A model generated the notes under the pieces. The model was not told the DNA's origin. It saw only the letters and a program-made list of their open reading frames with translations, and ran no database searches. The position numbers and the translations under genes are program-made. This document shows positions 1 through 64,000 of a stretch of DNA of 64,000 nt, one piece after another; positions within the stretch are counted from its first letter, which is position 1, and each line of letters opens with the position of its first letter. Origin of the DNA: Halarcobacter sp. (lineage in GTDB: Bacteria > Campylobacterota > Campylobacteria > Campylobacterales > Arcobacteraceae); the NCBI GenBank assembly GCA_048571215.1, contig CP182352.1, forward strand, positions 3,168,001-3,232,000, in the 5' to 3' direction.

Positions 1-356
1 ATGATATGTTAGAGATCAACTCTTATCCTGGCTTTTTTGCCCAAATACTTACCCAATTAATTTCAAACTCTTTAGAGCATGCCTATAATGAATCAGATAA
101 AGCTATTATCACTTTTAGTGCAAGAATTGAAGGAAATATCTTTGTTTTAGAATATAGTGATGGTGGAAAGGGTATTTTACAAGAAAACTTATCCAAAATA
201 TTTGAACCTTTTTTTACAACAAATAGAAAAAATGGTTCAATAGGATTAGGTTTAAATATAGTTTATAATTTAGTTACAATAAATCTAAGTGGTAAGATTG
301 ATTGTAAAAGTGAAGAAAATAAAGGAACTACTTTTATAATAAAAATCCCACTTTAA
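1..356 (+). CDS. Sensor histidine kinase, C-terminal HATPase_c fragment (5' part outside window)
   Basis: N box (QLISNSLEHAY), G1 box (YSDGGKGI), F box (IFEPFFTT) and G2 box (GLGL) are present. The frame is open to the left edge, so the ATG at 6 is probably internal. Confidence 0.9.
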   Translation, partial: DMLEINSYPGFFAQILTQLISNSLEHAYNESDKAIITFSARIEGNIFVLEYSDGGKGILQENLSKIFEPFFTTNRKNGSIGLGLNIVYNLVTINLSGKIDCKSEENKGTTFIIKIPL

Positions 357-582
357 ATCTATAAATACTAATTATAATAATAAATTAATAATTTTTTTTT
401 AGTTTATAAATATTTTTCTAAGTTACAATAAATAACTTTTTTAGTATTTTACACTGATAGCAAGTATTTTCAAAGATAATAATATATTATGAGTTTAATT
501 GAAATATTATTTATTGATGGAATATAACTTGCATAAGCGTAAGCTGAGTTTGGTACTAATTTTTTGATATGGATGAAATTAA

Positions 583-1266
583 ATGAATGATTATGTAAAG
601 ATGTCAAATAATTTACGAATACTCTATGCTGATAATAATTTATATATTCGCAATGATATAACTAAAATTTTAAATATGTTTTTTAAAGAAGTAATAATTG
701 CAAGAGATGGAATAGAAGCATTAGAATATTTTAAAAAAGTTAAGATTGATATTGTATTAGCAGATTGCATTATTCCAATGGTAAGTGGAGAATGTTTTAT
801 AAGTGAGATTAGAAAAATAGATAAAGAGATACCTATTATAATTACAAGTTCAAATTTTGATAAGGAAAAACTTATCAAAGCGATAGACTTACAAGTTATA
901 AAATATATTGAAAAACCAGTAAACTTAGATTTATTGAAAGAAGCAATTAGTAAATCAATTGATAAATTACAATTATTAAATAGGTTACAAGTAGATTTGG
1001 GTGATAAAGTTCAATATGACTATATTAGAAAAGTGATAATTAATCCTAATAATTTAGAGATAAAATTAACTAAACAAGAGATTAGTTTATTGGAGCTTTT
1101 TATAAAAAATAAGACTAATATTGTATATAAACATATGATTATCGAAGATATATTTAATAGTCATGTAGAAGAGAATACAATTAGAAATCTTATATATAGA
1201 ATTAGAAAGAAATTATCTCCAAAAACAATTGAAACAGTTAAAGACTTGGGCTATAAGATGTCTTGA
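583..1266 (+). CDS. OmpR/PhoB-family response regulator
   Basis: Receiver domain (LADCIIP, IITSS, YIEKP) followed by a winged-helix output domain (LTKQEISLL...IRNLIYRIRKKL...IETVKDLGY). Alternative start is the ATG at 601. Confidence 0.9.
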   Translation: MNDYVKMSNNLRILYADNNLYIRNDITKILNMFFKEVIIARDGIEALEYFKKVKIDIVLADCIIPMVSGECFISEIRKIDKEIPIIITSSNFDKEKLIKAIDLQVIKYIEKPVNLDLLKEAISKSIDKLQLLNRLQVDLGDKVQYDYIRKVIINPNNLEIKLTKQEISLLELFIKNKTNIVYKHMIIEDIFNSHVEENTIRNLIYRIRKKLSPKTIETVKDLGYKMS

Positions 1267-1330
1267 TATTCCTATACTATGTAAAGGAATTCTTAGATAA
1301 GATAGATGTAAAAAATAAAAGAAGAATTGT

Positions 1331-2326
1331 ATGAAAATTTTTTCACTGCCTTTTAGTCCTTATTTATCATATTCTGAATATAAGCTAAACTATTTACCTT
1401 TTGTTTTAAAAAACAAAGAGTTTATTTATGATATATATTCAACAATTAGAATTACTCCCTTTGATACAGATGCAATGGGAGGACTTTTTGATAATGATGA
1501 ATTAATATATAAATCATTAGAGGTTCAGAAAGATACAGGAATACCAGTTAGTGCTACCTTTAATAACACAAAGGTAGTACCTACTTTGGATAACTTAAAA
1601 AAATTCATTTATCACTTCACTCCTTTATATGAGGTGGGGATAAGAAGTATAACTATGCCTATTTTTCATTGGATGATGACTAAAGAGATTCAAGATGCTT
1701 TTCCTAAACTTAATATTAAAAATACAATTATTAGTGAAGTTAGTAGTAGTAAAAACTTTTGGGATATGGCTAAAGTTGGTTATGATGTAGTTAACATTGA
1801 TAGAAATTTAATTAGAGACTTTCATACATTAAAAGAGATTAAAAAAGCACAAAAGAGTTTCTTTGATCGTTATAATAAATATGTAAAGATTCAAATACTT
1901 GTAAATGAACAATGTACAGGATTTTGTCCAATTCGTAATGAACATTATGCTATAAATTTTTCAGGTGAACATTATTTTGGAAATGAGATTTCAAAATATT
2001 CATGTACTAGTTGGGAAAAAGAAGATTTACATTATGATTTTAGAAGGGCAGTATCTTCACCATTTAGAGAAGATATCGATGATTTATTAAAGTATGTTGA
2101 TCTTTTTAAAATGTTTGGTAGAGATGGAAAAACAATGCTAAAAGGTTCTATGTTGTATATTGATGATTTTGTAGCAAATAAATCAATTGTTCCTGCTTTT
2201 GGGAAAGCTATACAAATAAAAGAAGAAGATTTTCCTAAATATGATAAGTGGAGAAAAGTTATTAAAACATGTAAATTTCAATGTTGGGATTGTAAAGTAT
2301 GTGATGAATTGGAGCCTTTAGTTTGA
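1331..2326 (+). CDS. Peptidase U32-like, probable Fe-S protein
   Basis: NIDRNLIRD and ILVNEQCTGFCP..HY..SC pattern typical of U32-like proteins, plus a C-terminal CKFQCWDCKVC cluster. Confidence 0.65.
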   Translation: MKIFSLPFSPYLSYSEYKLNYLPFVLKNKEFIYDIYSTIRITPFDTDAMGGLFDNDELIYKSLEVQKDTGIPVSATFNNTKVVPTLDNLKKFIYHFTPLYEVGIRSITMPIFHWMMTKEIQDAFPKLNIKNTIISEVSSSKNFWDMAKVGYDVVNIDRNLIRDFHTLKEIKKAQKSFFDRYNKYVKIQILVNEQCTGFCPIRNEHYAINFSGEHYFGNEISKYSCTSWEKEDLHYDFRRAVSSPFREDIDDLLKYVDLFKMFGRDGKTMLKGSMLYIDDFVANKSIVPAFGKAIQIKEEDFPKYDKWRKVIKTCKFQCWDCKVCDELEPLV

Positions 2327-3411
2327 GAGAAGAGATATTTAATATTGATATGCATATAAAAAATTGTGAGTATTTAAAAACTATATTTAATGATAATGAG
2401 GTTTCTATAGAGAAAATTGATGATGGGATGTTAAATAATATTTATAAAATTTTTTCATCTAGTAAATGTGTAATTATCAAGCAATATCCCGATTATATAA
2501 TTAGAGATGACAAAAAGATTAAATTACCTTTAAATAGAGTAAATTTAGAATATTCTGCAATTAAAAAATTTAAAGAAAATACACCAAGAAATATCCTAAA
2601 AGTTCTATTTTTTGATGAAAAAAACTCTTTAATAATTTTACAGTATTTAGAAAACTATCTAACCTTAGAGTATCTAATACATAATTTTATTGCTTTTGAT
2701 AATATAAGCTTTAGACTAAGTGATTCAATAGCTCGTAATCTTGTTTTTAATTCCTTTAAGTTTTCACAAGATAAAAAAGAGTTTTATAATAAGTTTATTA
2801 ATTTGGATATGAAAAATTATTTACTGAATACCCTATTTTTTATTAATCCTTCAATAGTTGAGAAAAATAAAAAAATAAAAAAAAATCTAGATGAATTAGA
2901 ATATAAATTTATTAATAAAAATGAGACTTTATTACATGGAAATTTAAAAACTAGTTCAATTATGATTAGAAAAGAAAACTTCTTTCTAATTGATTTTGAT
3001 GCTTGCTTTTTAGGACCTTATGGTTTTGAATTATCTTATCTAATAGCATCATTTATAAAAGAGTATATATATTGTAAAAATATAATAAATAACTATGAAT
3101 ACGCAAAGTATTTATTAATTGAGTTCTCTAATATTATTGTAAAATTTGAAAAGAATTTTTCTAAGTATTATTTTGAAAAGAGTAAAAATAATTTAGATAT
3201 AAAAGAGATAATGAGTGATAGTTTTGCATATGGTTCTTTACAATTACTACAAACTGTAACAAAATTACATGTTTTAAATAAAGAAGTTCTTAAAGAAAAT
3301 GAACAAAATGAGTTATTAGAATTCACTAAACATATAAATAAAGTATCATTATTTATTTTAGAAAATTATAAAGATATAAAAAGAATAGAGGATCTATTAG
3401 TAATATTGTAA
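2323..3411 (+). CDS. APH/methylthioribose-kinase-like phosphotransferase, catalytic Asp replaced (HGN)
   Basis: DGMLNNIYKI, VIIKQ, LLHGNLK, LIDFD, GPYGFEL motifs. TTG start overlaps the upstream stop by 4 bp. Confidence 0.7.
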   Translation: MREEIFNIDMHIKNCEYLKTIFNDNEVSIEKIDDGMLNNIYKIFSSSKCVIIKQYPDYIIRDDKKIKLPLNRVNLEYSAIKKFKENTPRNILKVLFFDEKNSLIILQYLENYLTLEYLIHNFIAFDNISFRLSDSIARNLVFNSFKFSQDKKEFYNKFINLDMKNYLLNTLFFINPSIVEKNKKIKKNLDELEYKFINKNETLLHGNLKTSSIMIRKENFFLIDFDACFLGPYGFELSYLIASFIKEYIYCKNIINNYEYAKYLLIEFSNIIVKFEKNFSKYYFEKSKNNLDIKEIMSDSFAYGSLQLLQTVTKLHVLNKEVLKENEQNELLEFTKHINKVSLFILENYKDIKRIEDLLVIL

Positions 3412-4542
3412 GTGAGTTTTTAATACTTTTACAGCTTGTTCTATAGAATTGAAACTTTTGTGATTGTTTACAAAAGTTTTAGCGATTAAACCCATTTTTG
3501 TATAGTAGATATCTTCGTTTTCTTTTTTTATATTATTACTATTAAAAGGGACTACATGTGGTATCATCATAGATAGCATTTGTACACCCATAAATCCAAT
3601 CATATCTTTTAATAACATATCATAATATTTAGTGTCTATCTTTTTATTTAGGGAAATTTTTTCTTTAAATTTATACCAAATATCTTCAATAACAAATAAT
3701 AACCAAGAGATATACTCTTTGTCACATCTTGCTAAATCATAATTAATAGTTAAAGCCACAAATACATAAATAATTGAGCTTAAATCGTATGATATAGGTC
3801 CAAAGTTTGAAAATTCATAATCAATTATAGAGATATCATCTTCATTTAAAAGTATAGAAGCTCCTTTTAAATCACCATGTAGTAAACAATCATTTTGTGA
3901 AATAAATTTATTTTTTAAACCTTCTATATTTTTAAATAATAAACTATTTTGTGAATCTAAATCTAAAAAAAGTGCATTTGTTTTTTTGTTTGAATTTGTT
4001 AGTTTTGTGTATCTATCTATTAAATCTGTAAAGATAAATTGTACACTTAAGTCTTCCATATGTTTATTGGCTTGAAAGGTATTTAGTAGTTTTTCCCTTT
4101 CTTCTGCATTTGTTCCAAAAGTAGAAGTTTTTAAAAAATTCGCACTTAAAAAATCACTTATTTGTTCTGAAAAGTTTTTATTGATTATTCCTCTTTGTAA
4201 AAATTGATTTAGAGATATTTTATTTTTAATATATTCAATTACTATTAAATTCTCTTTTTCATCAAAAAAATACAAGTTTGGTACAAAGTTTTGATTGCAA
4301 CTTTTAAAGAACTTTAATGCTTTTGCTTCATATAGAATTCTATTCACATTTAAAGGGTGTTTAGGTCCATATTGTTTAAAATATGGCAAAGCTCTTTTTA
4401 GAATAATTTGAATATCTTTTTTTTTATTTTCAAGTAGAAAAACCTCATTTATACCATTTGTCAAATCTTTGATGTAAATCTCTTCAAATTTAAAAAATCG
4501 CTTTAAATAGTCACTACTTTCTATATATTCCTCTATATCCAA
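3397..4542 (-). CDS. APH/methylthioribose-kinase-like phosphotransferase
   Basis: NGINEVF, ILKRALPY, RILYEA, LLHGDLK, IIDYEF..FGP..YD motifs. TTG start with AAGGA RBS, 10 bp after the secA-like stop. Confidence 0.75.
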   Translation of the reverse strand: MDIEEYIESSDYLKRFFKFEEIYIKDLTNGINEVFLLENKKKDIQIILKRALPYFKQYGPKHPLNVNRILYEAKALKFFKSCNQNFVPNLYFFDEKENLIVIEYIKNKISLNQFLQRGIINKNFSEQISDFLSANFLKTSTFGTNAEEREKLLNTFQANKHMEDLSVQFIFTDLIDRYTKLTNSNKKTNALFLDLDSQNSLLFKNIEGLKNKFISQNDCLLHGDLKGASILLNEDDISIIDYEFSNFGPISYDLSSIIYVFVALTINYDLARCDKEYISWLLFVIEDIWYKFKEKISLNKKIDTKYYDMLLKDMIGFMGVQMLSMMIPHVVPFNSNNIKKENEDIYYTKMGLIAKTFVNNHKSFNSIEQAVKVLKTHLQYY

Positions 4543-4552
4543 ATTATTCCTT

Positions 4553-6475
4553 TTATTTATTTTTTGTAAAAGTTAGATTATTTAAAAAATCTTGTTCATT
4601 TATTAGGTTTAATATCCTTTTTTTTGAACTAATCTTTTCAACATATTGTTGCATAAAAATATATATATTAATAATCAATTTTTTTCCAAAAGGTAAAGAT
4701 AAAATTTTTCCTAGGTGTGGATGGATAAAAGAAGGCATATATTTTTGTAAAAGTTCATCTTCGACACTTAAAAAAGTTTTTACACTCCCTTTTTGACCTT
4801 GTCTTCCTGCTCGTCCAAATAGTTGTAAATCAACTCTTCTTGACTCATTTCTTTCAGTTACAATTACATGGAGCCCACCTAAGGAGTTACTATTATTTAA
4901 TAAGATTATATCTGTACCTCTACCTGCCATATTTGTAGCAATAGTTATGCTACCTTCTTCGCCTGCTTTTTCTATGATTTGAGCTTCTATTTCATGATTT
5001 AATGCATGTAAAACTGTACAGCTTAAACCTAAATTTTTAATTTTTCTTTCTAAAAGGTTTGCTTCTAAAATTGTTCTTGCTCCCACTAAAATTGGTCTTT
5101 TAAATGAGTGAATATATTCTATTTCTTTTGCAACTAAATCCCATTTTTCTTTTTTTGTAAAGGTGATTTCATCTTTATATATTTGAATTTGCTTTGAAAC
5201 TCTTAATGGGATTTTTACTATTGTTAAGTAATAAATCTGCCATAACTCTTTTTCAATATTTTGTAATGTACCACTCATTCCACAAATTCTTTTGTACAAT
5301 CTAAAAAACCTTTGAAAACTCATTTTGATATTTGTTTTTGTAGGTTTTGTAAGTGGAATTCCCTCTTTTGCTTCTACAGCTTGATGTAAACCACCACTCC
5401 AAGAACGACTATTCATAAGTCTTCCTGTTTTTTCATCAACTATTACAATTTTATCATCAACTATTACATACTGCTTGTTTAAATGGTAAAACTCTTTTGC
5501 TAAGATGGCTTGTTTCATAATATATTTTAATCTATAATCAACTCTCCAGGCTAAAGGGAAACTCTCTTTATATTTTTTTATTAAGTCAAATCCTGATTCA
5601 TTTATCTCCACACTATTGTATATTTTATTTATTTCATAATGTTCATTTATCTCTAATCTATCTAAAACTTTTTTTGCTTCTATAGAAGCATCTAAAAGCT
5701 CTTTATCTTCTGTTTGTATTGATATAATAAGAGGAGTTATAGCTTCATCAGCTAATACACTATCAGCTTCGTCAATGATAACTGTGTGTAAGGGTCTTAA
5801 TGTTCTTTGTACAGCTTTATCTTGTAGTTCGTACAATAATTCTTTAGAAGAGCCAAATTCATAATCTACTTTCATCTTATCTCTTAGGTAATCAGCTAAT
5901 ATATCATTGCTTGTTGCATATACTACATCTTTTTGGTAATGTAAAACTCTTTGTTCGTTTTCCATATCATTAGTGATATATCCAACCTCTACAAAGCACC
6001 TATTGTATAAAGGAGCTAGTAGTTGAGCATCTCTTGATGCTAAGTAATCATTTGAGGTTATTATATGGCAAGGTTCTCCCCTCCATGATAAAGCAATTGT
6101 AGCTATACATGCAGTGATTGTTTTACCTTCTCCTGTTGCCATCTCTATTATGTATCCATTATACATAGCAAGAGCACCCATTATTTGTACAGGGTAGGGT
6201 CTTTTTTGTATTTCTCTAAAGGAGGTCTCACTTATTAGGGCAAATGTTAATTTTAACTCCTCAAAGTTATCTTTTCTTAATAAAAATTTATCTTTTTGGT
6301 TTCTTAATTTTGATTCTAACTCTTCATCACTAACATCTTTAAATGTTAAAGATAGTGAATATATCTCTTGGGCCTGCTTTTTTATTTTTTTATAATTAAA
6401 AAATTTTCTTCTAAAAAAGCCTTTTATATTGTGAATGAATGAATCAGCATCTTTATATAATTTATTATTTTCCAT
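4553..6475 (-). CDS. secA: Short accessory SecA-like ATPase (640 aa)
   Basis: EMATGEGKT (Walker A), IIDEADSVL, GLHQAVEAKE, ATNMAGRGTDI, ESRRVDLQLFGRAGRQG. The protein ends shortly after the second motor domain, so the wing and C-terminal zinc-binding regions of housekeeping SecA are absent. Confidence 0.9.
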   Translation of the reverse strand: MENNKLYKDADSFIHNIKGFFRRKFFNYKKIKKQAQEIYSLSLTFKDVSDEELESKLRNQKDKFLLRKDNFEELKLTFALISETSFREIQKRPYPVQIMGALAMYNGYIIEMATGEGKTITACIATIALSWRGEPCHIITSNDYLASRDAQLLAPLYNRCFVEVGYITNDMENEQRVLHYQKDVVYATSNDILADYLRDKMKVDYEFGSSKELLYELQDKAVQRTLRPLHTVIIDEADSVLADEAITPLIISIQTEDKELLDASIEAKKVLDRLEINEHYEINKIYNSVEINESGFDLIKKYKESFPLAWRVDYRLKYIMKQAILAKEFYHLNKQYVIVDDKIVIVDEKTGRLMNSRSWSGGLHQAVEAKEGIPLTKPTKTNIKMSFQRFFRLYKRICGMSGTLQNIEKELWQIYYLTIVKIPLRVSKQIQIYKDEITFTKKEKWDLVAKEIEYIHSFKRPILVGARTILEANLLERKIKNLGLSCTVLHALNHEIEAQIIEKAGEEGSITIATNMAGRGTDIILLNNSNSLGGLHVIVTERNESRRVDLQLFGRAGRQGQKGSVKTFLSVEDELLQKYMPSFIHPHLGKILSLPFGKKLIINIYIFMQQYVEKISSKKRILNLINEQDFLNNLTFTKNK

Positions 6476-8628
6476 TACAATTGATATCTTTTTTGTAATA
6501 ATTGTCTAACAAATTTAACAGTTTGCGCAAATATGGTTTTTGGAGTTGTTTCTATTCTTAAGACTCCTGACCTATCTTCATATAATAGAGGATTCTTTTT
6601 ATCTCTTTTTATTTTTGCAATAACTTTAAAAAATGATTCTTTTGACTTTGTTCCTTTTTCATCATTTTCTAATATAGGAATATCTCCTCCTCCTCTAAAT
6701 CCTAGAACAGCAGAAGGAAGAGTATTTTGCTCATGGGGAATAACAGTTAAGTTTTCAACACTTATAGTTTTTGCTGCAATTCCTGTAAGTTTTATTTCAG
6801 ATGTAAAAAGCTCTGAGTTAAAAAGTTCAGATGCTTTTTCTTGAGGTACTGCTGCAATAAATTGTGCATTGTCATTATCAATAATTTTCCCGATATATTC
6901 TCTTCTTTTAATAATCCTATTTTTTAGTTTTTCAATATTATTACTAACAAATAAACCATCTTTTGGGGCTTTTATTATTAGGTTTTCTTTTTTCTCTTTT
7001 AAAAATTTTAATTTTTCGTCAAGCAATACTAATCTTTTTTCTATTGGTTTTAGATTGGCTATATTTTCTTGAGATGCTTTTAGTCTTAAAGCTTTTGTTT
7101 CAATTATCATAGCCCTTGTTCGCTCTAAGTCAAAATTTAGTGATTCGTTTTCTAGTTTTAGAATCAAGTCCCCTTTTTTAACTTTTTTAACATTATCTAT
7201 GTATATTTCAGTAACTAAACCATCACTAAAAGAGTATATATTAAGTAAACTAATTGGTTGTACTATTCCACTTGCTCTTATAGAATCTTTTATTGGTATA
7301 AACCCAATTAAAATTATTAAACTCAATGTAAAAAGTAAAGAGATTGTTACTGCATTAAATCTTTTTCCTCTCAATTCATTATCATGCAGTAGATACTTTA
7401 TAAAAGAATAAAGGGGCTTTATTATCCATATAAAAATTGATATTGATATAACAATTAGACCAAATAAAAACCATTGATCTGCAACAAATATAGCAATTAA
7501 AATCGCAACCATAAATTTATATATTAAACTTAAAATAGCATATAATGCTAGCCAAAAACTCTCTTTTTTGGAGTTAGTTGGGGGATATATATCTTTTAAT
7601 TTAAACAAATATTTTTTAACCCAAAAGAAACATTGTTCTCTTGCTCTTTGATAAAGATTTGGTATTTCTAATAAATCAGATAATATATAATAAGAATCGA
7701 ATTTCAATAGGGGATTACCATTAAAAACTAAACTTGAGACGGAACCTATAATCATTATATTAAATGCTATTGAATTTAAAGCACCTTCTCCTGTATTTAC
7801 CCAGATGATTACACAAATAAAAGCTATAAAAAGCTCAACCATCATCCCAGCAGCACCAACTAATGCTCTTTTATATTTATTTGTAAAAGCCCAGCTACTA
7901 CTTGCATCCATAAAGGGTAGGGGAGTAAATACTATAAACATAAGACCCACTGTTGTTACATTGCCTCCAAACTTTTTGACCATCATTACATGGCCTAATT
8001 CATGAAATACTTTTAATATCACTAAAGAAATATATAAAAATACGATATTATCAGCTGCAAGTACCCCTTGGGTTTGGTCAAAAAAACTATCAAAATTTTC
8101 TGCAATCAATTTTAAAGCATATATGAAAAAAACAAGCCAAATAAGTAAAAGAGTTTTACTGAAAAAAACATCAATAAATGGTTTAATTCTTATTAGCCAA
8201 TCATTAGGATTCCATAAAGGGATTTTAATAAATAAAAAACTAGCTAGTTTACCTCTAATCTCTTTATTTTTATTTTTAACAATTCTGTCAAACATATTTT
8301 CACTATCTGCTCTATGTTTAAAATATAAAAGGTTATTGCCATGTAGTTGAGATAATAAGTTTACTATTTCATCTTGTGTAGGAGCGATGTCAGGATTTGT
8401 TTTAATATATTCCTCCCATATATCTTCAACTGTTTTTTTTGTAGTTAATTTTGATAAAAACTTATAAGCTTCGGGAGTAACTTTAAAGAATTTATTACTG
8501 TACTTATCATTTAAAACATACCATGTCGTTCCTCTATAATATTGCTTATGTATGTTTATACTATAAAGTAAAGATACTTTTAATTCAGAGACAACATGCC
8601 ATGATTCACTATAAAGAGTTTCCTTCAT
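6475..8628 (-). CDS. Site-2 (M50) membrane metallopeptidase fused to an N-terminal PqqD/RRE-like domain and a C-terminal HlyD-like adaptor
   Basis: FHELGH (nt 7990-8004), NGNPLLKFDSY, several hydrophobic helices, and a C-terminal lipoyl-like/coiled-coil part (VKKGDLILKLEN...IKAPKDG). TAATG stop/start overlap with the secA-like gene. Confidence 0.8.
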   Translation of the reverse strand: MKETLYSESWHVVSELKVSLLYSINIHKQYYRGTTWYVLNDKYSNKFFKVTPEAYKFLSKLTTKKTVEDIWEEYIKTNPDIAPTQDEIVNLLSQLHGNNLLYFKHRADSENMFDRIVKNKNKEIRGKLASFLFIKIPLWNPNDWLIRIKPFIDVFFSKTLLLIWLVFFIYALKLIAENFDSFFDQTQGVLAADNIVFLYISLVILKVFHELGHVMMVKKFGGNVTTVGLMFIVFTPLPFMDASSSWAFTNKYKRALVGAAGMMVELFIAFICVIIWVNTGEGALNSIAFNIMIIGSVSSLVFNGNPLLKFDSYYILSDLLEIPNLYQRAREQCFFWVKKYLFKLKDIYPPTNSKKESFWLALYAILSLIYKFMVAILIAIFVADQWFLFGLIVISISIFIWIIKPLYSFIKYLLHDNELRGKRFNAVTISLLFTLSLIILIGFIPIKDSIRASGIVQPISLLNIYSFSDGLVTEIYIDNVKKVKKGDLILKLENESLNFDLERTRAMIIETKALRLKASQENIANLKPIEKRLVLLDEKLKFLKEKKENLIIKAPKDGLFVSNNIEKLKNRIIKRREYIGKIIDNDNAQFIAAVPQEKASELFNSELFTSEIKLTGIAAKTISVENLTVIPHEQNTLPSAVLGFRGGGDIPILENDEKGTKSKESFFKVIAKIKRDKKNPLLYEDRSGVLRIETTPKTIFAQTVKFVRQLLQKRYQL

Positions 8629-8631
8629 ATA

Positions 8632-10515
8632 CTACAACCAAAAATACATTCTAAGAAAATCAATTGTTTTATGGGTAGCTATCCAAATAACCCTTCTTTG
8701 TCCTATATTTATTTTAGCTACACCACTCATCCCTGGTCTCCACCAAGACTCAATAGGAGATAATGTTTTTGCTTTTAACATAAATACATTTCCATTTTTA
8801 CCATCTACTTGTGCAGTTGGAACAATATTTGTAACTTTTATAGGGAAATATAACTCTGGTCTACTTAATAGTTTTAGTTCACCCTCATCATTTATCTTAA
8901 TTTCATCAATATATTTTTCACTGATTTTAAATCTAATAAAGATATCTTTTGCATTTGCAATTTTAAGTAAAATATCTCCTTTTGAAACAGGTGCAGAAAT
9001 TAACTCTTTTTTATCACCTTCAATAATAACTCCATCAAATGGTGATTTTATTTTTGATTGATTTAAATAGTATTCAACTTTTTTTAAAGATGCTTTAGCT
9101 TGAATAACCTTTGCTATTGCTATATTCATATCTGCTAACTCATCTCTTGCTCTTGCTTTTTCTGCCTCTCTTGTATATCTAATTACATCTGCTTCCATTT
9201 CAAGTTGTTTTAATAATAACTCTTCTTCATCTAATTCAATTAAAGTTTCATCTTTTTTTATATAATCACCAGGATAATAATTAACATTTTTTATATAACT
9301 ATCATATGGAGCTTGTACATAGGCTATGTTATCAGTATCTAAAGTAGCAGTTACTTCTATCTTATATTCCCATTTGAAAAATATAGAATAAAGTAATACT
9401 AAAGAGATAAGAATACTAAAAAACTTCAATAATGTGTTATCGCTTCCTAAGAAATTTGCTAATTGTTTTTTTGTCCCATCTAATAGTTTTTTCCCAATCC
9501 ATCTATCTTCTTGTTGTAAATCATATAACCAAATATTTAATTGTTCTAAAGACAATTCTAGTAGAATAATATCTTTTTTATCAAAACTATCATCTAATTT
9601 TTCAAGGGTAACTACACCTATAACTTTATCTTCAATTTTTATAGGTATAGATAAAATAGTATTTAAAAGATTTATACGAGAGTAGTCCTCATGGGCTTTT
9701 GTTACTAAATTCGTATTATCAGTAGGTAAGTAGACAGTTTTTTCTTGATCTGCACACTCTTCATATACATTTTGTAATTTTTTAACTATTTCACTTTTCT
9801 CGTCAAATTTTTCTAAGTGGGATATAGCAATTAAGTTTATGTATTCATTTGTTTTCCAACCAATACTCACCCTAGAACTGTCAAATTTTAATGAAAGTTC
9901 ATTTACTAGCTTCATACATGCTAAGAGAAATTTCTTTTCATCTTTTATTAAGTTTAGTAATTCTAGTATCTCATAAATTCTATTATTTAATAAAGGGGTT
10001 TTCTCTTGAGTTTCTATGGGTAAATTTGTAGTTGATGACTTTCTATTAAAATATGCATAGTTTAAATAAACATCATTTATAAGTTGAGTTCTAACTACAG
10101 TTTCATTAAACTGCTGTGTATTTGCTCTGTCAATTATTATTGATGCGATAATAATTGTATTATCTAAATTTTCGATTTTAAAAGACAAGATGTATGCTTG
10201 TGAAAATTTATTTATTTTCAAATTAATAGGGGCATAAGAATATGAGTTTTTTAATGTTTTATCTCTATTCAATAAGATGGTTTTTGCAATCTCTTCAGAA
10301 CTATCATCTACTCCAATATTATCAATCAAATACTTTTGTTTATAATTCTCTTCAAATAGTTCTAAAACTAAGATATAAGAAGATTTAGTAACTTGTAATG
10401 TATTTTCTAAATAGAAATTCCAAAACTCTTCTTTTGTGCCCTCAAATTCTCTTAATGCTTTTATATTATTTAATACAACTAATACATCTGTACTATTAGA
10501 TACAATATTACTCAT
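8632..10515 (-). CDS. GAF-domain-containing HlyD-family periplasmic adaptor
   Basis: GAF-like segment (ILSIPIKIEDKVIGVVTLE), one TM helix (FFSILISLVLLYSIFF), then an adaptor (VQAPYDSYI...IKSPFDGVI...WRPGMSGVAKI). Confidence 0.8.
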   Translation of the reverse strand: MSNIVSNSTDVLVVLNNIKALREFEGTKEEFWNFYLENTLQVTKSSYILVLELFEENYKQKYLIDNIGVDDSSEEIAKTILLNRDKTLKNSYSYAPINLKINKFSQAYILSFKIENLDNTIIIASIIIDRANTQQFNETVVRTQLINDVYLNYAYFNRKSSTTNLPIETQEKTPLLNNRIYEILELLNLIKDEKKFLLACMKLVNELSLKFDSSRVSIGWKTNEYINLIAISHLEKFDEKSEIVKKLQNVYEECADQEKTVYLPTDNTNLVTKAHEDYSRINLLNTILSIPIKIEDKVIGVVTLEKLDDSFDKKDIILLELSLEQLNIWLYDLQQEDRWIGKKLLDGTKKQLANFLGSDNTLLKFFSILISLVLLYSIFFKWEYKIEVTATLDTDNIAYVQAPYDSYIKNVNYYPGDYIKKDETLIELDEEELLLKQLEMEADVIRYTREAEKARARDELADMNIAIAKVIQAKASLKKVEYYLNQSKIKSPFDGVIIEGDKKELISAPVSKGDILLKIANAKDIFIRFKISEKYIDEIKINDEGELKLLSRPELYFPIKVTNIVPTAQVDGKNGNVFMLKAKTLSPIESWWRPGMSGVAKINIGQRRVIWIATHKTIDFLRMYFWL

Positions 10516-10521
10516 ATATAA

Positions 10522-11412
10522 TTACTTTTTTTCTATAGAATTAGTATCATCTAAAGGTTCCAATGATTCTAAAGTATAAGATATCTCAGAATTATTAATC
10601 TCTTTTCCTTTTTTATCAAAATATATAAAAGCTGATAAACCTGGAACAATTGATAAATCTTTATTTTCTAATTTTGCTTTTATTCTTACAAGTGAACTTG
10701 ACTTATCTGCAATTGGAGAGATAAATACAATTTTACTATTTTTATCAATTAATTTTTCACCATTTTTTATCTTAATTGCTAAGGATTTCCCAAGGGTGAG
10801 TTCTTGTGCATATTTTTGTTCGATATTAAATTCTACAAAACATTCTTTGTAATTAACTACTTCAACTATTGATTCACCACTTTTAACCCATTCCCCTATA
10901 TCAAAACGAATTTTTGTAATTACACCATCTATTGGGGAAGTTAGTTTATGACTTTCCAGAATATTTTTTGACATTTCATAGTCTATTCTTTCTATAAGCT
11001 TTTTTTGTTTTGTAGCAAGCATTTGACCTAATAGGTCATGGTATCTAATCTCTAAAGACATCAACTCATCTTTACTTACTGATTTACTTCTTTTATAAAT
11101 CTCTTTTGTTGAATCTAACATCTCTTTTAATAATCGTTCATTCTTTTTTAATGAATTATATTGAGATGAATCTCTATAAATCATTTTCTTTCTTTTTGTG
11201 TCTAGCATTTGTAAAGAATCATCTAATGTTAAAATCTCTTGGTTTTTTTTAACACTATTGCCCTCTTTTAAAAATATATTTAATATCTTTCCATCTATTG
11301 GAAGAGTGAGTTCTAAATGATGTTTTGGTAAAACTATACCTGTTACTTCCAATGCTAGAAGACTTGATGAGTATAAACATAAAGCTATTATAAAATTAAA
11401 AACTATTTTCAT
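10522..11412 (-). CDS. Efflux RND/HlyD-family periplasmic adaptor subunit
   Basis: Signal-peptide-like N terminus, PIDGKI..IFLKEGNSVKK, LTSPIDGVI, ISPIAD, IVPGL. Confidence 0.85.
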   Translation of the reverse strand: MKIVFNFIIALCLYSSSLLALEVTGIVLPKHHLELTLPIDGKILNIFLKEGNSVKKNQEILTLDDSLQMLDTKRKKMIYRDSSQYNSLKKNERLLKEMLDSTKEIYKRSKSVSKDELMSLEIRYHDLLGQMLATKQKKLIERIDYEMSKNILESHKLTSPIDGVITKIRFDIGEWVKSGESIVEVVNYKECFVEFNIEQKYAQELTLGKSLAIKIKNGEKLIDKNSKIVFISPIADKSSSLVRIKAKLENKDLSIVPGLSAFIYFDKKGKEINNSEISYTLESLEPLDDTNSIEKK

Positions 11413-13032
11413 CTAGTAGCCTTTTTTAAAATCAGTTACATTTGACATTGAGTCTATATAAACTTTATTTTCTAAGTTACTAAGATCAATATTAATATTA
11501 TATGTTTTTAGTAAAGTTCCCATTGCTTTTTGTAGAGTGGCTTCTGCTGTTTTCCATTCAATTACTCTTTCATACATTTTTCTTTCATAGTCAATATACT
11601 GCTCTTCCTCTTCTAATAATTTTTTAACATTTGTTTTACCAAAAAGTAATTTTTCATTTTCAATATCTAAAAGTTCTTTTTTTATCCTTAAACCTTTTTT
11701 AAATAAATCCATTTGTTTTCTTGTACTTTTTAGTTTTTCAATTCTAGCATGTAAACTATTGTCTAAATTCTTTTCTAAAGCATTTAATTCAAGGGTTCCT
11801 TTTAGTACATTTAATTTAGAATTTTCTATATAACTTTTCATCTTTTCATTTCCAAAAATTGGTGTTGAAAACTCTAATCCAACATTCCAACTTTGATATT
11901 CACTTGAATCTAATTCTTGAAGTGCTTTGCTTTGGGTTGTTCCTAAAGATTGATTTGTAATATCTGCTTTTATTTTCAAGTCAGGTAGTATTTGATTATC
12001 AAGATATTTTCTAGTTACTATCTCTAATTGTAATTTCTTTTTTGCAATATTATATTCAGACCAATTTTTCAATGCTTGTTGTAGACTATCTTCTAAGGTT
12101 GGTATTTCACTTTGATTATAAATATCTTCTGTTAGTTTAAATTTAAGATTAGGGTTTTTTGATGCAGAAATATTTAATAGAGTAAATATTTGACTTCTTT
12201 TTTCTAATAGTTTATCTTCCTCTTCAATCTTTTGAAGTTGAAGTAAATATAATCTATTTTCAATATCTAAAACTTCTGTTTCAGGTACCTTTCCATTTGA
12301 TGCCAAGTCTTTTATATTTTTTAAATTTTTCTTAGTAATTTTTATAAGATTATCCCAACTTTCTAAAGTTTTTTTCATACCATAAAATTGCCAGTAACTT
12401 TGAATAGTAACACCTACTAACTCAGTTAATATTTTGTTGTATTCATCTTCACTTATATTTTTATTTATTTGTGCTAGCTTATGTTTTATTGTTGTGATTT
12501 CATAACCTGCGTTTTTTAGTAGGGGTTGCTCAATAGATAGTTTCAGATAATCTCTATATTCTGTATCTAAAGGGGAATATTGTTTTCTTATTACATTACT
12601 TTCTAAATTATTTCTTATAAATTTAAATTCCCATGTTCCACCAGTTGGCATAAGTCCGCTAAAACCTGCTTCATAATTTTCAGTTCTAGATTCATAAACT
12701 CCACCTGAAGTCAATAAAGTACTATAATAAGAGTCTTCAGGACCTGTTCTAGTTTTTTGTTTTGAAAAAGTTATCCCTACAGAATATGTGGGTTCAAAGA
12801 TTTTTTCCTCTGATATTAATTCATTCTCTTTTGTCTTAACGTTTATCAGCTCAACAAGACCTTTTGAATTTTTTCTTACTACTTCTTGCACTAAACTATT
12901 TAAGCTCAGTTCAATAACATCATTCTTTAAAACTAGAGTTTCCTCTTTTTTTGAAAGAGTATTTTCTAGTTTTTGTGCATTTAAGATACTTACACTAATT
13001 ATAATCCCAAGTAAAAGTTTATTTAATACCAT
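11413..13032 (-). CDS. TolC-family outer membrane channel
   Basis: Signal peptide, LSLNSLVQEVVRKN, LSIEQPLLKNAG, ILPDLKI, WNVGLEFSTPI; two OEP-like halves. Confidence 0.85.
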   Translation of the reverse strand: MVLNKLLLGIIISVSILNAQKLENTLSKKEETLVLKNDVIELSLNSLVQEVVRKNSKGLVELINVKTKENELISEEKIFEPTYSVGITFSKQKTRTGPEDSYYSTLLTSGGVYESRTENYEAGFSGLMPTGGTWEFKFIRNNLESNVIRKQYSPLDTEYRDYLKLSIEQPLLKNAGYEITTIKHKLAQINKNISEDEYNKILTELVGVTIQSYWQFYGMKKTLESWDNLIKITKKNLKNIKDLASNGKVPETEVLDIENRLYLLQLQKIEEEDKLLEKRSQIFTLLNISASKNPNLKFKLTEDIYNQSEIPTLEDSLQQALKNWSEYNIAKKKLQLEIVTRKYLDNQILPDLKIKADITNQSLGTTQSKALQELDSSEYQSWNVGLEFSTPIFGNEKMKSYIENSKLNVLKGTLELNALEKNLDNSLHARIEKLKSTRKQMDLFKKGLRIKKELLDIENEKLLFGKTNVKKLLEEEEQYIDYERKMYERVIEWKTAEATLQKAMGTLLKTYNINIDLSNLENKVYIDSMSNVTDFKKGY

Positions 13033-13036
13033 TATT

Positions 13037-14596
13037 TTATTTTACACCTTGTTTATTTAAAGTATAAGTTCCTGTACATTTATTTAATGTATCTTTCCAA
13101 TCACCAGTAATTTGATTGTTTGATATTGTCCCCACAGACCATGTTGTATTATTTGTTGTGATATTATCTTTAAATGTAATTTTACTATCTACTACACTTA
13201 AGTTTGTACCATATGTTTGATTATTTGATTGAGCTTGCCATGAAGCAGTGTATTCATCTGATGTACTTAATGTCATTGTCGTTACTGCTTGAGTACAAGT
13301 ACTAGTTAAGTTTCCACTCCATACACCCACTAAACTTGCAGGATATAAGGCATTAGTTTTTATAGGTTCTGTTTTTGTTTTTATTGTATATGTTGTTGTA
13401 TTTTCTATTGTGTTATCATTTACATCAGAATTAAATGGAACAGCTGTAGTTGCTCCTTTTATAGTTACTTCACCATCTATATCTCCATAAAGAGGAGTAT
13501 TCATAGCAAAAGTTCCATTAAGTAGATTCAAATTATAACCGTTATTTGCTTTTGATAATTCAATTACTCCACTAACACTATTCTTTTTAGCTAAATTGCT
13601 AGTTTGGGTATGTTCTTGAAGATAATTGGCACTTAAAAGAGTAGATACATTATTTGCTATTTTAAAGATAACTGTACCAATATATTTTGCATTTAGTGTT
13701 GAAGAACTAACTGTTTCTTCAAAAACTGCAGTTACAATATCTCCTTTTTTTATGTAGCTAATGGTTTTTTTAATTCCATTGGCATCTACAATTACTTCAC
13801 TAGTGTTATTATAACTATCCATTATTTGAAAAGCAATTTTTGTATCAATTATTGGGCTTATACCTAAGATACTATCTAGTAGATTACCACTAATTAAAGA
13901 TGTTTTCAATTTACTTAATTCTGCAACATTATCTGGAAGAGTATATATATATTTACTATTGTCTGCTGAATTTATATTATTTGTATTTTTTGTTGAAATA
14001 GTTCCAGAAACAGTATTTGATAAGCCATCACTTTGATTATCTAATATCCAACTTTGAAATATAAGAGTTTCATCTTTTGATGTTGTTCCTAAAATATTTT
14101 GAACATTAGCATCGTTAAAAATTGCTAATGTATTATCTTCAACTTCTAGTTTCTCTAAATAGTTTTTAAAACTAGTAGGTGAAATATTCTTTTTATATGT
14201 TTTACCAACAATAGCTGTATCATCTGTATTTCCACTAACTTCTATATTTAAAAACATTGAAAAGTTTAACAGACCTGTATTATCAGTTGTAGTATCTTCT
14301 GTTTGTAAAGCAGTACTTCCTTCAGCTATTAATATATACTCAATTCCAGGTTTAAGAATATATGATATTTCATATTTACCATTTGCATCAGTGATATCAT
14401 AAGGTTCACCTTCATCATATACGCCATCATTATCTATATCCAAAAAGACTCTAACATTTTTAATTGGTCCATCAGAAACGATACCAGAAACTGTACTTAA
14501 GCTAGTTGTGACTCCACCGCCGCCACCGCCGCCACATCCAGTAAATAAAACTGTTGCACCTAATAAAACTTTTGCTAATAATAAACTTTTTCTCAT
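13037..14596 (-). CDS. Lipoprotein of unknown function (519 aa; start corrected from 14653)
   Basis: AAGGA RBS before the ATG at 14596. MRK-hydrophobic-FTG|C lipobox followed by Gly7, then DGPIKNVRVFLDIDNDGVYDEGEP..TDANGKY (Ca-binding, SdrD-B-like motif). Confidence 0.8.
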   Translation of the reverse strand: MRKSLLLAKVLLGATVLFTGCGGGGGGGVTTSLSTVSGIVSDGPIKNVRVFLDIDNDGVYDEGEPYDITDANGKYEISYILKPGIEYILIAEGSTALQTEDTTTDNTGLLNFSMFLNIEVSGNTDDTAIVGKTYKKNISPTSFKNYLEKLEVEDNTLAIFNDANVQNILGTTSKDETLIFQSWILDNQSDGLSNTVSGTISTKNTNNINSADNSKYIYTLPDNVAELSKLKTSLISGNLLDSILGISPIIDTKIAFQIMDSYNNTSEVIVDANGIKKTISYIKKGDIVTAVFEETVSSSTLNAKYIGTVIFKIANNVSTLLSANYLQEHTQTSNLAKKNSVSGVIELSKANNGYNLNLLNGTFAMNTPLYGDIDGEVTIKGATTAVPFNSDVNDNTIENTTTYTIKTKTEPIKTNALYPASLVGVWSGNLTSTCTQAVTTMTLSTSDEYTASWQAQSNNQTYGTNLSVVDSKITFKDNITTNNTTWSVGTISNNQITGDWKDTLNKCTGTYTLNKQGVK

Positions 14597-14606
14597 AATC
14601 TTTTCC

Positions 14607-17600
14607 TTATAACGCGATATCTTCAATCCAATATTCAAATAACTCACTGTCAATTCTGTCTATAATTAAATTCTCATTAAAATTACTTGTATAGTTTGAA
14701 TAATTCAATGATATTGGATTTAATACATCAGTAATTGATGTTTGTACTGTTTGAGTATTTACAACATTACTTGTATGATTTACATATGTTGGATTATTTA
14801 TTGATTCAAACAATGAGGTTACTCTTGTTTGGATATTCTCTTGTGCTTGCACATGATGTGTTTTCATTACATATGACGAGTTTAATAACTCATAATCTAT
14901 CTCTTTTGCGAAACTCCATTGCTCTACAGCACTATAACTATTAGTTAGATCCATAGTTGTTTCTATTTGACTTAACTTAGGAGTTACTATTGTTTTATTT
15001 ACAACTTGTAAAGAATAGTTGTCTTTTTCTACTAAAAATACAGATGTTGAAGAACCTATTTTTGAGTCTATTTTAGCTTCTTGTTTATTTGCAATAAATA
15101 AATTTCTTACATCTGTATTTATTGCATTATTTGACAAGTTATTTAAGCTTGTACTATTTAATAGATACTCACCTTTTGTGAAGGCACCTTTACCTACCAT
15201 ATTTAAATTTTGAGCTGTTATATTCGTATTTTGATTATTATAATAATCAGTGATTCTACCATCTTGTGTTTTTAAAGTTACTGTATTCGCACTAATAGTA
15301 CCTATTTTCATACTATCTTGAGTTTGTATAGTTACATTACTTGATGTTTGTACATCTTCTACTACTAAGTAATCCAATTCATTAATACTTACATCACCAC
15401 TAGCAATTGCTTTTAATACTGCTATATCTGTATCTAACGAAGCTGTAGTTACATCTAAGCTTAGTTTATCAGCAACTAATGTGGTATTATTAGTAATATT
15501 ATTTGCACTAATTGTTACATTCCCATCAGTTGTCATACTATCTAGAATTAAATCATCACTTTCATTAATAGTTACATCACCACTTGCAGTTGCTGTTAAA
15601 GTAGATACTTTTGTATTAATATCTGCACTTGTTACATCTAAACTTAATAAACTACTTGACAATAAAGAAGTAGCTGTATTTGTTAGATTAGAAGCTGTTA
15701 TATCTACATTTCCTGATGTTGTAATACTATCTAGAATTAAATCATCACTTTCATTAATAGTTACATCACCACTTGCAGTTGCTGTTAAAGTAGATACTTT
15801 TGTATTAATATCTGCACTTGTTACATCTAAACTTAATAAACTACTTGACAATAAAGAAGTAGCTGTATTTGTTAGATTAGAAGCTGTTATATCTACATTT
15901 CCTGATGTTGTAATACTATCTAGAATTAAATCATCACTTTCATTAATAGTTACATCACCACTTGCAGTTGCTGTTAAAGTAGATACTTTTGTATTAATAT
16001 CTGCACTTGTTACATCTAAACTTAATAAACTACTTGACAATAAAGAAGTAGCTGTATTTGTTAGATTAGAAGCTGTTATATCTACATTTCCTGATGTTGT
16101 AATACTATCTAGAATTAAATCATCACTTTCATTAATAGTTACATCACCACTTGCAGTTGCTGTTAAAGTAGATACTTTTGTATTAATATCTGCACTTGTT
16201 ACATCTAAACTTAATAAACTACTTGACAATAAAGAAGTAGCTGTATTTGTTAGATTAGAAGCTGTTATATCTACATTTCCTGATGTTGTAATACTATCTA
16301 GAATTAAATCATCACTTTCATTAATAGTTACATCACCACTTGCAGTTGCTGTTAAAGTAGATACTTTTGTATTAATATCTGCACTTGTTACATCTAAACT
16401 TAATAAACTACTTGACAATAAAGAAGTAGCTGTATTTGTTAGATTAGAAGCTGTTATATCTACATTTCCTGATGTTGTAATACTATCTAGAATTAAATCA
16501 TCACTTTCATTAATAGTTACATCACCACTTGCAGTTGCTGTTAAAGTAGATACTTTTGTATTAATATCTGCACTTGTTACATCTAAACTTAATAAACTAC
16601 TTGACAATAAAGAAGTAGCTGTATTTGTTAGATTAGAAGCTGTTATATCTACATTTCCTGATGTTGTAATACTATCTAGAATTAAATCATCACTTTCATT
16701 AATAGTTACATCACCACTTGCAGTTGCTGTTAAAGTAGATACTTTTGTATTAATATCTGCACTTGTTACATCTAAACTTAATAAACTACTTGACAATAAA
16801 GAAGTAGCTGTATTTGTTAGATTAGAAGCTGTTATATCTACATTTCCTGATGTTGTAATACTATCTAGAATTAAATCATCACTTTCATTAATAGTTACAT
16901 CACCACTTGCAGTTGCTGTTAAAGTAGATACTTTTGTATTAATATCTGCACTTGTTACATCTAAACTTAATAAACTACTTGACAATAAAGAAGTAGCTGT
17001 ATTTGTTAGATTAGAAGCTGTTATATCTACATTTCCTGATGTTGTAATACTATCTAGAATTAAATCATCACTTTCATTAATAGTTACATCACCACTTGCA
17101 GTTGCTGTTAAAGTAGATACTTTTGTATTAATATCTGCACTTGTTACATCTAAACTTAATAAACTACTTGACAATAAAGAAGTAGCTGTATTTGTTAGAT
17201 TAGAAGCTGTTATATCTACATTTCCTGATGTTGTAATACTATCTAGAATTAAATCATCACTTTCATTAATAGTTACATCACCACTTGCAGTTGCTGTTAA
17301 AGTAGATACTTTTGTATTAATATCTGCACTTGTTACATCTAAACTTAATAAACTACTTGACAATAAAGAAGTAGCTGTATTTGTTAGATTAGAAGCTGTT
17401 ATATCTACATTTCCTGATGTTGTAATACTATCTAGAATTAAATCATCACTTTCTTGAATAAATATATCACCACTTGTTGTATTTGAAGCAGTAAGTGATG
17501 CTATTGTTGTATCTATATCTGCATCCCCATTTGCTCCTATACCTGTTGCTGCAACTAAACTAACTACTGTTGTAGTTCCTTTTATATTTGCATCTTCTGT

Positions 17601-20600
17601 ATCTAGGTTATCACTAATATTTCCATTTGTTGCTGTTATATTTACATTTGAGCTTGTATCTATTACTGATAGTGCTACATTTGTATTTGCTGTATATGTT
17701 ACAACTCCACTTGTACTTGTTGTATTTTTACCACTATTCATGATAATTGAACCAGCACTTGATACTACATCTATATTTCCAGCTACAGAACTAATAGCTC
17801 CATCTTGTGTGATATCTCCTAGGCTTGATACAATATTTACTACACCTAAGTTTGAACTTTGTGTTATTGCATCTATTGTTAAAGTATCTGTTTCTTTAAC
17901 ATATATATCTCCACTTGTTGCATTTGTGATATCTATATTTGATACTGTTGTATTAATATCATCTACACTTGTTCCAACCCCTGTATTAGAGTTTATTGTT
18001 AATACATCTGCTATTACATTTGCTGTTTCTGCACTTAGGTTATCACTAATATTTCCATTTGTTGCTGTTATATTTACATTTGAGCTTGTATCTATTACTG
18101 ATAGTGCTACATTTGTATTTGCTGTATATGTTACAACTCCATTTGTACTTGTTGTATTTTTACCACTATTCATGATAATTGAACCAGCACTTGATACTAC
18201 ATCTATATTTCCAGCTACAGAACTAATAGCTCCATCTTGTGTGATATCTCCTAGAGTTGATACAATATTTACTACACCTAAGTTTGAACTTTGTGTTATT
18301 GCATCTATTGTTAAAGTATCTGTTTCTTTAACATATATATCTCCACTTGTTGCATTTGTGATATCTATATTTGATACTGTTGTATTAATATCATCTACAC
18401 TTGTTCCAACCCCTGTATTAGAGTTTATTGTTAATACATCTGCTATTACATTTGCTGTTTCTGCACTTAGGTTATCACTAATATTTCCATTTGTTGCTGT
18501 TATATTTACATTTGAGCTTGTATCTATTACTGATAGTGCTACATTTGTATTTGCTGTATATGTTACAACTCCATTTGTACTTGTTGTATTTTTACCACTA
18601 TTCATGATAATTGAACCAGCACTTGATACTACATCTATATTTCCAGCTACAGAACTAATAGCTCCATCTTGTGTGATATCTCCTAGAGTTGATACAATAT
18701 TTACTACACCTAAGTTTGAACTTTGTGTTATTGCATCTATTGTTAAAGTATCTGTTTCTTTAACATATATATCTCCACTTGTTGCATTTGTGATATCTAT
18801 ATTTGATACTGTTGTATTAATATCATCTACACTTGTTCCAACCCCTGTATTAGAGTTTATTGTTAATACATCTGCTATTACATTTGCTGTTTCTGCACTT
18901 AGGTTATCACTAATATTTCCATTTGTTGCTGTTATATTTACATTTGAGCTTGTATCTATTACTGATAGTGCTACATTTGTATTTGCTGTATATGTTACAA
19001 CTCCATTTGTACTTGTTGTATTTTTACCACTATTCATGATAATTGAACCAGCACTTGATACTACATCTATATTTCCAGCTACAGAACTAATAGCTCCATC
19101 TTGTGTGATATCTCCTAGAGTTGATACAATATTTACTACACCTAAGTTTGAACTTTGTGTTATTGCATCTATTGTTAAAGTATCTGTTTCTTTAACATAT
19201 ATATCTCCACTTGTTGCATTTGTGATATCTATATTTGATACTGTTGTATTAATATCATCTACACTTGTTCCAACCCCTGTATTAGAGTTTATTGTTAATA
19301 CATCTGCTATTACATTTGCTGTTTCTGCACTTAGGTTATCACTAATATTTCCATTTGTTGCTGTTATATTTACATTTGAGCTTGTATCTATTACTGATAG
19401 TGCTACATTTGTATTTGCTGTATATGTTACAACTCCATTTGTACTTGTTGTATTTTTACCACTATTCATGATAATTGAACCAGCACTTGATACTACATCT
19501 ATATTTCCAGCTACAGAACTAATAGCTCCATCTTGTGTGATATCTCCTAGAGTTGATACAATATTTACTACACCTAAGTTTGAACTTTGTGTTATTGCAT
19601 CTATTGTTAAAGTATCTGTTTCTTTAACATATATATCTCCACTTGTTGCATTTGTGATATCTATATTTGATACTGTTGTATTAAGGTTATTTGCTTGTGT
19701 TCCTATACCGTTTGTTGCATCTAATATTAGCTTATCAGAAATAATACTTACACTATTATCTGCTCTATCTAAAATAGAACCATTTGCAATTAATGAAACT
19801 GTTCCTGTTGAGTTTATACTATCTTGTGCATCATCTGTTCTTGCTGTTGTTAATCCATTTGTTCCAACTTTATTAACACTTATTGCTTCAACATTATCTA
19901 TTAAGATATCTTTACTATTATCTAAATATAAACCATTTTTATTTACAACAGCACTTAATACATTTATAGAAGTTTCAATATTTTGTGTATTTGCTCCTAC
20001 TACTCCTGCTCCACTTAAATAAACTCTTAATTTATTTGCTGTTATATCTGTATTTGTATCACCTGAGTCACTAAATACTCCTGTTAGGAATAATGAAACA
20101 TTTGCAGTTCCTGCGTTTAATGATGAGATAGAGAAATCTTTTGCTTTTACTCTAATATTTGAATCACTTGTACTTACTTGTGAAGCATCACTCATAATCA
20201 CATTTCCTGCTGTACTAAAAATATCTATAGTTTTATTTGCAGTTTGAGTAGTTACATTGTCATTTATATTTATATTAGCACTTGCATCTAAAGTGATATT
20301 CCCACCGGTACTTAGTATTTGTGCATTTGAAGTGATATTAGTAGCAGATTTTACAAGAATATTTCCACTAGCTTCTATATTTCCTGTTATATCTAAGGTT
20401 GTTATTACACCACTTGCTTGTAATACTAAATTACCTAATGATGAAAGTTTTGTTTGTAGGGCATCTATTGTATTACTTGTAGATGCATCTGTACCTATTG
20501 TAGTAACAGTTATAGCTGATGTTTGACCTATATTTACAGCATTTGCTTCTTTAACAAATACATCTCCAGAAACATTCGCACTTAAAGTTGCAAGATCTGT

Positions 20601-23600
20601 TTTTAAATTACTTGCATTTGTACCTAAGGTGCTTGCAGTTATTTTTAATTCATCTGCTTTTACATTATTAAATGGTGCAGTTGATATTAAATTATTTGTA
20701 ATAGTTGTTGCAAGTAAACTAACATCACTAGTAGTTACAATTTGTCCTAAGCTTAATGTTGTTGTTGAAGCATATCTTACATTTGCAGCTGTTGCATCTG
20801 TTTTTGAAGTACTTGCCATTGATATAGCATTTGCTTGTACATCCACTGTTCCTACGGTTGTGATATTCGCATTTTGCGCAAATGTCCCACCTGTGATTAT
20901 TGATAAAGCACCTGATGTTGAACTTAAGGCACTACTTAATGTTATATTATCTGCTTTTAATAGTGTATCGCCATTTGAAGAAACTGTAGCATTAGAAGTT
21001 ACATCTATATCTCCACTTGCACTTACTAAAATTAATTTATCTGTTGATACTAAATTCTCTTGGGCACTATTTGCTGTAGCTGTTATACTTCCATCACTAT
21101 TCACCCCATTTACATCTACACTTACAGAGTCTATTGATAAACCATCACTTTCACTTACAAACAATCCAGCACCTTTAGCACTTAAAGTTGTAACTGTTGT
21201 CTCTATGTGATTTGTTGCTGTTCCTATAAAACCTGTTATATCTAACAATAAGCTTGATGCTTGAATATCCACATCACTATTTGTTGTATCTATTGCATCT
21301 GTATCTACTAAATTACCAAGTGCTGTAATTGATACACTTCCTGTTCCTGCATTGATACTCTCAATATTTACATCATTTCCTGCATCTAATAAAATATTTC
21401 CACTATTTGTTGTAGCTATTTGTGTACCATCTGCCATTGTAATATCATTTAATGCTATTACTTGAATTGTTTTTGTTGCAGTTGATGCTATGATATTTGC
21501 ATTTACTAATACATCATTATCTGAAACTATTGAAATGTTTCCATTATTTGAAGTTACTATTCCATTTAATGTTATATCAAAGGCTTCATCATTAGCTACA
21601 TCTTCTGTTGTTAATAGAATATTATTATTTGCTGTTATTGTTCCTGCTGTTATTGCTCCATTTATTGTTGAAACTACTGCATTACCTGTTGTTCCTAAAG
21701 CACTAAGTGAAGTTATACTTAAATCATCACTTTCTTGAATAAATATATCACCACTTGTTGTATTTGAAGCAGTAAGTGATGCTATTGTTGTATCTATATC
21801 TGCATCCCCACTTGCTCCTATACCTGTTGCTGCAACTAAACTAACTACTGTTGTAGTTCCTTTTATATTTGCATCTTCTGTATCTAGGTTATCACTAATA
21901 TTTCCATTTGTTGCTGTTATATTTACATTTGAGCTTGTATCTATTACTGATAGTGCTACATTTGTATTTGCTGTATATGTTACAACTCCACTTGTACTTG
22001 TTGTATTTTTACCACTATTCATGATAATTGAACCAGCACTTGATACTACATCTATATTTCCAGCTACAGAACTAATAGCTCCATCTTGTGTGATATCTCC
22101 TAGGCTTGATACAATATTTACTACACCTAAGTTTGAACTTTGTGTTATTGCATCTATTGTTAAAGTATCTGTTTCTTTAACATATATATCTCCACTTGTT
22201 GCATTTGTGATATCTATATTTGATACTGTTGTATTAATATCATCTACACTTGTTCCAACCCCTGTATTAGAGTTTATTGTTAATACATCTGCTATTACAT
22301 TTGCTGTTTCTGCACTTAGGTTATCACTTATATATCCATTTGTTGCACTTAAGTTTACATTTGCTGTTGTTGAAACCAACGATAGTTTTATATTATTAGC
22401 TGCATTTAGGGTTATATCATCTTGAGCTATTATGTTTTTACCATCAGTTATAGTAATAGAACCTGTTGTTGAAGTTATTGCTACTTCCCCACTTGAAGAT
22501 ATATTACTTTGAAGTGCATCTTCTGTATTTGTAGTACTTGCATCTGTATTTATTGTTGTAACACTTATTGCTGATGTTTCATTTATAGTAAGATTACCTG
22601 CTTGTGTTATAAATAAACTTCCACCATTTGAGCTTAATGTTGAAATATCTGTTTCAATGTAATCTAAAGTAGTTGCTGTTGAACCACTAACAGTTAATTT
22701 TAATTCATCTGCTGTGATATTATTTGTATTAGCATTTGCATCACTAATTGAACTTGCAAGTAAACTAACATCACTAGTAGTTACAATTTGTCCTAAGCTT
22801 AATGTTGTTGTTGAAGCATATCTTACATTTGCAGCTGTTGCATCTGTTTTTGAAGTACTTGCCATTGATATAGCATTTGCTTGTACATCCACTGTTCCTA
22901 CGGTTGTGATATTCGCATTTTGCGCAAATGTCCCACCTGTGATTATTGATAAAGCACCTGATGTTGAACTTAAGGCACTACTTAATGTTATATTATCTGC
23001 TTTTAATAGTGTATCGCCATTTGAAGAAACTGTAGCATTAGAAGTTACATCTATATCTCCACTTGCACTTACTAAAATTAATTTATCTGTTGATACTAAA
23101 TTCTCTTGGGCACTATTTGCTGTAGCTGTTATACTTCCATCACTATTCACCCCATTTACATCTACACTTACAGAGTCTATTGATAAACCATCACTTTCAC
23201 TTACAAACAATCCAGCACCTTTAGCACTTAAAGTTGTAACTGTTGTCTCTATGTGATTTGTTGCTGTTCCTATAAAACCTGTTATATCTAACAATAAGCT
23301 TGATGCTTGAATATCCACATCACTATTTGTTGTATCTATTGCATCTGTATCTACTAAATTACCAAGTGCTGTAATTGATACACTTCCTGTTCCTGCATTG
23401 ATACTCTCAATATTTACATCATTTCCTGCATCTAATAAAATATTTCCACTATTTGTTGTAGCTATTTGTGTACCATCTGCCATTGTAATATCATTTAATG
23501 CTATTACTTGAATTGTTTTTGTTGCAGTTGATGCTATGATATTTGCATTTACTAATACATCATTATCTGAAACTATTGAAATGTTTCCATTATTTGAAGT

Positions 23601-26600
23601 TACTATTCCATTTAATGTTATATCAAAGGCTTCATCATTAGCTACATCTTCTGTTGTTAATAGAATATTATTATTTGCTGTTATTGTTCCTGCTGTTATT
23701 GCTCCATTTATTGTTGAAACTACTGCATTACCTGTTGTTCCTAAAGCACTAAGTGAAGTTATACTTAAATCATCACTTTCTTGAATAAATATATCACCAC
23801 TTGTTGTATTTGAAGCAGTAAGTGATGCTATTGTTGTATCTATATCTGCATCCCCACTTGCTCCTATACCTGTTGCTGCAACTAAACTAACTACTGTTGT
23901 AGTTCCTTTTATATTTGCATCTTCTGTATCTAGGTTATCACTAATATTTCCATTTGTTGCTGTTATATTTACATTTGAGCTTGTATCTATTACTGATAGT
24001 GCTACATTTGTATTTGCTGTATATGTTACAACTCCACTTGTACTTGTTGTATTTTTACCACTATTCATGATAATTGAACCAGCACTTGATACTACATCTA
24101 TATTTCCAGCTACAGAACTAATAGCTCCATCTTGTGTGATATCTCCTAGGCTTGATACAATATTTACTACACCTAAGTTTGAACTTTGTGTTATTGCATC
24201 TATTGTTAAAGTATCTGTTTCTTTAACATATATATCTCCACTTGTTGCATTTGTGATATCTATATTTGATACTGTTGTATTAATATCATCTACACTTGTT
24301 CCAACCCCTGTATTAGAGTTTATTGTTAATACATCTGCTATTACATTTGCTGTTTCTGCACTTAGGTTATCACTTATATATCCATTTGTTGCACTTAAGT
24401 TTACATTTGCTGTTGTTGAAACCAACGATAGTTTTATATTATTAGCTGCATTTAGGGTTATATCTGCACTATTAGAACTTTTTGTTAGGGTGTCATTATT
24501 CATAATGATTGAACCAGCAATTGAACTTAAAGTTATAGTTCCACTTGTTGAGTTAATATCTCCATCTTGTGTTATATCTCCTAGAGTTGCTACAACACTT
24601 ATATTACCTGCTAAGGTTTGTGTTATTGCATCTATTGTTAAAGTATCTGTTTCTTTAACATATATATCTCCACTTGTTGCATTTGTGATATCTATATTTG
24701 ATACTGTTGTATTAATATCATCTACACTTGTTCCAACCCCTGTATTAGAGTTTATTGTTAATACATCTGCTATTACATTTGCTGTTTCTGCACTTAGGTT
24801 ATCACTAATATTTCCACTTGTTGCACTTAGGTTTACATTTGCTGCTGTTGAAACTAATGATAATTTTATATTATCATTTGCAGTGTAATTTATAATACCA
24901 TTTGTAGATGAAGCACTTGTTGCATCAGCCATAACAATAGAATCATTATATGAAGTGATATTTATTGCCCCTGCTGCATATGTATGTGTTATATTTGCAT
25001 TTATATTTATATTTCCATCAGCTTTTAAATTAACATTCTCTCCCGCACTAGTAATCGTTTCATTTACATTAACTACTGTATCTATCCCTGTATCTTTTGC
25101 TTGGATAGTTAAGCTTCCACTTCCTGCATTACTAACCCCATTTTGTCCTGATGCTATTGTGATATTACCATTTTGAGTAGTTAAGCTTGTTGTTCCACCT
25201 GTTGCACTTTGAGATAATCTATTTACTACTATATCTCCTCCACTTGCTAGCTCATTTATTTTTATATTCCCTGTCCCTAAGTTTTGGGCATCTAATGTTG
25301 TAACTTTTGTAAACATTAAATCTATCCCTGTTTGTGAACTTACTGTAAGGGTATTTGAAACTAACTCTTCACTTGTTAATCCATCTGTAGAATCATTAAT
25401 TTGTGAAATCTTACCTGATTGTGAATATAAAGTTATATCACTTGACTGGGCTTCTATATAGTTTGAAATAGTTATATTATTTATTGCATCTAAAGTGATA
25501 TCTCCTGATGCTATTAATTTATTATATTCATTTGAATAATCTTCTATTTTTATACTTCCACCATATATCTCTACATTATCTTTAAACGTTAATTGATTTG
25601 ATGCTATTACACCTACTCTTACTTCTCCAACTGCTGTTGATTTTGTATGGTTATCTATATCTTTATGTCCAAATATTATTTTAGAGAAACCATCTGTTAG
25701 TGTCCCCATTTCTGTTGCTGTTATATTTAGAGTATTTGCTGTTGTTTCTAGTGGTGGTGATGAAATTGACATATCATAACTTGTATTTGTTGGTCTTAAT
25801 GTTAAGGTTCCTGCACCTGTACTTGTTATTGATTCTTCTCCACCTTTGAAGTTTATCTCATTACCTTCAATTAAAATATCTCCACCTGCAGAAACGCCAT
25901 CTTCAAACACTACTAAGTCTGCACCTATTATTGTTAGGTTTCCACTTAGTGTAAGTTGTTGATTAAAGGTTACTGTTCCTGTAGCATAAATATAAATATC
26001 TCCATCTACATTTACTTCCCCTTTAAAGGTAACATTTTCGGCACCTTCACTATTATCACTTGTATCTAAAATACTTAGACCTTCTAATTGGTCTGTGTAT
26101 CCCACTGTACTATTTACAACTATACTTCCACCATTTGCATTTAAGTTTAATGTATCTGTTGTTCCAGCATTACCATCTAATCTGTGAGTTGTTGATGCTC
26201 CTAGGGTAATATTACCTGTACCATCTGTTCCTGCTGTTATTGAGTCATTACTTGTAACTACAATTGAATCACTTATTAATACATCATCTGCCAATGATAT
26301 TGCTGTATCTGATCCACCTGATCCAAAGTTTAAGGTATGTCCTGATCCATATATACTTAATGATGTACCTTCCCCTCCTATGAGATTATCATAGATGTAC
26401 ATCTCTCCTCCTAGGTTTGGATTGTTGATTGTTAAAGATACATCAATATTTATATCTCCTTGTTCAGAAGATTTATCTCCTATCTCAATAATGCTTCCAC
26501 TATTTTCATCACCAATTACTAAACTATTAGCACTATCTTTTAGATTTTTTATTTGAGAAGAAGTAAGGTGTAGAGCATCTGATGATACACTTGTACTATC

Positions 26601-26885
26601 ACCAATTACTAATGTTTGATTTTGATTTGTTTTGATGTTTGCAGATGGTTTGTCTTGATTGTTTTCTTGAACATAAACTATATTGTTGTTTTCTTCACTT
26701 AAATAATCTACAGTAGCACCAACAATTGGATTTGCAGATAGTAGCAATCTAGATTCTAAAGGATTAATAGTAAACCTATTTTTATTAAAACTAATACTTT
26801 TTTTTAATTCTTTTGCTTTTAATTTTTTTTGTGTTAACTCTTTAATTCTTTTAAAAAATCTAAAATCGCTAAATGATTTTGACAT
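14607..26885 (-). CDS. Giant LEPR-XLL-motif repeat protein (4,092 aa), probable beta-helical adhesin or surface protein
   Basis: Uninterrupted ORF with AAGGA RBS. Basic leader, then FTINPLESRLLLSA, then T/S/N/D/I/A/G-rich repeats. Ends EYWIEDIAL. Confidence 0.85.
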   Translation of the reverse strand: MSKSFSDFRFFKRIKELTQKKLKAKELKKSISFNKNRFTINPLESRLLLSANPIVGATVDYLSEENNNIVYVQENNQDKPSANIKTNQNQTLVIGDSTSVSSDALHLTSSQIKNLKDSANSLVIGDENSGSIIEIGDKSSEQGDINIDVSLTINNPNLGGEMYIYDNLIGGEGTSLSIYGSGHTLNFGSGGSDTAISLADDVLISDSIVVTSNDSITAGTDGTGNITLGASTTHRLDGNAGTTDTLNLNANGGSIVVNSTVGYTDQLEGLSILDTSDNSEGAENVTFKGEVNVDGDIYIYATGTVTFNQQLTLSGNLTIIGADLVVFEDGVSAGGDILIEGNEINFKGGEESITSTGAGTLTLRPTNTSYDMSISSPPLETTANTLNITATEMGTLTDGFSKIIFGHKDIDNHTKSTAVGEVRVGVIASNQLTFKDNVEIYGGSIKIEDYSNEYNKLIASGDITLDAINNITISNYIEAQSSDITLYSQSGKISQINDSTDGLTSEELVSNTLTVSSQTGIDLMFTKVTTLDAQNLGTGNIKINELASGGDIVVNRLSQSATGGTTSLTTQNGNITIASGQNGVSNAGSGSLTIQAKDTGIDTVVNVNETITSAGENVNLKADGNININANITHTYAAGAINITSYNDSIVMADATSASSTNGIINYTANDNIKLSLVSTAANVNLSATSGNISDNLSAETANVIADVLTINSNTGVGTSVDDINTTVSNIDITNATSGDIYVKETDTLTIDAITQTLAGNISVVATLGDITQDGDINSTSGTITLSSIAGSIIMNNDTLTKSSNSADITLNAANNIKLSLVSTTANVNLSATNGYISDNLSAETANVIADVLTINSNTGVGTSVDDINTTVSNIDITNATSGDIYVKETDTLTIDAITQSSNLGVVNIVSSLGDITQDGAISSVAGNIDVVSSAGSIIMNSGKNTTSTSGVVTYTANTNVALSVIDTSSNVNITATNGNISDNLDTEDANIKGTTTVVSLVAATGIGASGDADIDTTIASLTASNTTSGDIFIQESDDLSITSLSALGTTGNAVVSTINGAITAGTITANNNILLTTEDVANDEAFDITLNGIVTSNNGNISIVSDNDVLVNANIIASTATKTIQVIALNDITMADGTQIATTNSGNILLDAGNDVNIESINAGTGSVSITALGNLVDTDAIDTTNSDVDIQASSLLLDITGFIGTATNHIETTVTTLSAKGAGLFVSESDGLSIDSVSVDVNGVNSDGSITATANSAQENLVSTDKLILVSASGDIDVTSNATVSSNGDTLLKADNITLSSALSSTSGALSIITGGTFAQNANITTVGTVDVQANAISMASTSKTDATAANVRYASTTTLSLGQIVTTSDVSLLASSISDANANTNNITADELKLTVSGSTATTLDYIETDISTLSSNGGSLFITQAGNLTINETSAISVTTINTDASTTNTEDALQSNISSSGEVAITSTTGSITITDGKNIIAQDDITLNAANNIKLSLVSTTANVNLSATNGYISDNLSAETANVIADVLTINSNTGVGTSVDDINTTVSNIDITNATSGDIYVKETDTLTIDAITQSSNLGVVNIVSSLGDITQDGAISSVAGNIDVVSSAGSIIMNSGKNTTSTSGVVTYTANTNVALSVIDTSSNVNITATNGNISDNLDTEDANIKGTTTVVSLVAATGIGASGDADIDTTIASLTASNTTSGDIFIQESDDLSITSLSALGTTGNAVVSTINGAITAGTITANNNILLTTEDVANDEAFDITLNGIVTSNNGNISIVSDNDVLVNANIIASTATKTIQVIALNDITMADGTQIATTNSGNILLDAGNDVNIESINAGTGSVSITALGNLVDTDAIDTTNSDVDIQASSLLLDITGFIGTATNHIETTVTTLSAKGAGLFVSESDGLSIDSVSVDVNGVNSDGSITATANSAQENLVSTDKLILVSASGDIDVTSNATVSSNGDTLLKADNITLSSALSSTSGALSIITGGTFAQNANITTVGTVDVQANAISMASTSKTDATAANVRYASTTTLSLGQIVTTSDVSLLATTITNNLISTAPFNNVKADELKITASTLGTNASNLKTDLATLSANVSGDVFVKEANAVNIGQTSAITVTTIGTDASTSNTIDALQTKLSSLGNLVLQASGVITTLDITGNIEASGNILVKSATNITSNAQILSTGGNITLDASANININDNVTTQTANKTIDIFSTAGNVIMSDASQVSTSDSNIRVKAKDFSISSLNAGTANVSLFLTGVFSDSGDTNTDITANKLRVYLSGAGVVGANTQNIETSINVLSAVVNKNGLYLDNSKDILIDNVEAISVNKVGTNGLTTARTDDAQDSINSTGTVSLIANGSILDRADNSVSIISDKLILDATNGIGTQANNLNTTVSNIDITNATSGDIYVKETDTLTIDAITQSSNLGVVNIVSTLGDITQDGAISSVAGNIDVVSSAGSIIMNSGKNTTSTNGVVTYTANTNVALSVIDTSSNVNITATNGNISDNLSAETANVIADVLTINSNTGVGTSVDDINTTVSNIDITNATSGDIYVKETDTLTIDAITQSSNLGVVNIVSTLGDITQDGAISSVAGNIDVVSSAGSIIMNSGKNTTSTNGVVTYTANTNVALSVIDTSSNVNITATNGNISDNLSAETANVIADVLTINSNTGVGTSVDDINTTVSNIDITNATSGDIYVKETDTLTIDAITQSSNLGVVNIVSTLGDITQDGAISSVAGNIDVVSSAGSIIMNSGKNTTSTNGVVTYTANTNVALSVIDTSSNVNITATNGNISDNLSAETANVIADVLTINSNTGVGTSVDDINTTVSNIDITNATSGDIYVKETDTLTIDAITQSSNLGVVNIVSTLGDITQDGAISSVAGNIDVVSSAGSIIMNSGKNTTSTNGVVTYTANTNVALSVIDTSSNVNITATNGNISDNLSAETANVIADVLTINSNTGVGTSVDDINTTVSNIDITNATSGDIYVKETDTLTIDAITQSSNLGVVNIVSSLGDITQDGAISSVAGNIDVVSSAGSIIMNSGKNTTSTSGVVTYTANTNVALSVIDTSSNVNITATNGNISDNLDTEDANIKGTTTVVSLVAATGIGANGDADIDTTIASLTASNTTSGDIFIQESDDLILDSITTSGNVDITASNLTNTATSLLSSSLLSLDVTSADINTKVSTLTATASGDVTINESDDLILDSITTSGNVDITASNLTNTATSLLSSSLLSLDVTSADINTKVSTLTATASGDVTINESDDLILDSITTSGNVDITASNLTNTATSLLSSSLLSLDVTSADINTKVSTLTATASGDVTINESDDLILDSITTSGNVDITASNLTNTATSLLSSSLLSLDVTSADINTKVSTLTATASGDVTINESDDLILDSITTSGNVDITASNLTNTATSLLSSSLLSLDVTSADINTKVSTLTATASGDVTINESDDLILDSITTSGNVDITASNLTNTATSLLSSSLLSLDVTSADINTKVSTLTATASGDVTINESDDLILDSITTSGNVDITASNLTNTATSLLSSSLLSLDVTSADINTKVSTLTATASGDVTINESDDLILDSITTSGNVDITASNLTNTATSLLSSSLLSLDVTSADINTKVSTLTATASGDVTINESDDLILDSITTSGNVDITASNLTNTATSLLSSSLLSLDVTSADINTKVSTLTATASGDVTINESDDLILDSITTSGNVDITASNLTNTATSLLSSSLLSLDVTSADINTKVSTLTATASGDVTINESDDLILDSMTTDGNVTISANNITNNTTLVADKLSLDVTTASLDTDIAVLKAIASGDVSINELDYLVVEDVQTSSNVTIQTQDSMKIGTISANTVTLKTQDGRITDYYNNQNTNITAQNLNMVGKGAFTKGEYLLNSTSLNNLSNNAINTDVRNLFIANKQEAKIDSKIGSSTSVFLVEKDNYSLQVVNKTIVTPKLSQIETTMDLTNSYSAVEQWSFAKEIDYELLNSSYVMKTHHVQAQENIQTRVTSLFESINNPTYVNHTSNVVNTQTVQTSITDVLNPISLNYSNYTSNFNENLIIDRIDSELFEYWIEDIAL
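15535..17453 (-). repeat. 189-bp (63-aa) intragenic tandem repeat, 10 full units plus a partial unit
   Basis: atactatctagaattaaatcatcactttc recurs every 189 bp from 15535 to 17425. Confidence 0.95.
17604..19684 (-). repeat. 432-bp (144-aa) intragenic tandem repeat, ~4.8 units
   Basis: atgataattgaaccagcac at 17740, 18172, 18604, 19036 and 19468. Confidence 0.9.
20708..24464 (-). repeat. Two ~1.7-kb direct copies with 2046-bp period (20708-22418 and 22754-24464)
   Basis: Matching segments offset by 2046 (21490/23536; 22021/24067). Confidence 0.9.
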
Positions 26886-26962
26886 TATTATAGTTCCTTA
26901 TGTGCCTTTAGCAAAAAAAAGTAAGATTTTCTTAACTAAAGGTAAATTTTATATATATAAAT

Positions 26963-27000
26963 AAAAAAAGGTAGTGATATCATATCACTACCTTTTTTTT
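26963..27000 (-). terminator. Rho-independent (probably bidirectional) terminator after sapC
   Basis: Perfect inverted repeat aaaaaaaggtagtgatat-c-atatcactacctttttttt, 3 bp beyond the sapC stop, with a T tract on both strands. Confidence 0.85.
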
Positions 27001-27003
27001 AAA

Positions 27004-27759
27004 TTATTCTTTAATCTCTTCAAATCTATCTTCAATACTATCTGTTTGAGTTAAACTTTTATCTTTAAAACCTAAAAGTCTTTCTATTTGAGAAAGAGAA
27101 CTTAAGTGTGAATATATAACTGATAAATATCTTTTATTTTTCATTTCTATAAATTTTTCATCAGAAAAATTATTTAGTCTTTCTTCATTAATAACAAAAG
27201 CACCTGCGATATTTTTCATTTCATTTTTAATATTTACTCTCATATTTAAAGGAGTAAATAGGTTATTTTCTTTTAGAAATTTTGAAAATTCAGTTGTAAA
27301 CATATCCATCTGATGCAGTTCTGACAGATATTGTTTAACTTTATCCATTGTTTCAGATGGAGTATTATCTTCGTTGAAAAGGTTTTCTCCTTCTTCATCA
27401 TTTAAAAATTCACTTGATTCATCTATACAAACAGTAAATTTATTTTCCTCATTACTTTTTGCTAAAGCGAAAGGATATCTTCTAATTATTGCTGGTATAT
27501 ACGAGGCATTCCATTTTTCATTATCATTACTTAAAAATAAGTTTTCTCCTGGTTCTAGTCCAAGCATTGCAACTGGTTTAAATTCATCATTTTCCTTATC
27601 CTCTATAAATACTATAGGATATATTGAAGAGGCTTTTGGGAATTCATGAGCCATAACAGTAGCTATATGTACATCTTTTGAAAAACTAAAATTATTAATA
27701 GGTTTAATTTTTTTATTTTTATGTCTTTCTAGCGTAATTGGTACAATTGTTTTAAACAT
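27004..27759 (-). CDS. sapC: SapC-family protein
   Basis: EFPKASSIYPIVF, PVAMLGLEPGENLFL, W..SYIPAIIRRYPFAL, INEERL, IYSHLSSL. AAGGAG RBS. Confidence 0.85.
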   Translation of the reverse strand: MFKTIVPITLERHKNKKIKPINNFSFSKDVHIATVMAHEFPKASSIYPIVFIEDKENDEFKPVAMLGLEPGENLFLSNDNEKWNASYIPAIIRRYPFALAKSNEENKFTVCIDESSEFLNDEEGENLFNEDNTPSETMDKVKQYLSELHQMDMFTTEFSKFLKENNLFTPLNMRVNIKNEMKNIAGAFVINEERLNNFSDEKFIEMKNKRYLSVIYSHLSSLSQIERLLGFKDKSLTQTDSIEDRFEEIKE

Positions 27760-27833
27760 TTATTTCTCCTTAAATATTAATGATTTTAATCTTGCTAATA
27801 ATTAAGAGCTTGATATAAAATCAAAATCTAATT

Positions 27834-27842
27834 ATTATAGCA
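27834..27842 (-). promoter_or_regulatory. Candidate extended -10 sigma70 promoter (TGCTATAAT) upstream of sapC
   Basis: Exact TGnTATAAT match on the minus strand ~75 bp before the sapC ATG. The AT-rich background limits confidence. Confidence 0.5.
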
Positions 27843-27872
27843 AAACTATATCATATTTATATCACAAAATTA

Positions 27873-30800
27873 TTACAAGGCAATATCTTCAATCCAATAT
27901 TCAAATAACTCACTGTCAATTCTGTCTATAATTAAATTCTCATTAAAATTACTTGTATAGTTTGAATAATTCAATGATATTGGATTTAATACATCAGTAA
28001 TTGATGTTTGTACTGTTTGAGTATTTACAACATTACTTGTATGATTTACATATGTTGGATTATTTATTGATTCAAACAATGAGGTTACTCTTGTTTGGAT
28101 ATTCTCTTGTGCTTGCACATGATGTGTTTTCATTACATATGACGAGTTTAATAACTCATAATCTATCTCTTTTGCGAAACTCCATTGCTCTACAGCACTA
28201 TAACTATTAGTTAGATCCATAGTTGTTTCTATTTGACTTAACTTAGGAGTTACTATTGTTTTATTTACAACTTGTAAAGAATAGTTGTCTTTTTCTACTA
28301 AAAATACAGATGTTGAAGAACCTATTTTTGAGTCTATTTTAGCTTCTTGTTTATTTGCAATAAATAAATTTCTTACATCTGTATTTATTGCATTATTTGA
28401 CAAGTTATTTAAGCTTGTACTATTTAATAGATACTCACCTTTTGTGAAGGCACCTTTACCTACCATATTTAAATTTTGAGCTGTTATATTCGTATTTTGA
28501 TTATTATAATAATCAGTGATTCTACCATCTTGTGTTTTTAAAGTTACTGTATTCGCACTAATAGTACCTATTTTCATACTATCTTGAGTTTGTATAGTTA
28601 CATTACTTGATGTTTGTACATCTTCTACTACTAAGTAATCCAATTCATTAATACTTACATCACCACTAGCAATTGCTTTTAATACTGCTATATCTGTATC
28701 TAACGAAGCTGTAGTTACATCTAAGCTTAGTTTATCAGCAACTAATGTGGTATTATTAGTAATATTATTTGCACTAATTGTTACATTCCCATCAGTTGTC
28801 ATACTATCTAGAATTAAATCATCACTTTCATTAATAGTTACATCACCACTTGCAGTTGCTGTTAAAGTAGATACTTTTGTATTAATATCTGCACTTGTTA
28901 CATCTAAACTTAATAAACTACTTGACAATAAAGAAGTAGCTGTATTTGTTAGATTAGAAGCTGTTATATCTACATTTCCTGATGTTGTAATACTATCTAG
29001 AATTAAATCATCACTTTCATTAATAGTTACATCACCACTTGCAGTTGCTGTTAAAGTAGATACTTTTGTATTAATATCTGCACTTGTTACATCTAAACTT
29101 AATAAACTACTTGACAATAAAGAAGTAGCTGTATTTGTTAGATTAGAAGCTGTTATATCTACATTTCCTGATGTTGTAATACTATCTAGAATTAAATCAT
29201 CACTTTCATTAATAGTTACATCACCACTTGCAGTTGCTGTTAAAGTAGATACTTTTGTATTAATATCTGCACTTGTTACATCTAAACTTAATAAACTACT
29301 TGACAATAAAGAAGTAGCTGTATTTGTTAGATTAGAAGCTGTTATATCTACATTTCCTGATGTTGTAATACTATCTAGAATTAAATCATCACTTTCATTA
29401 ATAGTTACATCACCACTTGCAGTTGCTGTTAAAGTAGATACTTTTGTATTAATATCTGCACTTGTTACATCTAAACTTAATAAACTACTTGACAATAAAG
29501 AAGTAGCTGTATTTGTTAGATTAGAAGCTGTTATATCTACATTTCCTGATGTTGTAATACTATCTAGAATTAAATCATCACTTTCATTAATAGTTACATC
29601 ACCACTTGCAGTTGCTGTTAAAGTAGATACTTTTGTATTAATATCTGCACTTGTTACATCTAAACTTAATAAACTACTTGACAATAAAGAAGTAGCTGTA
29701 TTTGTTAGATTAGAAGCTGTTATATCTACATTTCCTGATGTTGTAATACTATCTAGAATTAAATCATCACTTTCATTAATAGTTACATCACCACTTGCAG
29801 TTGCTGTTAAAGTAGATACTTTTGTATTAATATCTGCACTTGTTACATCTAAACTTAATAAACTACTTGACAATAAAGAAGTAGCTGTATTTGTTAGATT
29901 AGAAGCTGTTATATCTACATTTCCTGATGTTGTAATACTATCTAGAATTAAATCATCACTTTCATTAATAGTTACATCACCACTTGCAGTTGCTGTTAAA
30001 GTAGATACTTTTGTATTAATATCTGCACTTGTTACATCTAAACTTAATAAACTACTTGACAATAAAGAAGTAGCTGTATTTGTTAGATTAGAAGCTGTTA
30101 TATCTACATTTCCTGATGTTGTAATACTATCTAGAATTAAATCATCACTTTCATTAATAGTTACATCACCACTTGCAGTTGCTGTTAAAGTAGATACTTT
30201 TGTATTAATATCTGCACTTGTTACATCTAAACTTAATAAACTACTTGACAATAAAGAAGTAGCTGTATTTGTTAGATTAGAAGCTGTTATATCTACATTT
30301 CCTGATGTTGTAATACTATCTAGAATTAAATCATCACTTTCATTAATAGTTACATCACCACTTGCAGTTGCTGTTAAAGTAGATACTTTTGTATTAATAT
30401 CTGCACTTGTTACATCTAAACTTAATAAACTACTTGACAATAAAGAAGTAGCTGTATTTGTTAGATTAGAAGCTGTTATATCTACATTTCCTGATGTTGT
30501 AATACTATCTAGAATTAAATCATCACTTTCATTAATAGTTACATCACCACTTGCAGTTGCTGTTAAAGTAGATACTTTTGTATTAATATCTGCACTTGTT
30601 ACATCTAAACTTAATAAACTACTTGACAATAAAGAAGTAGCTGTATTTGTTAGATTAGAAGCTGTTATATCTACATTTCCTGATGTTGTAATACTATCTA
30701 GAATTAAATCATCACTTTCATTAATAGTTACATCACCACTTGCAGTTGCTGTTAAAGTAGATACTTTTGTATTAATATCTGCACTTGTTACATCTAAACT

Positions 30801-33800
30801 TAATAAACTACTTGACAATAAAGAAGTAGCTGTATTTGTTAGATTAGAAGCTGTTATATCTACATTTCCTGATGTTGTAATACTATCTAGAATTAAATCA
30901 TCACTTTCATTAATAGTTACATCACCACTTGCAGTTGCTGTTAAAGTAGATACTTTTGTATTAATATCTGCACTTGTTACATCTAAACTTAATAAACTAC
31001 TTGACAATAAAGAAGTAGCTGTATTTGTTAGATTAGAAGCTGTTATATCTACATTTCCTGATGTTGTAATACTATCTAGAATTAAATCATCACTTTCTTG
31101 AATAAATATATCACCACTTGTTGTATTTGAAGCAGTAAGTGATGCTATTGTTGTATCTATATCTGCATCCCCATTTGCTCCTATACCTGTTGCTGCAACT
31201 AAACTAACTACTGTTGTAGTTCCTTTTATATTTGCATCTTCTGTATCTAGGTTATCACTAATATTTCCATTTGTTGCTGTTATATTTACATTTGAGCTTG
31301 TATCTATTACTGATAGTGCTACATTTGTATTTGCTGTATATGTTACAACTCCACTTGTACTTGTTGTATTTTTACCACTATTCATGATAATTGAACCAGC
31401 ACTTGATACTACATCTATATTTCCAGCTACAGAACTAATAGCTCCATCTTGTGTGATATCTCCTAGGCTTGATACAATATTTACTACACCTAAGTTTGAA
31501 CTTTGTGTTATTGCATCTATTGTTAAAGTATCTGTTTCTTTAACATATATATCTCCACTTGTTGCATTTGTGATATCTATATTTGATACTGTTGTATTAA
31601 TATCATCTACACTTGTTCCAACCCCTGTATTAGAGTTTATTGTTAATACATCTGCTATTACATTTGCTGTTTCTGCACTTAGGTTATCACTAATATTTCC
31701 ATTTGTTGCTGTTATATTTACATTTGAGCTTGTATCTATTACTGATAGTGCTACATTTGTATTTGCTGTATATGTTACAACTCCATTTGTACTTGTTGTA
31801 TTTTTACCACTATTCATGATAATTGAACCAGCACTTGATACTACATCTATATTTCCAGCTACAGAACTAATAGCTCCATCTTGTGTGATATCTCCTAGAG
31901 TTGATACAATATTTACTACACCTAAGTTTGAACTTTGTGTTATTGCATCTATTGTTAAAGTATCTGTTTCTTTAACATATATATCTCCACTTGTTGCATT
32001 TGTGATATCTATATTTGATACTGTTGTATTAATATCATCTACACTTGTTCCAACCCCTGTATTAGAGTTTATTGTTAATACATCTGCTATTACATTTGCT
32101 GTTTCTGCACTTAGGTTATCACTAATATTTCCATTTGTTGCTGTTATATTTACATTTGAGCTTGTATCTATTACTGATAGTGCTACATTTGTATTTGCTG
32201 TATATGTTACAACTCCATTTGTACTTGTTGTATTTTTACCACTATTCATGATAATTGAACCAGCACTTGATACTACATCTATATTTCCAGCTACAGAACT
32301 AATAGCTCCATCTTGTGTGATATCTCCTAGAGTTGATACAATATTTACTACACCTAAGTTTGAACTTTGTGTTATTGCATCTATTGTTAAAGTATCTGTT
32401 TCTTTAACATATATATCTCCACTTGTTGCATTTGTGATATCTATATTTGATACTGTTGTATTAAGGTTATTTGCTTGTGTTCCTATACCGTTTGTTGCAT
32501 CTAATATTAGCTTATCAGAAATAATACTTACACTATTATCTGCTCTATCTAAAATAGAACCATTTGCAATTAATGAAACTGTTCCTGTTGAGTTTATACT
32601 ATCTTGTGCATCATCTGTTCTTGCTGTTGTTAATCCATTTGTTCCAACTTTATTAACACTTATTGCTTCAACATTATCTATTAAGATATCTTTACTATTA
32701 TCTAAATATAAACCATTTTTATTTACAACAGCACTTAATACATTTATAGAAGTTTCAATATTTTGTGTATTTGCTCCTACTACTCCTGCTCCACTTAAAT
32801 AAACTCTTAATTTATTTGCTGTTATATCTGTATTTGTATCACCTGAGTCACTAAATACTCCTGTTAGGAATAATGAAACATTTGCAGTTCCTGCGTTTAA
32901 TGATGAGATAGAGAAATCTTTTGCTTTTACTCTAATATTTGAATCACTTGTACTTACTTGTGAAGCATCACTCATAATCACATTTCCTGCTGTACTAAAA
33001 ATATCTATAGTTTTATTTGCAGTTTGAGTAGTTACATTGTCATTTATATTTATATTAGCACTTGCATCTAAAGTGATATTCCCACCGGTACTTAGTATTT
33101 GTGCATTTGAAGTGATATTAGTAGCAGATTTTACAAGAATATTTCCACTAGCTTCTATATTTCCTGTTATATCTAAGGTTGTTATTACACCACTTGCTTG
33201 TAATACTAAATTACCTAATGATGAAAGTTTTGTTTGTAGGGCATCTATTGTATTACTTGTAGATGCATCTGTACCTATTGTAGTAACAGTTATAGCTGAT
33301 GTTTGACCTATATTTACAGCATTTGCTTCTTTAACAAATACATCTCCAGAAACATTCGCACTTAAAGTTGCAAGATCTGTTTTTAAATTACTTGCATTTG
33401 TACCTAAGGTGCTTGCAGTTATTTTTAATTCATCTGCTTTTACATTATTAAATGGTGCAGTTGATATTAAATTATTTGTAATAGTTGTTGCAAGTAAACT
33501 AACATCACTAGTAGTTACAATTTGTCCTAAGCTTAATGTTGTTGTTGAAGCATATCTTACATTTGCAGCTGTTGCATCTGTTTTTGAAGTACTTGCCATT
33601 GATATAGCATTTGCTTGTACATCCACTGTTCCTACGGTTGTGATATTCGCATTTTGCGCAAATGTCCCACCTGTGATTATTGATAAAGCACCTGATGTTG
33701 AACTTAAGGCACTACTTAATGTTATATTATCTGCTTTTAATAGTGTATCGCCATTTGAAGAAACTGTAGCATTAGAAGTTACATCTATATCTCCACTTGC

Positions 33801-36800
33801 ACTTACTAAAATTAATTTATCTGTTGATACTAAATTCTCTTGGGCACTATTTGCTGTAGCTGTTATACTTCCATCACTATTCACCCCATTTACATCTACA
33901 CTTACAGAGTCTATTGATAAACCATCACTTTCACTTACAAACAATCCAGCACCTTTAGCACTTAAAGTTGTAACTGTTGTCTCTATGTGATTTGTTGCTG
34001 TTCCTATAAAACCTGTTATATCTAACAATAAGCTTGATGCTTGAATATCCACATCACTATTTGTTGTATCTATTGCATCTGTATCTACTAAATTACCAAG
34101 TGCTGTAATTGATACACTTCCTGTTCCTGCATTGATACTCTCAATATTTACATCATTTCCTGCATCTAATAAAATATTTCCACTATTTGTTGTAGCTATT
34201 TGTGTACCATCTGCCATTGTAATATCATTTAATGCTATTACTTGAATTGTTTTTGTTGCAGTTGATGCTATGATATTTGCATTTACTAATACATCATTAT
34301 CTGAAACTATTGAAATGTTTCCATTATTTGAAGTTACTATTCCATTTAATGTTATATCAAAGGCTTCATCATTAGCTACATCTTCTGTTGTTAATAGAAT
34401 ATTATTATTTGCTGTTATTGTTCCTGCTGTTATTGCTCCATTTATTGTTGAAACTACTGCATTACCTGTTGTTCCTAAAGCACTAAGTGAAGTTATACTT
34501 AAATCATCACTTTCTTGAATAAATATATCACCACTTGTTGTATTTGAAGCAGTAAGTGATGCTATTGTTGTATCTATATCTGCATCCCCACTTGCTCCTA
34601 TACCTGTTGCTGCAACTAAACTAACTACTGTTGTAGTTCCTTTTATATTTGCATCTTCTGTATCTAGGTTATCACTAATATTTCCATTTGTTGCTGTTAT
34701 ATTTACATTTGAGCTTGTATCTATTACTGATAGTGCTACATTTGTATTTGCTGTATATGTTACAACTCCACTTGTACTTGTTGTATTTTTACCACTATTC
34801 ATGATAATTGAACCAGCACTTGATACTACATCTATATTTCCAGCTACAGAACTAATAGCTCCATCTTGTGTGATATCTCCTAGGCTTGATACAATATTTA
34901 CTACACCTAAGTTTGAACTTTGTGTTATTGCATCTATTGTTAAAGTATCTGTTTCTTTAACATATATATCTCCACTTGTTGCATTTGTGATATCTATATT
35001 TGATACTGTTGTATTAATATCATCTACACTTGTTCCAACCCCTGTATTAGAGTTTATTGTTAATACATCTGCTATTACATTTGCTGTTTCTGCACTTAGG
35101 TTATCACTTATATATCCATTTGTTGCACTTAAGTTTACATTTGCTGTTGTTGAAACCAACGATAGTTTTATATTATTAGCTGCATTTAGGGTTATATCAT
35201 CTTGAGCTATTATGTTTTTACCATCAGTTATAGTAATAGAACCTGTTGTTGAAGTTATTGCTACTTCCCCACTTGAAGATATATTACTTTGAAGTGCATC
35301 TTCTGTATTTGTAGTACTTGCATCTGTATTTATTGTTGTAACACTTATTGCTGATGTTTCATTTATAGTAAGATTACCTGCTTGTGTTATAAATAAACTT
35401 CCACCATTTGAGCTTAATGTTGAAATATCTGTTTCAATGTAATCTAAAGTAGTTGCTGTTGAACCACTAACAGTTAATTTTAATTCATCTGCTGTGATAT
35501 TATTTGTATTAGCATTTGCATCACTAATTGAACTTGCAAGTAAACTAACATCACTAGTAGTTACAATTTGTCCTAAGCTTAATGTTGTTGTTGAAGCATA
35601 TCTTACATTTGCAGCTGTTGCATCTGTTTTTGAAGTACTTGCCATTGATATAGCATTTGCTTGTACATCCACTGTTCCTACGGTTGTGATATTCGCATTT
35701 TGCGCAAATGTCCCACCTGTGATTATTGATAAAGCACCTGATGTTGAACTTAAGGCACTACTTAATGTTATATTATCTGCTTTTAATAGTGTATCGCCAT
35801 TTGAAGAAACTGTAGCATTAGAAGTTACATCTATATCTCCACTTGCACTTACTAAAATTAATTTATCTGTTGATACTAAATTCTCTTGGGCACTATTTGC
35901 TGTAGCTGTTATACTTCCATCACTATTCACCCCATTTACATCTACACTTACAGAGTCTATTGATAAACCATCACTTTCACTTACAAACAATCCAGCACCT
36001 TTAGCACTTAAAGTTGTAACTGTTGTCTCTATGTGATTTGTTGCTGTTCCTATAAAACCTGTTATATCTAACAATAAGCTTGATGCTTGAATATCCACAT
36101 CACTATTTGTTGTATCTATTGCATCTGTATCTACTAAATTACCAAGTGCTGTAATTGATACACTTCCTGTTCCTGCATTGATACTCTCAATATTTACATC
36201 ATTTCCTGCATCTAATAAAATATTTCCACTATTTGTTGTAGCTATTTGTGTACCATCTGCCATTGTAATATCATTTAATGCTATTACTTGAATTGTTTTT
36301 GTTGCAGTTGATGCTATGATATTTGCATTTACTAATACATCATTATCTGAAACTATTGAAATGTTTCCATTATTTGAAGTTACTATTCCATTTAATGTTA
36401 TATCAAAGGCTTCATCATTAGCTACATCTTCTGTTGTTAATAGAATATTATTATTTGCTGTTATTGTTCCTGCTGTTATTGCTCCATTTATTGTTGAAAC
36501 TACTGCATTACCTGTTGTTCCTAAAGCACTAAGTGAAGTTATACTTAAATCATCACTTTCTTGAATAAATATATCACCACTTGTTGTATTTGAAGCAGTA
36601 AGTGATGCTATTGTTGTATCTATATCTGCATCCCCACTTGCTCCTATACCTGTTGCTGCAACTAAACTAACTACTGTTGTAGTTCCTTTTATATTTGCAT
36701 CTTCTGTATCTAGGTTATCACTAATATTTCCATTTGTTGCTGTTATATTTACATTTGAGCTTGTATCTATTACTGATAGTGCTACATTTGTATTTGCTGT

Positions 36801-39800
36801 ATATGTTACAACTCCACTTGTACTTGTTGTATTTTTACCACTATTCATGATAATTGAACCAGCACTTGATACTACATCTATATTTCCAGCTACAGAACTA
36901 ATAGCTCCATCTTGTGTGATATCTCCTAGGCTTGATACAATATTTACTACACCTAAGTTTGAACTTTGTGTTATTGCATCTATTGTTAAAGTATCTGTTT
37001 CTTTAACATATATATCTCCACTTGTTGCATTTGTGATATCTATATTTGATACTGTTGTATTAATATCATCTACACTTGTTCCAACCCCTGTATTAGAGTT
37101 TATTGTTAATACATCTGCTATTACATTTGCTGTTTCTGCACTTAGGTTATCACTTATATATCCATTTGTTGCACTTAAGTTTACATTTGCTGTTGTTGAA
37201 ACCAACGATAGTTTTATATTATTAGCTGCATTTAGGGTTATATCTGCACTATTAGAACTTTTTGTTAGGGTGTCATTATTCATAATGATTGAACCAGCAA
37301 TTGAACTTAAAGTTATAGTTCCACTTGTTGAGTTAATATCTCCATCTTGTGTTATATCTCCTAGAGTTGCTACAACACTTATATTACCTGCTAAGGTTTG
37401 TGTTATTGCATCTATTGTTAAAGTATCTGTTTCTTTAACATATATATCTCCACTTGTTGCATTTGTGATATCTATATTTGATACTGTTGTATTAATATCA
37501 TCTACACTTGTTCCAACCCCTGTATTAGAGTTTATTGTTAATACATCTGCTATTACATTTGCTGTTTCTGCACTTAGGTTATCACTAATATTTCCACTTG
37601 TTGCACTTAGGTTTACATTTGCTGCTGTTGAAACTAATGATAATTTTATATTATCATTTGCAGTGTAATTTATAATACCATTTGTAGATGAAGCACTTGT
37701 TGCATCAGCCATAACAATAGAATCATTATATGAAGTGATATTTATTGCCCCTGCTGCATATGTATGTGTTATATTTGCATTTATATTTATATTTCCATCA
37801 GCTTTTAAATTAACATTCTCTCCCGCACTAGTAATCGTTTCATTTACATTAACTACTGTATCTATCCCTGTATCTTTTGCTTGGATAGTTAAGCTTCCAC
37901 TTCCTGCATTACTAACCCCATTTTGTCCTGATGCTATTGTGATATTACCATTTTGAGTAGTTAAGCTTGTTGTTCCACCTGTTGCACTTTGAGATAATCT
38001 ATTTACTACTATATCTCCTCCACTTGCTAGCTCATTTATTTTTATATTCCCTGTCCCTAAGTTTTGGGCATCTAATGTTGTAACTTTTGTAAACATTAAA
38101 TCTATCCCTGTTTGTGAACTTACTGTAAGGGTATTTGAAACTAACTCTTCACTTGTTAATCCATCTGTAGAATCATTAATTTGTGAAATCTTACCTGATT
38201 GTGAATATAAAGTTATATCACTTGACTGGGCTTCTATATAGTTTGAAATAGTTATATTATTTATTGCATCTAAAGTGATATCTCCTGATGCTATTAATTT
38301 ATTATATTCATTTGAATAATCTTCTATTTTTATACTTCCACCATATATCTCTACATTATCTTTAAACGTTAATTGATTTGATGCTATTACACCTACTCTT
38401 ACTTCTCCAACTGCTGTTGATTTTGTATGGTTATCTATATCTTTATGTCCAAATATTATTTTAGAGAAACCATCTGTTAGTGTCCCCATTTCTGTTGCTG
38501 TTATATTTAGAGTATTTGCTGTTGTTTCTAGTGGTGGTGATGAAATTGACATATCATAACTTGTATTTGTTGGTCTTAATGTTAAGGTTCCTGCACCTGT
38601 ACTTGTTATTGATTCTTCTCCACCTTTGAAGTTTATCTCATTACCTTCAATTAAAATATCTCCACCTGCAGAAACGCCATCTTCAAACACTACTAAGTCT
38701 GCACCTATTATTGTTAGGTTTCCACTTAGTGTAAGTTGTTGATTAAAGGTTACTGTTCCTGTAGCATAAATATAAATATCTCCATCTACATTTACTTCCC
38801 CTTTAAAGGTAACATTTTCGGCACCTTCACTATTATCACTTGTATCTAAAATACTTAGACCTTCTAATTGGTCTGTGTATCCCACTGTACTATTTACAAC
38901 TATACTTCCACCATTTGCATTTAAGTTTAATGTATCTGTTGTTCCAGCATTACCATCTAATCTGTGAGTTGTTGATGCTCCTAGGGTAATATTACCTGTA
39001 CCATCTGTTCCTGCTGTTATTGAGTCATTACTTGTAACTACAATTGAATCACTTATTAATACATCATCTGCCAATGATATTGCTGTATCTGATCCACCTG
39101 ATCCAAAGTTTAAGGTATGTCCTGATCCATATATACTTAATGATGTACCTTCCCCTCCTATGAGATTATCATAGATGTACATCTCCCCTCCCAGGTTTGG
39201 ATTATTAACCACTAGAGAATTTTTTAAGTTAATATCAACATTTGAAGAATCATCTTGATCTCCAAAGATAATTATATTTCTACTGGTTTCATCACCTAAA
39301 ATAACAGAATTAAATCCCTCTTGAATAAAACCTAGTTCAGTTGAGTCTAAATACATAGAACCTGTAGTATCGTCAATTGTAGTACCAATGAAAACTTTTT
39401 TATTAGAAGTTGGATCAGATGCTTTAATATTTAAGTTTGCACCAACACTTCTAATTTCACTTGTAATAGTGATATCTTCTGAGGTAATATCTATATCTTC
39501 ACCACTTGCATCTAGGGCATTTGTAATCTCTTGAGTACCGCCTAGACTGGTTACATTTGTAGCACCACCTTTTGAACCTGCTTTATCACTTCCTATAACT
39601 TCAACACCATCCATAGTTGTAATAAATACATTATCTTTATTTGCACTATACATGGTTAATTCACTAGCATCAATTACAATAGATAATGCAATTTTTTCTA
39701 AAGCTTCTCTTGCCTCTTTTTGATCAGCTGTTTCGCTTGTTGGGTCAACTGCATCTGAGCTAGGTCTACCACCAATACTATTTTTAGCTTCAAGGGTAAG

Positions 39801-42800
39801 TAATCCTTGAGTTTGAATATAACTACCACCAGCTTTTCTTAATATAGTGTCATTTGTTAATTCATCATAAGATTGTGCATTTACAACTTTTATCTCTCCT
39901 GTATTTACATCTGTTTGGAATTTGAAGTTTTTAAATGCCCAAACTAAACTGTCATCAAAGTCATATTTCCCACTTCCATCTTTAAGCCATAGTAGATTTT
40001 CAATATCATTCAAAATAGAACCAGAAGAGGCAATAAGAGTAACACCTCCTATTCCATCAACTTTTATCCCTTCTTTTAATATTAAGTTTCCTTGTTCTGT
40101 AATAACTTCAACACTTCCACCACTTGTATTGATATCAGAATTTAGAGTAAAGAAACTATTTGTCCCACCTGCATAGATACTAAGTGAACCATCTTGTGAA
40201 GTGATACCTGTACCTTGAACAATTATTTCCCCATTAATAGTTTCAAAATCAATATTACCAGAACCTCCTTGAACTATTGAATTGATTTTTAATCCATCAA
40301 GTTCAGTAAATGAGATATCTTTTGAAGTACTATTCGTGATATCTATAGTGTCAACTTTAGTTTCAATAGAACCAAATACACCAGTACCAATACCAGTTGC
40401 AGATTTTAAAGTTACTAGATTAGTTGTAGCTGTAATATCAGCTGCACCTTCACCCGCATCAAGTATAGCTCCACTAGTAGAGGTGATATTAACTGCACTT
40501 AAATTTCCTGTATATGTACTAATCAATTTACCTATAGTAATATGATCTTGAGAAGTTATAGTTATAATATCTGAGGTTTGTATGACTGTTTCTACACTCA
40601 TTGTAAGTTTACCTGTACCTGCATCTATAGATATAGCTGAAGCAGAATTGATATCTGCTTGCTCATTCATAATAATACCACTACCTGCTGATAATGATAT
40701 ATCTGCATTTTCTGATGAGATAGGGCTATTTAAAGTAAGAGTACCAGTATTGTCTTTTCCAGCAGAAATATTTACAGTACTAGTTCCTGTTGCAATTATC
40801 TTATCATTTAACACCATATTTCCATTTGCATTTAGTGTTACATTTGCTGTAGTATCATTTCTAGTAAGGGTATTTATCGTTACATCATTTGTTTCATTTA
40901 CAATTACTTCACCATTTGAGATTATTTTTAGAGTATCTGCATCTAATGTTAAAGTTACATTACTTCCAGAAGTGATAACAACATCTTTAGCATCACTTAG
41001 TCCTTTAATTGTAACAGAACCCGTCGCTGTTATATTTATATTTCCAACTATACCAGTAATAGAATCAAAAACTACATCTCCAATAACATCAAAGTCTATA
41101 TCTCCACCATTCATAGCCAATGAAGTAACAGTTAAATCTCCATTTTGTTCAACATTTACATCTCCTGCACCTGTAACATCTAGTTCTAGATTATTAATTT
41201 CACTTTTTACTGAGAAGCTATCTTTTGCTGTAACATTTAAAGTATCAGCCGTAACTGTTCCCCCTAAACTAATGCCACCGTTTGCCGCATTTAAATTTAT
41301 AGTTCCACCATCTGTTCCATTTCCAACATTAAGTTCTGATACGATTGCTAAATCTGTTCCAGCAGTAAAAGTAATGTTCTCACCATTACCTGATGATTTA
41401 AATTTTGCAACTGTTAAACTCCCTGTTGCTTCTATAGAAGAATCTGTCGTAACTATATAAGGAATAATTAAAACTTTATCTCCATCATAAGAGTTAACAA
41501 AACTATTTGTAACTGTAGTATCTGATACAACTGCATTTGTAGTTGAAGTGTTAGCAACTTCAATATCATTTAGTCCTTCCCCTACATCATCTGCTGTGTT
41601 CATCATTTTGATAGTTGCACCACTACCTTTTATATAAACTTGTTTTGCAAATACATCAACTTCATTTTGGTCATCATCAAGTTCTGTTAAACTTCCTGCA
41701 AAATCAAGAACTACAACAGTGTTCTCTTTTAGTGACCCAGCTAATGAACCAGATTCTACATAGTCTACCCTCATATCACCAACTGAGCTTAGGAATATAT
41801 TATTTCCTGTAAAGCTTGATTTGTATCCTTCTTCATCCATTAGAGAATTTGCATTATTTTGTGCAGCTTGAGATGCACTTAATAGTGTATCATAACTACT
41901 TTGGGCATTGTCTTTTGTTGATTGTGCAGTAGTTAATGTATCGTTTAATGCACTTGCATCTGTTAAATCAGCTTTTGTTTGAGCAGCATCTTTAATAGAT
42001 GTTAATTGATTTTGTAAAGTAATATAAGCAGTAGCAGCATTGTCATAGTTTATTTGAGCTGTTATTTTTAAATTTTTCTTTTCAGATAATATTGCATTTG
42101 CATCAGTATAAGCAGTTTTCTTAGTGTCACTTTCAGCTAAAGTTGTAGCTTTATTTGTATTTTTAGTATTTAAATCATAGTTTGTTGAAATGGTTGTTAA
42201 AACATTGGCTAAATCATAATTATTGTTATAGTTTGTTATTGCTGATGATAAGTTAGTATTAGCAGTTGTTAAAGCACTATTTGTATCGTTTGATAATGTT
42301 GAAATACTTCCTCTAAGTGTTCCTATATCTGTAACCATCTGAGCTGTAGTATTTTGTGTTGCATCAGATTTCGCTTTTGCAGCAGTTGCTTGAGATACTA
42401 AAGAATCTGCATAGGTTTTAGCACTTTGTGCTTTTGTTTTTGCATCCGTACCATCTGCAAGAGAAGATACTAAGTTCGCTACACTTGTTTGTATTGCTTT
42501 TGCATTGTTAAAAGCTGTTGTCATTGCATCTTTTAAAGTTGTAGTAACTGTACCACTTTGAAGGTTTGTTATAGCTGTTTTAACTTCATCTGCCACTGTT
42601 AATAGTTGAGTTGTAACAGTTTTAACAGAAGTTATATCTACAACTACTTGTGCATTAGATACTAGAGTAGAACTTCCATCAACTATTGCTTTTAATGAAT
42701 TAGCCAAAGCTTGTAAGTCTGTTTTCGTTGTAGTATAATCAACCAATAAACGAGCATCATTATCCATTTTACTTGCTAAATCTATAGAACTAGCTTCTGT

Positions 42801-45800
42801 TACTAAACCATTTGTTGTAGCAGTTGCATTAGTTGATTTGTTAAGAATACTTGATGCATTTCCACTTGCTATAGCATCCTTAAAGTCACTTATATTGGTT
42901 TGTGCATTTGTTACATTAGGAACAATTAAGTTAAAGGCATAAGCAAGATCATATGCAGCAACAGCTGAATTATATGCATCTTTTGCAGTATTATATTCTG
43001 CAAGTTTTGTATCAACTGTTGCTTGTGCTGTTGCTACAGCAGCAGATGCATTAGTTAGGGCAGTTTGCGTAGTATTTTTATTTGCTGCTTCAGTACTGCT
43101 TGAGATATTGTCAAGATTAGTTTGAGCTGTTGTTAATGCTGCATCATCAGCTACTGCTTTATCATAAGCTGCTTGGGCACTTGCTAAAGAACTAATTGCT
43201 GCATCTAATGCAGTTTTTGCATTTATTAAGTCAGTATTATTTTCAGGACTTGAGGTGATAACTAAATTATCTGCTGTGTCTTTTGCAGTTATAACTTTAT
43301 ATGCGTCAAGTTTTCCACCGGCTGTAATATCTATTTTCCCATCATAAGCATATATATCTAAAAGTTTCACATCATCTGCTTCATTTATAATAATATTTCC
43401 AGTAGTAGTTGATTGAGCTGTTATAGTATCTACTAAAGTATTTAAAAGCATTCCCCCTTTTGTTGTAACAATTAAATCTTTACCTATAAAAATAGAACTA
43501 TCATCACTGCTTATCTCTGAAGCATTCATTTTTAGTGTGTTATTAGAGGCAATAATACCTCCTGTTACAGTTAATTTTTCACTTGTATTAGTATCTCCAT
43601 CATCTAAAGATATAGAGATGTTTTGTGCAGAATCAAAACCATCCAAACCACCTATAAAACCAGATAAATAAAAATTAGATTCTAGATTTATCGATATATC
43701 TTCTTTTGCTCTTATTTCAAAGTTTGTAGAGTCAATTCCTGTAGTATTTATTATGATATAACCTGTATTAAATTGAGCACCAGCATTATTTATCTTTTCA
43801 ACTGTTTTTGTACCTTCTGCGATAATCTTAACTTGACCAATATATCCTCCAGTACTTGAAACTATATCTCCTGTAATATTTATATTTTGAGCAGAAACTA
43901 ATTCCACATAGTTTTTAGCAGTAAGGGTCCCTGTAATAGATAAAGAGGAACCAGTTTCTAAAATAATAGAATCAGATGTGATATCAGCTGGTAATAATGC
44001 AGTCGTTTCACCTGGTGTATCTGTACCAAATTGGAATTTATCTCCAGCTCTATACTCAATAGAGCCACTTGCATTAAAGAATCTATAAAGATCAACAACT
44101 CCATCAGCCGCAAAACCAATACCTGTAGTATAGTGTAGAGAATCTCCACTTGTTGGTTTAGAAACAATTATATTTTTTTCTAAACTTTCTAATCTTATAT
44201 TGTCAGCAGTTAAAGAAGAGTTTTCTTTAACAAAAATAGAATTTTGGGCAATAATATTTATATTTGAAGTAGTATTTAAAGCTGATGATACTTCTAATAT
44301 AACTAAACCTTTAGTTACTTCTATGTCTCTATCACTTTCATATAACTCAATATTTCCTGATTCTGTAGTTATTTTAGTTAATTCATTTGCTATAAGTTCT
44401 AATCCAGTTATATCTGTTTTAGCTTCAAGGGTAATTTTATCTGCAACTATATCAGCATCTGTATCACTAAATGATTCATAAATTGCCCCTGCTGATTTAA
44501 TTATTAGATCACCAGTTGAGTTTATTGATGTTAATTTAGTTGAAACTGTTACTTCATTTATTTCATCATATGTATCTGTAAAGTATTCACCATTGATTAT
44601 TTCATAAGAACCAAATTTGATATTTTGGATTGAGATATCTTTTTGTGTTGCACTGGTTGTATTATTGATACTAATTACATTATCAACCCAAGTTGTTCCA
44701 TTATTTGGACTATTTGTATCTGTTTTTGAAATAAGATTTTTTATATCTATAGCACCATCTGATACTAAAGTAAAGTCACCATTATACACAATAACATCTT
44801 CTAATGTAAGTGATTTAGCTCCACTTTGAGTAATATTAACATCACCAATAGCATTTGATTCTAGTGAAATTTTTGATGCTTTCGTAAGTAAGGTTACATT
44901 TGTAAAAACATCAATTACAATCTCATCGGAATTTATAACGCCAGTAGTTTGAGAGATATTACCTTGTATATCAAATATAGCATCACCTCTTAATCCTAAT
45001 GTAATATTTTCTATTGTTACATTTGCTGTTGCAGAACCAATTTCATATGTATTTAATTTGAAATCATTTTTATCACTAGTTCCTAAAGTTTTTACATCTT
45101 TAACAATAGCATCACCAAATACATCTATTTTTATCTCACCATCCTGTGCCTGTGCTTTTGTGATTGTTAAATTTTTATCATTTTTGATTGAAATATCACC
45201 TTTATCTGTTAATGTTAAATCAACACTATTTACACTTGTATTTGCACTTATTTGAGATTCTGCTATAACATCTAAAGTATCACTTGTAACTAATCCTAAA
45301 GAGTGAAATAGTTTTCCACTTTCAATATTCATACTTATCGTATCTTTTGCTTCCAAGTTTGAACCTGTAAGTATTACATCTCCACCAATACTACCTGTAG
45401 TTAAAGTGATATCACTATTTGTATTTTCAACTTTAAGATTTGTTTCATAATCTCCAACTATAGAACCATCATTTATAGAACCAACAGTGCTATCACCTGC
45501 ATTTAATGTGATACTATCTTGAGCAGTTAAATTAGCACTAATTGCAATATTAGTTCCAGATTTTACAGTGATATCTTTTGCAGAAATCTCTAAAGTACCA
45601 TAAGTATATCCACCAACTGTATCATCTTCAACCACTTTTACTGTTTGATTAAATGCTGTTTCACTACCTAATGAGATATCATATTTTGAATTTATATTTG
45701 CACTTTCTGTTATAGTAAATGCTACAGAATCACTAATATCTATAGTATTTTTAGAATCTATTGAAATATTAGTTGCATTTATTTTACTTACTGTTTCAAC

Positions 45801-48800
45801 TGTTGCACCATTTGCATTAACCCCTGTTATAGTTAAAGTGTCTTTTGAAACTATATTTATATCATCTGTTGCACTAATAATACCCGTTAGATTTGTTGTT
45901 CCGTTTGATACAAAATTTATATTTGAACCACTAATTGTTTCTCCGGCAAATTCTCCCCCAAGAATATCAATCTCTTCATAATTTGTTTCTGTATATGTTT
46001 CAGTTTGAGTGTCGTATACAGTTTCATAAGTCCATACAGTTTCATTTGAGTAAGATATATTCTCTTTTTCAATGGTTTTTGTCTCAAAAATAGGTCTATC
46101 ATCATATATGTTATGGCTTTGAGTTACTAATTGATACTCAAGTTTTATTCTATTGTCATATATATTATGTGTATTAGAGGTCCATTTATATTCATAATCA
46201 TATTGAGTCTCAGTAACAATTGTAGTGTACTCATCTCTTGTTCTTGCATACCAGTGCATTGAATCTATTCCAGAAGAGTTATACCACCCTCTAGTTTGGA
46301 TTTGATGTCCATTACTACCATCACCAGTAAATGAATCCGCCCAGTTTTCATGCCATCCTCTTGTTCCATTCTCCCAATCAAAACTACTATAACTTGTACT
46401 TCCTGCCCAAGAGTAATATCTAACTTGTCCTCTATCATTCCAATCACCCCAGTACTTGAAACTACCAACTTTTACATTTGTTCTTGTTGATGAGTCGATT
46501 TGAGTTAAACTTGAAGTATCATTATCTAATACTGAATCATAAGTAGATAAGGCATAAATATTATCTGTATATCTTACAGTATTATAAGGATCGTTGGCAT
46601 ATGGATCACTAGAATTTGTCATTTCGGTTGATTCCCAAGTCCAATTTGGGTCTCTATTCGCACTTAGAACTCTAGTATCAGCATTACCTGCTATAACCTC
46701 GCCATCTAAATCATATACTCTATATCCTGTACCATCAGTATAAGTATTTTTTACTGTATCTATAGCATTAGTATTTGCTTTTGCTGAAGTATCATATTCT
46801 ACTTTCCATCTAGCTGCACTACTATCATAATCTACTTCGCTATTTCTACCACTCCATTCAGAAGAGTTATTTTTATCAGTTGTATTATATGTTGTTGTAG
46901 TTCCATCAAATCTTGATTTATCTTGAGTATAAATAACTTCTGAATAATCAACATATGAACCTACATATTCTCCCACTCCTGAAGTATCTAAACTATAACC
47001 TAAAGTTCCTGCAACAGCCATTTTTTGGGAGAAGGTTAAGTCTGCCCATTCTTTAGTTTCATCAATTGATGCTGTGTATCCTAATTTTGTAGCTTCTTTT
47101 ACTTTTGCTGCATATGTTAAGTTATCAAAATCAATTTTTTCAAGATAATAACCAAGAGATTGCATAACTGCTTGTTTTTGTACAGTTGATAAATTAGCAT
47201 ATTCTGTAGTCTCTGATGGAGCAGTTGCATTTAATAATCCCCAAGGGATATCTGCATTATTATAATCTGTTCCTAAGACTAAATTCTCTTTATAATAATC
47301 TAATTCAAATAATACAGCATATTGTTGAGTATAACTTAAGTCCTCAAAATCTGTATTTGAAGAAGGAGCTGTTGCTCCATAGGCTGACCAGTTTATAGTT
47401 TGTCCATTATATTGTGAACCTGAAACAGTTATTTCACTTATTAAGTCTTCAATTGATACATCTACAAAGATATTTTTACTTAAATCAGATAATGTTGTCG
47501 CACCTTTTTTGTAAACAATAGGTATCTCTGCCCCATAAGTTTCCCAAGAGATTGCTGCATTATTTGTATAATCAGTACCTTTTACAAAAGATGCTTTTTC
47601 ATTACCATTAACATTAACAAATTTCACTCCAGCTTCACTTGCAGATTTCCATGTTCCTGTGTTTCCAATGTCTGTAGAATCACCTGTTAAGTATTTTGCT
47701 TCACCTTGAGAAACTACTCTTAATATATCTTCTTGAGCACCTTCTGGCATAAGAATATATTTATCTTTCCAGCCATCAATTTGGATATTATAAACTTTTT
47801 GGCCTGCATCTTTCCATTCAGGTACATAAACTTGTGGGTCTGAAATAGTTCCATTTCTAACTTGGTTTTTTAAGGCATTTGTATAAGAAAACTGATATAC
47901 AGCTTTATAACCAGTTGCATTTAATACAGCTTGCTTTTGTGCGTCATTTAAACCTGTAAAAGTTTTATAATCACTTGATTTATAATCACTTGTAACTGAT
48001 TCTGCTGTTCTGTTTGGAGTTGCTTCATTTCCCGCATTTGCCCAATCAATATTATCATTTAAATAATCAATTCCTTCAATTAGAATCTCTCTAAATTTAT
48101 TTCCATCTGTTGCATTTGGATTATAATATCCTACCATTTCTAAAGAAACATCCATAGTGATATAATAGTTTCCAACTACAACTTTTTCTTCACCTACTTG
48201 CTCTGTTAATCTTGTAGAAACCCAAGTGATTTTAGGAACTTGTATTTGTTCTGCATGTGGAATACTTCCAGATACAACTGTATATTCTTTTGTATATGTA
48301 GTAACAACAGGTATTTCAACTTTAACATCACCAGATACAGAACTGTCTGCATTAACTGTAATATCATTTCCTGCTTGAGCAGTTATATCTCCATCAATTG
48401 CAGTTATAACACCTTGTTTTGAAATAAGTATATTGCCGTTTGTTAGACTTACAGATGATATTACACCTTCTAAAACAGCATTTGTGTTATCAGTATCTAT
48501 CCCTGCATTTAAATCTATATCATTTTTAGATTTTACAGTTCCTGTTATAATTAGGTCTTTACCAACATTTATTAATAGTCGAGAGTTATTCCCTGTTGTT
48601 TCAACAATACCATAGATTCTTGCAGTTGATGCAATAATATGAACTAAATTATCTGCTCTAACATATCCCTCTTCAGGTAAAGCTGCTGTATAAAAAGTTT
48701 CTGATGCTCTTAGAGTAATAGATGAGTTAGCACTTCTTGCAAATATATGTCCATCTATAATATTTATATTTTTTGAAATCACTTCAATATTATTTTTAGC

Positions 48801-51800
48801 TTCAACATTACCCATAATAGTTACATCTGAAGCAAGAACCTCAATATAAATTGAATCAGTTAATGCTACATTTTCATTATTTACTTCTACTACTTCACCT
48901 AAATTCCCTTTTATTAAAATTGAATTTTGAGAATACAATTCTATGCTACCTGAATCAGATGTTTTAACACTTCCTCCTGAAATATAGTCATCATTATCAT
49001 CTGTAATAAAACTATTTATAATAATACCAGCACCTGTTGTACTCGTACCACCTTTTAGAACTATCTTATCATCTGCATGTACAACACCATCAATTAGAAG
49101 AAGTGAATAACTTGTAATATTTAAATCAGCCCCATCATCAGTACTTTTAATATTTCCATATATTTGAATATCTCCATCACTTATGATGTTTATTACTCCA
49201 TCTGCTGTATCTGCAAATTGTCCATTTGTTGTAACATCAACTGCAATTATACTTTCAGAAGAAACAGAAAGACCAACTCTATTTACATCTTCACCAGTAG
49301 TAATAGAGATACTTCCTGTTGATTCAATATTGGCACCCCACGTAATTAGATTATTATTCTCATCTAAACCATTACCACCTAATATTGTACTACCTTGTGT
49401 TGTAATACTTATTTTTCCTAATGATGCAAGCCATTTTGATTTGTTTGCATCTGTATCAAAACTTGCCCCAGCCCTAATAGTTCCTATTGCTACAAGATTA
49501 TTAGCTGTAATTTTTATTTCGTTTTTACTTAAAATTTGTGCATCAAAGCCTACAAAAATATCTCCTTCAGCTCTTACATCTACATATCCATTTGCATCTA
49601 AGATAACAGCACCAGCACTTTCAACTCCATCTTGTGGTGTTGTATCTCCTAGATAAATATCTCCATCTGAATATAATTTTAAATGTTGGTTTGGATTATC
49701 AATTATTAATTTAAGGTTATTTAAAACTATATCTTCAGTTGTTTGAATTTTCATAGAACCATCAAGCTCTACAACCCCTTGTAGATTTACCCCTTTGTCA
49801 GCTATAAAACTTAATTCTTCATCATATAAAGAACTTGTATTTCTACTACTTAAAATTACCCCATGAACATCAATATTTCTACCACTTAGTATTATTTGAG
49901 CACCAGTTTCAATATAACCTGATTGTTTCTCAATAGATAAGTCACCTTTATATGCTAAGATAGTTAAGTTTTCAAGGTTTGTATTTACAATACCATCTTT
50001 ATCTTTACCAATGGTACTATTTATTACAACATCATTGTACCCTTGAATTCTGATATTTCCACCAACATCTAAAGTGGTAATAGAACTTGTACCAAAGGTT
50101 TCAATACTTGTTTCACCTTCATTTAAAACTTGACCAGCAGTTATAAAAATATCATCTTGTGCAGTTATACTACCTTTTATCTCTAAAGTATTTTTAGATT
50201 CTAAAATAATATCAGCACCTGCACCTCTTGCAATCAAATCACCTAATAAAACACCATTGTCTCCTGGATTTAGATAAATACTTCCAGATAAAGTTTCAAT
50301 TGTTCCAAATGCACCAAAATAGAAATCTTGATTACCACCATCTGTTGGTTTTTCTCCACTATAGAAATTAAGACCACTATGTGCTTTTATCCAGTTTGAT
50401 AAATATATAGAACCATTTTCTAAACCATTTTTACCAAGGTTTACAACTGAACCTTTTTGTGAAGCATCAACAGCAATTGAACTTACAGAAGATAAGTCAA
50501 CTCCTGTAGCAAAACCTAATTTATCTAAATTTATTGAATTCGATTTAATATCAAATGAATAATCTGAAGTAAGCATCAATCTTCCATCTACAACTCTTAC
50601 TGTTACTTTATTTTCAATGGTTTGAGTTGAGTTTAAAGCAGGAGTTCCTGATAGTGATTGAGTAACTGTGAAAGCAGTTGAGTTTATAGCATTTTGGATA
50701 TCTGCTTTTAAATCACTAATACTATTATTATCTAAAGTATCATTAGCACTTATTAGAACATCACCTTTTACTATGTGTGTACCTAAATCAATTTCTAAAG
50801 ATAAAGTTACATCTTGGGTTAATTGCCCATTAGCATATTCTAAGAAAGTTGAAGCTAATAACTCATCATTCCATACAGGAGCAAGGATAGCTAAATCACC
50901 ACTTGAACTTAATGTTATAGTACTATTTTCTTGTAATGTTTTGATATCAAGTCCAGCACCGATAACTAAACCTTGGTCTTTTAGATTAAAGAAATGTCCA
51001 TCTTCTCCAAGTGTCTCATCAATATCTCTTTGTGTACCATTTCCACCTCTAATATCAACTAAAGCACCTGCAACAATATCTCTACCTATTTCAACTTGAC
51101 TTTTTGATTCTATAATTACTTTTGAGTTTCCTCCATAATTATTTATCATATAACCTAGAGTTGTTCCTGTTGGATCATAATATGTATCAATAGAAGCACC
51201 TGCTGCTATTAAACCATATATTAAAGCATCATCATATGCTTTTAAAGTAATAACTCCATCAGCATCATGAGTTGCTAATTTTGCTCCTCCTGGTAAATAT
51301 ATACCGATATGATCATTGCTAACACCACCTATTATAGTTATTTCATTATTGGCTTGTATAATTCCACCAACCTCTACAATATCGCCACTTTGAGTTTCGG
51401 TATCTCCTGCAATTGATACCTTTCCTAAACTTTCAATAGTAACAGTTGAATATTCATCTGACCATGTAATATCTTCAGAAATTAAATTCCCCTGTGAATC
51501 AAAGGTTTGTTTAACTGTACCCCCTGAAAGTATCATCCCAATTGCTTCAATATCTCCAACAGTACTAATATTTATTGAACCACCTGAGTTGTCACTAGTC
51601 TCTCCCCCAACAGTTAAACCACCAGCACTTGTTATGATTAAACTTTTATTTAAATCGTCACTTGATGGAGCATTTAAGGTTTCAATTGTAATTGATTTTG
51701 AGGCTAAAATGGCAGTATTGATTAAAACTTGCTCTCCAGCTCCAATATAAACAGTTGAGTCATTACCTGCAAAGTTTATATTACCAATATCTAAGTTTAC

Positions 51801-54800
51801 TCCTGAAGCAACCTGTCCATGAATCTCTACATCTTTACCACCAATAACAGTGATATTATTTCCGCTACTAGTATTGTTTAATTTAGAAGTTGCATGTATA
51901 AATACACTTGTTTCTTTTACAGTATTCGTTATATCAAAAGTGTTTAAATCAACACCACCTAATATTGATATATCTCCTGTAACTTCAGCTTCACCTTCCC
52001 AATATACCCATTTGTCAGATTGAACAACTAAACTTGAGTTTTCTCCATATAAGTTGATGTTCCCTCTAACAATTGTATCTTCAGCTCCTGATATAACCAT
52101 ATCAGTATTATCTTGTAGTGAAGTTAGTGTTCCTGTAAGTAAGAAGCCATAACCTCTTTGTCCAACTAGTTCATGTTTTTCTTGAACTCTAATTTTTTCT
52201 GCAACTCCATCTCCTGTGATATCTTCCGCATAAAGGATATAACTATTTTCACCGTCAGATACAATCCATCTATTAGTTGAAGAGAATGAGGTAGTCCCCC
52301 AATCCATATTTGAGTTTGAATAATCTATACCCTCTTCAAAAGAACTAAGTAGTTTTTTGTTTTCAGCAGCATCAGCTTTATAATAGAATTTATTAGAATA
52401 TTCACTATATCCTGTTTGGTTTAATACATAATATTTTTGAGAAGCATTTAAGTCTTCAAATAAAACATCATCATCTGGAACTTCAACTTTACTCCATGTG
52501 ATTGAATCATTTGTGTAATCTCCTCCATCACCCTCAACAAAAGTTAATTTAAAATCTTCTCCATTTGTATAAACTACACCTGTGAAAAGTCTATATCCTT
52601 TTTCATTTAATACTATCTCTTTTTGTAAAGCATTTAAGTCTTTAAATTTAGCATCATCAGCTGGTTTGTTAACATCTTTCCAATCAATTGAGCTATTTGA
52701 ATAATCATCACCTTCAACTAGAGTTGTTAAAAGTTTTTTCCCATCTGCTGCATTGGTATTATAATAAATAGTATCATTGTATCTTGAATATTCAAGTGAT
52801 GTTAATACAACTTCTTGTTGAGCTAAAGTTAAAGATTCAAAAGTTGTTCCATCTTCAGGAGCTTTTACTCCTCCCCAATTGATATTTCTAACTTGGAAAT
52901 CTCCACCTGCTGTTGTAGATTTTACAATCTGTTTTCCATCTTCTAAATTAAGGTTTACATATACATCTTCATAAACTGCATATCCTAAACTTTGTGCAAC
53001 AACTATTTTTTGTTCTTTTGTTAAAGAGCTAAATGTAGCTGAATCATTTGGCGCTGTTATATCTCCCCAATAGATATCTTCATTTTTATAATCTGTAAGT
53101 ATCCCTTCAGTAAATGTTTTAAGATATTTTTTACCAGCATCTGCATTATAGTTATAAAATGAAACACCCTCATCATCTGTAGAGTATCCTAAACTTTGTG
53201 CAACAACTATTTTTTGAGCTGTTGTTAATTGTTCAAAGCTTGCATCTGCACTTGGAGCTCCTACACTCCCCCAATTTATTAAGTCATTGTCATAATCTGC
53301 TGAAACACCTTGTTTAAAAGAAGTTGCAAGGGTATTATTATCTAAATCAATAAATACCAAACCATCATAATATGTATAACCAGATTCAATATTTGGACCA
53401 TCACCATTTATAAGTGTTGTTATAAGTTGTTTTGTACCAGTGAAATCTTCATTAAAATAATAAGACTTATCACTTGGGTTATAAATTGTATAACCTAATG
53501 CAAGAGCAACTTGATCTTTTTGTTCATCACTTAAAGATGAAAAAGGTGTATAGTTAGATATAGAAGTGATACTTGGATTAGAACCAAGTTTTATATTATT
53601 TGTATTTAGTGCATCTATGATTTCTTGAGGTAAAGTCCCACTATTTATACTATCTTCTAAAGCTTTTGTATAATCTACATAGGTTAGATTTTCCCCTGGA
53701 ATTGTATCAAAATAATCTGCATGATCACTGTCTGAACCACCACCTATTAGATTCATTGCTCCTGATGATGTGATAGCTCCCGCTAGTTTCATCTCACCAG
53801 TTGTTTCTAAGGTAATAGATGAATCAGCACCAGTTTTTTCAAACTCTTTTGTATCTTGATTCCATTTAGCACCTGCAGTAATAGAACCACCACTATTAAT
53901 ATGTAAATAATCATCTGCACTTAAGTTAATAGAAGAGTTTGCTTCTCTTGCAGCTATAACTGCACCTTCTAATACTGTAAGACCTGTGTTTGATGACATA
54001 GTTATAGTTGAATTAGAACCAAAAGCCTTTATTGTAGTGGCACTATAAATTGAAGCTGCAGTATTTAAAGTGATTGTTGCTCCACTATTATATGTTGCAA
54101 AAACACTCCCTTGGTCTGCTGTGAAACTATTTGCTTCTGTCCCATAACCAACAATTGGGTTTGCACCAGTTGTTGAGTGGATATTAACATTTATACTGTC
54201 ATCAGCTCTTAACCATCCTGTTAAAATTAATTGCTCATCTAATTTTATATCTATATCTTTTGCATAGATTCCAGAGTCTGGAGTCCCCAATGGAGCATGA
54301 GTATTTGTTTTTCTAACTTCCATATATCTTGCAACAATTTCAATTTTGTCAGTAGATTTTACATCTCCTACTACATTTATTCTTCCTGCAAAAATAGAAA
54401 GATAATCAGTTAATTTTGCGTTAAATGAAAAGTTACCAATAATGCTATCTTCTAAATCTCCAAGATAGGTAGTTGTAGATGTTGTTTCATCTCCAATTGT
54501 AATATGAGAGAAACCATTTTTAAATGCAGAGAAGTCTTGCATAGATAAATGCATAAAACCATTTGCTAAACTATCTGATTTATCAATACCATATGTAGTT
54601 TGTGCAGCAGAACCTAAGTTATAGTTTTGGCTTGAAGATTTTGCTTTGATTGTTAAGTTACCAGTACCTATAACTTTGTCATTACCTGACTCTAACTCTA
54701 TATCATCTGCAATGATAGAAATATCTCCACCAGAAGTTGAGGTACTAATAGCACCAGAACTTAATGTTAATTGAGATTCATATGCATTTAATGTAATATC

Positions 54801-57800
54801 AATATTCCCATTTACTGTATAAATACCACCATTCGCTTTATTGTCATCAACAACTACTAAATCATTTTTTTCTATAATTGTGATATTCCCATTTGTATTA
54901 CTTGTGTTAACTATATTTATCTCTTTAACATCAGTAACTATATCCCCAATTATTCCATTTGATACTAAGCTTAATCTTGCAGTTGGTGCTATAAATTCAA
55001 GATCACTTACATTGATAGTTCCGTTAGATAATACTGTTAGCCCAGTATTTCCCCAAGTATCACCTTGAGAATTATTTTTTATTGTTGTAGATGTTGAAGT
55101 GTCTCTTACTTGAATCATCTCTAATGAATCGGTAGTATTTATTGTAATTCCGCCATAATTAAATAGTCTATTTCCTACTATAAGATCTTTATCTGATAGA
55201 ATATCAATAAAAACTTTATCATAACCACTTCCACCATCAATAGTTACAGTACCATTTTCAGTGATATTAATAATATCATCTCCACCTGCACTATTTACAG
55301 TATTGATTCCACCACCCATATCAATGATTTCACTTACATCTCCACCAATAAATTTGTCGTTTCCATCTTCACCGTAATATTTGATATTTGATGTTCCACC
55401 ACCAACAAGTAGGTCATTTCCTGAACCACCTCTAATAATACTATTTGATGCTCCACCTGCAATAATAAAGGTATCTTTACCATCACCTCCATCAAAAATT
55501 AATGTTTTTGTTACACTAGGATCGACAATGATTACATCATTACCTTCTCCTCCTGAACCATAAATTGTTTTTACTCCTGAGTAGGTTTTCTCTACACCCA
55601 TAGATTTTAATAAGATATTACCATTTTTATCTTCACTAATATTATAAGTTTCATGAATAACATCTTCATATAAATTACCTATTGCTCTATTTGCAGGAGT
55701 TTCTCTTTCTAGCCATCTATCACCCATATTTAAGTAAAGGGCATCACCTACTTGAGTTGCAATAATTGGTAAATCTCCCCAACTCCAAGTGATATCACCT
55801 GAGAAACTAATCCCTGCAACAGTTACTGAAGCTTGTAAATATGCACTAGCGGCTGTTAGTTCAATCTCACCTCTAAAACCAGCTAATGTTTCGTTTATTT
55901 CAAATAACCCAAGGTTTATATGTACATCAACACTTCCATATAACACTAATCCAACTATTGGACCTTTTTCAATGGTATTCCCAAAAGTCATCTCAACACC
56001 AGAAGTTATTTTAATAACCCCTAAGTCTATATTAAATCCAGCTTCACCTTCAATTAAGAAGTAACCATCACTTCTTAAGTAACCACTAATCCCTACATTT
56101 AAAATTCCAAAGAAGTCAACACTTGCATCATCAATTCTAAGTTCAAATACATTATCAACTATGCTAATTGAACCTTCAAAATTAGCTTTTAAGGCTAAAA
56201 TATTTAGCTTACCATCTAATTCTAGATTAAATAATGTCCCTTTTTCTACTCCTGCATAAACATTATTTTTACTTGTGTTAATTTGCACTTTTGCATTTGC
56301 ATCAATTCCAATAATACTTGCAAGTCCAAAAGAGATATCTGTTTCTAAACTCATCGCAAAAACAGCACCTTCATCTGCTGTATTTAATATAGATATAGCA
56401 CCATCTACATTAAGCTCTCCAAATTCTGCCAAATCAAGTTTTAATGCAGCATCTGCTTCAAAACCTTCTTCATTTACCTTAAGTGATATCTCACCATAAA
56501 GTGAAATAGCACCAGCTATTTTTATATTTGCAGTACCTGCAATAAATAATGTGCTTGCTGCAATATCCTCATCTACAAATTTTCCTGTTAATTGACCATT
56601 AGCATCTATTTCTAGTGCTTTTACACTTTGTTTTGAAGATGTAGTATTTACTTGTAATAAAAAACCACCTGATAGAGTAAATGCAGTTGCATCAATTAAT
56701 GGTGAGCCACCATTAAATGGATTCCCTAGCATCAATGAACCATAAAAACCACCCTCTGTTATACCTAATGTTCCAGTTACACCAATAGGCTCAATCACTG
56801 GTAAGTCTAAAATAGCTCCCACACTTAATACGATCCTAGTGTCCGTAAATAAAAAGTCAATATCACCTTTTAAGTCTAAGGCACTTAATAGATTTAATGT
56901 ACCTTTAGCTTCAAGCATCACATAGAAACTCATATCATCATCTTGGTAAGCTTCAGGTTTTGCTAAAATTGTTAGAGTTTCATAATCTACTTTATCTAAG
57001 AATTTTTCAGGAACTACATAAGTTATATCTTTTCCTGTTGTATTTATTGTTAAATCCAATTGCTCTATATTTAAAGTCATAACTGGACCTAAGTCAATAC
57101 CTGCATTTAATCTCGCTGTTAATGCCAACCCATCTTTGTCTATATATATAAGTGCAGATACAGCAGCTGTTATACTTATTGTACTATCATTTCCAATGAT
57201 TCCATCACCATCAATAAATAGCGTTAATCCTTCTGTATCTACACTTAGCTGGAAAACTGCTTGTAAAGAGAATACTCCCATTGTTTGTAAAGAAAGTTCA
57301 CCTGAAATATCTATAACAAATTCTTCATATTTTAAAACAATTGGATTTGCTTTATCTCCTGTTTCAATAGCATAACCTGTTTGTGTAGTACCATTTTCAT
57401 CTATCCAAGTTGATTTTGAGAAATCAACAGTCACTACACCAATTCCTATTGATGAGATATTTGCATTAAATTCAAGTTGTTCTATCTCTACTTCAACAAC
57501 ATCTGATGTTCCAACTAAACCAACTCTATCAATGCTTGTTGCAACAGCAAAATAAACATTAGTTAAGGTACCAACTTCTCTCATAAGGGTGGCACCTAAA
57601 TCCAAATCAGTAATTGCTAAACCTATTGCTGAAGAGTTAGTTGTATCTGCTTCTGTTATTCTTCCATCATTGTTTGTATCTTGATAATAATCTCCAACAC
57701 CTATAAATCCATAGGCATTAACTACTCCTAGTGATAAAGATATAACTTGAACTTCTCTTTGATCTGTTAATCGTACTGTTTCACTTCTTTTCGTAAATGC

Positions 57801-60800
57801 TAAAGAACCAAAAACTTGCAGACTTCCTAAAATATCTAATTTTGCATACTCTACACTAGCTTGAATAATTTCAGTATCAAAATCAATTGTGATAAAATCT
57901 AGACCCTCTTTTGATTCTTGACCTGGTGCAAGTTGGTAGCCAGTAGATACTTGTAAACCATTTGTTTCTGCAAAACTTTGTGTATAATCTATATATGGCA
58001 TTGCAGCTAATAATGTAGCTTGAGGTGGCAAACCTTTGATTAAACTTGTATTGATATTTATCTCCACACCTTCTAGTGACGCCTCAACATAATCTTCCAT
58101 ACCTATTAATGCAGCTTGATCAACGCTTGCTTTTGCAGTAACAAATTGGATTAGTCTACTTTGTATAATATCAGTTGGAGTCATAATTGCTGTTGCAAAA
58201 TTAACATTATCTATAAGTATTCCAGTAGCATTTGGATTTATTATTTCATAATCATTGTATGGATTACCATCACCATCAGAATCATAATCTAAATAGATAT
58301 CTTTCTTGTATGGACCACCAATACCAGCAAAACCAACCAAGTTTGCACCACCTAAAGTCATGATTGAAACCTCTTTTTCTCCACTAGGATAAAGTGTTTC
58401 AAAGTCTCCACTATCTACGAATACATTTGTTACTGTACCTTTTTCAAAAGAAAGAGAACCACTAAGATATAAGAATTCACTAACTTGAATAACTGCATTT
58501 CCTATTTCTGCACTTATTTTTTCATTCCCATCATAATCAATGGTCATTGATGTATCACCACCAGTTGGTATGACAAAGCCACCAGTAGAAGCAAAACTAT
58601 TTTCCCAATCTATAACAGCAGGACCCATATCTAAAGGCCATGAAGGTCCTGTATTTATTTGAATATCAATATCTCTAACATCTATTGTTAATACATTTTC
58701 CAAGCCCATAAATGCAGCTTTATCTGCAGTTGCTCTTACTGCTATAAATTCATCTAGGATTGGATTAATTATAGGAGATGTTGTAGTCATTATTGCCATT
58801 GCAAAATCAAGATTATCTATTGTTAAACCAACTGCATCATTATTGATTACATAGTCATTGTAAGGATTTCCATCCCCATCAGTGTCTGTAGATAAATCTT
58901 CATCAGCTTTATATGGTCCATTAATACCTACAAATGCTTGAACATTTGAAGCCCCAATAGTCATAGAAGCTACTTCAACTCCTTTAAGTAAAGAGTATGT
59001 TGAACCTGTTGTTGCTGCATCAAATAATGGATCTATAATAGGTTCAAAGTAATCTTTTTGACTAGCAGGTAATCCTGTTGCTATGTCTACTAGGTATGTA
59101 GGGCCTTTTTCGAAACTCATCCCTCCCTGAATATAGAGGAACTCACTAACTTGAAGTTTAGCTTGACCTATATCTACTCCAATTCTTTGGTTCCCATCAA
59201 AGTTTATATCCATTGAAGTTCCACCACCAGTTGGTATACTAAATATACCATCACCAGCACCAGCACTTGTCTCAAAGCTAGATGACCAATCAATAACAGC
59301 TGGTCCATATCCACCTAGCCATTCTGGTCCATCATTTACATTTATTGTAATATCATAAGCTTCAAGTACTAAGTTATCTCCAAAACCTACTAGTCCACCC
59401 ATTGCTGCTGTTGCTTTTACTGCTGTAAATCTATCTAATACTGGATTGATTATTGGTGATGTTGTATCCATAATCGCCATACCAAAATCTAAATCATCAA
59501 TTGTTACACCCATAGCATCATTATTTATTACATAGTCATTATAATTATTGCCATCTGTATATATTGAAGATAAAGTTCCATCAGTATTATAGATTAAACC
59601 TTTATATTTACCATTTGAATCTTTAGCCCAAGTTGTTAAATCTATTTCAGAACCTAAATCTTCATCAGCTTTATATGGTCCATTTAATCCTACGAATGCT
59701 TGTATATTAGATGCTCCAATAGTCATTGAAGCTACTTCAACATCATTTAACATTGAGTATGTTGAACCTGTTGCTGCTGCATCAAATAATGGATTTACTA
59801 AAGGACTTAATGTACTTTCTAAGTTTGCTGGTAAGCCTGTTGCTACATCTACTAAATATGTAGGACCTTTCTCAAATGCAAAGCCACCTTGTAGATATAC
59901 AAATTCACTAACTTGAAGTTTAGCTTGACCTATATCTACTCCAATTCTTTGGTTCCCATCAAAGTTTATATCCATTGAAGTTCCACCACCAGTTGGTATA
60001 CTAAATATACCATCACCAGCACCAGCACTTGTCTCAAAGCTAGATGACCAATCAATAACAGCTGGTCCATATCCACCTAGCCATTCTGGTCCATCATTTA
60101 CATTTATTGTAATATCATAAGCTTCAAGTACTAAGTTATCTCCAAAACCTACTAGTCCACCCATTGCTGCTGTTGCTTTTACTGCTGTAAATCTATCTAA
60201 TACTGGATTGATTATTGGTGATGTTGTATCCATAATCGCCATACCAAAATCTAAATCATCAATTGTTACACCCATAGCATCATTATTTATTACATAGTCA
60301 TTATAATTATTGCCATCTGTATATATTGAAGATAAAGTTCCATCAGTATTATAGATTAAACCTTTATATTTACCATTTGAATCTTTAGCCCAAGTTGTTA
60401 AATCTATTTCAGAACCTAAATCTTCATCAGCTTTATATGGTCCATTTAATCCTACGAATGCTTGTATATTAGATGCTCCAATAGTCATTGAAGCTACTTC
60501 AACATCATTTAACATTGAGTATGTTGAACCTGTTGCTGCTGCATCAAATAATGGATTTACTAAAGGACTTAATGTACTTTCTAAGTTTGCTGGTAAGCCT
60601 GTTGCTACATCTACTAAATATGTAGGACCTTTCTCAAATGCAAAGCCACCTTGTAGATATACAAATTCACTAACTTGAAGTTTAGCTTGACCTATATCTA
60701 CTCCAATTCTTTGGTTCCCATCAAAGTTTATATCCATTGAAGTTCCACCACCAGTTGGTATACTAAATATACCATCACCAGCACCAGCACTTGTCTCAAA

Positions 60801-63800
60801 GCTAGATGACCAATCAATAACAGCTGGTCCATATCCACCTAGCCATTCTGGTCCATCATTTACATTTATTGTAATATCATAAGCTTCAAGTACTAAGTTA
60901 TCTCCAAAACCTACTAGTCCACCCATTGCTGCTGTTGCTTTTACTGCTGTAAATCTATCTAATACTGGATTGATTATTGGTGATGTTGTATCCATAATCG
61001 CCATACCAAAATCTAAATCATCAATTGTTACACCCATAGCATCATTATTTATTACATAGTCATTATAATTATTGCCATCTGTATATATTGAAGATAAAGT
61101 TCCATCAGTATTATAGATTAAACCTTTATATTTACCATTTGAATCTTTAGCCCAAGTTGTTAAATCTATTTCAGAACCTAAATCTTCATCAGCTTTATAT
61201 GGTCCATTTAATCCTACGAATGCTTGTATATTAGATGCTCCAATAGTCATTGAAGCTACTTCAACATCATTTAACATTGAGTATGTTGAACCTGTTGCTG
61301 CTGCATCAAATAATGGATTTACTAAAGGACTTAATGTACTTTCTAAGTTTGCTGGTAAGCCTGTTGCTACATCTACTAAATATGTAGGACCTTTCTCAAA
61401 TGCAAAGCCACCTTGTAGATATACAAATTCACTAACTTGAAGTTTAGCTTGACCTATATCTACTCCAATTCTTTGGTTCCCATCAAAGTTTATATCCATT
61501 GAAGTTCCACCACCAGTTGGTATACTAAATATACCATCACCAGCACCAGCACTTGTCTCAAAGCTAGATGACCAATCAATAACAGCTGGTCCATATCCAC
61601 CTAGCCATTCTGGTCCATCATTTACATTTATTGTAATATCATAAGCTTCAAGTACTAAGTTATCTCCAAAACCTACTAGTCCACCCATTGCTGCTGTTGC
61701 TTTTACTGCTGTAAATCTATCTAATACTGGATTGATTATTGGTGATGTTGTATCCATAATCGCCATACCAAAATCTAAATCATCAATTGTTACACCCATA
61801 GCATCATTATTTATTACATAGTCATTATAATTATTGCCATCTGTATATATTGAAGATAAAGTTCCATCAGTATTATAGATTAAACCTTTATATTTACCAT
61901 TTGAATCTTTAGCCCAAGTTGTTAAATCTATTTCAGAACCTAAATCTTCATCAGCTTTATATGGTCCATTTAATCCTACGAATGCTTGTATATTAGATGC
62001 TCCAATAGTCATTGAAGCTACTTCAACATCATTTAACATTGAGTATGTTGAACCTGTTGCTGCTGCATCAAATAATGGATTTACTAAAGGACTTAATGTA
62101 CTTTCTAAGTTTGCTGGTAAGCCTGTTGCTACATCTACTAAATATGTAGGACCTTTCTCAAATGCAAAGCCACCTTGTAGATATACAAATTCACTAACTT
62201 GAAGTTTAGCTTGACCTATATCTACTCCAATTCTTTGGTTCCCATCAAAGTTTATATCCATTGAAGTTCCACCACCAGTTGGTATACTAAATATACCATC
62301 ACCAGCACCAGCACTTGTCTCAAAGCTAGATGACCAATCAATAACAGCTGGTCCATATCCACCTAGCCATTCTGGTCCATCATTTACATTTATTGTAATA
62401 TCATAAGCTTCAAGTACTAAGTTATCTCCAAAACCTACTAGTCCACCCATTGCTGCTGTTGCTTTTACTGCTGTAAATCTATCTAATACTGGATTGATTA
62501 TTGGTGATGTTGTATCCATAATCGCCATACCAAAATCTAAATCATCAATTGTTACACCCATAGCATCATTATTTATTACATAGTCATTATAATTATTGCC
62601 ATCTGTATATATTGAAGATAAAGTTCCATCAGTATTATAGATTAAACCTTTATATTTACCATTTGAATCTTTAGCCCAAGTTGTTAAATCTATTTCAGAA
62701 CCTAAATCTTCATCAGCTTTATATGGTCCATTTAATCCTACGAATGCTTGTATATTAGATGCTCCAATAGTCATTGAAGCTACTTCAACATCATTTAACA
62801 TTGAGTATGTTGAACCTGTTGCTGCTGCATCAAATAATGGATTTACTAAAGGACTTAATGTACTTTCTAAGTTTGCTGGTAAGCCTGTTGCTACATCTAC
62901 TAAATATGTAGGACCTTTCTCAAATGCAAAGCCACCTTGTAGATATACAAATTCACTAACTTGAAGTTTAGCTTGACCTATATCTACTCCAATTCTTTGG
63001 TTCCCATCAAAGTTTATATTTAAAATTTCAGAACCAGCTTTTACTTCATATCCATTAGTACCAAAAGAAGATTGAAAATCAACTGCAGGATCCCATAATT
63101 TATAAAGAAAAGTACTTAGAAAATCTAAATCTGGCACTGAGATATCTGGGATTGATAAGTTTGGAAGAGTAATATCAGGAATAGCAATATCTATATCAAA
63201 TTCTGGAATTGAAATATTAGGCATACTAATTGTTGGCATAGATATGGTTGGTAAACTAATTGATGGCAAACTTAAACTTGGTAAACCAATATCAGGAAAT
63301 TCAATATCAGGAAATTCAATATCAGGAAATTCAAAATCTGGAAGTTGAATAGTTGGAATAGAAATATCAGGTATAGTAATAGTTGGTATTTTTATTGCTG
63401 GAAAATCAATAGTTGGAAGTGTTATTTTGAATCCTAATTCAGGAATATCAATTTCTGGTAAAGTGATACTTGGGATTTGAATATCTGGCAAAGTGATACT
63501 TCCTAATGATAAATCAAAATCTGGTATAACAATATCAGGAATGGAGATGCTAGGAATAGTAATATCTGGTATATTGATATTAAACCCTAAGCCAGGAATT
63601 TTAATATCAGGAATAGTGATACTGGGAATTGTAATATCAGGAATACTTATCACTAAATCAGGGAAATCTACAGTTGGTACTTTAATTTCCGGAAAACTTA
63701 TCTTTGGAATACTAATTGAAGGGATACTAATTGAAGGGATACTAAAGTTTTGTAAGCCTGCTATTACACTATTTTTAAAACTACTATTTATATTTATATC

Positions 63801-64000
63801 TATATCTTTAGCTTCAGTTTGAATACCCTCTTCAAAACCAATTAATTTACCACTATCTGCATGACCATTTAATGCATAAAAATTCATATTGTTTAAACCA
63901 GCATCAATATTTACATTAGAGCTAGAATCTGGGACATCATATGTGCTCATAAAGGTAAATGCCAAATCTAAGTTATCAATTAATAAACCTACGGCATCTT
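27873..64000 (-). CDS. Giant multi-domain repeat protein, >12,040 aa (5' end outside window)
   Basis: The frame stays open past the TTG at 63965 to the window edge, reading DAVGLLIDNLDLAF, which matches the internal motif DAVGLTIDNLDFA. Contains Pro-rich pentapeptides, 254-aa repeats, RTX-like nonamers, a helical stalk and the duplicated C-terminal block. Confidence 0.9.
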   Translation of the reverse strand, partial: DAVGLLIDNLDLAFTFMSTYDVPDSSSNVNIDAGLNNMNFYALNGHADSGKLIGFEEGIQTEAKDIDININSSFKNSVIAGLQNFSIPSISIPSISIPKISFPEIKVPTVDFPDLVISIPDITIPSITIPDIKIPGLGFNINIPDITIPSISIPDIVIPDFDLSLGSITLPDIQIPSITLPEIDIPELGFKITLPTIDFPAIKIPTITIPDISIPTIQLPDFEFPDIEFPDIEFPDIGLPSLSLPSISLPTISMPTISMPNISIPEFDIDIAIPDITLPNLSIPDISVPDLDFLSTFLYKLWDPAVDFQSSFGTNGYEVKAGSEILNINFDGNQRIGVDIGQAKLQVSEFVYLQGGFAFEKGPTYLVDVATGLPANLESTLSPLVNPLFDAAATGSTYSMLNDVEVASMTIGASNIQAFVGLNGPYKADEDLGSEIDLTTWAKDSNGKYKGLIYNTDGTLSSIYTDGNNYNDYVINNDAMGVTIDDLDFGMAIMDTTSPIINPVLDRFTAVKATAAMGGLVGFGDNLVLEAYDITINVNDGPEWLGGYGPAVIDWSSSFETSAGAGDGIFSIPTGGGTSMDINFDGNQRIGVDIGQAKLQVSEFVYLQGGFAFEKGPTYLVDVATGLPANLESTLSPLVNPLFDAAATGSTYSMLNDVEVASMTIGASNIQAFVGLNGPYKADEDLGSEIDLTTWAKDSNGKYKGLIYNTDGTLSSIYTDGNNYNDYVINNDAMGVTIDDLDFGMAIMDTTSPIINPVLDRFTAVKATAAMGGLVGFGDNLVLEAYDITINVNDGPEWLGGYGPAVIDWSSSFETSAGAGDGIFSIPTGGGTSMDINFDGNQRIGVDIGQAKLQVSEFVYLQGGFAFEKGPTYLVDVATGLPANLESTLSPLVNPLFDAAATGSTYSMLNDVEVASMTIGASNIQAFVGLNGPYKADEDLGSEIDLTTWAKDSNGKYKGLIYNTDGTLSSIYTDGNNYNDYVINNDAMGVTIDDLDFGMAIMDTTSPIINPVLDRFTAVKATAAMGGLVGFGDNLVLEAYDITINVNDGPEWLGGYGPAVIDWSSSFETSAGAGDGIFSIPTGGGTSMDINFDGNQRIGVDIGQAKLQVSEFVYLQGGFAFEKGPTYLVDVATGLPANLESTLSPLVNPLFDAAATGSTYSMLNDVEVASMTIGASNIQAFVGLNGPYKADEDLGSEIDLTTWAKDSNGKYKGLIYNTDGTLSSIYTDGNNYNDYVINNDAMGVTIDDLDFGMAIMDTTSPIINPVLDRFTAVKATAAMGGLVGFGDNLVLEAYDITINVNDGPEWLGGYGPAVIDWSSSFETSAGAGDGIFSIPTGGGTSMDINFDGNQRIGVDIGQAKLQVSEFVYLQGGFAFEKGPTYLVDVATGLPANLESTLSPLVNPLFDAAATGSTYSMLNDVEVASMTIGASNIQAFVGLNGPYKADEDLGSEIDLTTWAKDSNGKYKGLIYNTDGTLSSIYTDGNNYNDYVINNDAMGVTIDDLDFGMAIMDTTSPIINPVLDRFTAVKATAAMGGLVGFGDNLVLEAYDITINVNDGPEWLGGYGPAVIDWSSSFETSAGAGDGIFSIPTGGGTSMDINFDGNQRIGVDIGQAKLQVSEFLYIQGGMSFEKGPTYLVDIATGLPASQKDYFEPIIDPLFDAATTGSTYSLLKGVEVASMTIGASNVQAFVGINGPYKADEDLSTDTDGDGNPYNDYVINNDAVGLTIDNLDFAMAIMTTTSPIINPILDEFIAVRATADKAAFMGLENVLTIDVRDIDIQINTGPSWPLDMGPAVIDWENSFASTGGFVIPTGGDTSMTIDYDGNEKISAEIGNAVIQVSEFLYLSGSLSFEKGTVTNVFVDSGDFETLYPSGEKEVSIMTLGGANLVGFAGIGGPYKKDIYLDYDSDGDGNPYNDYEIINPNATGILIDNVNFATAIMTPTDIIQSRLIQFVTAKASVDQAALIGMEDYVEASLEGVEININTSLIKGLPPQATLLAAMPYIDYTQSFAETNGLQVSTGYQLAPGQESKEGLDFITIDFDTEIIQASVEYAKLDILGSLQVFGSLAFTKRSETVRLTDQREVQVISLSLGVVNAYGFIGVGDYYQDTNNDGRITEADTTNSSAIGLAITDLDLGATLMREVGTLTNVYFAVATSIDRVGLVGTSDVVEVEIEQLEFNANISSIGIGVVTVDFSKSTWIDENGTTQTGYAIETGDKANPIVLKYEEFVIDISGELSLQTMGVFSLQAVFQLSVDTEGLTLFIDGDGIIGNDSTISITAAVSALIYIDKDGLALTARLNAGIDLGPVMTLNIEQLDLTINTTGKDITYVVPEKFLDKVDYETLTILAKPEAYQDDDMSFYVMLEAKGTLNLLSALDLKGDIDFLFTDTRIVLSVGAILDLPVIEPIGVTGTLGITEGGFYGSLMLGNPFNGGSPLIDATAFTLSGGFLLQVNTTSSKQSVKALEIDANGQLTGKFVDEDIAASTLFIAGTANIKIAGAISLYGEISLKVNEEGFEADAALKLDLAEFGELNVDGAISILNTADEGAVFAMSLETDISFGLASIIGIDANAKVQINTSKNNVYAGVEKGTLFNLELDGKLNILALKANFEGSISIVDNVFELRIDDASVDFFGILNVGISGYLRSDGYFLIEGEAGFNIDLGVIKITSGVEMTFGNTIEKGPIVGLVLYGSVDVHINLGLFEINETLAGFRGEIELTAASAYLQASVTVAGISFSGDITWSWGDLPIIATQVGDALYLNMGDRWLERETPANRAIGNLYEDVIHETYNISEDKNGNILLKSMGVEKTYSGVKTIYGSGGEGNDVIIVDPSVTKTLIFDGGDGKDTFIIAGGASNSIIRGGSGNDLLVGGGTSNIKYYGEDGNDKFIGGDVSEIIDMGGGINTVNSAGGDDIINITENGTVTIDGGSGYDKVFIDILSDKDLIVGNRLFNYGGITINTTDSLEMIQVRDTSTSTTIKNNSQGDTWGNTGLTVLSNGTINVSDLEFIAPTARLSLVSNGIIGDIVTDVKEINIVNTSNTNGNITIIEKNDLVVVDDNKANGGIYTVNGNIDITLNAYESQLTLSSGAISTSTSGGDISIIADDIELESGNDKVIGTGNLTIKAKSSSQNYNLGSAAQTTYGIDKSDSLANGFMHLSMQDFSAFKNGFSHITIGDETTSTTTYLGDLEDSIIGNFSFNAKLTDYLSIFAGRINVVGDVKSTDKIEIVARYMEVRKTNTHAPLGTPDSGIYAKDIDIKLDEQLILTGWLRADDSINVNIHSTTGANPIVGYGTEANSFTADQGSVFATYNSGATITLNTAASIYSATTIKAFGSNSTITMSSNTGLTVLEGAVIAAREANSSINLSADDYLHINSGGSITAGAKWNQDTKEFEKTGADSSITLETTGEMKLAGAITSSGAMNLIGGGSDSDHADYFDTIPGENLTYVDYTKALEDSINSGTLPQEIIDALNTNNIKLGSNPSITSISNYTPFSSLSDEQKDQVALALGYTIYNPSDKSYYFNEDFTGTKQLITTLINGDGPNIESGYTYYDGLVFIDLDNNTLATSFKQGVSADYDNDLINWGSVGAPSADASFEQLTTAQKIVVAQSLGYSTDDEGVSFYNYNADAGKKYLKTFTEGILTDYKNEDIYWGDITAPNDSATFSSLTKEQKIVVAQSLGYAVYEDVYVNLNLEDGKQIVKSTTAGGDFQVRNINWGGVKAPEDGTTFESLTLAQQEVVLTSLEYSRYNDTIYYNTNAADGKKLLTTLVEGDDYSNSSIDWKDVNKPADDAKFKDLNALQKEIVLNEKGYRLFTGVVYTNGEDFKLTFVEGDGGDYTNDSITWSKVEVPDDDVLFEDLNASQKYYVLNQTGYSEYSNKFYYKADAAENKKLLSSFEEGIDYSNSNMDWGTTSFSSTNRWIVSDGENSYILYAEDITGDGVAEKIRVQEKHELVGQRGYGFLLTGTLTSLQDNTDMVISGAEDTIVRGNINLYGENSSLVVQSDKWVYWEGEAEVTGDISILGGVDLNTFDITNTVKETSVFIHATSKLNNTSSGNNITVIGGKDVEIHGQVASGVNLDIGNINFAGNDSTVYIGAGEQVLINTAILASKSITIETLNAPSSDDLNKSLIITSAGGLTVGGETSDNSGGSINISTVGDIEAIGMILSGGTVKQTFDSQGNLISEDITWSDEYSTVTIESLGKVSIAGDTETQSGDIVEVGGIIQANNEITIIGGVSNDHIGIYLPGGAKLATHDADGVITLKAYDDALIYGLIAAGASIDTYYDPTGTTLGYMINNYGGNSKVIIESKSQVEIGRDIVAGALVDIRGGNGTQRDIDETLGEDGHFFNLKDQGLVIGAGLDIKTLQENSTITLSSSGDLAILAPVWNDELLASTFLEYANGQLTQDVTLSLEIDLGTHIVKGDVLISANDTLDNNSISDLKADIQNAINSTAFTVTQSLSGTPALNSTQTIENKVTVRVVDGRLMLTSDYSFDIKSNSINLDKLGFATGVDLSSVSSIAVDASQKGSVVNLGKNGLENGSIYLSNWIKAHSGLNFYSGEKPTDGGNQDFYFGAFGTIETLSGSIYLNPGDNGVLLGDLIARGAGADIILESKNTLEIKGSITAQDDIFITAGQVLNEGETSIETFGTSSITTLDVGGNIRIQGYNDVVINSTIGKDKDGIVNTNLENLTILAYKGDLSIEKQSGYIETGAQIILSGRNIDVHGVILSSRNTSSLYDEELSFIADKGVNLQGVVELDGSMKIQTTEDIVLNNLKLIIDNPNQHLKLYSDGDIYLGDTTPQDGVESAGAVILDANGYVDVRAEGDIFVGFDAQILSKNEIKITANNLVAIGTIRAGASFDTDANKSKWLASLGKISITTQGSTILGGNGLDENNNLITWGANIESTGSISITTGEDVNRVGLSVSSESIIAVDVTTNGQFADTADGVINIISDGDIQIYGNIKSTDDGADLNITSYSLLLIDGVVHADDKIVLKGGTSTTGAGIIINSFITDDNDDYISGGSVKTSDSGSIELYSQNSILIKGNLGEVVEVNNENVALTDSIYIEVLASDVTIMGNVEAKNNIEVISKNINIIDGHIFARSANSSITLRASETFYTAALPEEGYVRADNLVHIIASTARIYGIVETTGNNSRLLINVGKDLIITGTVKSKNDIDLNAGIDTDNTNAVLEGVISSVSLTNGNILISKQGVITAIDGDITAQAGNDITVNADSSVSGDVKVEIPVVTTYTKEYTVVSGSIPHAEQIQVPKITWVSTRLTEQVGEEKVVVGNYYITMDVSLEMVGYYNPNATDGNKFREILIEGIDYLNDNIDWANAGNEATPNRTAESVTSDYKSSDYKTFTGLNDAQKQAVLNATGYKAVYQFSYTNALKNQVRNGTISDPQVYVPEWKDAGQKVYNIQIDGWKDKYILMPEGAQEDILRVVSQGEAKYLTGDSTDIGNTGTWKSASEAGVKFVNVNGNEKASFVKGTDYTNNAAISWETYGAEIPIVYKKGATTLSDLSKNIFVDVSIEDLISEITVSGSQYNGQTINWSAYGATAPSSNTDFEDLSYTQQYAVLFELDYYKENLVLGTDYNNADIPWGLLNATAPSETTEYANLSTVQKQAVMQSLGYYLEKIDFDNLTYAAKVKEATKLGYTASIDETKEWADLTFSQKMAVAGTLGYSLDTSGVGEYVGSYVDYSEVIYTQDKSRFDGTTTTYNTTDKNNSSEWSGRNSEVDYDSSAARWKVEYDTSAKANTNAIDTVKNTYTDGTGYRVYDLDGEVIAGNADTRVLSANRDPNWTWESTEMTNSSDPYANDPYNTVRYTDNIYALSTYDSVLDNDTSSLTQIDSSTRTNVKVGSFKYWGDWNDRGQVRYYSWAGSTSYSSFDWENGTRGWHENWADSFTGDGSNGHQIQTRGWYNSSGIDSMHWYARTRDEYTTIVTETQYDYEYKWTSNTHNIYDNRIKLEYQLVTQSHNIYDDRPIFETKTIEKENISYSNETVWTYETVYDTQTETYTETNYEEIDILGGEFAGETISGSNINFVSNGTTNLTGIISATDDINIVSKDTLTITGVNANGATVETVSKINATNISIDSKNTIDISDSVAFTITESANINSKYDISLGSETAFNQTVKVVEDDTVGGYTYGTLEISAKDITVKSGTNIAISANLTAQDSITLNAGDSTVGSINDGSIVGDYETNLKVENTNSDITLTTGSIGGDVILTGSNLEAKDTISMNIESGKLFHSLGLVTSDTLDVIAESQISANTSVNSVDLTLTDKGDISIKNDKNLTITKAQAQDGEIKIDVFGDAIVKDVKTLGTSDKNDFKLNTYEIGSATANVTIENITLGLRGDAIFDIQGNISQTTGVINSDEIVIDVFTNVTLLTKASKISLESNAIGDVNITQSGAKSLTLEDVIVYNGDFTLVSDGAIDIKNLISKTDTNSPNNGTTWVDNVISINNTTSATQKDISIQNIKFGSYEIINGEYFTDTYDEINEVTVSTKLTSINSTGDLIIKSAGAIYESFSDTDADIVADKITLEAKTDITGLELIANELTKITTESGNIELYESDRDIEVTKGLVILEVSSALNTTSNINIIAQNSIFVKENSSLTADNIRLESLEKNIIVSKPTSGDSLHYTTGIGFAADGVVDLYRFFNASGSIEYRAGDKFQFGTDTPGETTALLPADITSDSIILETGSSLSITGTLTAKNYVELVSAQNINITGDIVSSTGGYIGQVKIIAEGTKTVEKINNAGAQFNTGYIIINTTGIDSTNFEIRAKEDISINLESNFYLSGFIGGLDGFDSAQNISISLDDGDTNTSEKLTVTGGIIASNNTLKMNASEISSDDSSIFIGKDLIVTTKGGMLLNTLVDTITAQSTTTGNIIINEADDVKLLDIYAYDGKIDITAGGKLDAYKVITAKDTADNLVITSSPENNTDLINAKTALDAAISSLASAQAAYDKAVADDAALTTAQTNLDNISSSTEAANKNTTQTALTNASAAVATAQATVDTKLAEYNTAKDAYNSAVAAYDLAYAFNLIVPNVTNAQTNISDFKDAIASGNASSILNKSTNATATTNGLVTEASSIDLASKMDNDARLLVDYTTTKTDLQALANSLKAIVDGSSTLVSNAQVVVDITSVKTVTTQLLTVADEVKTAITNLQSGTVTTTLKDAMTTAFNNAKAIQTSVANLVSSLADGTDAKTKAQSAKTYADSLVSQATAAKAKSDATQNTTAQMVTDIGTLRGSISTLSNDTNSALTTANTNLSSAITNYNNNYDLANVLTTISTNYDLNTKNTNKATTLAESDTKKTAYTDANAILSEKKNLKITAQINYDNAATAYITLQNQLTSIKDAAQTKADLTDASALNDTLTTAQSTKDNAQSSYDTLLSASQAAQNNANSLMDEEGYKSSFTGNNIFLSSVGDMRVDYVESGSLAGSLKENTVVVLDFAGSLTELDDDQNEVDVFAKQVYIKGSGATIKMMNTADDVGEGLNDIEVANTSTTNAVVSDTTVTNSFVNSYDGDKVLIIPYIVTTDSSIEATGSLTVAKFKSSGNGENITFTAGTDLAIVSELNVGNGTDGGTINLNAANGGISLGGTVTADTLNVTAKDSFSVKSEINNLELDVTGAGDVNVEQNGDLTVTSLAMNGGDIDFDVIGDVVFDSITGIVGNINITATGSVTIKGLSDAKDVVITSGSNVTLTLDADTLKIISNGEVIVNETNDVTINTLTRNDTTANVTLNANGNMVLNDKIIATGTSTVNISAGKDNTGTLTLNSPISSENADISLSAGSGIIMNEQADINSASAISIDAGTGKLTMSVETVIQTSDIITITSQDHITIGKLISTYTGNLSAVNITSTSGAILDAGEGAADITATTNLVTLKSATGIGTGVFGSIETKVDTIDITNSTSKDISFTELDGLKINSIVQGGSGNIDFETINGEIIVQGTGITSQDGSLSIYAGGTNSFFTLNSDINTSGGSVEVITEQGNLILKEGIKVDGIGGVTLIASSGSILNDIENLLWLKDGSGKYDFDDSLVWAFKNFKFQTDVNTGEIKVVNAQSYDELTNDTILRKAGGSYIQTQGLLTLEAKNSIGGRPSSDAVDPTSETADQKEAREALEKIALSIVIDASELTMYSANKDNVFITTMDGVEVIGSDKAGSKGGATNVTSLGGTQEITNALDASGEDIDITSEDITITSEIRSVGANLNIKASDPTSNKKVFIGTTIDDTTGSMYLDSTELGFIQEGFNSVILGDETSRNIIIFGDQDDSSNVDINLKNSLVVNNPNLGGEMYIYDNLIGGEGTSLSIYGSGHTLNFGSGGSDTAISLADDVLISDSIVVTSNDSITAGTDGTGNITLGASTTHRLDGNAGTTDTLNLNANGGSIVVNSTVGYTDQLEGLSILDTSDNSEGAENVTFKGEVNVDGDIYIYATGTVTFNQQLTLSGNLTIIGADLVVFEDGVSAGGDILIEGNEINFKGGEESITSTGAGTLTLRPTNTSYDMSISSPPLETTANTLNITATEMGTLTDGFSKIIFGHKDIDNHTKSTAVGEVRVGVIASNQLTFKDNVEIYGGSIKIEDYSNEYNKLIASGDITLDAINNITISNYIEAQSSDITLYSQSGKISQINDSTDGLTSEELVSNTLTVSSQTGIDLMFTKVTTLDAQNLGTGNIKINELASGGDIVVNRLSQSATGGTTSLTTQNGNITIASGQNGVSNAGSGSLTIQAKDTGIDTVVNVNETITSAGENVNLKADGNININANITHTYAAGAINITSYNDSIVMADATSASSTNGIINYTANDNIKLSLVSTAANVNLSATSGNISDNLSAETANVIADVLTINSNTGVGTSVDDINTTVSNIDITNATSGDIYVKETDTLTIDAITQTLAGNISVVATLGDITQDGDINSTSGTITLSSIAGSIIMNNDTLTKSSNSADITLNAANNIKLSLVSTTANVNLSATNGYISDNLSAETANVIADVLTINSNTGVGTSVDDINTTVSNIDITNATSGDIYVKETDTLTIDAITQSSNLGVVNIVSSLGDITQDGAISSVAGNIDVVSSAGSIIMNSGKNTTSTSGVVTYTANTNVALSVIDTSSNVNITATNGNISDNLDTEDANIKGTTTVVSLVAATGIGASGDADIDTTIASLTASNTTSGDIFIQESDDLSITSLSALGTTGNAVVSTINGAITAGTITANNNILLTTEDVANDEAFDITLNGIVTSNNGNISIVSDNDVLVNANIIASTATKTIQVIALNDITMADGTQIATTNSGNILLDAGNDVNIESINAGTGSVSITALGNLVDTDAIDTTNSDVDIQASSLLLDITGFIGTATNHIETTVTTLSAKGAGLFVSESDGLSIDSVSVDVNGVNSDGSITATANSAQENLVSTDKLILVSASGDIDVTSNATVSSNGDTLLKADNITLSSALSSTSGALSIITGGTFAQNANITTVGTVDVQANAISMASTSKTDATAANVRYASTTTLSLGQIVTTSDVSLLASSISDANANTNNITADELKLTVSGSTATTLDYIETDISTLSSNGGSLFITQAGNLTINETSAISVTTINTDASTTNTEDALQSNISSSGEVAITSTTGSITITDGKNIIAQDDITLNAANNIKLSLVSTTANVNLSATNGYISDNLSAETANVIADVLTINSNTGVGTSVDDINTTVSNIDITNATSGDIYVKETDTLTIDAITQSSNLGVVNIVSSLGDITQDGAISSVAGNIDVVSSAGSIIMNSGKNTTSTSGVVTYTANTNVALSVIDTSSNVNITATNGNISDNLDTEDANIKGTTTVVSLVAATGIGASGDADIDTTIASLTASNTTSGDIFIQESDDLSITSLSALGTTGNAVVSTINGAITAGTITANNNILLTTEDVANDEAFDITLNGIVTSNNGNISIVSDNDVLVNANIIASTATKTIQVIALNDITMADGTQIATTNSGNILLDAGNDVNIESINAGTGSVSITALGNLVDTDAIDTTNSDVDIQASSLLLDITGFIGTATNHIETTVTTLSAKGAGLFVSESDGLSIDSVSVDVNGVNSDGSITATANSAQENLVSTDKLILVSASGDIDVTSNATVSSNGDTLLKADNITLSSALSSTSGALSIITGGTFAQNANITTVGTVDVQANAISMASTSKTDATAANVRYASTTTLSLGQIVTTSDVSLLATTITNNLISTAPFNNVKADELKITASTLGTNASNLKTDLATLSANVSGDVFVKEANAVNIGQTSAITVTTIGTDASTSNTIDALQTKLSSLGNLVLQASGVITTLDITGNIEASGNILVKSATNITSNAQILSTGGNITLDASANININDNVTTQTANKTIDIFSTAGNVIMSDASQVSTSDSNIRVKAKDFSISSLNAGTANVSLFLTGVFSDSGDTNTDITANKLRVYLSGAGVVGANTQNIETSINVLSAVVNKNGLYLDNSKDILIDNVEAISVNKVGTNGLTTARTDDAQDSINSTGTVSLIANGSILDRADNSVSIISDKLILDATNGIGTQANNLNTTVSNIDITNATSGDIYVKETDTLTIDAITQSSNLGVVNIVSTLGDITQDGAISSVAGNIDVVSSAGSIIMNSGKNTTSTNGVVTYTANTNVALSVIDTSSNVNITATNGNISDNLSAETANVIADVLTINSNTGVGTSVDDINTTVSNIDITNATSGDIYVKETDTLTIDAITQSSNLGVVNIVSTLGDITQDGAISSVAGNIDVVSSAGSIIMNSGKNTTSTNGVVTYTANTNVALSVIDTSSNVNITATNGNISDNLSAETANVIADVLTINSNTGVGTSVDDINTTVSNIDITNATSGDIYVKETDTLTIDAITQSSNLGVVNIVSSLGDITQDGAISSVAGNIDVVSSAGSIIMNSGKNTTSTSGVVTYTANTNVALSVIDTSSNVNITATNGNISDNLDTEDANIKGTTTVVSLVAATGIGANGDADIDTTIASLTASNTTSGDIFIQESDDLILDSITTSGNVDITASNLTNTATSLLSSSLLSLDVTSADINTKVSTLTATASGDVTINESDDLILDSITTSGNVDITASNLTNTATSLLSSSLLSLDVTSADINTKVSTLTATASGDVTINESDDLILDSITTSGNVDITASNLTNTATSLLSSSLLSLDVTSADINTKVSTLTATASGDVTINESDDLILDSITTSGNVDITASNLTNTATSLLSSSLLSLDVTSADINTKVSTLTATASGDVTINESDDLILDSITTSGNVDITASNLTNTATSLLSSSLLSLDVTSADINTKVSTLTATASGDVTINESDDLILDSITTSGNVDITASNLTNTATSLLSSSLLSLDVTSADINTKVSTLTATASGDVTINESDDLILDSITTSGNVDITASNLTNTATSLLSSSLLSLDVTSADINTKVSTLTATASGDVTINESDDLILDSITTSGNVDITASNLTNTATSLLSSSLLSLDVTSADINTKVSTLTATASGDVTINESDDLILDSITTSGNVDITASNLTNTATSLLSSSLLSLDVTSADINTKVSTLTATASGDVTINESDDLILDSITTSGNVDITASNLTNTATSLLSSSLLSLDVTSADINTKVSTLTATASGDVTINESDDLILDSITTSGNVDITASNLTNTATSLLSSSLLSLDVTSADINTKVSTLTATASGDVTINESDDLILDSITTSGNVDITASNLTNTATSLLSSSLLSLDVTSADINTKVSTLTATASGDVTINESDDLILDSMTTDGNVTISANNITNNTTLVADKLSLDVTTASLDTDIAVLKAIASGDVSINELDYLVVEDVQTSSNVTIQTQDSMKIGTISANTVTLKTQDGRITDYYNNQNTNITAQNLNMVGKGAFTKGEYLLNSTSLNNLSNNAINTDVRNLFIANKQEAKIDSKIGSSTSVFLVEKDNYSLQVVNKTIVTPKLSQIETTMDLTNSYSAVEQWSFAKEIDYELLNSSYVMKTHHVQAQENIQTRVTSLFESINNPTYVNHTSNVVNTQTVQTSITDVLNPISLNYSNYTSNFNENLIIDRIDSELFEYWIEDIAL
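28801..31097 (-). repeat. 189-bp tandem repeat, 12 full units plus a partial unit
   Basis: Same unit as 15535-17453; recurs from 28801 to 31069. Confidence 0.95.
31248..32464 (-). repeat. 432-bp tandem repeat, ~2.8 units
   Basis: Marker sequence at 31384, 31816 and 32248. Confidence 0.9.
33488..37244 (-). repeat. Two ~1.7-kb direct copies with 2046-bp period
   Basis: 34270/36316 and 34801/36847 are offset by 2046. Confidence 0.9.
55207..55565 (-). other. Cluster of RTX-like Ca-binding nonamers inside the giant protein
   Basis: GGEGNDVII, GGDGKDTFI, GGSGNDLLV, GEDGNDKFI, SAGGDDIIN, GGSGYDKVF. Confidence 0.8.
59143..63019 (-). repeat. 762-bp (254-aa) intragenic tandem repeat, 5 units
   Basis: gcttgacctatatctactcc at 59161, 59923, 60685, 61447, 62209 and 62971. 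Confidence 0.95.
63121..63745 (-). repeat. Degenerate 15-bp (I/L/F-P-x-I-x) pentapeptide repeat tract
   Basis: IPSISIPSISIPKISFPEIKVPTVDFPD...FPDIEFPDIEFPDIGLPSLSLPSISLP over ~205 aa. Confidence 0.85.

Follow-up and report, generated by a model that had tools for sequence, protein, structure and literature searches.

A gene locus linking giant LEPR-XLL proteins to a TolC, M50 and SecA module without an ABC transporter in Halarcobacter

Described systems and the position of the locus

A gene module with secretion-type parts but no ABC transporter was described in 2015 (Kamneva, Poudel and Ward; PMC4452313). In the accessible parts of that paper, it consists of a SecA_DEAD protein without SecA_SW, M50-HlyD, GAF-HlyD and HlyD proteins, and sometimes an OEP protein, with SapC as its cluster 4; SecA was proposed to act as the ATPase and the M50 protein as the pore. 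Its S2 Table lists Methylobacterium extorquens AM1 and Ruegeria pomeroyi DSS-3 among the carriers. The same parts describe no substrate, leader, RRE, catalytic analysis or SecA-free clade. Here, we analyzed a window of 64,000 nucleotides from Halarcobacter sp. (C1:3168001-3232000), taken from a complete genome of 3.61 Mb with 28.5% GC. In addition to the canonical SecA encoded elsewhere in this genome, the window encodes a second SecA_DEAD protein without SecA_SW, adjoining M50-HlyD, GAF-HlyD and HlyD proteins, as well as OEP and SapC, and no ABC. Judged by gene content, the locus is a full member of the 2015 module and neither a classical type I secretion system (T1SS) nor an accessory Sec system. 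An earlier note on this DNA had proposed that a SecA motor feeds giant proteins through an M50-containing inner-membrane complex into TolC; since both the module and the idea of a SecA motor with an M50 pore were published in 2015 (PMC4452313), this central idea is not new. New here are the link between leader and module, the RRE and the intact zinc site in the M50 protein, the SecA-free clade, and the cargo-size correlation. The 2015 module came with neither cargo nor signal; leader, RRE, and intact protease now make point-mutation tests possible.

Giants of similar design are known from Chlorobium chlorochromatii, where Cag_662-665 include two tandem LEPRxLL giants with an identical C-terminal part, together with SapC and TolC (bioRxiv 10.64898/2026.03.19.712371). 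According to the accessible parts of this preprint, the giants are produced, exit the cell and reach the partner cell, are retained in the periplasm when the partner is absent, and share an expression cluster with a horizontally acquired secA. Its authors propose that a sap-like T1SS exports the giants C-first, and these parts do not mention M50. According to the supplements of the 2015 study, as far as accessible, the same Chlorobium genome encodes a second SecA as well as module adaptors, namely proteins of clusters 2 and 3 (PMC4452313). The two giants of our window, G1 and G2, show the same shared-C-terminus design and likewise occur with SapC and TolC, but the module genes are scattered in Chlorobium, whereas they form one operon-like unit here. 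If our reading holds, the inner-membrane part so far missing for the giants of the Chlorobium symbiosis would come from the module.

Further likenesses concern only some of the components. The locus shares the conduit of TolC and adaptor with type I secretion, but it contains no HlyB-type ABC. Classical T1SS substrates carry an uncleaved C-terminal signal, usually with C-terminal RTX repeats; in the window, GGxGxD motifs are absent from G2 and number five in G1, all in its first half, and the C-termini end in another motif. As in a peptidase-containing ABC transporter (PCAT), an inner-membrane protein is (here by prediction) responsible for binding and cutting an N-terminal leader; however, the window has no ABC, a zinc site-2 protease and an RRE replace the C39 domain, three adaptors are present, and the giants of 0.4-1.3 MDa compare with a cargo of at most ~10 kDa given for active-C39 PCATs in the accessible parts of the source (PMC8277102). 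RRE fold and HExxH membrane protease also recall RiPP RRE proteins and M50 maturation proteases (lasso B1, 6jx3; daptide, NF041824), but the RRE-M50 part of the window is fused to a periplasmic adaptor and is predicted to pair with a giant protein instead of a small precursor. In SecA2 systems, too, a second SecA is tied to very large proteins, which these systems export; the short SecA of the window, however, scores below every SecA2 model cut-off, lacks the scaffold/wing region, and is encoded by a stand-alone gene linked to TolC and adaptors, with no SecY2 seen in the locus. SecA-like domains without scaffold and wing were also reported within Omnitrophota giant proteins (bioRxiv 10.1101/2023.11.21.568195, accessible parts). 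A literature search, with subscription papers and bioRxiv supplements outside its scope, yielded nothing linking LEPR-XLL, RRE or DUF4347 to the module, and the accessible parts of PMC11451748, PMC12153261, PMC13721041 and PMC10952558 contained nothing on the module.

Gene order, conservation and ABC transporters

All cluster genes from G1 to the kinase-like gene are located on the minus strand, at the positions already given in the earlier note. Recomputing exactly reproduced this co-orientation and the seven intergenic gaps: 10 bp between giant and lipoprotein, 4 bp to TolC, 0 to the adaptor, 6 to the GAF-adaptor, 3 to the M50-adaptor, -1 to SecA, and 10 to the kinase. The lipoprotein (13037..14596; lipobox by sequence reading, aa 17-21) was assigned to no family and is accessory, occurring in 4 of 80 related loci. 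The TolC-family outer-membrane channel (11413..13032; OEP, E 3e-21) is the single gene of its type in the genome. It is followed by a periplasmic adaptor (10522..11412) with an HlyD-type domain and an N-terminal signal peptide, and by the GAF-adaptor (8632..10515; GAF, E 7e-5), in which one membrane helix (aa 362-380) precedes a periplasmic HlyD-type part and which likely carries two cytoplasmic GAF-like domains. A SapC family gene (27004..27759; Pfam, E 1e-71), unnamed in the earlier note, sits between G1 and G2; SapC, the RRE domain, and the intact protease site are additions to that note. SapC is likely an accessory and probably cytoplasmic protein, with no signal peptide seen in its sequence. 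Its structure model (pLDDT 89) reached a best Z of only 2.8 against solved folds; PDB gave no sequence match, Foldseek no match at E 0.001, and the Atlas SapC clusters only, so that the model possibly represents a new fold.

The closest relatives of the M50 protein of the window are found in Campylobacterota. An M50 alignment confirmed at least 598 related loci, the best 80 of which were analyzed, with parts called by best BLAST match to the window proteins. These 80 loci contained the GAF-adaptor in 76 cases, the short SecA in 71, the adaptor in 55, TolC in 48, SapC in 23, the lipoprotein in 4, and the kinase in 1. For the 47 of them flanked by 5 kb or more on each side, the corresponding numbers were 47, 43, 38, 33, 19, 4, and 1, and no HlyB-type ABC was found. 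The gene arrangement is thus far beyond chance (GAF-HlyD in 47/47 and short SecA in 43/47 well-flanked loci). Loci of the module span Pseudomonadota, Planctomycetota, Verrucomicrobiota, Thermodesulfobacteriota, Chlorobiota, and Campylobacterota. Two clades were distinguished: clade I, to which the window belongs, and a sister clade II without an adjacent second SecA.

The earlier note had reported that no ABC is present in the window, and indeed no ABC_membrane match fell inside it, the eight matches of the genome all being located elsewhere. The neighborhood search scoring ABC presence, which that note had suggested, pointed in the same direction: a HlyB-type ABC was found in none of the 80 related loci (best 80 of at least 598) and in none of the 15 sister-clade loci, and short ABC ATPases of 251-431 aa occurred in three of the 80. 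Together with the leader distribution described below, this upholds the claim of an ABC-free TolC/adaptor/M50 machine linked to giants. An HlyB-type ABC encoded elsewhere might still provide pore and energy, with M50, GAF and SecA proteins merely processing or regulating. We regard this as clearly improbable, although the genome itself encodes four T1SS ABCs and such an ABC, above the TIGR03375 cut-off, occurs elsewhere in 13 of 20 genomes with the module: each of the four local ABCs is accompanied by an adaptor, a TolC and a giant of its own, the 80 and 15 loci contain none, and in one genome (G477; a single 3.1-Mb chromosome with the module and five leader frames) no TIGR03375 match was obtained at E 1e-90 with 34 of 49 candidates scored, and TIGR01842 gave weak matches only. 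Genome-wide absence as a proof of ABC independence mostly failed, as most genomes hold T1SS ABCs.

The four complete classical T1SS loci of this genome are located near 550 kb, 573 kb, 1,081-1,116 kb, and 3,570 kb, with giants of 2,563-7,303 aa. A further ORF of 4,978 aa appears filamentous-haemagglutinin-like by sequence reading.

Returning to an exporter without ABC, we lean slightly towards the view that the locus is a dedicated type-I-like system, with the RRE-M50-adaptor and the GAF-adaptor as predicted gate and the LEPR-XLL giants as cargo; that the module exports leader-bearing proteins at all appears very likely. In its overall working, it would resemble a peptidase-containing type I exporter built from other parts. 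The module bears on how bacteria export proteins of 10,000-36,000 residues.

Giant proteins, leader and C-terminal motif

G1 (27873..64000, minus strand, with its start at 65075 outside the window) is complete at 12,400 aa, its gene extending 1,075 bp beyond the window, so that the giant is indeed longer than 12,000 aa, as the earlier note had expected. A basic N-region is followed by the LEPR-XLL leader (aa 43-51), a unique body of ~8,500 aa with the five GGxGxD motifs, a Thr/Ser/Asn-rich repeat stalk of ~3,900 aa, and an aromatic-acidic C-terminal motif. G1 contains zero Cys and no clear membrane helix, and no Pfam family was found in the two parts scanned. G2 (14607..26885, minus strand, 4,092 aa) combines its own leader region of ~150 aa with a stalk and C-terminus almost identical to those of G1 (~99.8% DNA identity to the last third of G1). 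No Pfam family was assigned to the giants, and their relatives mostly lack a protein name.

The possibility that G2 is an assembly duplicate was rejected, because contig depth approximately doubles at the start of the shared part (44 to 109, 13 to 36, 58 to 140, and 18 to 39 in four runs from at most two samples of one study, from which this DNA possibly stems) and two contigs part at ~26,420, the G2 junction. The shared part forms a near-perfect 12-kb direct repeat (14607-26426 versus 27873-39206), whose internal 189-bp and 2,046-bp units differ in number; recombination between the copies could delete SapC or swap N-termini. The longest leader-bearing open frames observed in module-bearing genomes comprised 28,355 aa (G426:C30), 23,847 aa (G474:C1), and 20,892 aa (G428:C1); the length of 20,892 aa is also that of the leader-bearing frame located immediately behind the short SecA in the complete genome of a Vreelandella aquamarina strain (L038).

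The LEPR-XLL motif of G2, a proposed export signal, is encoded at 26712..26762 (minus strand). Both giants scored above the NF012209 cut-off of 17 bits (25.3 and 23.7 bits), and among the 4,130 ORFs of the genome only G1 and G2 displayed a LEPR-like motif within the first 150 aa. To follow the leader across genomes, we used a profile of 38 residues built from 18 leaders, 17 of which match NF012209 and 9 of which match PF07595 (Planc_extracel) weakly. The profile found a match in 70 of 80 M50-positive genomes and none in the other 10; after removal of 13 genomes that had contributed rows and of one with an identical row, 56 of 66 remained. Among M50-negative genomes from the same phylum as the window (n=397), a single weak match was obtained (E 5e-4). 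The independent model NF012209 matched 2 of 401 genomes, both M50-positive. Within one family of 111 genomes (that of G474), none of which had provided profile rows but whose members are kin and thus not independent, the leader was detected in 15 of 26 M50-positive versus 0 of 85 M50-negative genomes; the 11 M50-positive genomes without a match here, like the 10 in the wider set, are to be seen in light of draft assemblies and a 38-residue profile. Leader frames in this family were found within 50 kb of the M50 gene in 17 of 21 cases. As judged from these sequence profiles, the LEPR-XLL leader tracks the M50/GAF/TolC module, a link which is new here. If the leader is indeed its signal, the module could also be a route for planctomycete extracellular proteins, given the weak PF07595 matches of 9 of the 18 leaders.

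At the other end, the last 12 codons of G1 and G2 encode an aromatic-Trp-x-Glu motif, also found in L012, L017, L026, L041, L056, and other loci. Only 2 of 1,849 ORFs of this genome possess it. In clade I, it was detected at 12 of 25 upstream giant ends, counted with a pattern derived from the same sequences, and in its strict form in 9 of 40 G2 relatives, 21 of which carry the LEPR-XLL leader. Such a motif fits C-first export and stands against our proposal of an N-first route. The main rival explanation accordingly runs the same machine in reverse: the C-terminal motif would start C-first export, the RRE would catch the leader last as a tether, and M50 cleavage on a GAF-sensed cue would release the protein. 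Besides the motif counts, the 3,900 C-terminal aa common to G1 and G2 speak for this order of events, which was also proposed for Chlorobium in the accessible parts of the preprint (bioRxiv 10.64898/2026.03.19.712371). We nevertheless consider it unlikely, as the leader is common to both clades but the motif is missing from the examined ends of clade II cargo and from 13 of the 25 in clade I, and as the motif pattern was drawn from the very sequences in which it was counted.

Predicted gate, short SecA and the SecA-free clade

For N-first export, the predicted gate centers on the RRE-M50-adaptor (6475..8628, minus strand; Peptidase_M50, E 1e-6; HlyD-type domain). Its layout comprises an RRE fold (aa 16-103), a HExxH site (H209, E210, H213) with D311, and a MacA/MexA-like part (aa 445-700); seven hydrophobic segments fit an RRE inside and an adaptor part outside. 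In the structure model (pLDDT 81), the N-domain forms a three-stranded sheet followed by three helices and resembles the lasso-peptide B1 protein with leader (6jx3_B; Z 8.9, rmsd 3.4, 84 aligned), the protease core resembles RseP (Z 8.4, rmsd 3.4, 127 aligned), and the periplasmic part MacA/MexA (Z 14-15); Z values near 8-9 are only modestly over background. PqqD matches were obtained for 3 of 30 relatives. HExxH, placed in a membrane helix, and NxxPxxxxD, which contributes the third zinc ligand, were both retained by 255 of 257 relatives with a length of 600 aa or more and invariant in 30 of 30, which argues for a protease that is likely active, of the site-2 type by its sequence, and not a mere pore. 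At E 1e-30, relatives of the M50-adaptor numbered 3,906 among 50%-identity clusters, not all of them necessarily full module members.

The RRE is predicted from the model to be the leader-binding domain. Co-folding of M50(1-345) with the G2 leader lends weak support (0.47 versus 0.02 for the best control; contact agreement of at least 83% between runs, partner pLDDT at least 53). Among solved pairs, 116 of 157 reached the mark applied, as did 2 of 215 mismatched ones, but 18 of the 157 solved pairs and both mismatches did so at or below 0.60; as RRE-leader complexes have already been solved, structural likeness may explain the pass. It appears rather likely that the cytoplasmic RRE would bind the LEPR-XLL leader of an unfolded, possibly still growing chain. 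Whether the chain would then thread N-first between the membrane helices of M50- and GAF-adaptor, with the M50 site cutting off the leader nearby, we consider evenly balanced. Quite likely, the three adaptors would form one mixed periplasmic funnel into TolC.

An apparent M50-SecA-adaptor frame of 1,654 aa (L130, G543:C4 ~406,800-411,800) was rejected as Rosetta-stone evidence for an M50-SecA fusion, since it includes out-of-frame stretches and most likely reflects a frameshift error.

RREs are RiPP parts, and the N-half of the M50-adaptor is similar to the daptide maturation protease (NF041824, E 3e-41, under the cut-off). Possibly, then, the module exports a small peptide in RiPP fashion, for example the cut leader, and the giants exit otherwise. 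This seems very improbable to us: the loci as annotated (ORFs below 90 aa were not called) showed no recurring small precursor or modifying enzyme, the giants gave no autotransporter or TPS family match, and cargo size tracks the SecA add-on. Export of the giants themselves, as favored above, leads to the question of what the short SecA contributes.

The short SecA (4553..6475, minus strand, 640 aa; SecA_DEAD, E 9e-83, no SecA_SW match) keeps the ATPase motifs and the preprotein-binding domain, but ends 80 aa past motif VI; the C-terminal 240 aa with wing, two-helix finger and tail are missing. Motif VI was located in 62 of 67 short SecA sequences, all 62 of which end 67-96 aa later, compared with 324 aa in canonical SecA. 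A canonical SecA of 871 aa is encoded elsewhere in the genome. Wing and two-helix finger of SecA have a role at SecY. The truncated SecA construct N68 reportedly has raised ATPase activity. The short SecA resembles this construct (PMC5603524, accessible parts), and the role of the wing at SecY is also stated in the accessible parts of the 2015 paper (PMC4452313).

These features bear on a two-step route, in which the short SecA would pass the giants to SecYEG, the M50 protein would act as signal peptidase, and adaptors and TolC would cross the outer membrane only. A canonical SecA is present and a basic N-region lies ahead of the motif. The periplasmic retention of the Chlorobium giants (accessible parts of the preprint) does not fit strict one-step export, and it is this observation that keeps the two-step route alive. 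Nevertheless, we judge it clearly improbable, because both leaders lack a hydrophobic core, wing and two-helix finger are missing in 62 of 62 short SecA proteins with motif VI, clade II has no adjacent second SecA, and two of the adaptors are inner-membrane proteins with cytoplasmic domains.

Despite the same cassette and leader, an adjacent second SecA was found in none of the 15 loci of clade II, which does not support SecA as the defining motor of the system, the role given to it by the earlier note. In a quick tree of 94 M50 rows with midpoint root, the 15 SecA-free M50 proteins, which retain the zinc motifs, formed one side of a branch (SH-aLRT 100). In three Campylobacterota genomes, clade II consists of an M50-adaptor with 26% identity, TolC, adaptor, and GAF-adaptor; each genome has a single canonical SecA, and the cargo is a leader-bearing cadherin/Ig protein of 1,471-2,551 aa, with DUF4347 in two of them. 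In the G474 family, a short SecA adjoins 25 of 26 clade I (high-scoring) M50 genes, the remaining one being at a contig end, but 0 of 12 clade II (low-scoring) ones, and it was not among the matches listed for the 85 M50-negative genomes. Five well-flanked clade I loci lack an adjoining short SecA as well; clade I loci of this kind, mostly from Phycisphaerae, include L073, L078, L079 and L013 and, with short flanks, L065 and L080. Full-length GAF-adaptors of clade II mostly measure ~430-470 aa versus a median of 627 aa, as would fit if one GAF-like domain had been lost. Leader frames had a median of 7,608 aa in clade I (n=16) versus 2,395 aa in clade II (n=6), with kin that are not independent.

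Because the sister clade has cassette and leader without an adjacent second SecA, and smaller cargo, SecA is best seen as an add-on for the longest substrates, not as core; by these sequence comparisons, an invariant core is made up of RRE-M50-adaptor, GAF-adaptor, adaptor, TolC, and leader. Folding of repeats outside the cell would pull the chain, sufficiently for 1,500-3,200 aa in the SecA-free clade, and the clade whose cargo typically measures 4,000 to more than 15,000 aa would add the truncated SecA as an ATP-driven feeder on the gate, not on SecYEG, likely docked on the extra GAF-like domain, with SapC as likely chaperone; we see about equal chances for and against this proposal. The SecA-free clade thereby poses the sharper puzzle, a TolC channel for proteins with no recognized energizer in the cassette. 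On a wider scale, it could go either way whether these loci represent a widespread secretion class, in which TolC would be gated by an RRE site-2 protease and a GAF adaptor without ABC, RND or MFS pump, LEPR-XLL/Planc_extracel would be the cleavable signal, and one clade would work without a dedicated ATPase while the other recruited a SecY-independent SecA motor for the largest proteins of bacteria (open frames reaching 28,000 aa).

The methylthioribose-kinase-like gene (3397..4542, minus strand; 197 bits versus a cut-off of 275), which the earlier note had listed among the co-oriented genes, was rejected as a part of the system, being found in 1 of 80 related loci (best 80 of at least 598). 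It converges and overlaps by 15 bp with a second paralogue on the plus strand (2323-3411); the two are 25% identical, and both score under the family cut-off. The plus-strand paralogue is preceded by a Cys-containing ORF of 331 aa (1331-2326) without family. Directly upstream of G1 follows what we take, from its sequence appearance, to be an ATP-grasp/alpha-E/transglutaminase-like cluster (window-relative 65305-75995), and beyond it presumably, by the same kind of label, a type I CRISPR-Cas-like operon (window-relative 76975-85647).

Follow-up and report, generated by a model that had tools for sequence, protein, structure and literature searches.

The locus described here raises the question of how proteins of several thousand residues are selected for export. 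The window (the whole stretch of 64,000 nucleotides from Halarcobacter sp. that was analysed) harbours two giant genes on the minus strand, whose products are the proposed cargo. The first (14607–26885) encodes a protein of 4,092 aa, while the second is a frame of 12,405 aa that runs off the window (27873–64000). Both giants have a basic stretch at the N terminus, and FTINxLExRxLLSA comes after it. In the 4,092-aa protein, the basic stretch and the tag RFTINPLESRLLLSANP, which is the proposed ligand and substrate, make up aa 1–56 (26718–26885, minus strand), with PLESRLLLSA at aa 42–51. The start of the 12,405-aa frame, located about 900 nt past the window end, bears KFTINSLEDRILLSADP. The leader LESRLLLSA, to which an earlier note on this DNA had drawn attention, turned out to be the curated LEPR-XLL signature (NF012209, cut-off 17 bits): the 4,092-aa protein scores 20.7 bits as a protein and 23.7 bits in the genome search, and the 12,405-aa frame 25.3 bits. 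No Pfam family was found in the giant proteins at E ≤ 0.001.

With somewhat better than even confidence, we propose that the tag is handled by an inner-membrane protein encoded at the same locus. Its predicted cytoplasmic RRE likely binds the LEPR-XLL tag of both giants, its M50 protease would cut the tag and its adaptor likely helps to bridge to TolC. The gene (6475–8628, minus strand) codes for 717 aa in three parts, namely an RRE/PqqD-like N-terminal domain, an M50 membrane protease and a MacA/HlyD-type periplasmic adaptor (membrane-fusion protein, MFP). Among relatives this layout is kept, with lengths of about 713–733 aa. The earlier note had described an RRE-like domain fused to an M50 peptidase at 7690–8628, which corresponds to the first 313 codons of the ORF. 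All strings quoted there were found, with W36...L101, HELGH and NGNPLLKFD in this ORF and PLESRLLLSA in the 4,092-aa protein. The C-terminal third, a full periplasmic adaptor, is absent from that note.

The gene is part of a tightly packed operon on one strand, which consists of genes for a TolC-type outer-membrane protein (539 aa, 11413–13032), a small HlyD adaptor (296 aa, 10522–11412), a GAF-HlyD adaptor (627 aa, 8632–10515), the RRE-M50-MFP protein and a truncated second SecA (640 aa, 4553–6475; all minus strand). The start of the RRE-M50-MFP gene lies 3 nt after the GAF-HlyD stop codon, while its own stop codon and the start codon of the SecA-like gene overlap (TAATG). The truncated SecA paralogue features a DEAD motor and retains the preprotein cross-linking domain (PF01043, E 8.2e-23), while the housekeeping SecA is encoded elsewhere in the genome. 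A SapC-family protein (PF07277, E 1.3e-71) is encoded between the two giant genes (27004–27759, minus strand). Among the scanned operon proteins, neither an ABC, RND or MFS pump nor a C39 peptidase was found. In 80 related loci, the partner genes recur with different frequencies (GAF-HlyD in 72, SecA-like in 70, small HlyD in 50, TolC in 39 and SapC in 12), and the gene order GAF-HlyD, RRE-M50-MFP, SecA-like is found again. No RNA sequencing runs are listed; the four DNA runs stem from a single study, possibly the one from which the assembly was made.

A conserved 'secondary SecA_DEAD' locus was previously described from genomes (Kamneva, Poudel and Ward 2015, PMC4452313). According to the accessible text of that paper, it comprises a SecA_DEAD paralogue, Peptidase_M50/HlyD, GAF/HlyD and HlyD proteins and sometimes an outer-membrane OEP protein. 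All genes of this module are present here, contiguous and on one strand, which makes the operon a member of the module. The RRE domain and the cargo are not named in the accessible text (PMC4452313), and both the link to the tag and the reading as a leader receptor go beyond it.

The N-terminal part of the protein begins with a conserved segment (aa 1–23, 8560–8628, minus strand) that features an FSESW motif and an invariant W10. In the whole-protein model, this segment is predicted to pack before the RRE sheet and to form a short helix (10–13) and a strand (18–20). The predicted RRE/PqqD-type winged-helix domain (aa 24–103, 8320–8559, minus strand) follows, with b1–b3, a1–a3 and a short b4, delimited by models, fold matches, sequence and conservation. 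A linker region (aa 105–153, 8170–8316, minus strand), recognised from conservation and the model, leads into the membrane domain; its predicted elements are a long helix (109–129, with an invariant R115), a conserved strand (134–139, IPLWNP) and short helices.

RRE domains are leader readers in small-peptide natural-product pathways. When the domain alone was modelled with AlphaFold2 from a 68-sequence alignment, the mean pLDDT was 82.9, with the blocks of residues 1–100 at 85–96; the model of the whole protein (87 sequences) reached a mean pLDDT of 89.3 and a pTM of 0.76. Both models predict the order b-b-b-a-a-a, with strands at 24–31, 34–41 and 46–50 and helices at 52–60, 67–77 and 85–97, i.e. 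a sheet of three strands and then a winged-helix bundle of three helices, as is characteristic of the RRE fold. In an unbiased VIA-align fold search of the domain model against 48,161 chains, the lasso-peptide RRE proteins TfuB1 (6jx3_B, Z 9.5, 84 of 85 residues aligned) and TbiB1 (5v1u_A, Z 9.0) ranked first and second, both being RRE proteins with structures solved with leader peptides bound. PqqD (5sxy) followed with Z 8.5, and RiPP-pathway proteins account for 14 of the 21 rows at Z ≥ 5.4 (13 by title, plus TigE). Foldseek of the domain model against the PDB again yielded matches to TfuB1, TbiB1 and PqqD as the top three, at weak E values of 6.6e-3 to 3.3e-2 (probability 0.99–1.00) and with none at E ≤ 1e-3. 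The PqqD/RRE pattern of three strands and three helices proposed in the earlier note is thus reproduced by two models and by the top fold matches. However, non-RRE winged-helix domains were close behind in the VIA-align search (NovN Z 8.9, Rv2067c 8.1, PKMT2 8.0). Since these score nearly as high, the fold by itself is no proof of leader binding.

Sequence comparison provides additional means to assign the domain. Its best Pfam match is PqqD (PF05402, model positions 2–67 of 67), at 14.8–15.2 bits (E 0.027–0.038) and below the cut-off of 23.4. In the whole-genome PqqD search, the gene scored 16.5 bits, behind four true PqqD ORFs; these are standalone and located elsewhere in the genome. An hhalign comparison of the domain family with the four ORFs aligned in register, though weakly (27.5% probability over 43 columns) and against a thin template of four sequences. 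PqqD is matched by 62 of the 68 aligned relatives of the domain at E ≤ 1; for 23 of the 68, E is 1e-4 or lower (best 2.5e-9), a level that no other family attained. The profile of the domain family against the PDB gave PqqD (3g2b) and TfuB1 (6jx3) as its two best matches, both over the full length. A relationship to PqqD profiles is thus seen for the family, with 23 of 68 relatives at E ≤ 1e-4, whereas the match of the protein's own sequence stays below 23.4 bits. In solved RREs, b3 and a3 hold the leader peptide. These two elements show the lowest mean column entropy among the strands and helices of the domain (b3 1.33, a3 1.27, others 1.6–2.2). Predicted fold and family-level sequence matches support the classification of the N-terminal domain as RRE/PqqD-like.

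The same observations bear on the alternative that the tag is read by another component, such as SapC or the SecA paralogue with its cross-linking domain. In that case, the winged helix of the RRE-like domain would serve to dock a partner of the machine, namely the SecA paralogue or the cytoplasmic GAF part of the neighbouring adaptor, and trimming of the cargo by the protease would still be conceivable. The retained cross-linking domain of the SecA paralogue and the nearly equal fold scores of non-RRE winged-helix domains are in line with this alternative. However, sequence matches to PqqD/RRE occur throughout the family of the domain, its b3 and a3 are the most conserved RRE elements and the unit of RRE and M50 is homologous to an enzyme class that was discovered through its RRE. 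SapC in particular, present in 12 of the 80 related loci, would be a rare tag reader. We regard reading by another component as unlikely.

The membrane part (aa 154–444, 7297–8169, minus strand) is assigned to the site-2-type M50 proteases by PF02163 (Peptidase M50, 28.3 bits against a cut-off of 27.2), NF041824, NF058609, hydropathy and the model. Hydropathy and model indicate about seven membrane helices and a beta-hairpin at 227–240. The zinc-binding/catalytic motif HELGH (aa 209–213, 7990–8004, minus strand) sits at the end of membrane helix 192–219, with H209, E210 and H213 invariant in 87 of 87 relatives. In site-2 proteases, the second motif NxxPxxxxD(G) supplies the third zinc ligand. 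Here it reads NGNPLLKFD (aa 303–311, 7696–7722, minus strand) followed by S312, and N303, N305, P306, L307 and D311 are likewise invariant in all 87; D311 is presumably the third zinc ligand. The fusion to an M50 peptidase that retains HELGH and the Asp of NPLLKFD was described correctly in the earlier note, as was the replacement of the usual 'DG' by 'DS'. This replacement represents normal family variation, since 37 of the 87 relatives have G after D311, 36 have A, 13 have S and one has V. The invariance of the catalytic residues across several phyla argues, at the level of sequence, for selected proteolysis.

In 32 leaders from 20 genomes, E44 and R46 are invariant and L43, L48, L49 and S50 are conserved to at least 90%, and conservation stops abruptly after LLSADP, as would be expected at a processing site. 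The closest curated families of the protease are two families of peptide-maturation proteases, NF041824 (daptide intramembrane metalloprotease) and NF058609. NF041824 matches aa 27–397 at E 3.1e-41, and the N-terminal 156 aa alone at E 4.8e-4.

The leader boundary, these family matches and the 87 of 87 invariant catalytic residues all speak against the alternative that the M50 domain acts mainly as an inner-membrane scaffold or pore, or as a quality-control protease for jammed cargo, with mature proteins keeping the tag. This alternative does have some basis. A possible pore role for the M50 protein, along with the statement that its role is unknown, appears in the accessible text of the locus paper (Kamneva et al., PMC4452313). 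A hydropathy scan found no other polytopic inner-membrane protein in the operon, with no more than single helices in the other adaptors. Moreover, classical site-2 proteases act on membrane helices, which the short and only weakly hydrophobic LEPR-XLL tag does not resemble; this counts against tag removal by the M50 domain. On balance, this alternative appears improbable to us. Membership in family M50 would also fit regulatory proteolysis of the classical type, in which a site-2 protease cuts an anti-sigma factor in the membrane. Such a role is scarcely credible for a protein fused to an RRE and an MFP inside a secretion-type operon, in which no sigma or anti-sigma gene was found among the scanned genes. 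PDZ or CBS domains occur in RseP and SpoIVFB-type enzymes, whereas none are reported in the RRE-M50-MFP protein.

The C-terminal part (aa 445–717, 6478–7296, minus strand) is anchored by membrane helix 423–442 and continues with a lipoyl domain, an alpha-hairpin (495–548) and a beta-barrel, which is the arrangement of MFP/HlyD adaptors. Its profile matches the MFPs MacA, EmrA, LipC and HlyD in the PDB (E 5.3e-10 to 1.6e-4), and MacA 9qgy_G aligns with model residues 422–700 (Z 16.7, 238 residues aligned). The Pfam and NCBIfam scores of the adaptor part are below their cut-offs. When the whole model was used for the fold search, matches were listed for the adaptor part alone (residues 423–701), which makes this search uninformative on the M50 core. 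With about seven membrane helices in between, the RRE and the active site would face the cytoplasm, while the adaptor would be periplasmic.

In its own genome, the RRE-M50-MFP gene is present in a single copy and the two LEPR-XLL matches are both found at the locus and none elsewhere. Neither the tag nor RRE-M50 was detected in 300 other sampled genomes of the phylum, which served as a negative set, and the tag was found in none of 14 control genomes. Of 20 cassette-bearing genomes reached through the loci, 18 contain the tag. A sample of 300 genomes from another class yielded 13 with both features, six with RRE-M50 only, three with the tag only and 278 with neither (odds ratio 201). This sample was centred on a known positive genome, without which the table reads 12, 6, 3 and 278, and the Fisher p-value overstates the association because related genomes are not independent. 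In eight of the 13 double-positive genomes, tag and RRE-M50 are found on the same contig, no more than 57 kb apart, and the DNA between them is occupied by the giant gene. The exceptions in this sample (6 of 19 RRE-M50-positive genomes without the tag, and three tag-positive genomes without RRE-M50) include many drafts in which a contig ends at the gene.

Adjacency of tag and cassette is not universal, since Planctomycetota genomes carry many tags (5, 13 and 9 matches) far from the cassette. In the 80 related loci, a motif search around the beginning of ORFs with 300 aa or more recovered the tag in 10 cases, a figure that is an undercount because the 10-kb flanks are shorter than giant genes. 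What the co-occurrence connects with the tag is the entire cassette and not the RRE-like domain in particular, which again leaves room for reading by another component. A candidate covariation between K49 (R in 65 of 68 relatives) and an N that replaces E three positions ahead of LE in the tag was dropped. K49 and the N are both present in the closest relative; in a Geobacteraceae genome, K49 occurs together with the usual E. Overall, the RRE-M50 module was detected in at least 599 species genomes, with 3,906 protein clusters matching at E ≤ 1e-30. Cultivable candidates among the carriers are Neptuniibacter caesariensis MED92 and Vreelandella aquamarina, which are both among these matches, and Methylobacterium extorquens AM1, which PMC4452313 mentions.

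The daptide enzymes MpaP/DapP, in which an RRE is N-terminally fused to a site-2 protease, are related to the protein (10.1101/2023.03.08.531785, accessible text). In both, the RRE comes first and an HExxH membrane protease second, with homology over aa 27–397, and the proposed logic, an RRE that holds the leader and a protease that removes it, would be common to both. The protein is not a daptide enzyme itself, since its NF041824 score of 141.8 bits is far under the cut-off of 300. It differs from MpaP/DapP by an extra periplasmic adaptor of 270 aa and by its genomic setting, a TolC/SecA-like operon (HlyD, GAF-HlyD, SapC, giant genes) instead of a peptide-modification cluster, which for daptides comprises modification enzymes and several short precursors. 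Also, the proposed substrates are thousands of residues long and carry LExRxLLSA, whereas daptide precursors have roughly 50 aa and ELExMEAP.

This relationship raises the possibility that the product which the cassette matures and exports is a small peptide of ribosomal origin (a RiPP or bacteriocin), with the giants as neighbours by coincidence or through shared regulation. In the accessible text of the daptide preprint (10.1101/2023.03.08.531785), known RRE-M50 fusions are restricted to RiPP pathways, and the four standalone PqqD-family ORFs of the genome could be taken in the same sense. However, no modification-enzyme family was found among the scanned operon proteins, and a downstream kinase-like gene recurs in only one of the 80 related loci. 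The low daptide-family score is a further point against a peptide product. Finally, the tagged proteins range from hundreds of residues to more than 20,000, and the occurrence of the tag follows that of the cassette in different phyla. A small-peptide product is therefore very unlikely in our view.

Peptidase-containing ABC transporters combine a C39 peptidase with an ABC exporter for double-glycine leader peptides. The earlier note compared the locus with these exporters. As a functional picture, with a built-in protease that would recognise and cut an N-terminal leader on the cytoplasmic side, the comparison is fair, but it is an analogy and not a relationship: the two differ in their protease class, their motor and their recognition domain, and C39 and ABC families are missing from the operon. 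The locus also shares features with type I secretion (HlyB-HlyD-TolC, and LapB-C-E for giant adhesins), i.e. a TolC-type channel, HlyD-type adaptors and large repetitive cargo lacking a Sec signal peptide. Here, however, a SecA paralogue would replace the ATPase and no ABC transporter is present, the signal is N-terminal instead of C-terminal and there are three different adaptors, one of which is fused to a protease.

The giants Cag_663 and Cag_665 of Chlorochromatium bear the same N-terminal LEPRxLL signature and are flanked by sapC and tolC (10.64898/2026.03.19.712371). As stated in the accessible text of that preprint, they are made and delivered to the partner cell, known transport signals are absent and a Sap-like type I system is proposed (10.64898/2026.03.19.712371). 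The words 'M50' and 'peptidase' do not occur in its text. The accessible part of the 'Giant genes' preprint (10.1101/2023.11.21.568195) deals with giant proteins that themselves contain SecA_DEAD domains, which is different from the RRE-M50 module. A statement that the RRE-M50 protein reads the LEPR-XLL tag was not found in the searched literature, with bioRxiv supplements outside the search.

For the favoured reading, in which the RRE-M50-MFP protein receives the tag, the following course of events appears plausible. The predicted cytoplasmic RRE/PqqD-type domain would bind the N-terminal LEPR-XLL tag of a giant protein, which may dock along b3 and a3 as in solved RRE-leader complexes. The M50 zinc protease would then remove the tag, probably by cleavage shortly after LLSA(D/N)P, where leader conservation ends. 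The SecA paralogue may serve as the motor, export would begin at the N terminus and the C-terminal adaptor would help to bridge to the TolC channel. More tentatively, and with clearly less than even confidence, we suggest that one chain combines signal receptor, signal peptidase and periplasmic adaptor in a distinct, leader-guided trans-envelope pathway powered by the SecA paralogue and not by an ABC transporter. Megadalton proteins might be threaded N-terminus first, possibly cotranslationally, through this pathway, for which RiPP-style leader recognition would have been recruited to protein secretion.

At this locus, an RRE is found on a protease-adaptor in a TolC-linked operon lacking the usual ABC pump, beside two tagged proteins (4,092 and about 12,400 residues). 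If the proposed reading is true, it would supply many giant LEPR-XLL proteins with a concrete export signal and a receptor for it, and would assign a role to a module that is present in hundreds of species.

The gene studied is an ORF of 717 aa on the reverse strand (6475-8628), the first 313 codons of which (7690-8628) had been described in an earlier note as a PqqD/RRE-like domain fused to an M50 peptidase. The sequence strings quoted there (W36 to L101, HELGH at aa 209-213 and NGNPLLKFD at aa 303-311, with Ser as the next residue) were all found in the ORF. It belongs to a tightly packed, single-strand operon, in which the GAF-HlyD gene stops 3 nt before its ATG and its own stop overlaps with the start of the SecA-like gene (TAATG). 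A Pfam scan yielded Peptidase_M50 at aa 199-342 (28.3 bits, cut-off 27.2), as well as HlyD with a weak score. The best NCBIfam match, the daptide intramembrane metalloprotease NF041824, spans aa 27-397 (E 3.1e-41; 141.8 bits, cut-off 300), and based on this match the RRE-M50 unit is homologous to the daptide enzyme, in which an RRE precedes a site-2 protease in the same chain (10.1101/2023.03.08.531785). Among the next-ranked NCBIfam families are a peptide-maturation protease (YydH/LiaK) and adaptors of the HlyD type.

The full-length protein was modelled with AlphaFold2 from an alignment of 87 sequences (mean pLDDT 89.3, pTM 0.76). The model begins with three strands (aa 24-31, 34-41 and 46-50) and three helices (aa 52-60, 67-77 and 85-97). 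A long helix (aa 109-129) then serves as linker to the membrane core, which consists of about seven helices and a beta-hairpin (aa 227-240), and a periplasmic adaptor starts from residue 445. About seven membrane helices were also obtained from a hydropathy scan. With this count, both the N-terminal domain and HExxH would face the cytoplasm, and the adaptor would be periplasmic. C-terminally, the protein comprises a full membrane-fusion protein; the family profile of this part matches chains of MacA, EmrA, LipC and HlyD (E 5.3e-10 to 1.6e-4), and its model aligns with MacA over 238 residues (Z 16.7).

When folded alone, the N-terminal domain yielded a mean pLDDT of 82.9, with values of 85-96 over the first 100 residues. 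The top three Foldseek hits in the PDB are TbiB1 and TfuB1, both solved with leader peptides; the heterocyclases LynD and TruD, TigE and PqqD come next, and the domain model gave no hit at E ≤ 1e-3. An independent all-against-all search of 48,161 chains ranked TfuB1 first (Z 9.5, 84 of 85 residues), then TbiB1 (Z 9.0), with PqqD at Z 8.5. The unrelated winged-helix domains NovN, Rv2067c and PKMT2 have similar scores (Z 8.0-8.9), and RiPP-pathway proteins account for 14 of the 21 rows with Z ≥ 5.4 (13 by title plus TigE).

At the sequence level, PqqD is the best Pfam match of the domain over the full model length, but its score of 14.8-15.2 bits is below the cut-off of 23.4. Among 68 aligned N-terminal domains (the window and 67 related loci), 62 match PqqD at E ≤ 1, of which 23 also pass E ≤ 1e-4 (best 2.5e-9), and no other family was found at E ≤ 1e-4. 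The two best PDB sequences for the alignment profile, PqqD (3g2b) and the lasso-peptide RRE TfuB1 (6jx3), aligned end to end with weak E-values (0.15 and 1.4). In a protein atlas, the N-terminal part is closest to a cluster with PqqD in 25% of its members. The genome also encodes four standalone PqqD-family ORFs of 87-103 aa (G000:C1:2138348-2138548, 604582-604782, 68028-68213 and 768298-768495; 45-70 bits against PF05402), which may mark peptide-modification gene clusters; profile-profile comparison with these was in register and weak (27.5%). The PqqD/RRE pattern claimed earlier is confirmed as a predicted fold and as family-level homology, and we consider an RRE fold highly probable.

The earlier statement that HELGH and the Asp of NPLLKFD are retained also holds for the relatives aligned: H209, E210, H213, N303, N305, P306, L307 and D311 are invariant in 87 of 87 full-length relatives from several phyla. 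D311 is presumably the third zinc ligand, as in site-2 proteases. The following residue is G in 37, A in 36, S in 13 and V in one of the 87 relatives, and 'DS' is therefore ordinary for this family.

The 4,092-aa protein (gene 14607-26885) carries PLESRLLLSA at aa 42-51, as noted before, and its N terminus matches the LEPR-XLL tag (NF012209) above cut-off. The 3.61-Mb genome contains exactly two such tags, the second at the start of a frame (27873-64000, reverse strand, plus about 900 nt past the window end) of 12,405 aa, which is very large for a bacterial protein. In both leaders, a basic stretch is followed by (R/K)FTINxLExRxLLSA(N/D)PI. E44 and R46 do not vary across 32 leaders from 20 genomes, and L43, L48, L49 and S50 are conserved to at least 90%. 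Conservation ends directly after LLSADP, which suggests that any cut would fall there. No Pfam domain was found in either giant protein at E ≤ 0.001 (the second searched as two 4,999-aa pieces). Forward-strand open frames of 472-784 aa antisense to the giant genes (15481-17457, 17740-20022, 28747-31101 and 31384-32802) are probably a by-product of repetitive, skewed composition and not genes.

The RRE-M50 family is widespread, with 1,767 matches in a word-indexed search, 10,738 cluster representatives at E ≤ 1e-3 (3,906 at E ≤ 1e-30) and at least 599 matching stretches in species genomes among 600 candidate stretches. In 80 related loci, whose flanks span up to 10 kb and often stop at contig ends, the neighbours are GAF-HlyD (72), SecA-like (70), small HlyD (50), TolC (39) and SapC (12). 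The tag scored above cut-off in 18 of 20 cassette-bearing genomes reached via loci (5/5, 5/5, 5/5 and 3/5) and in none of 14 control genomes. Where contigs permit, a tagged giant gene abuts the cassette (for example, in genomes G301, G302, G305, G310, G312 and G315); in three Planctomycetota genomes, the tags (5, 13 and 9) are scattered and distant from the cassette. In a gammaproteobacterial genome, a cassette-adjacent LEPR-XLL match (G463:C30:434339-434404) lies in a 79-aa open frame, which could reflect a disrupted cargo gene or a misassembly.

In a sample of 300 genomes of the class of G301 (one unscored), the tag was present in 13 and absent from 6 genomes with RRE-M50, compared to 3 and 278 genomes without it (odds ratio 201, Fisher p 7e-16, related genomes not being independent). 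The centre genome was a known positive by choice; leaving it out gives 12, 6, 3 and 278. Tag and RRE-M50 lie on one contig, within 57 kb, in 8 of the 13 double-positive genomes. RRE-M50 and tag were both missing from 300 other sampled genomes of the organism's own phylum, and the locus is hence rare there. The lack of RRE-M50 in this sample and the G + C content, 0.22-0.24 in window positions 1-4000 compared to 0.25-0.34 over the cassette and giant genes (4001-64000), fit horizontal acquisition.

Two further reverse-strand genes were observed. A 538-aa protein (13037-14653), flanked by the genes of TolC and of the 4,092-aa giant, has one N-terminal hydrophobic helix, no match in Pfam or NCBIfam, and relatives in only three of the 80 related loci (L006, L031 and L032). 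Directly after the SecA-like gene lies a methylthioribose-kinase-like, APH-fold kinase gene (3397-4542; TIGR01767, E 6.5e-58, under that model's cut-off), which is shared only with the closest related locus, L006, among the 80.

The cassette module has been known from comparative genomics since 2015 (PMC4452313); the relevant sections describe the M50 protein as a possible pore, call the role unknown, and do not speak of an RRE or a cargo. According to a 2026 Chlorochromatium preprint (10.64898/2026.03.19.712371), giant LEPRxLL proteins are flanked by sapC and tolC and are without known transport signals; the terms 'M50' and 'peptidase' do not occur in the text searched. The literature searched yielded no paper linking an RRE-M50-HlyD protein to LEPR-XLL leaders.

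In the mechanism we propose, the cytoplasmic RRE would hold the tag along its third strand and third helix, which are its most conserved elements (mean column entropy 1.33 and 1.27 vs 1.6-2.2 for the other strands and helices). The M50 site would cut after the tag, the SecA paralogue would drive the chain, and the three adaptors and TolC would take it across the envelope. The paralogue combines a DEAD motor with a preprotein cross-linking domain, scores 430.8 bits against SecA (cut-off 800), and is encoded alongside a housekeeping SecA located elsewhere in the genome. That the LEPR-XLL proteins are the cargo is likely. Direct RRE-tag binding is putative and moderately favoured, the read-and-clip mechanism as a whole a shade less so, and for cleavage of the tag we see even chances. 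The observation in the earlier note is confirmed, and the analysis shows the predicted fold, homology to the daptide enzyme and the link between tag and protein across genomes. Taken together, the results partly support an RRE-guided M50 leader peptidase acting in an export module for giant proteins that is linked to TolC and has no ABC transporter.
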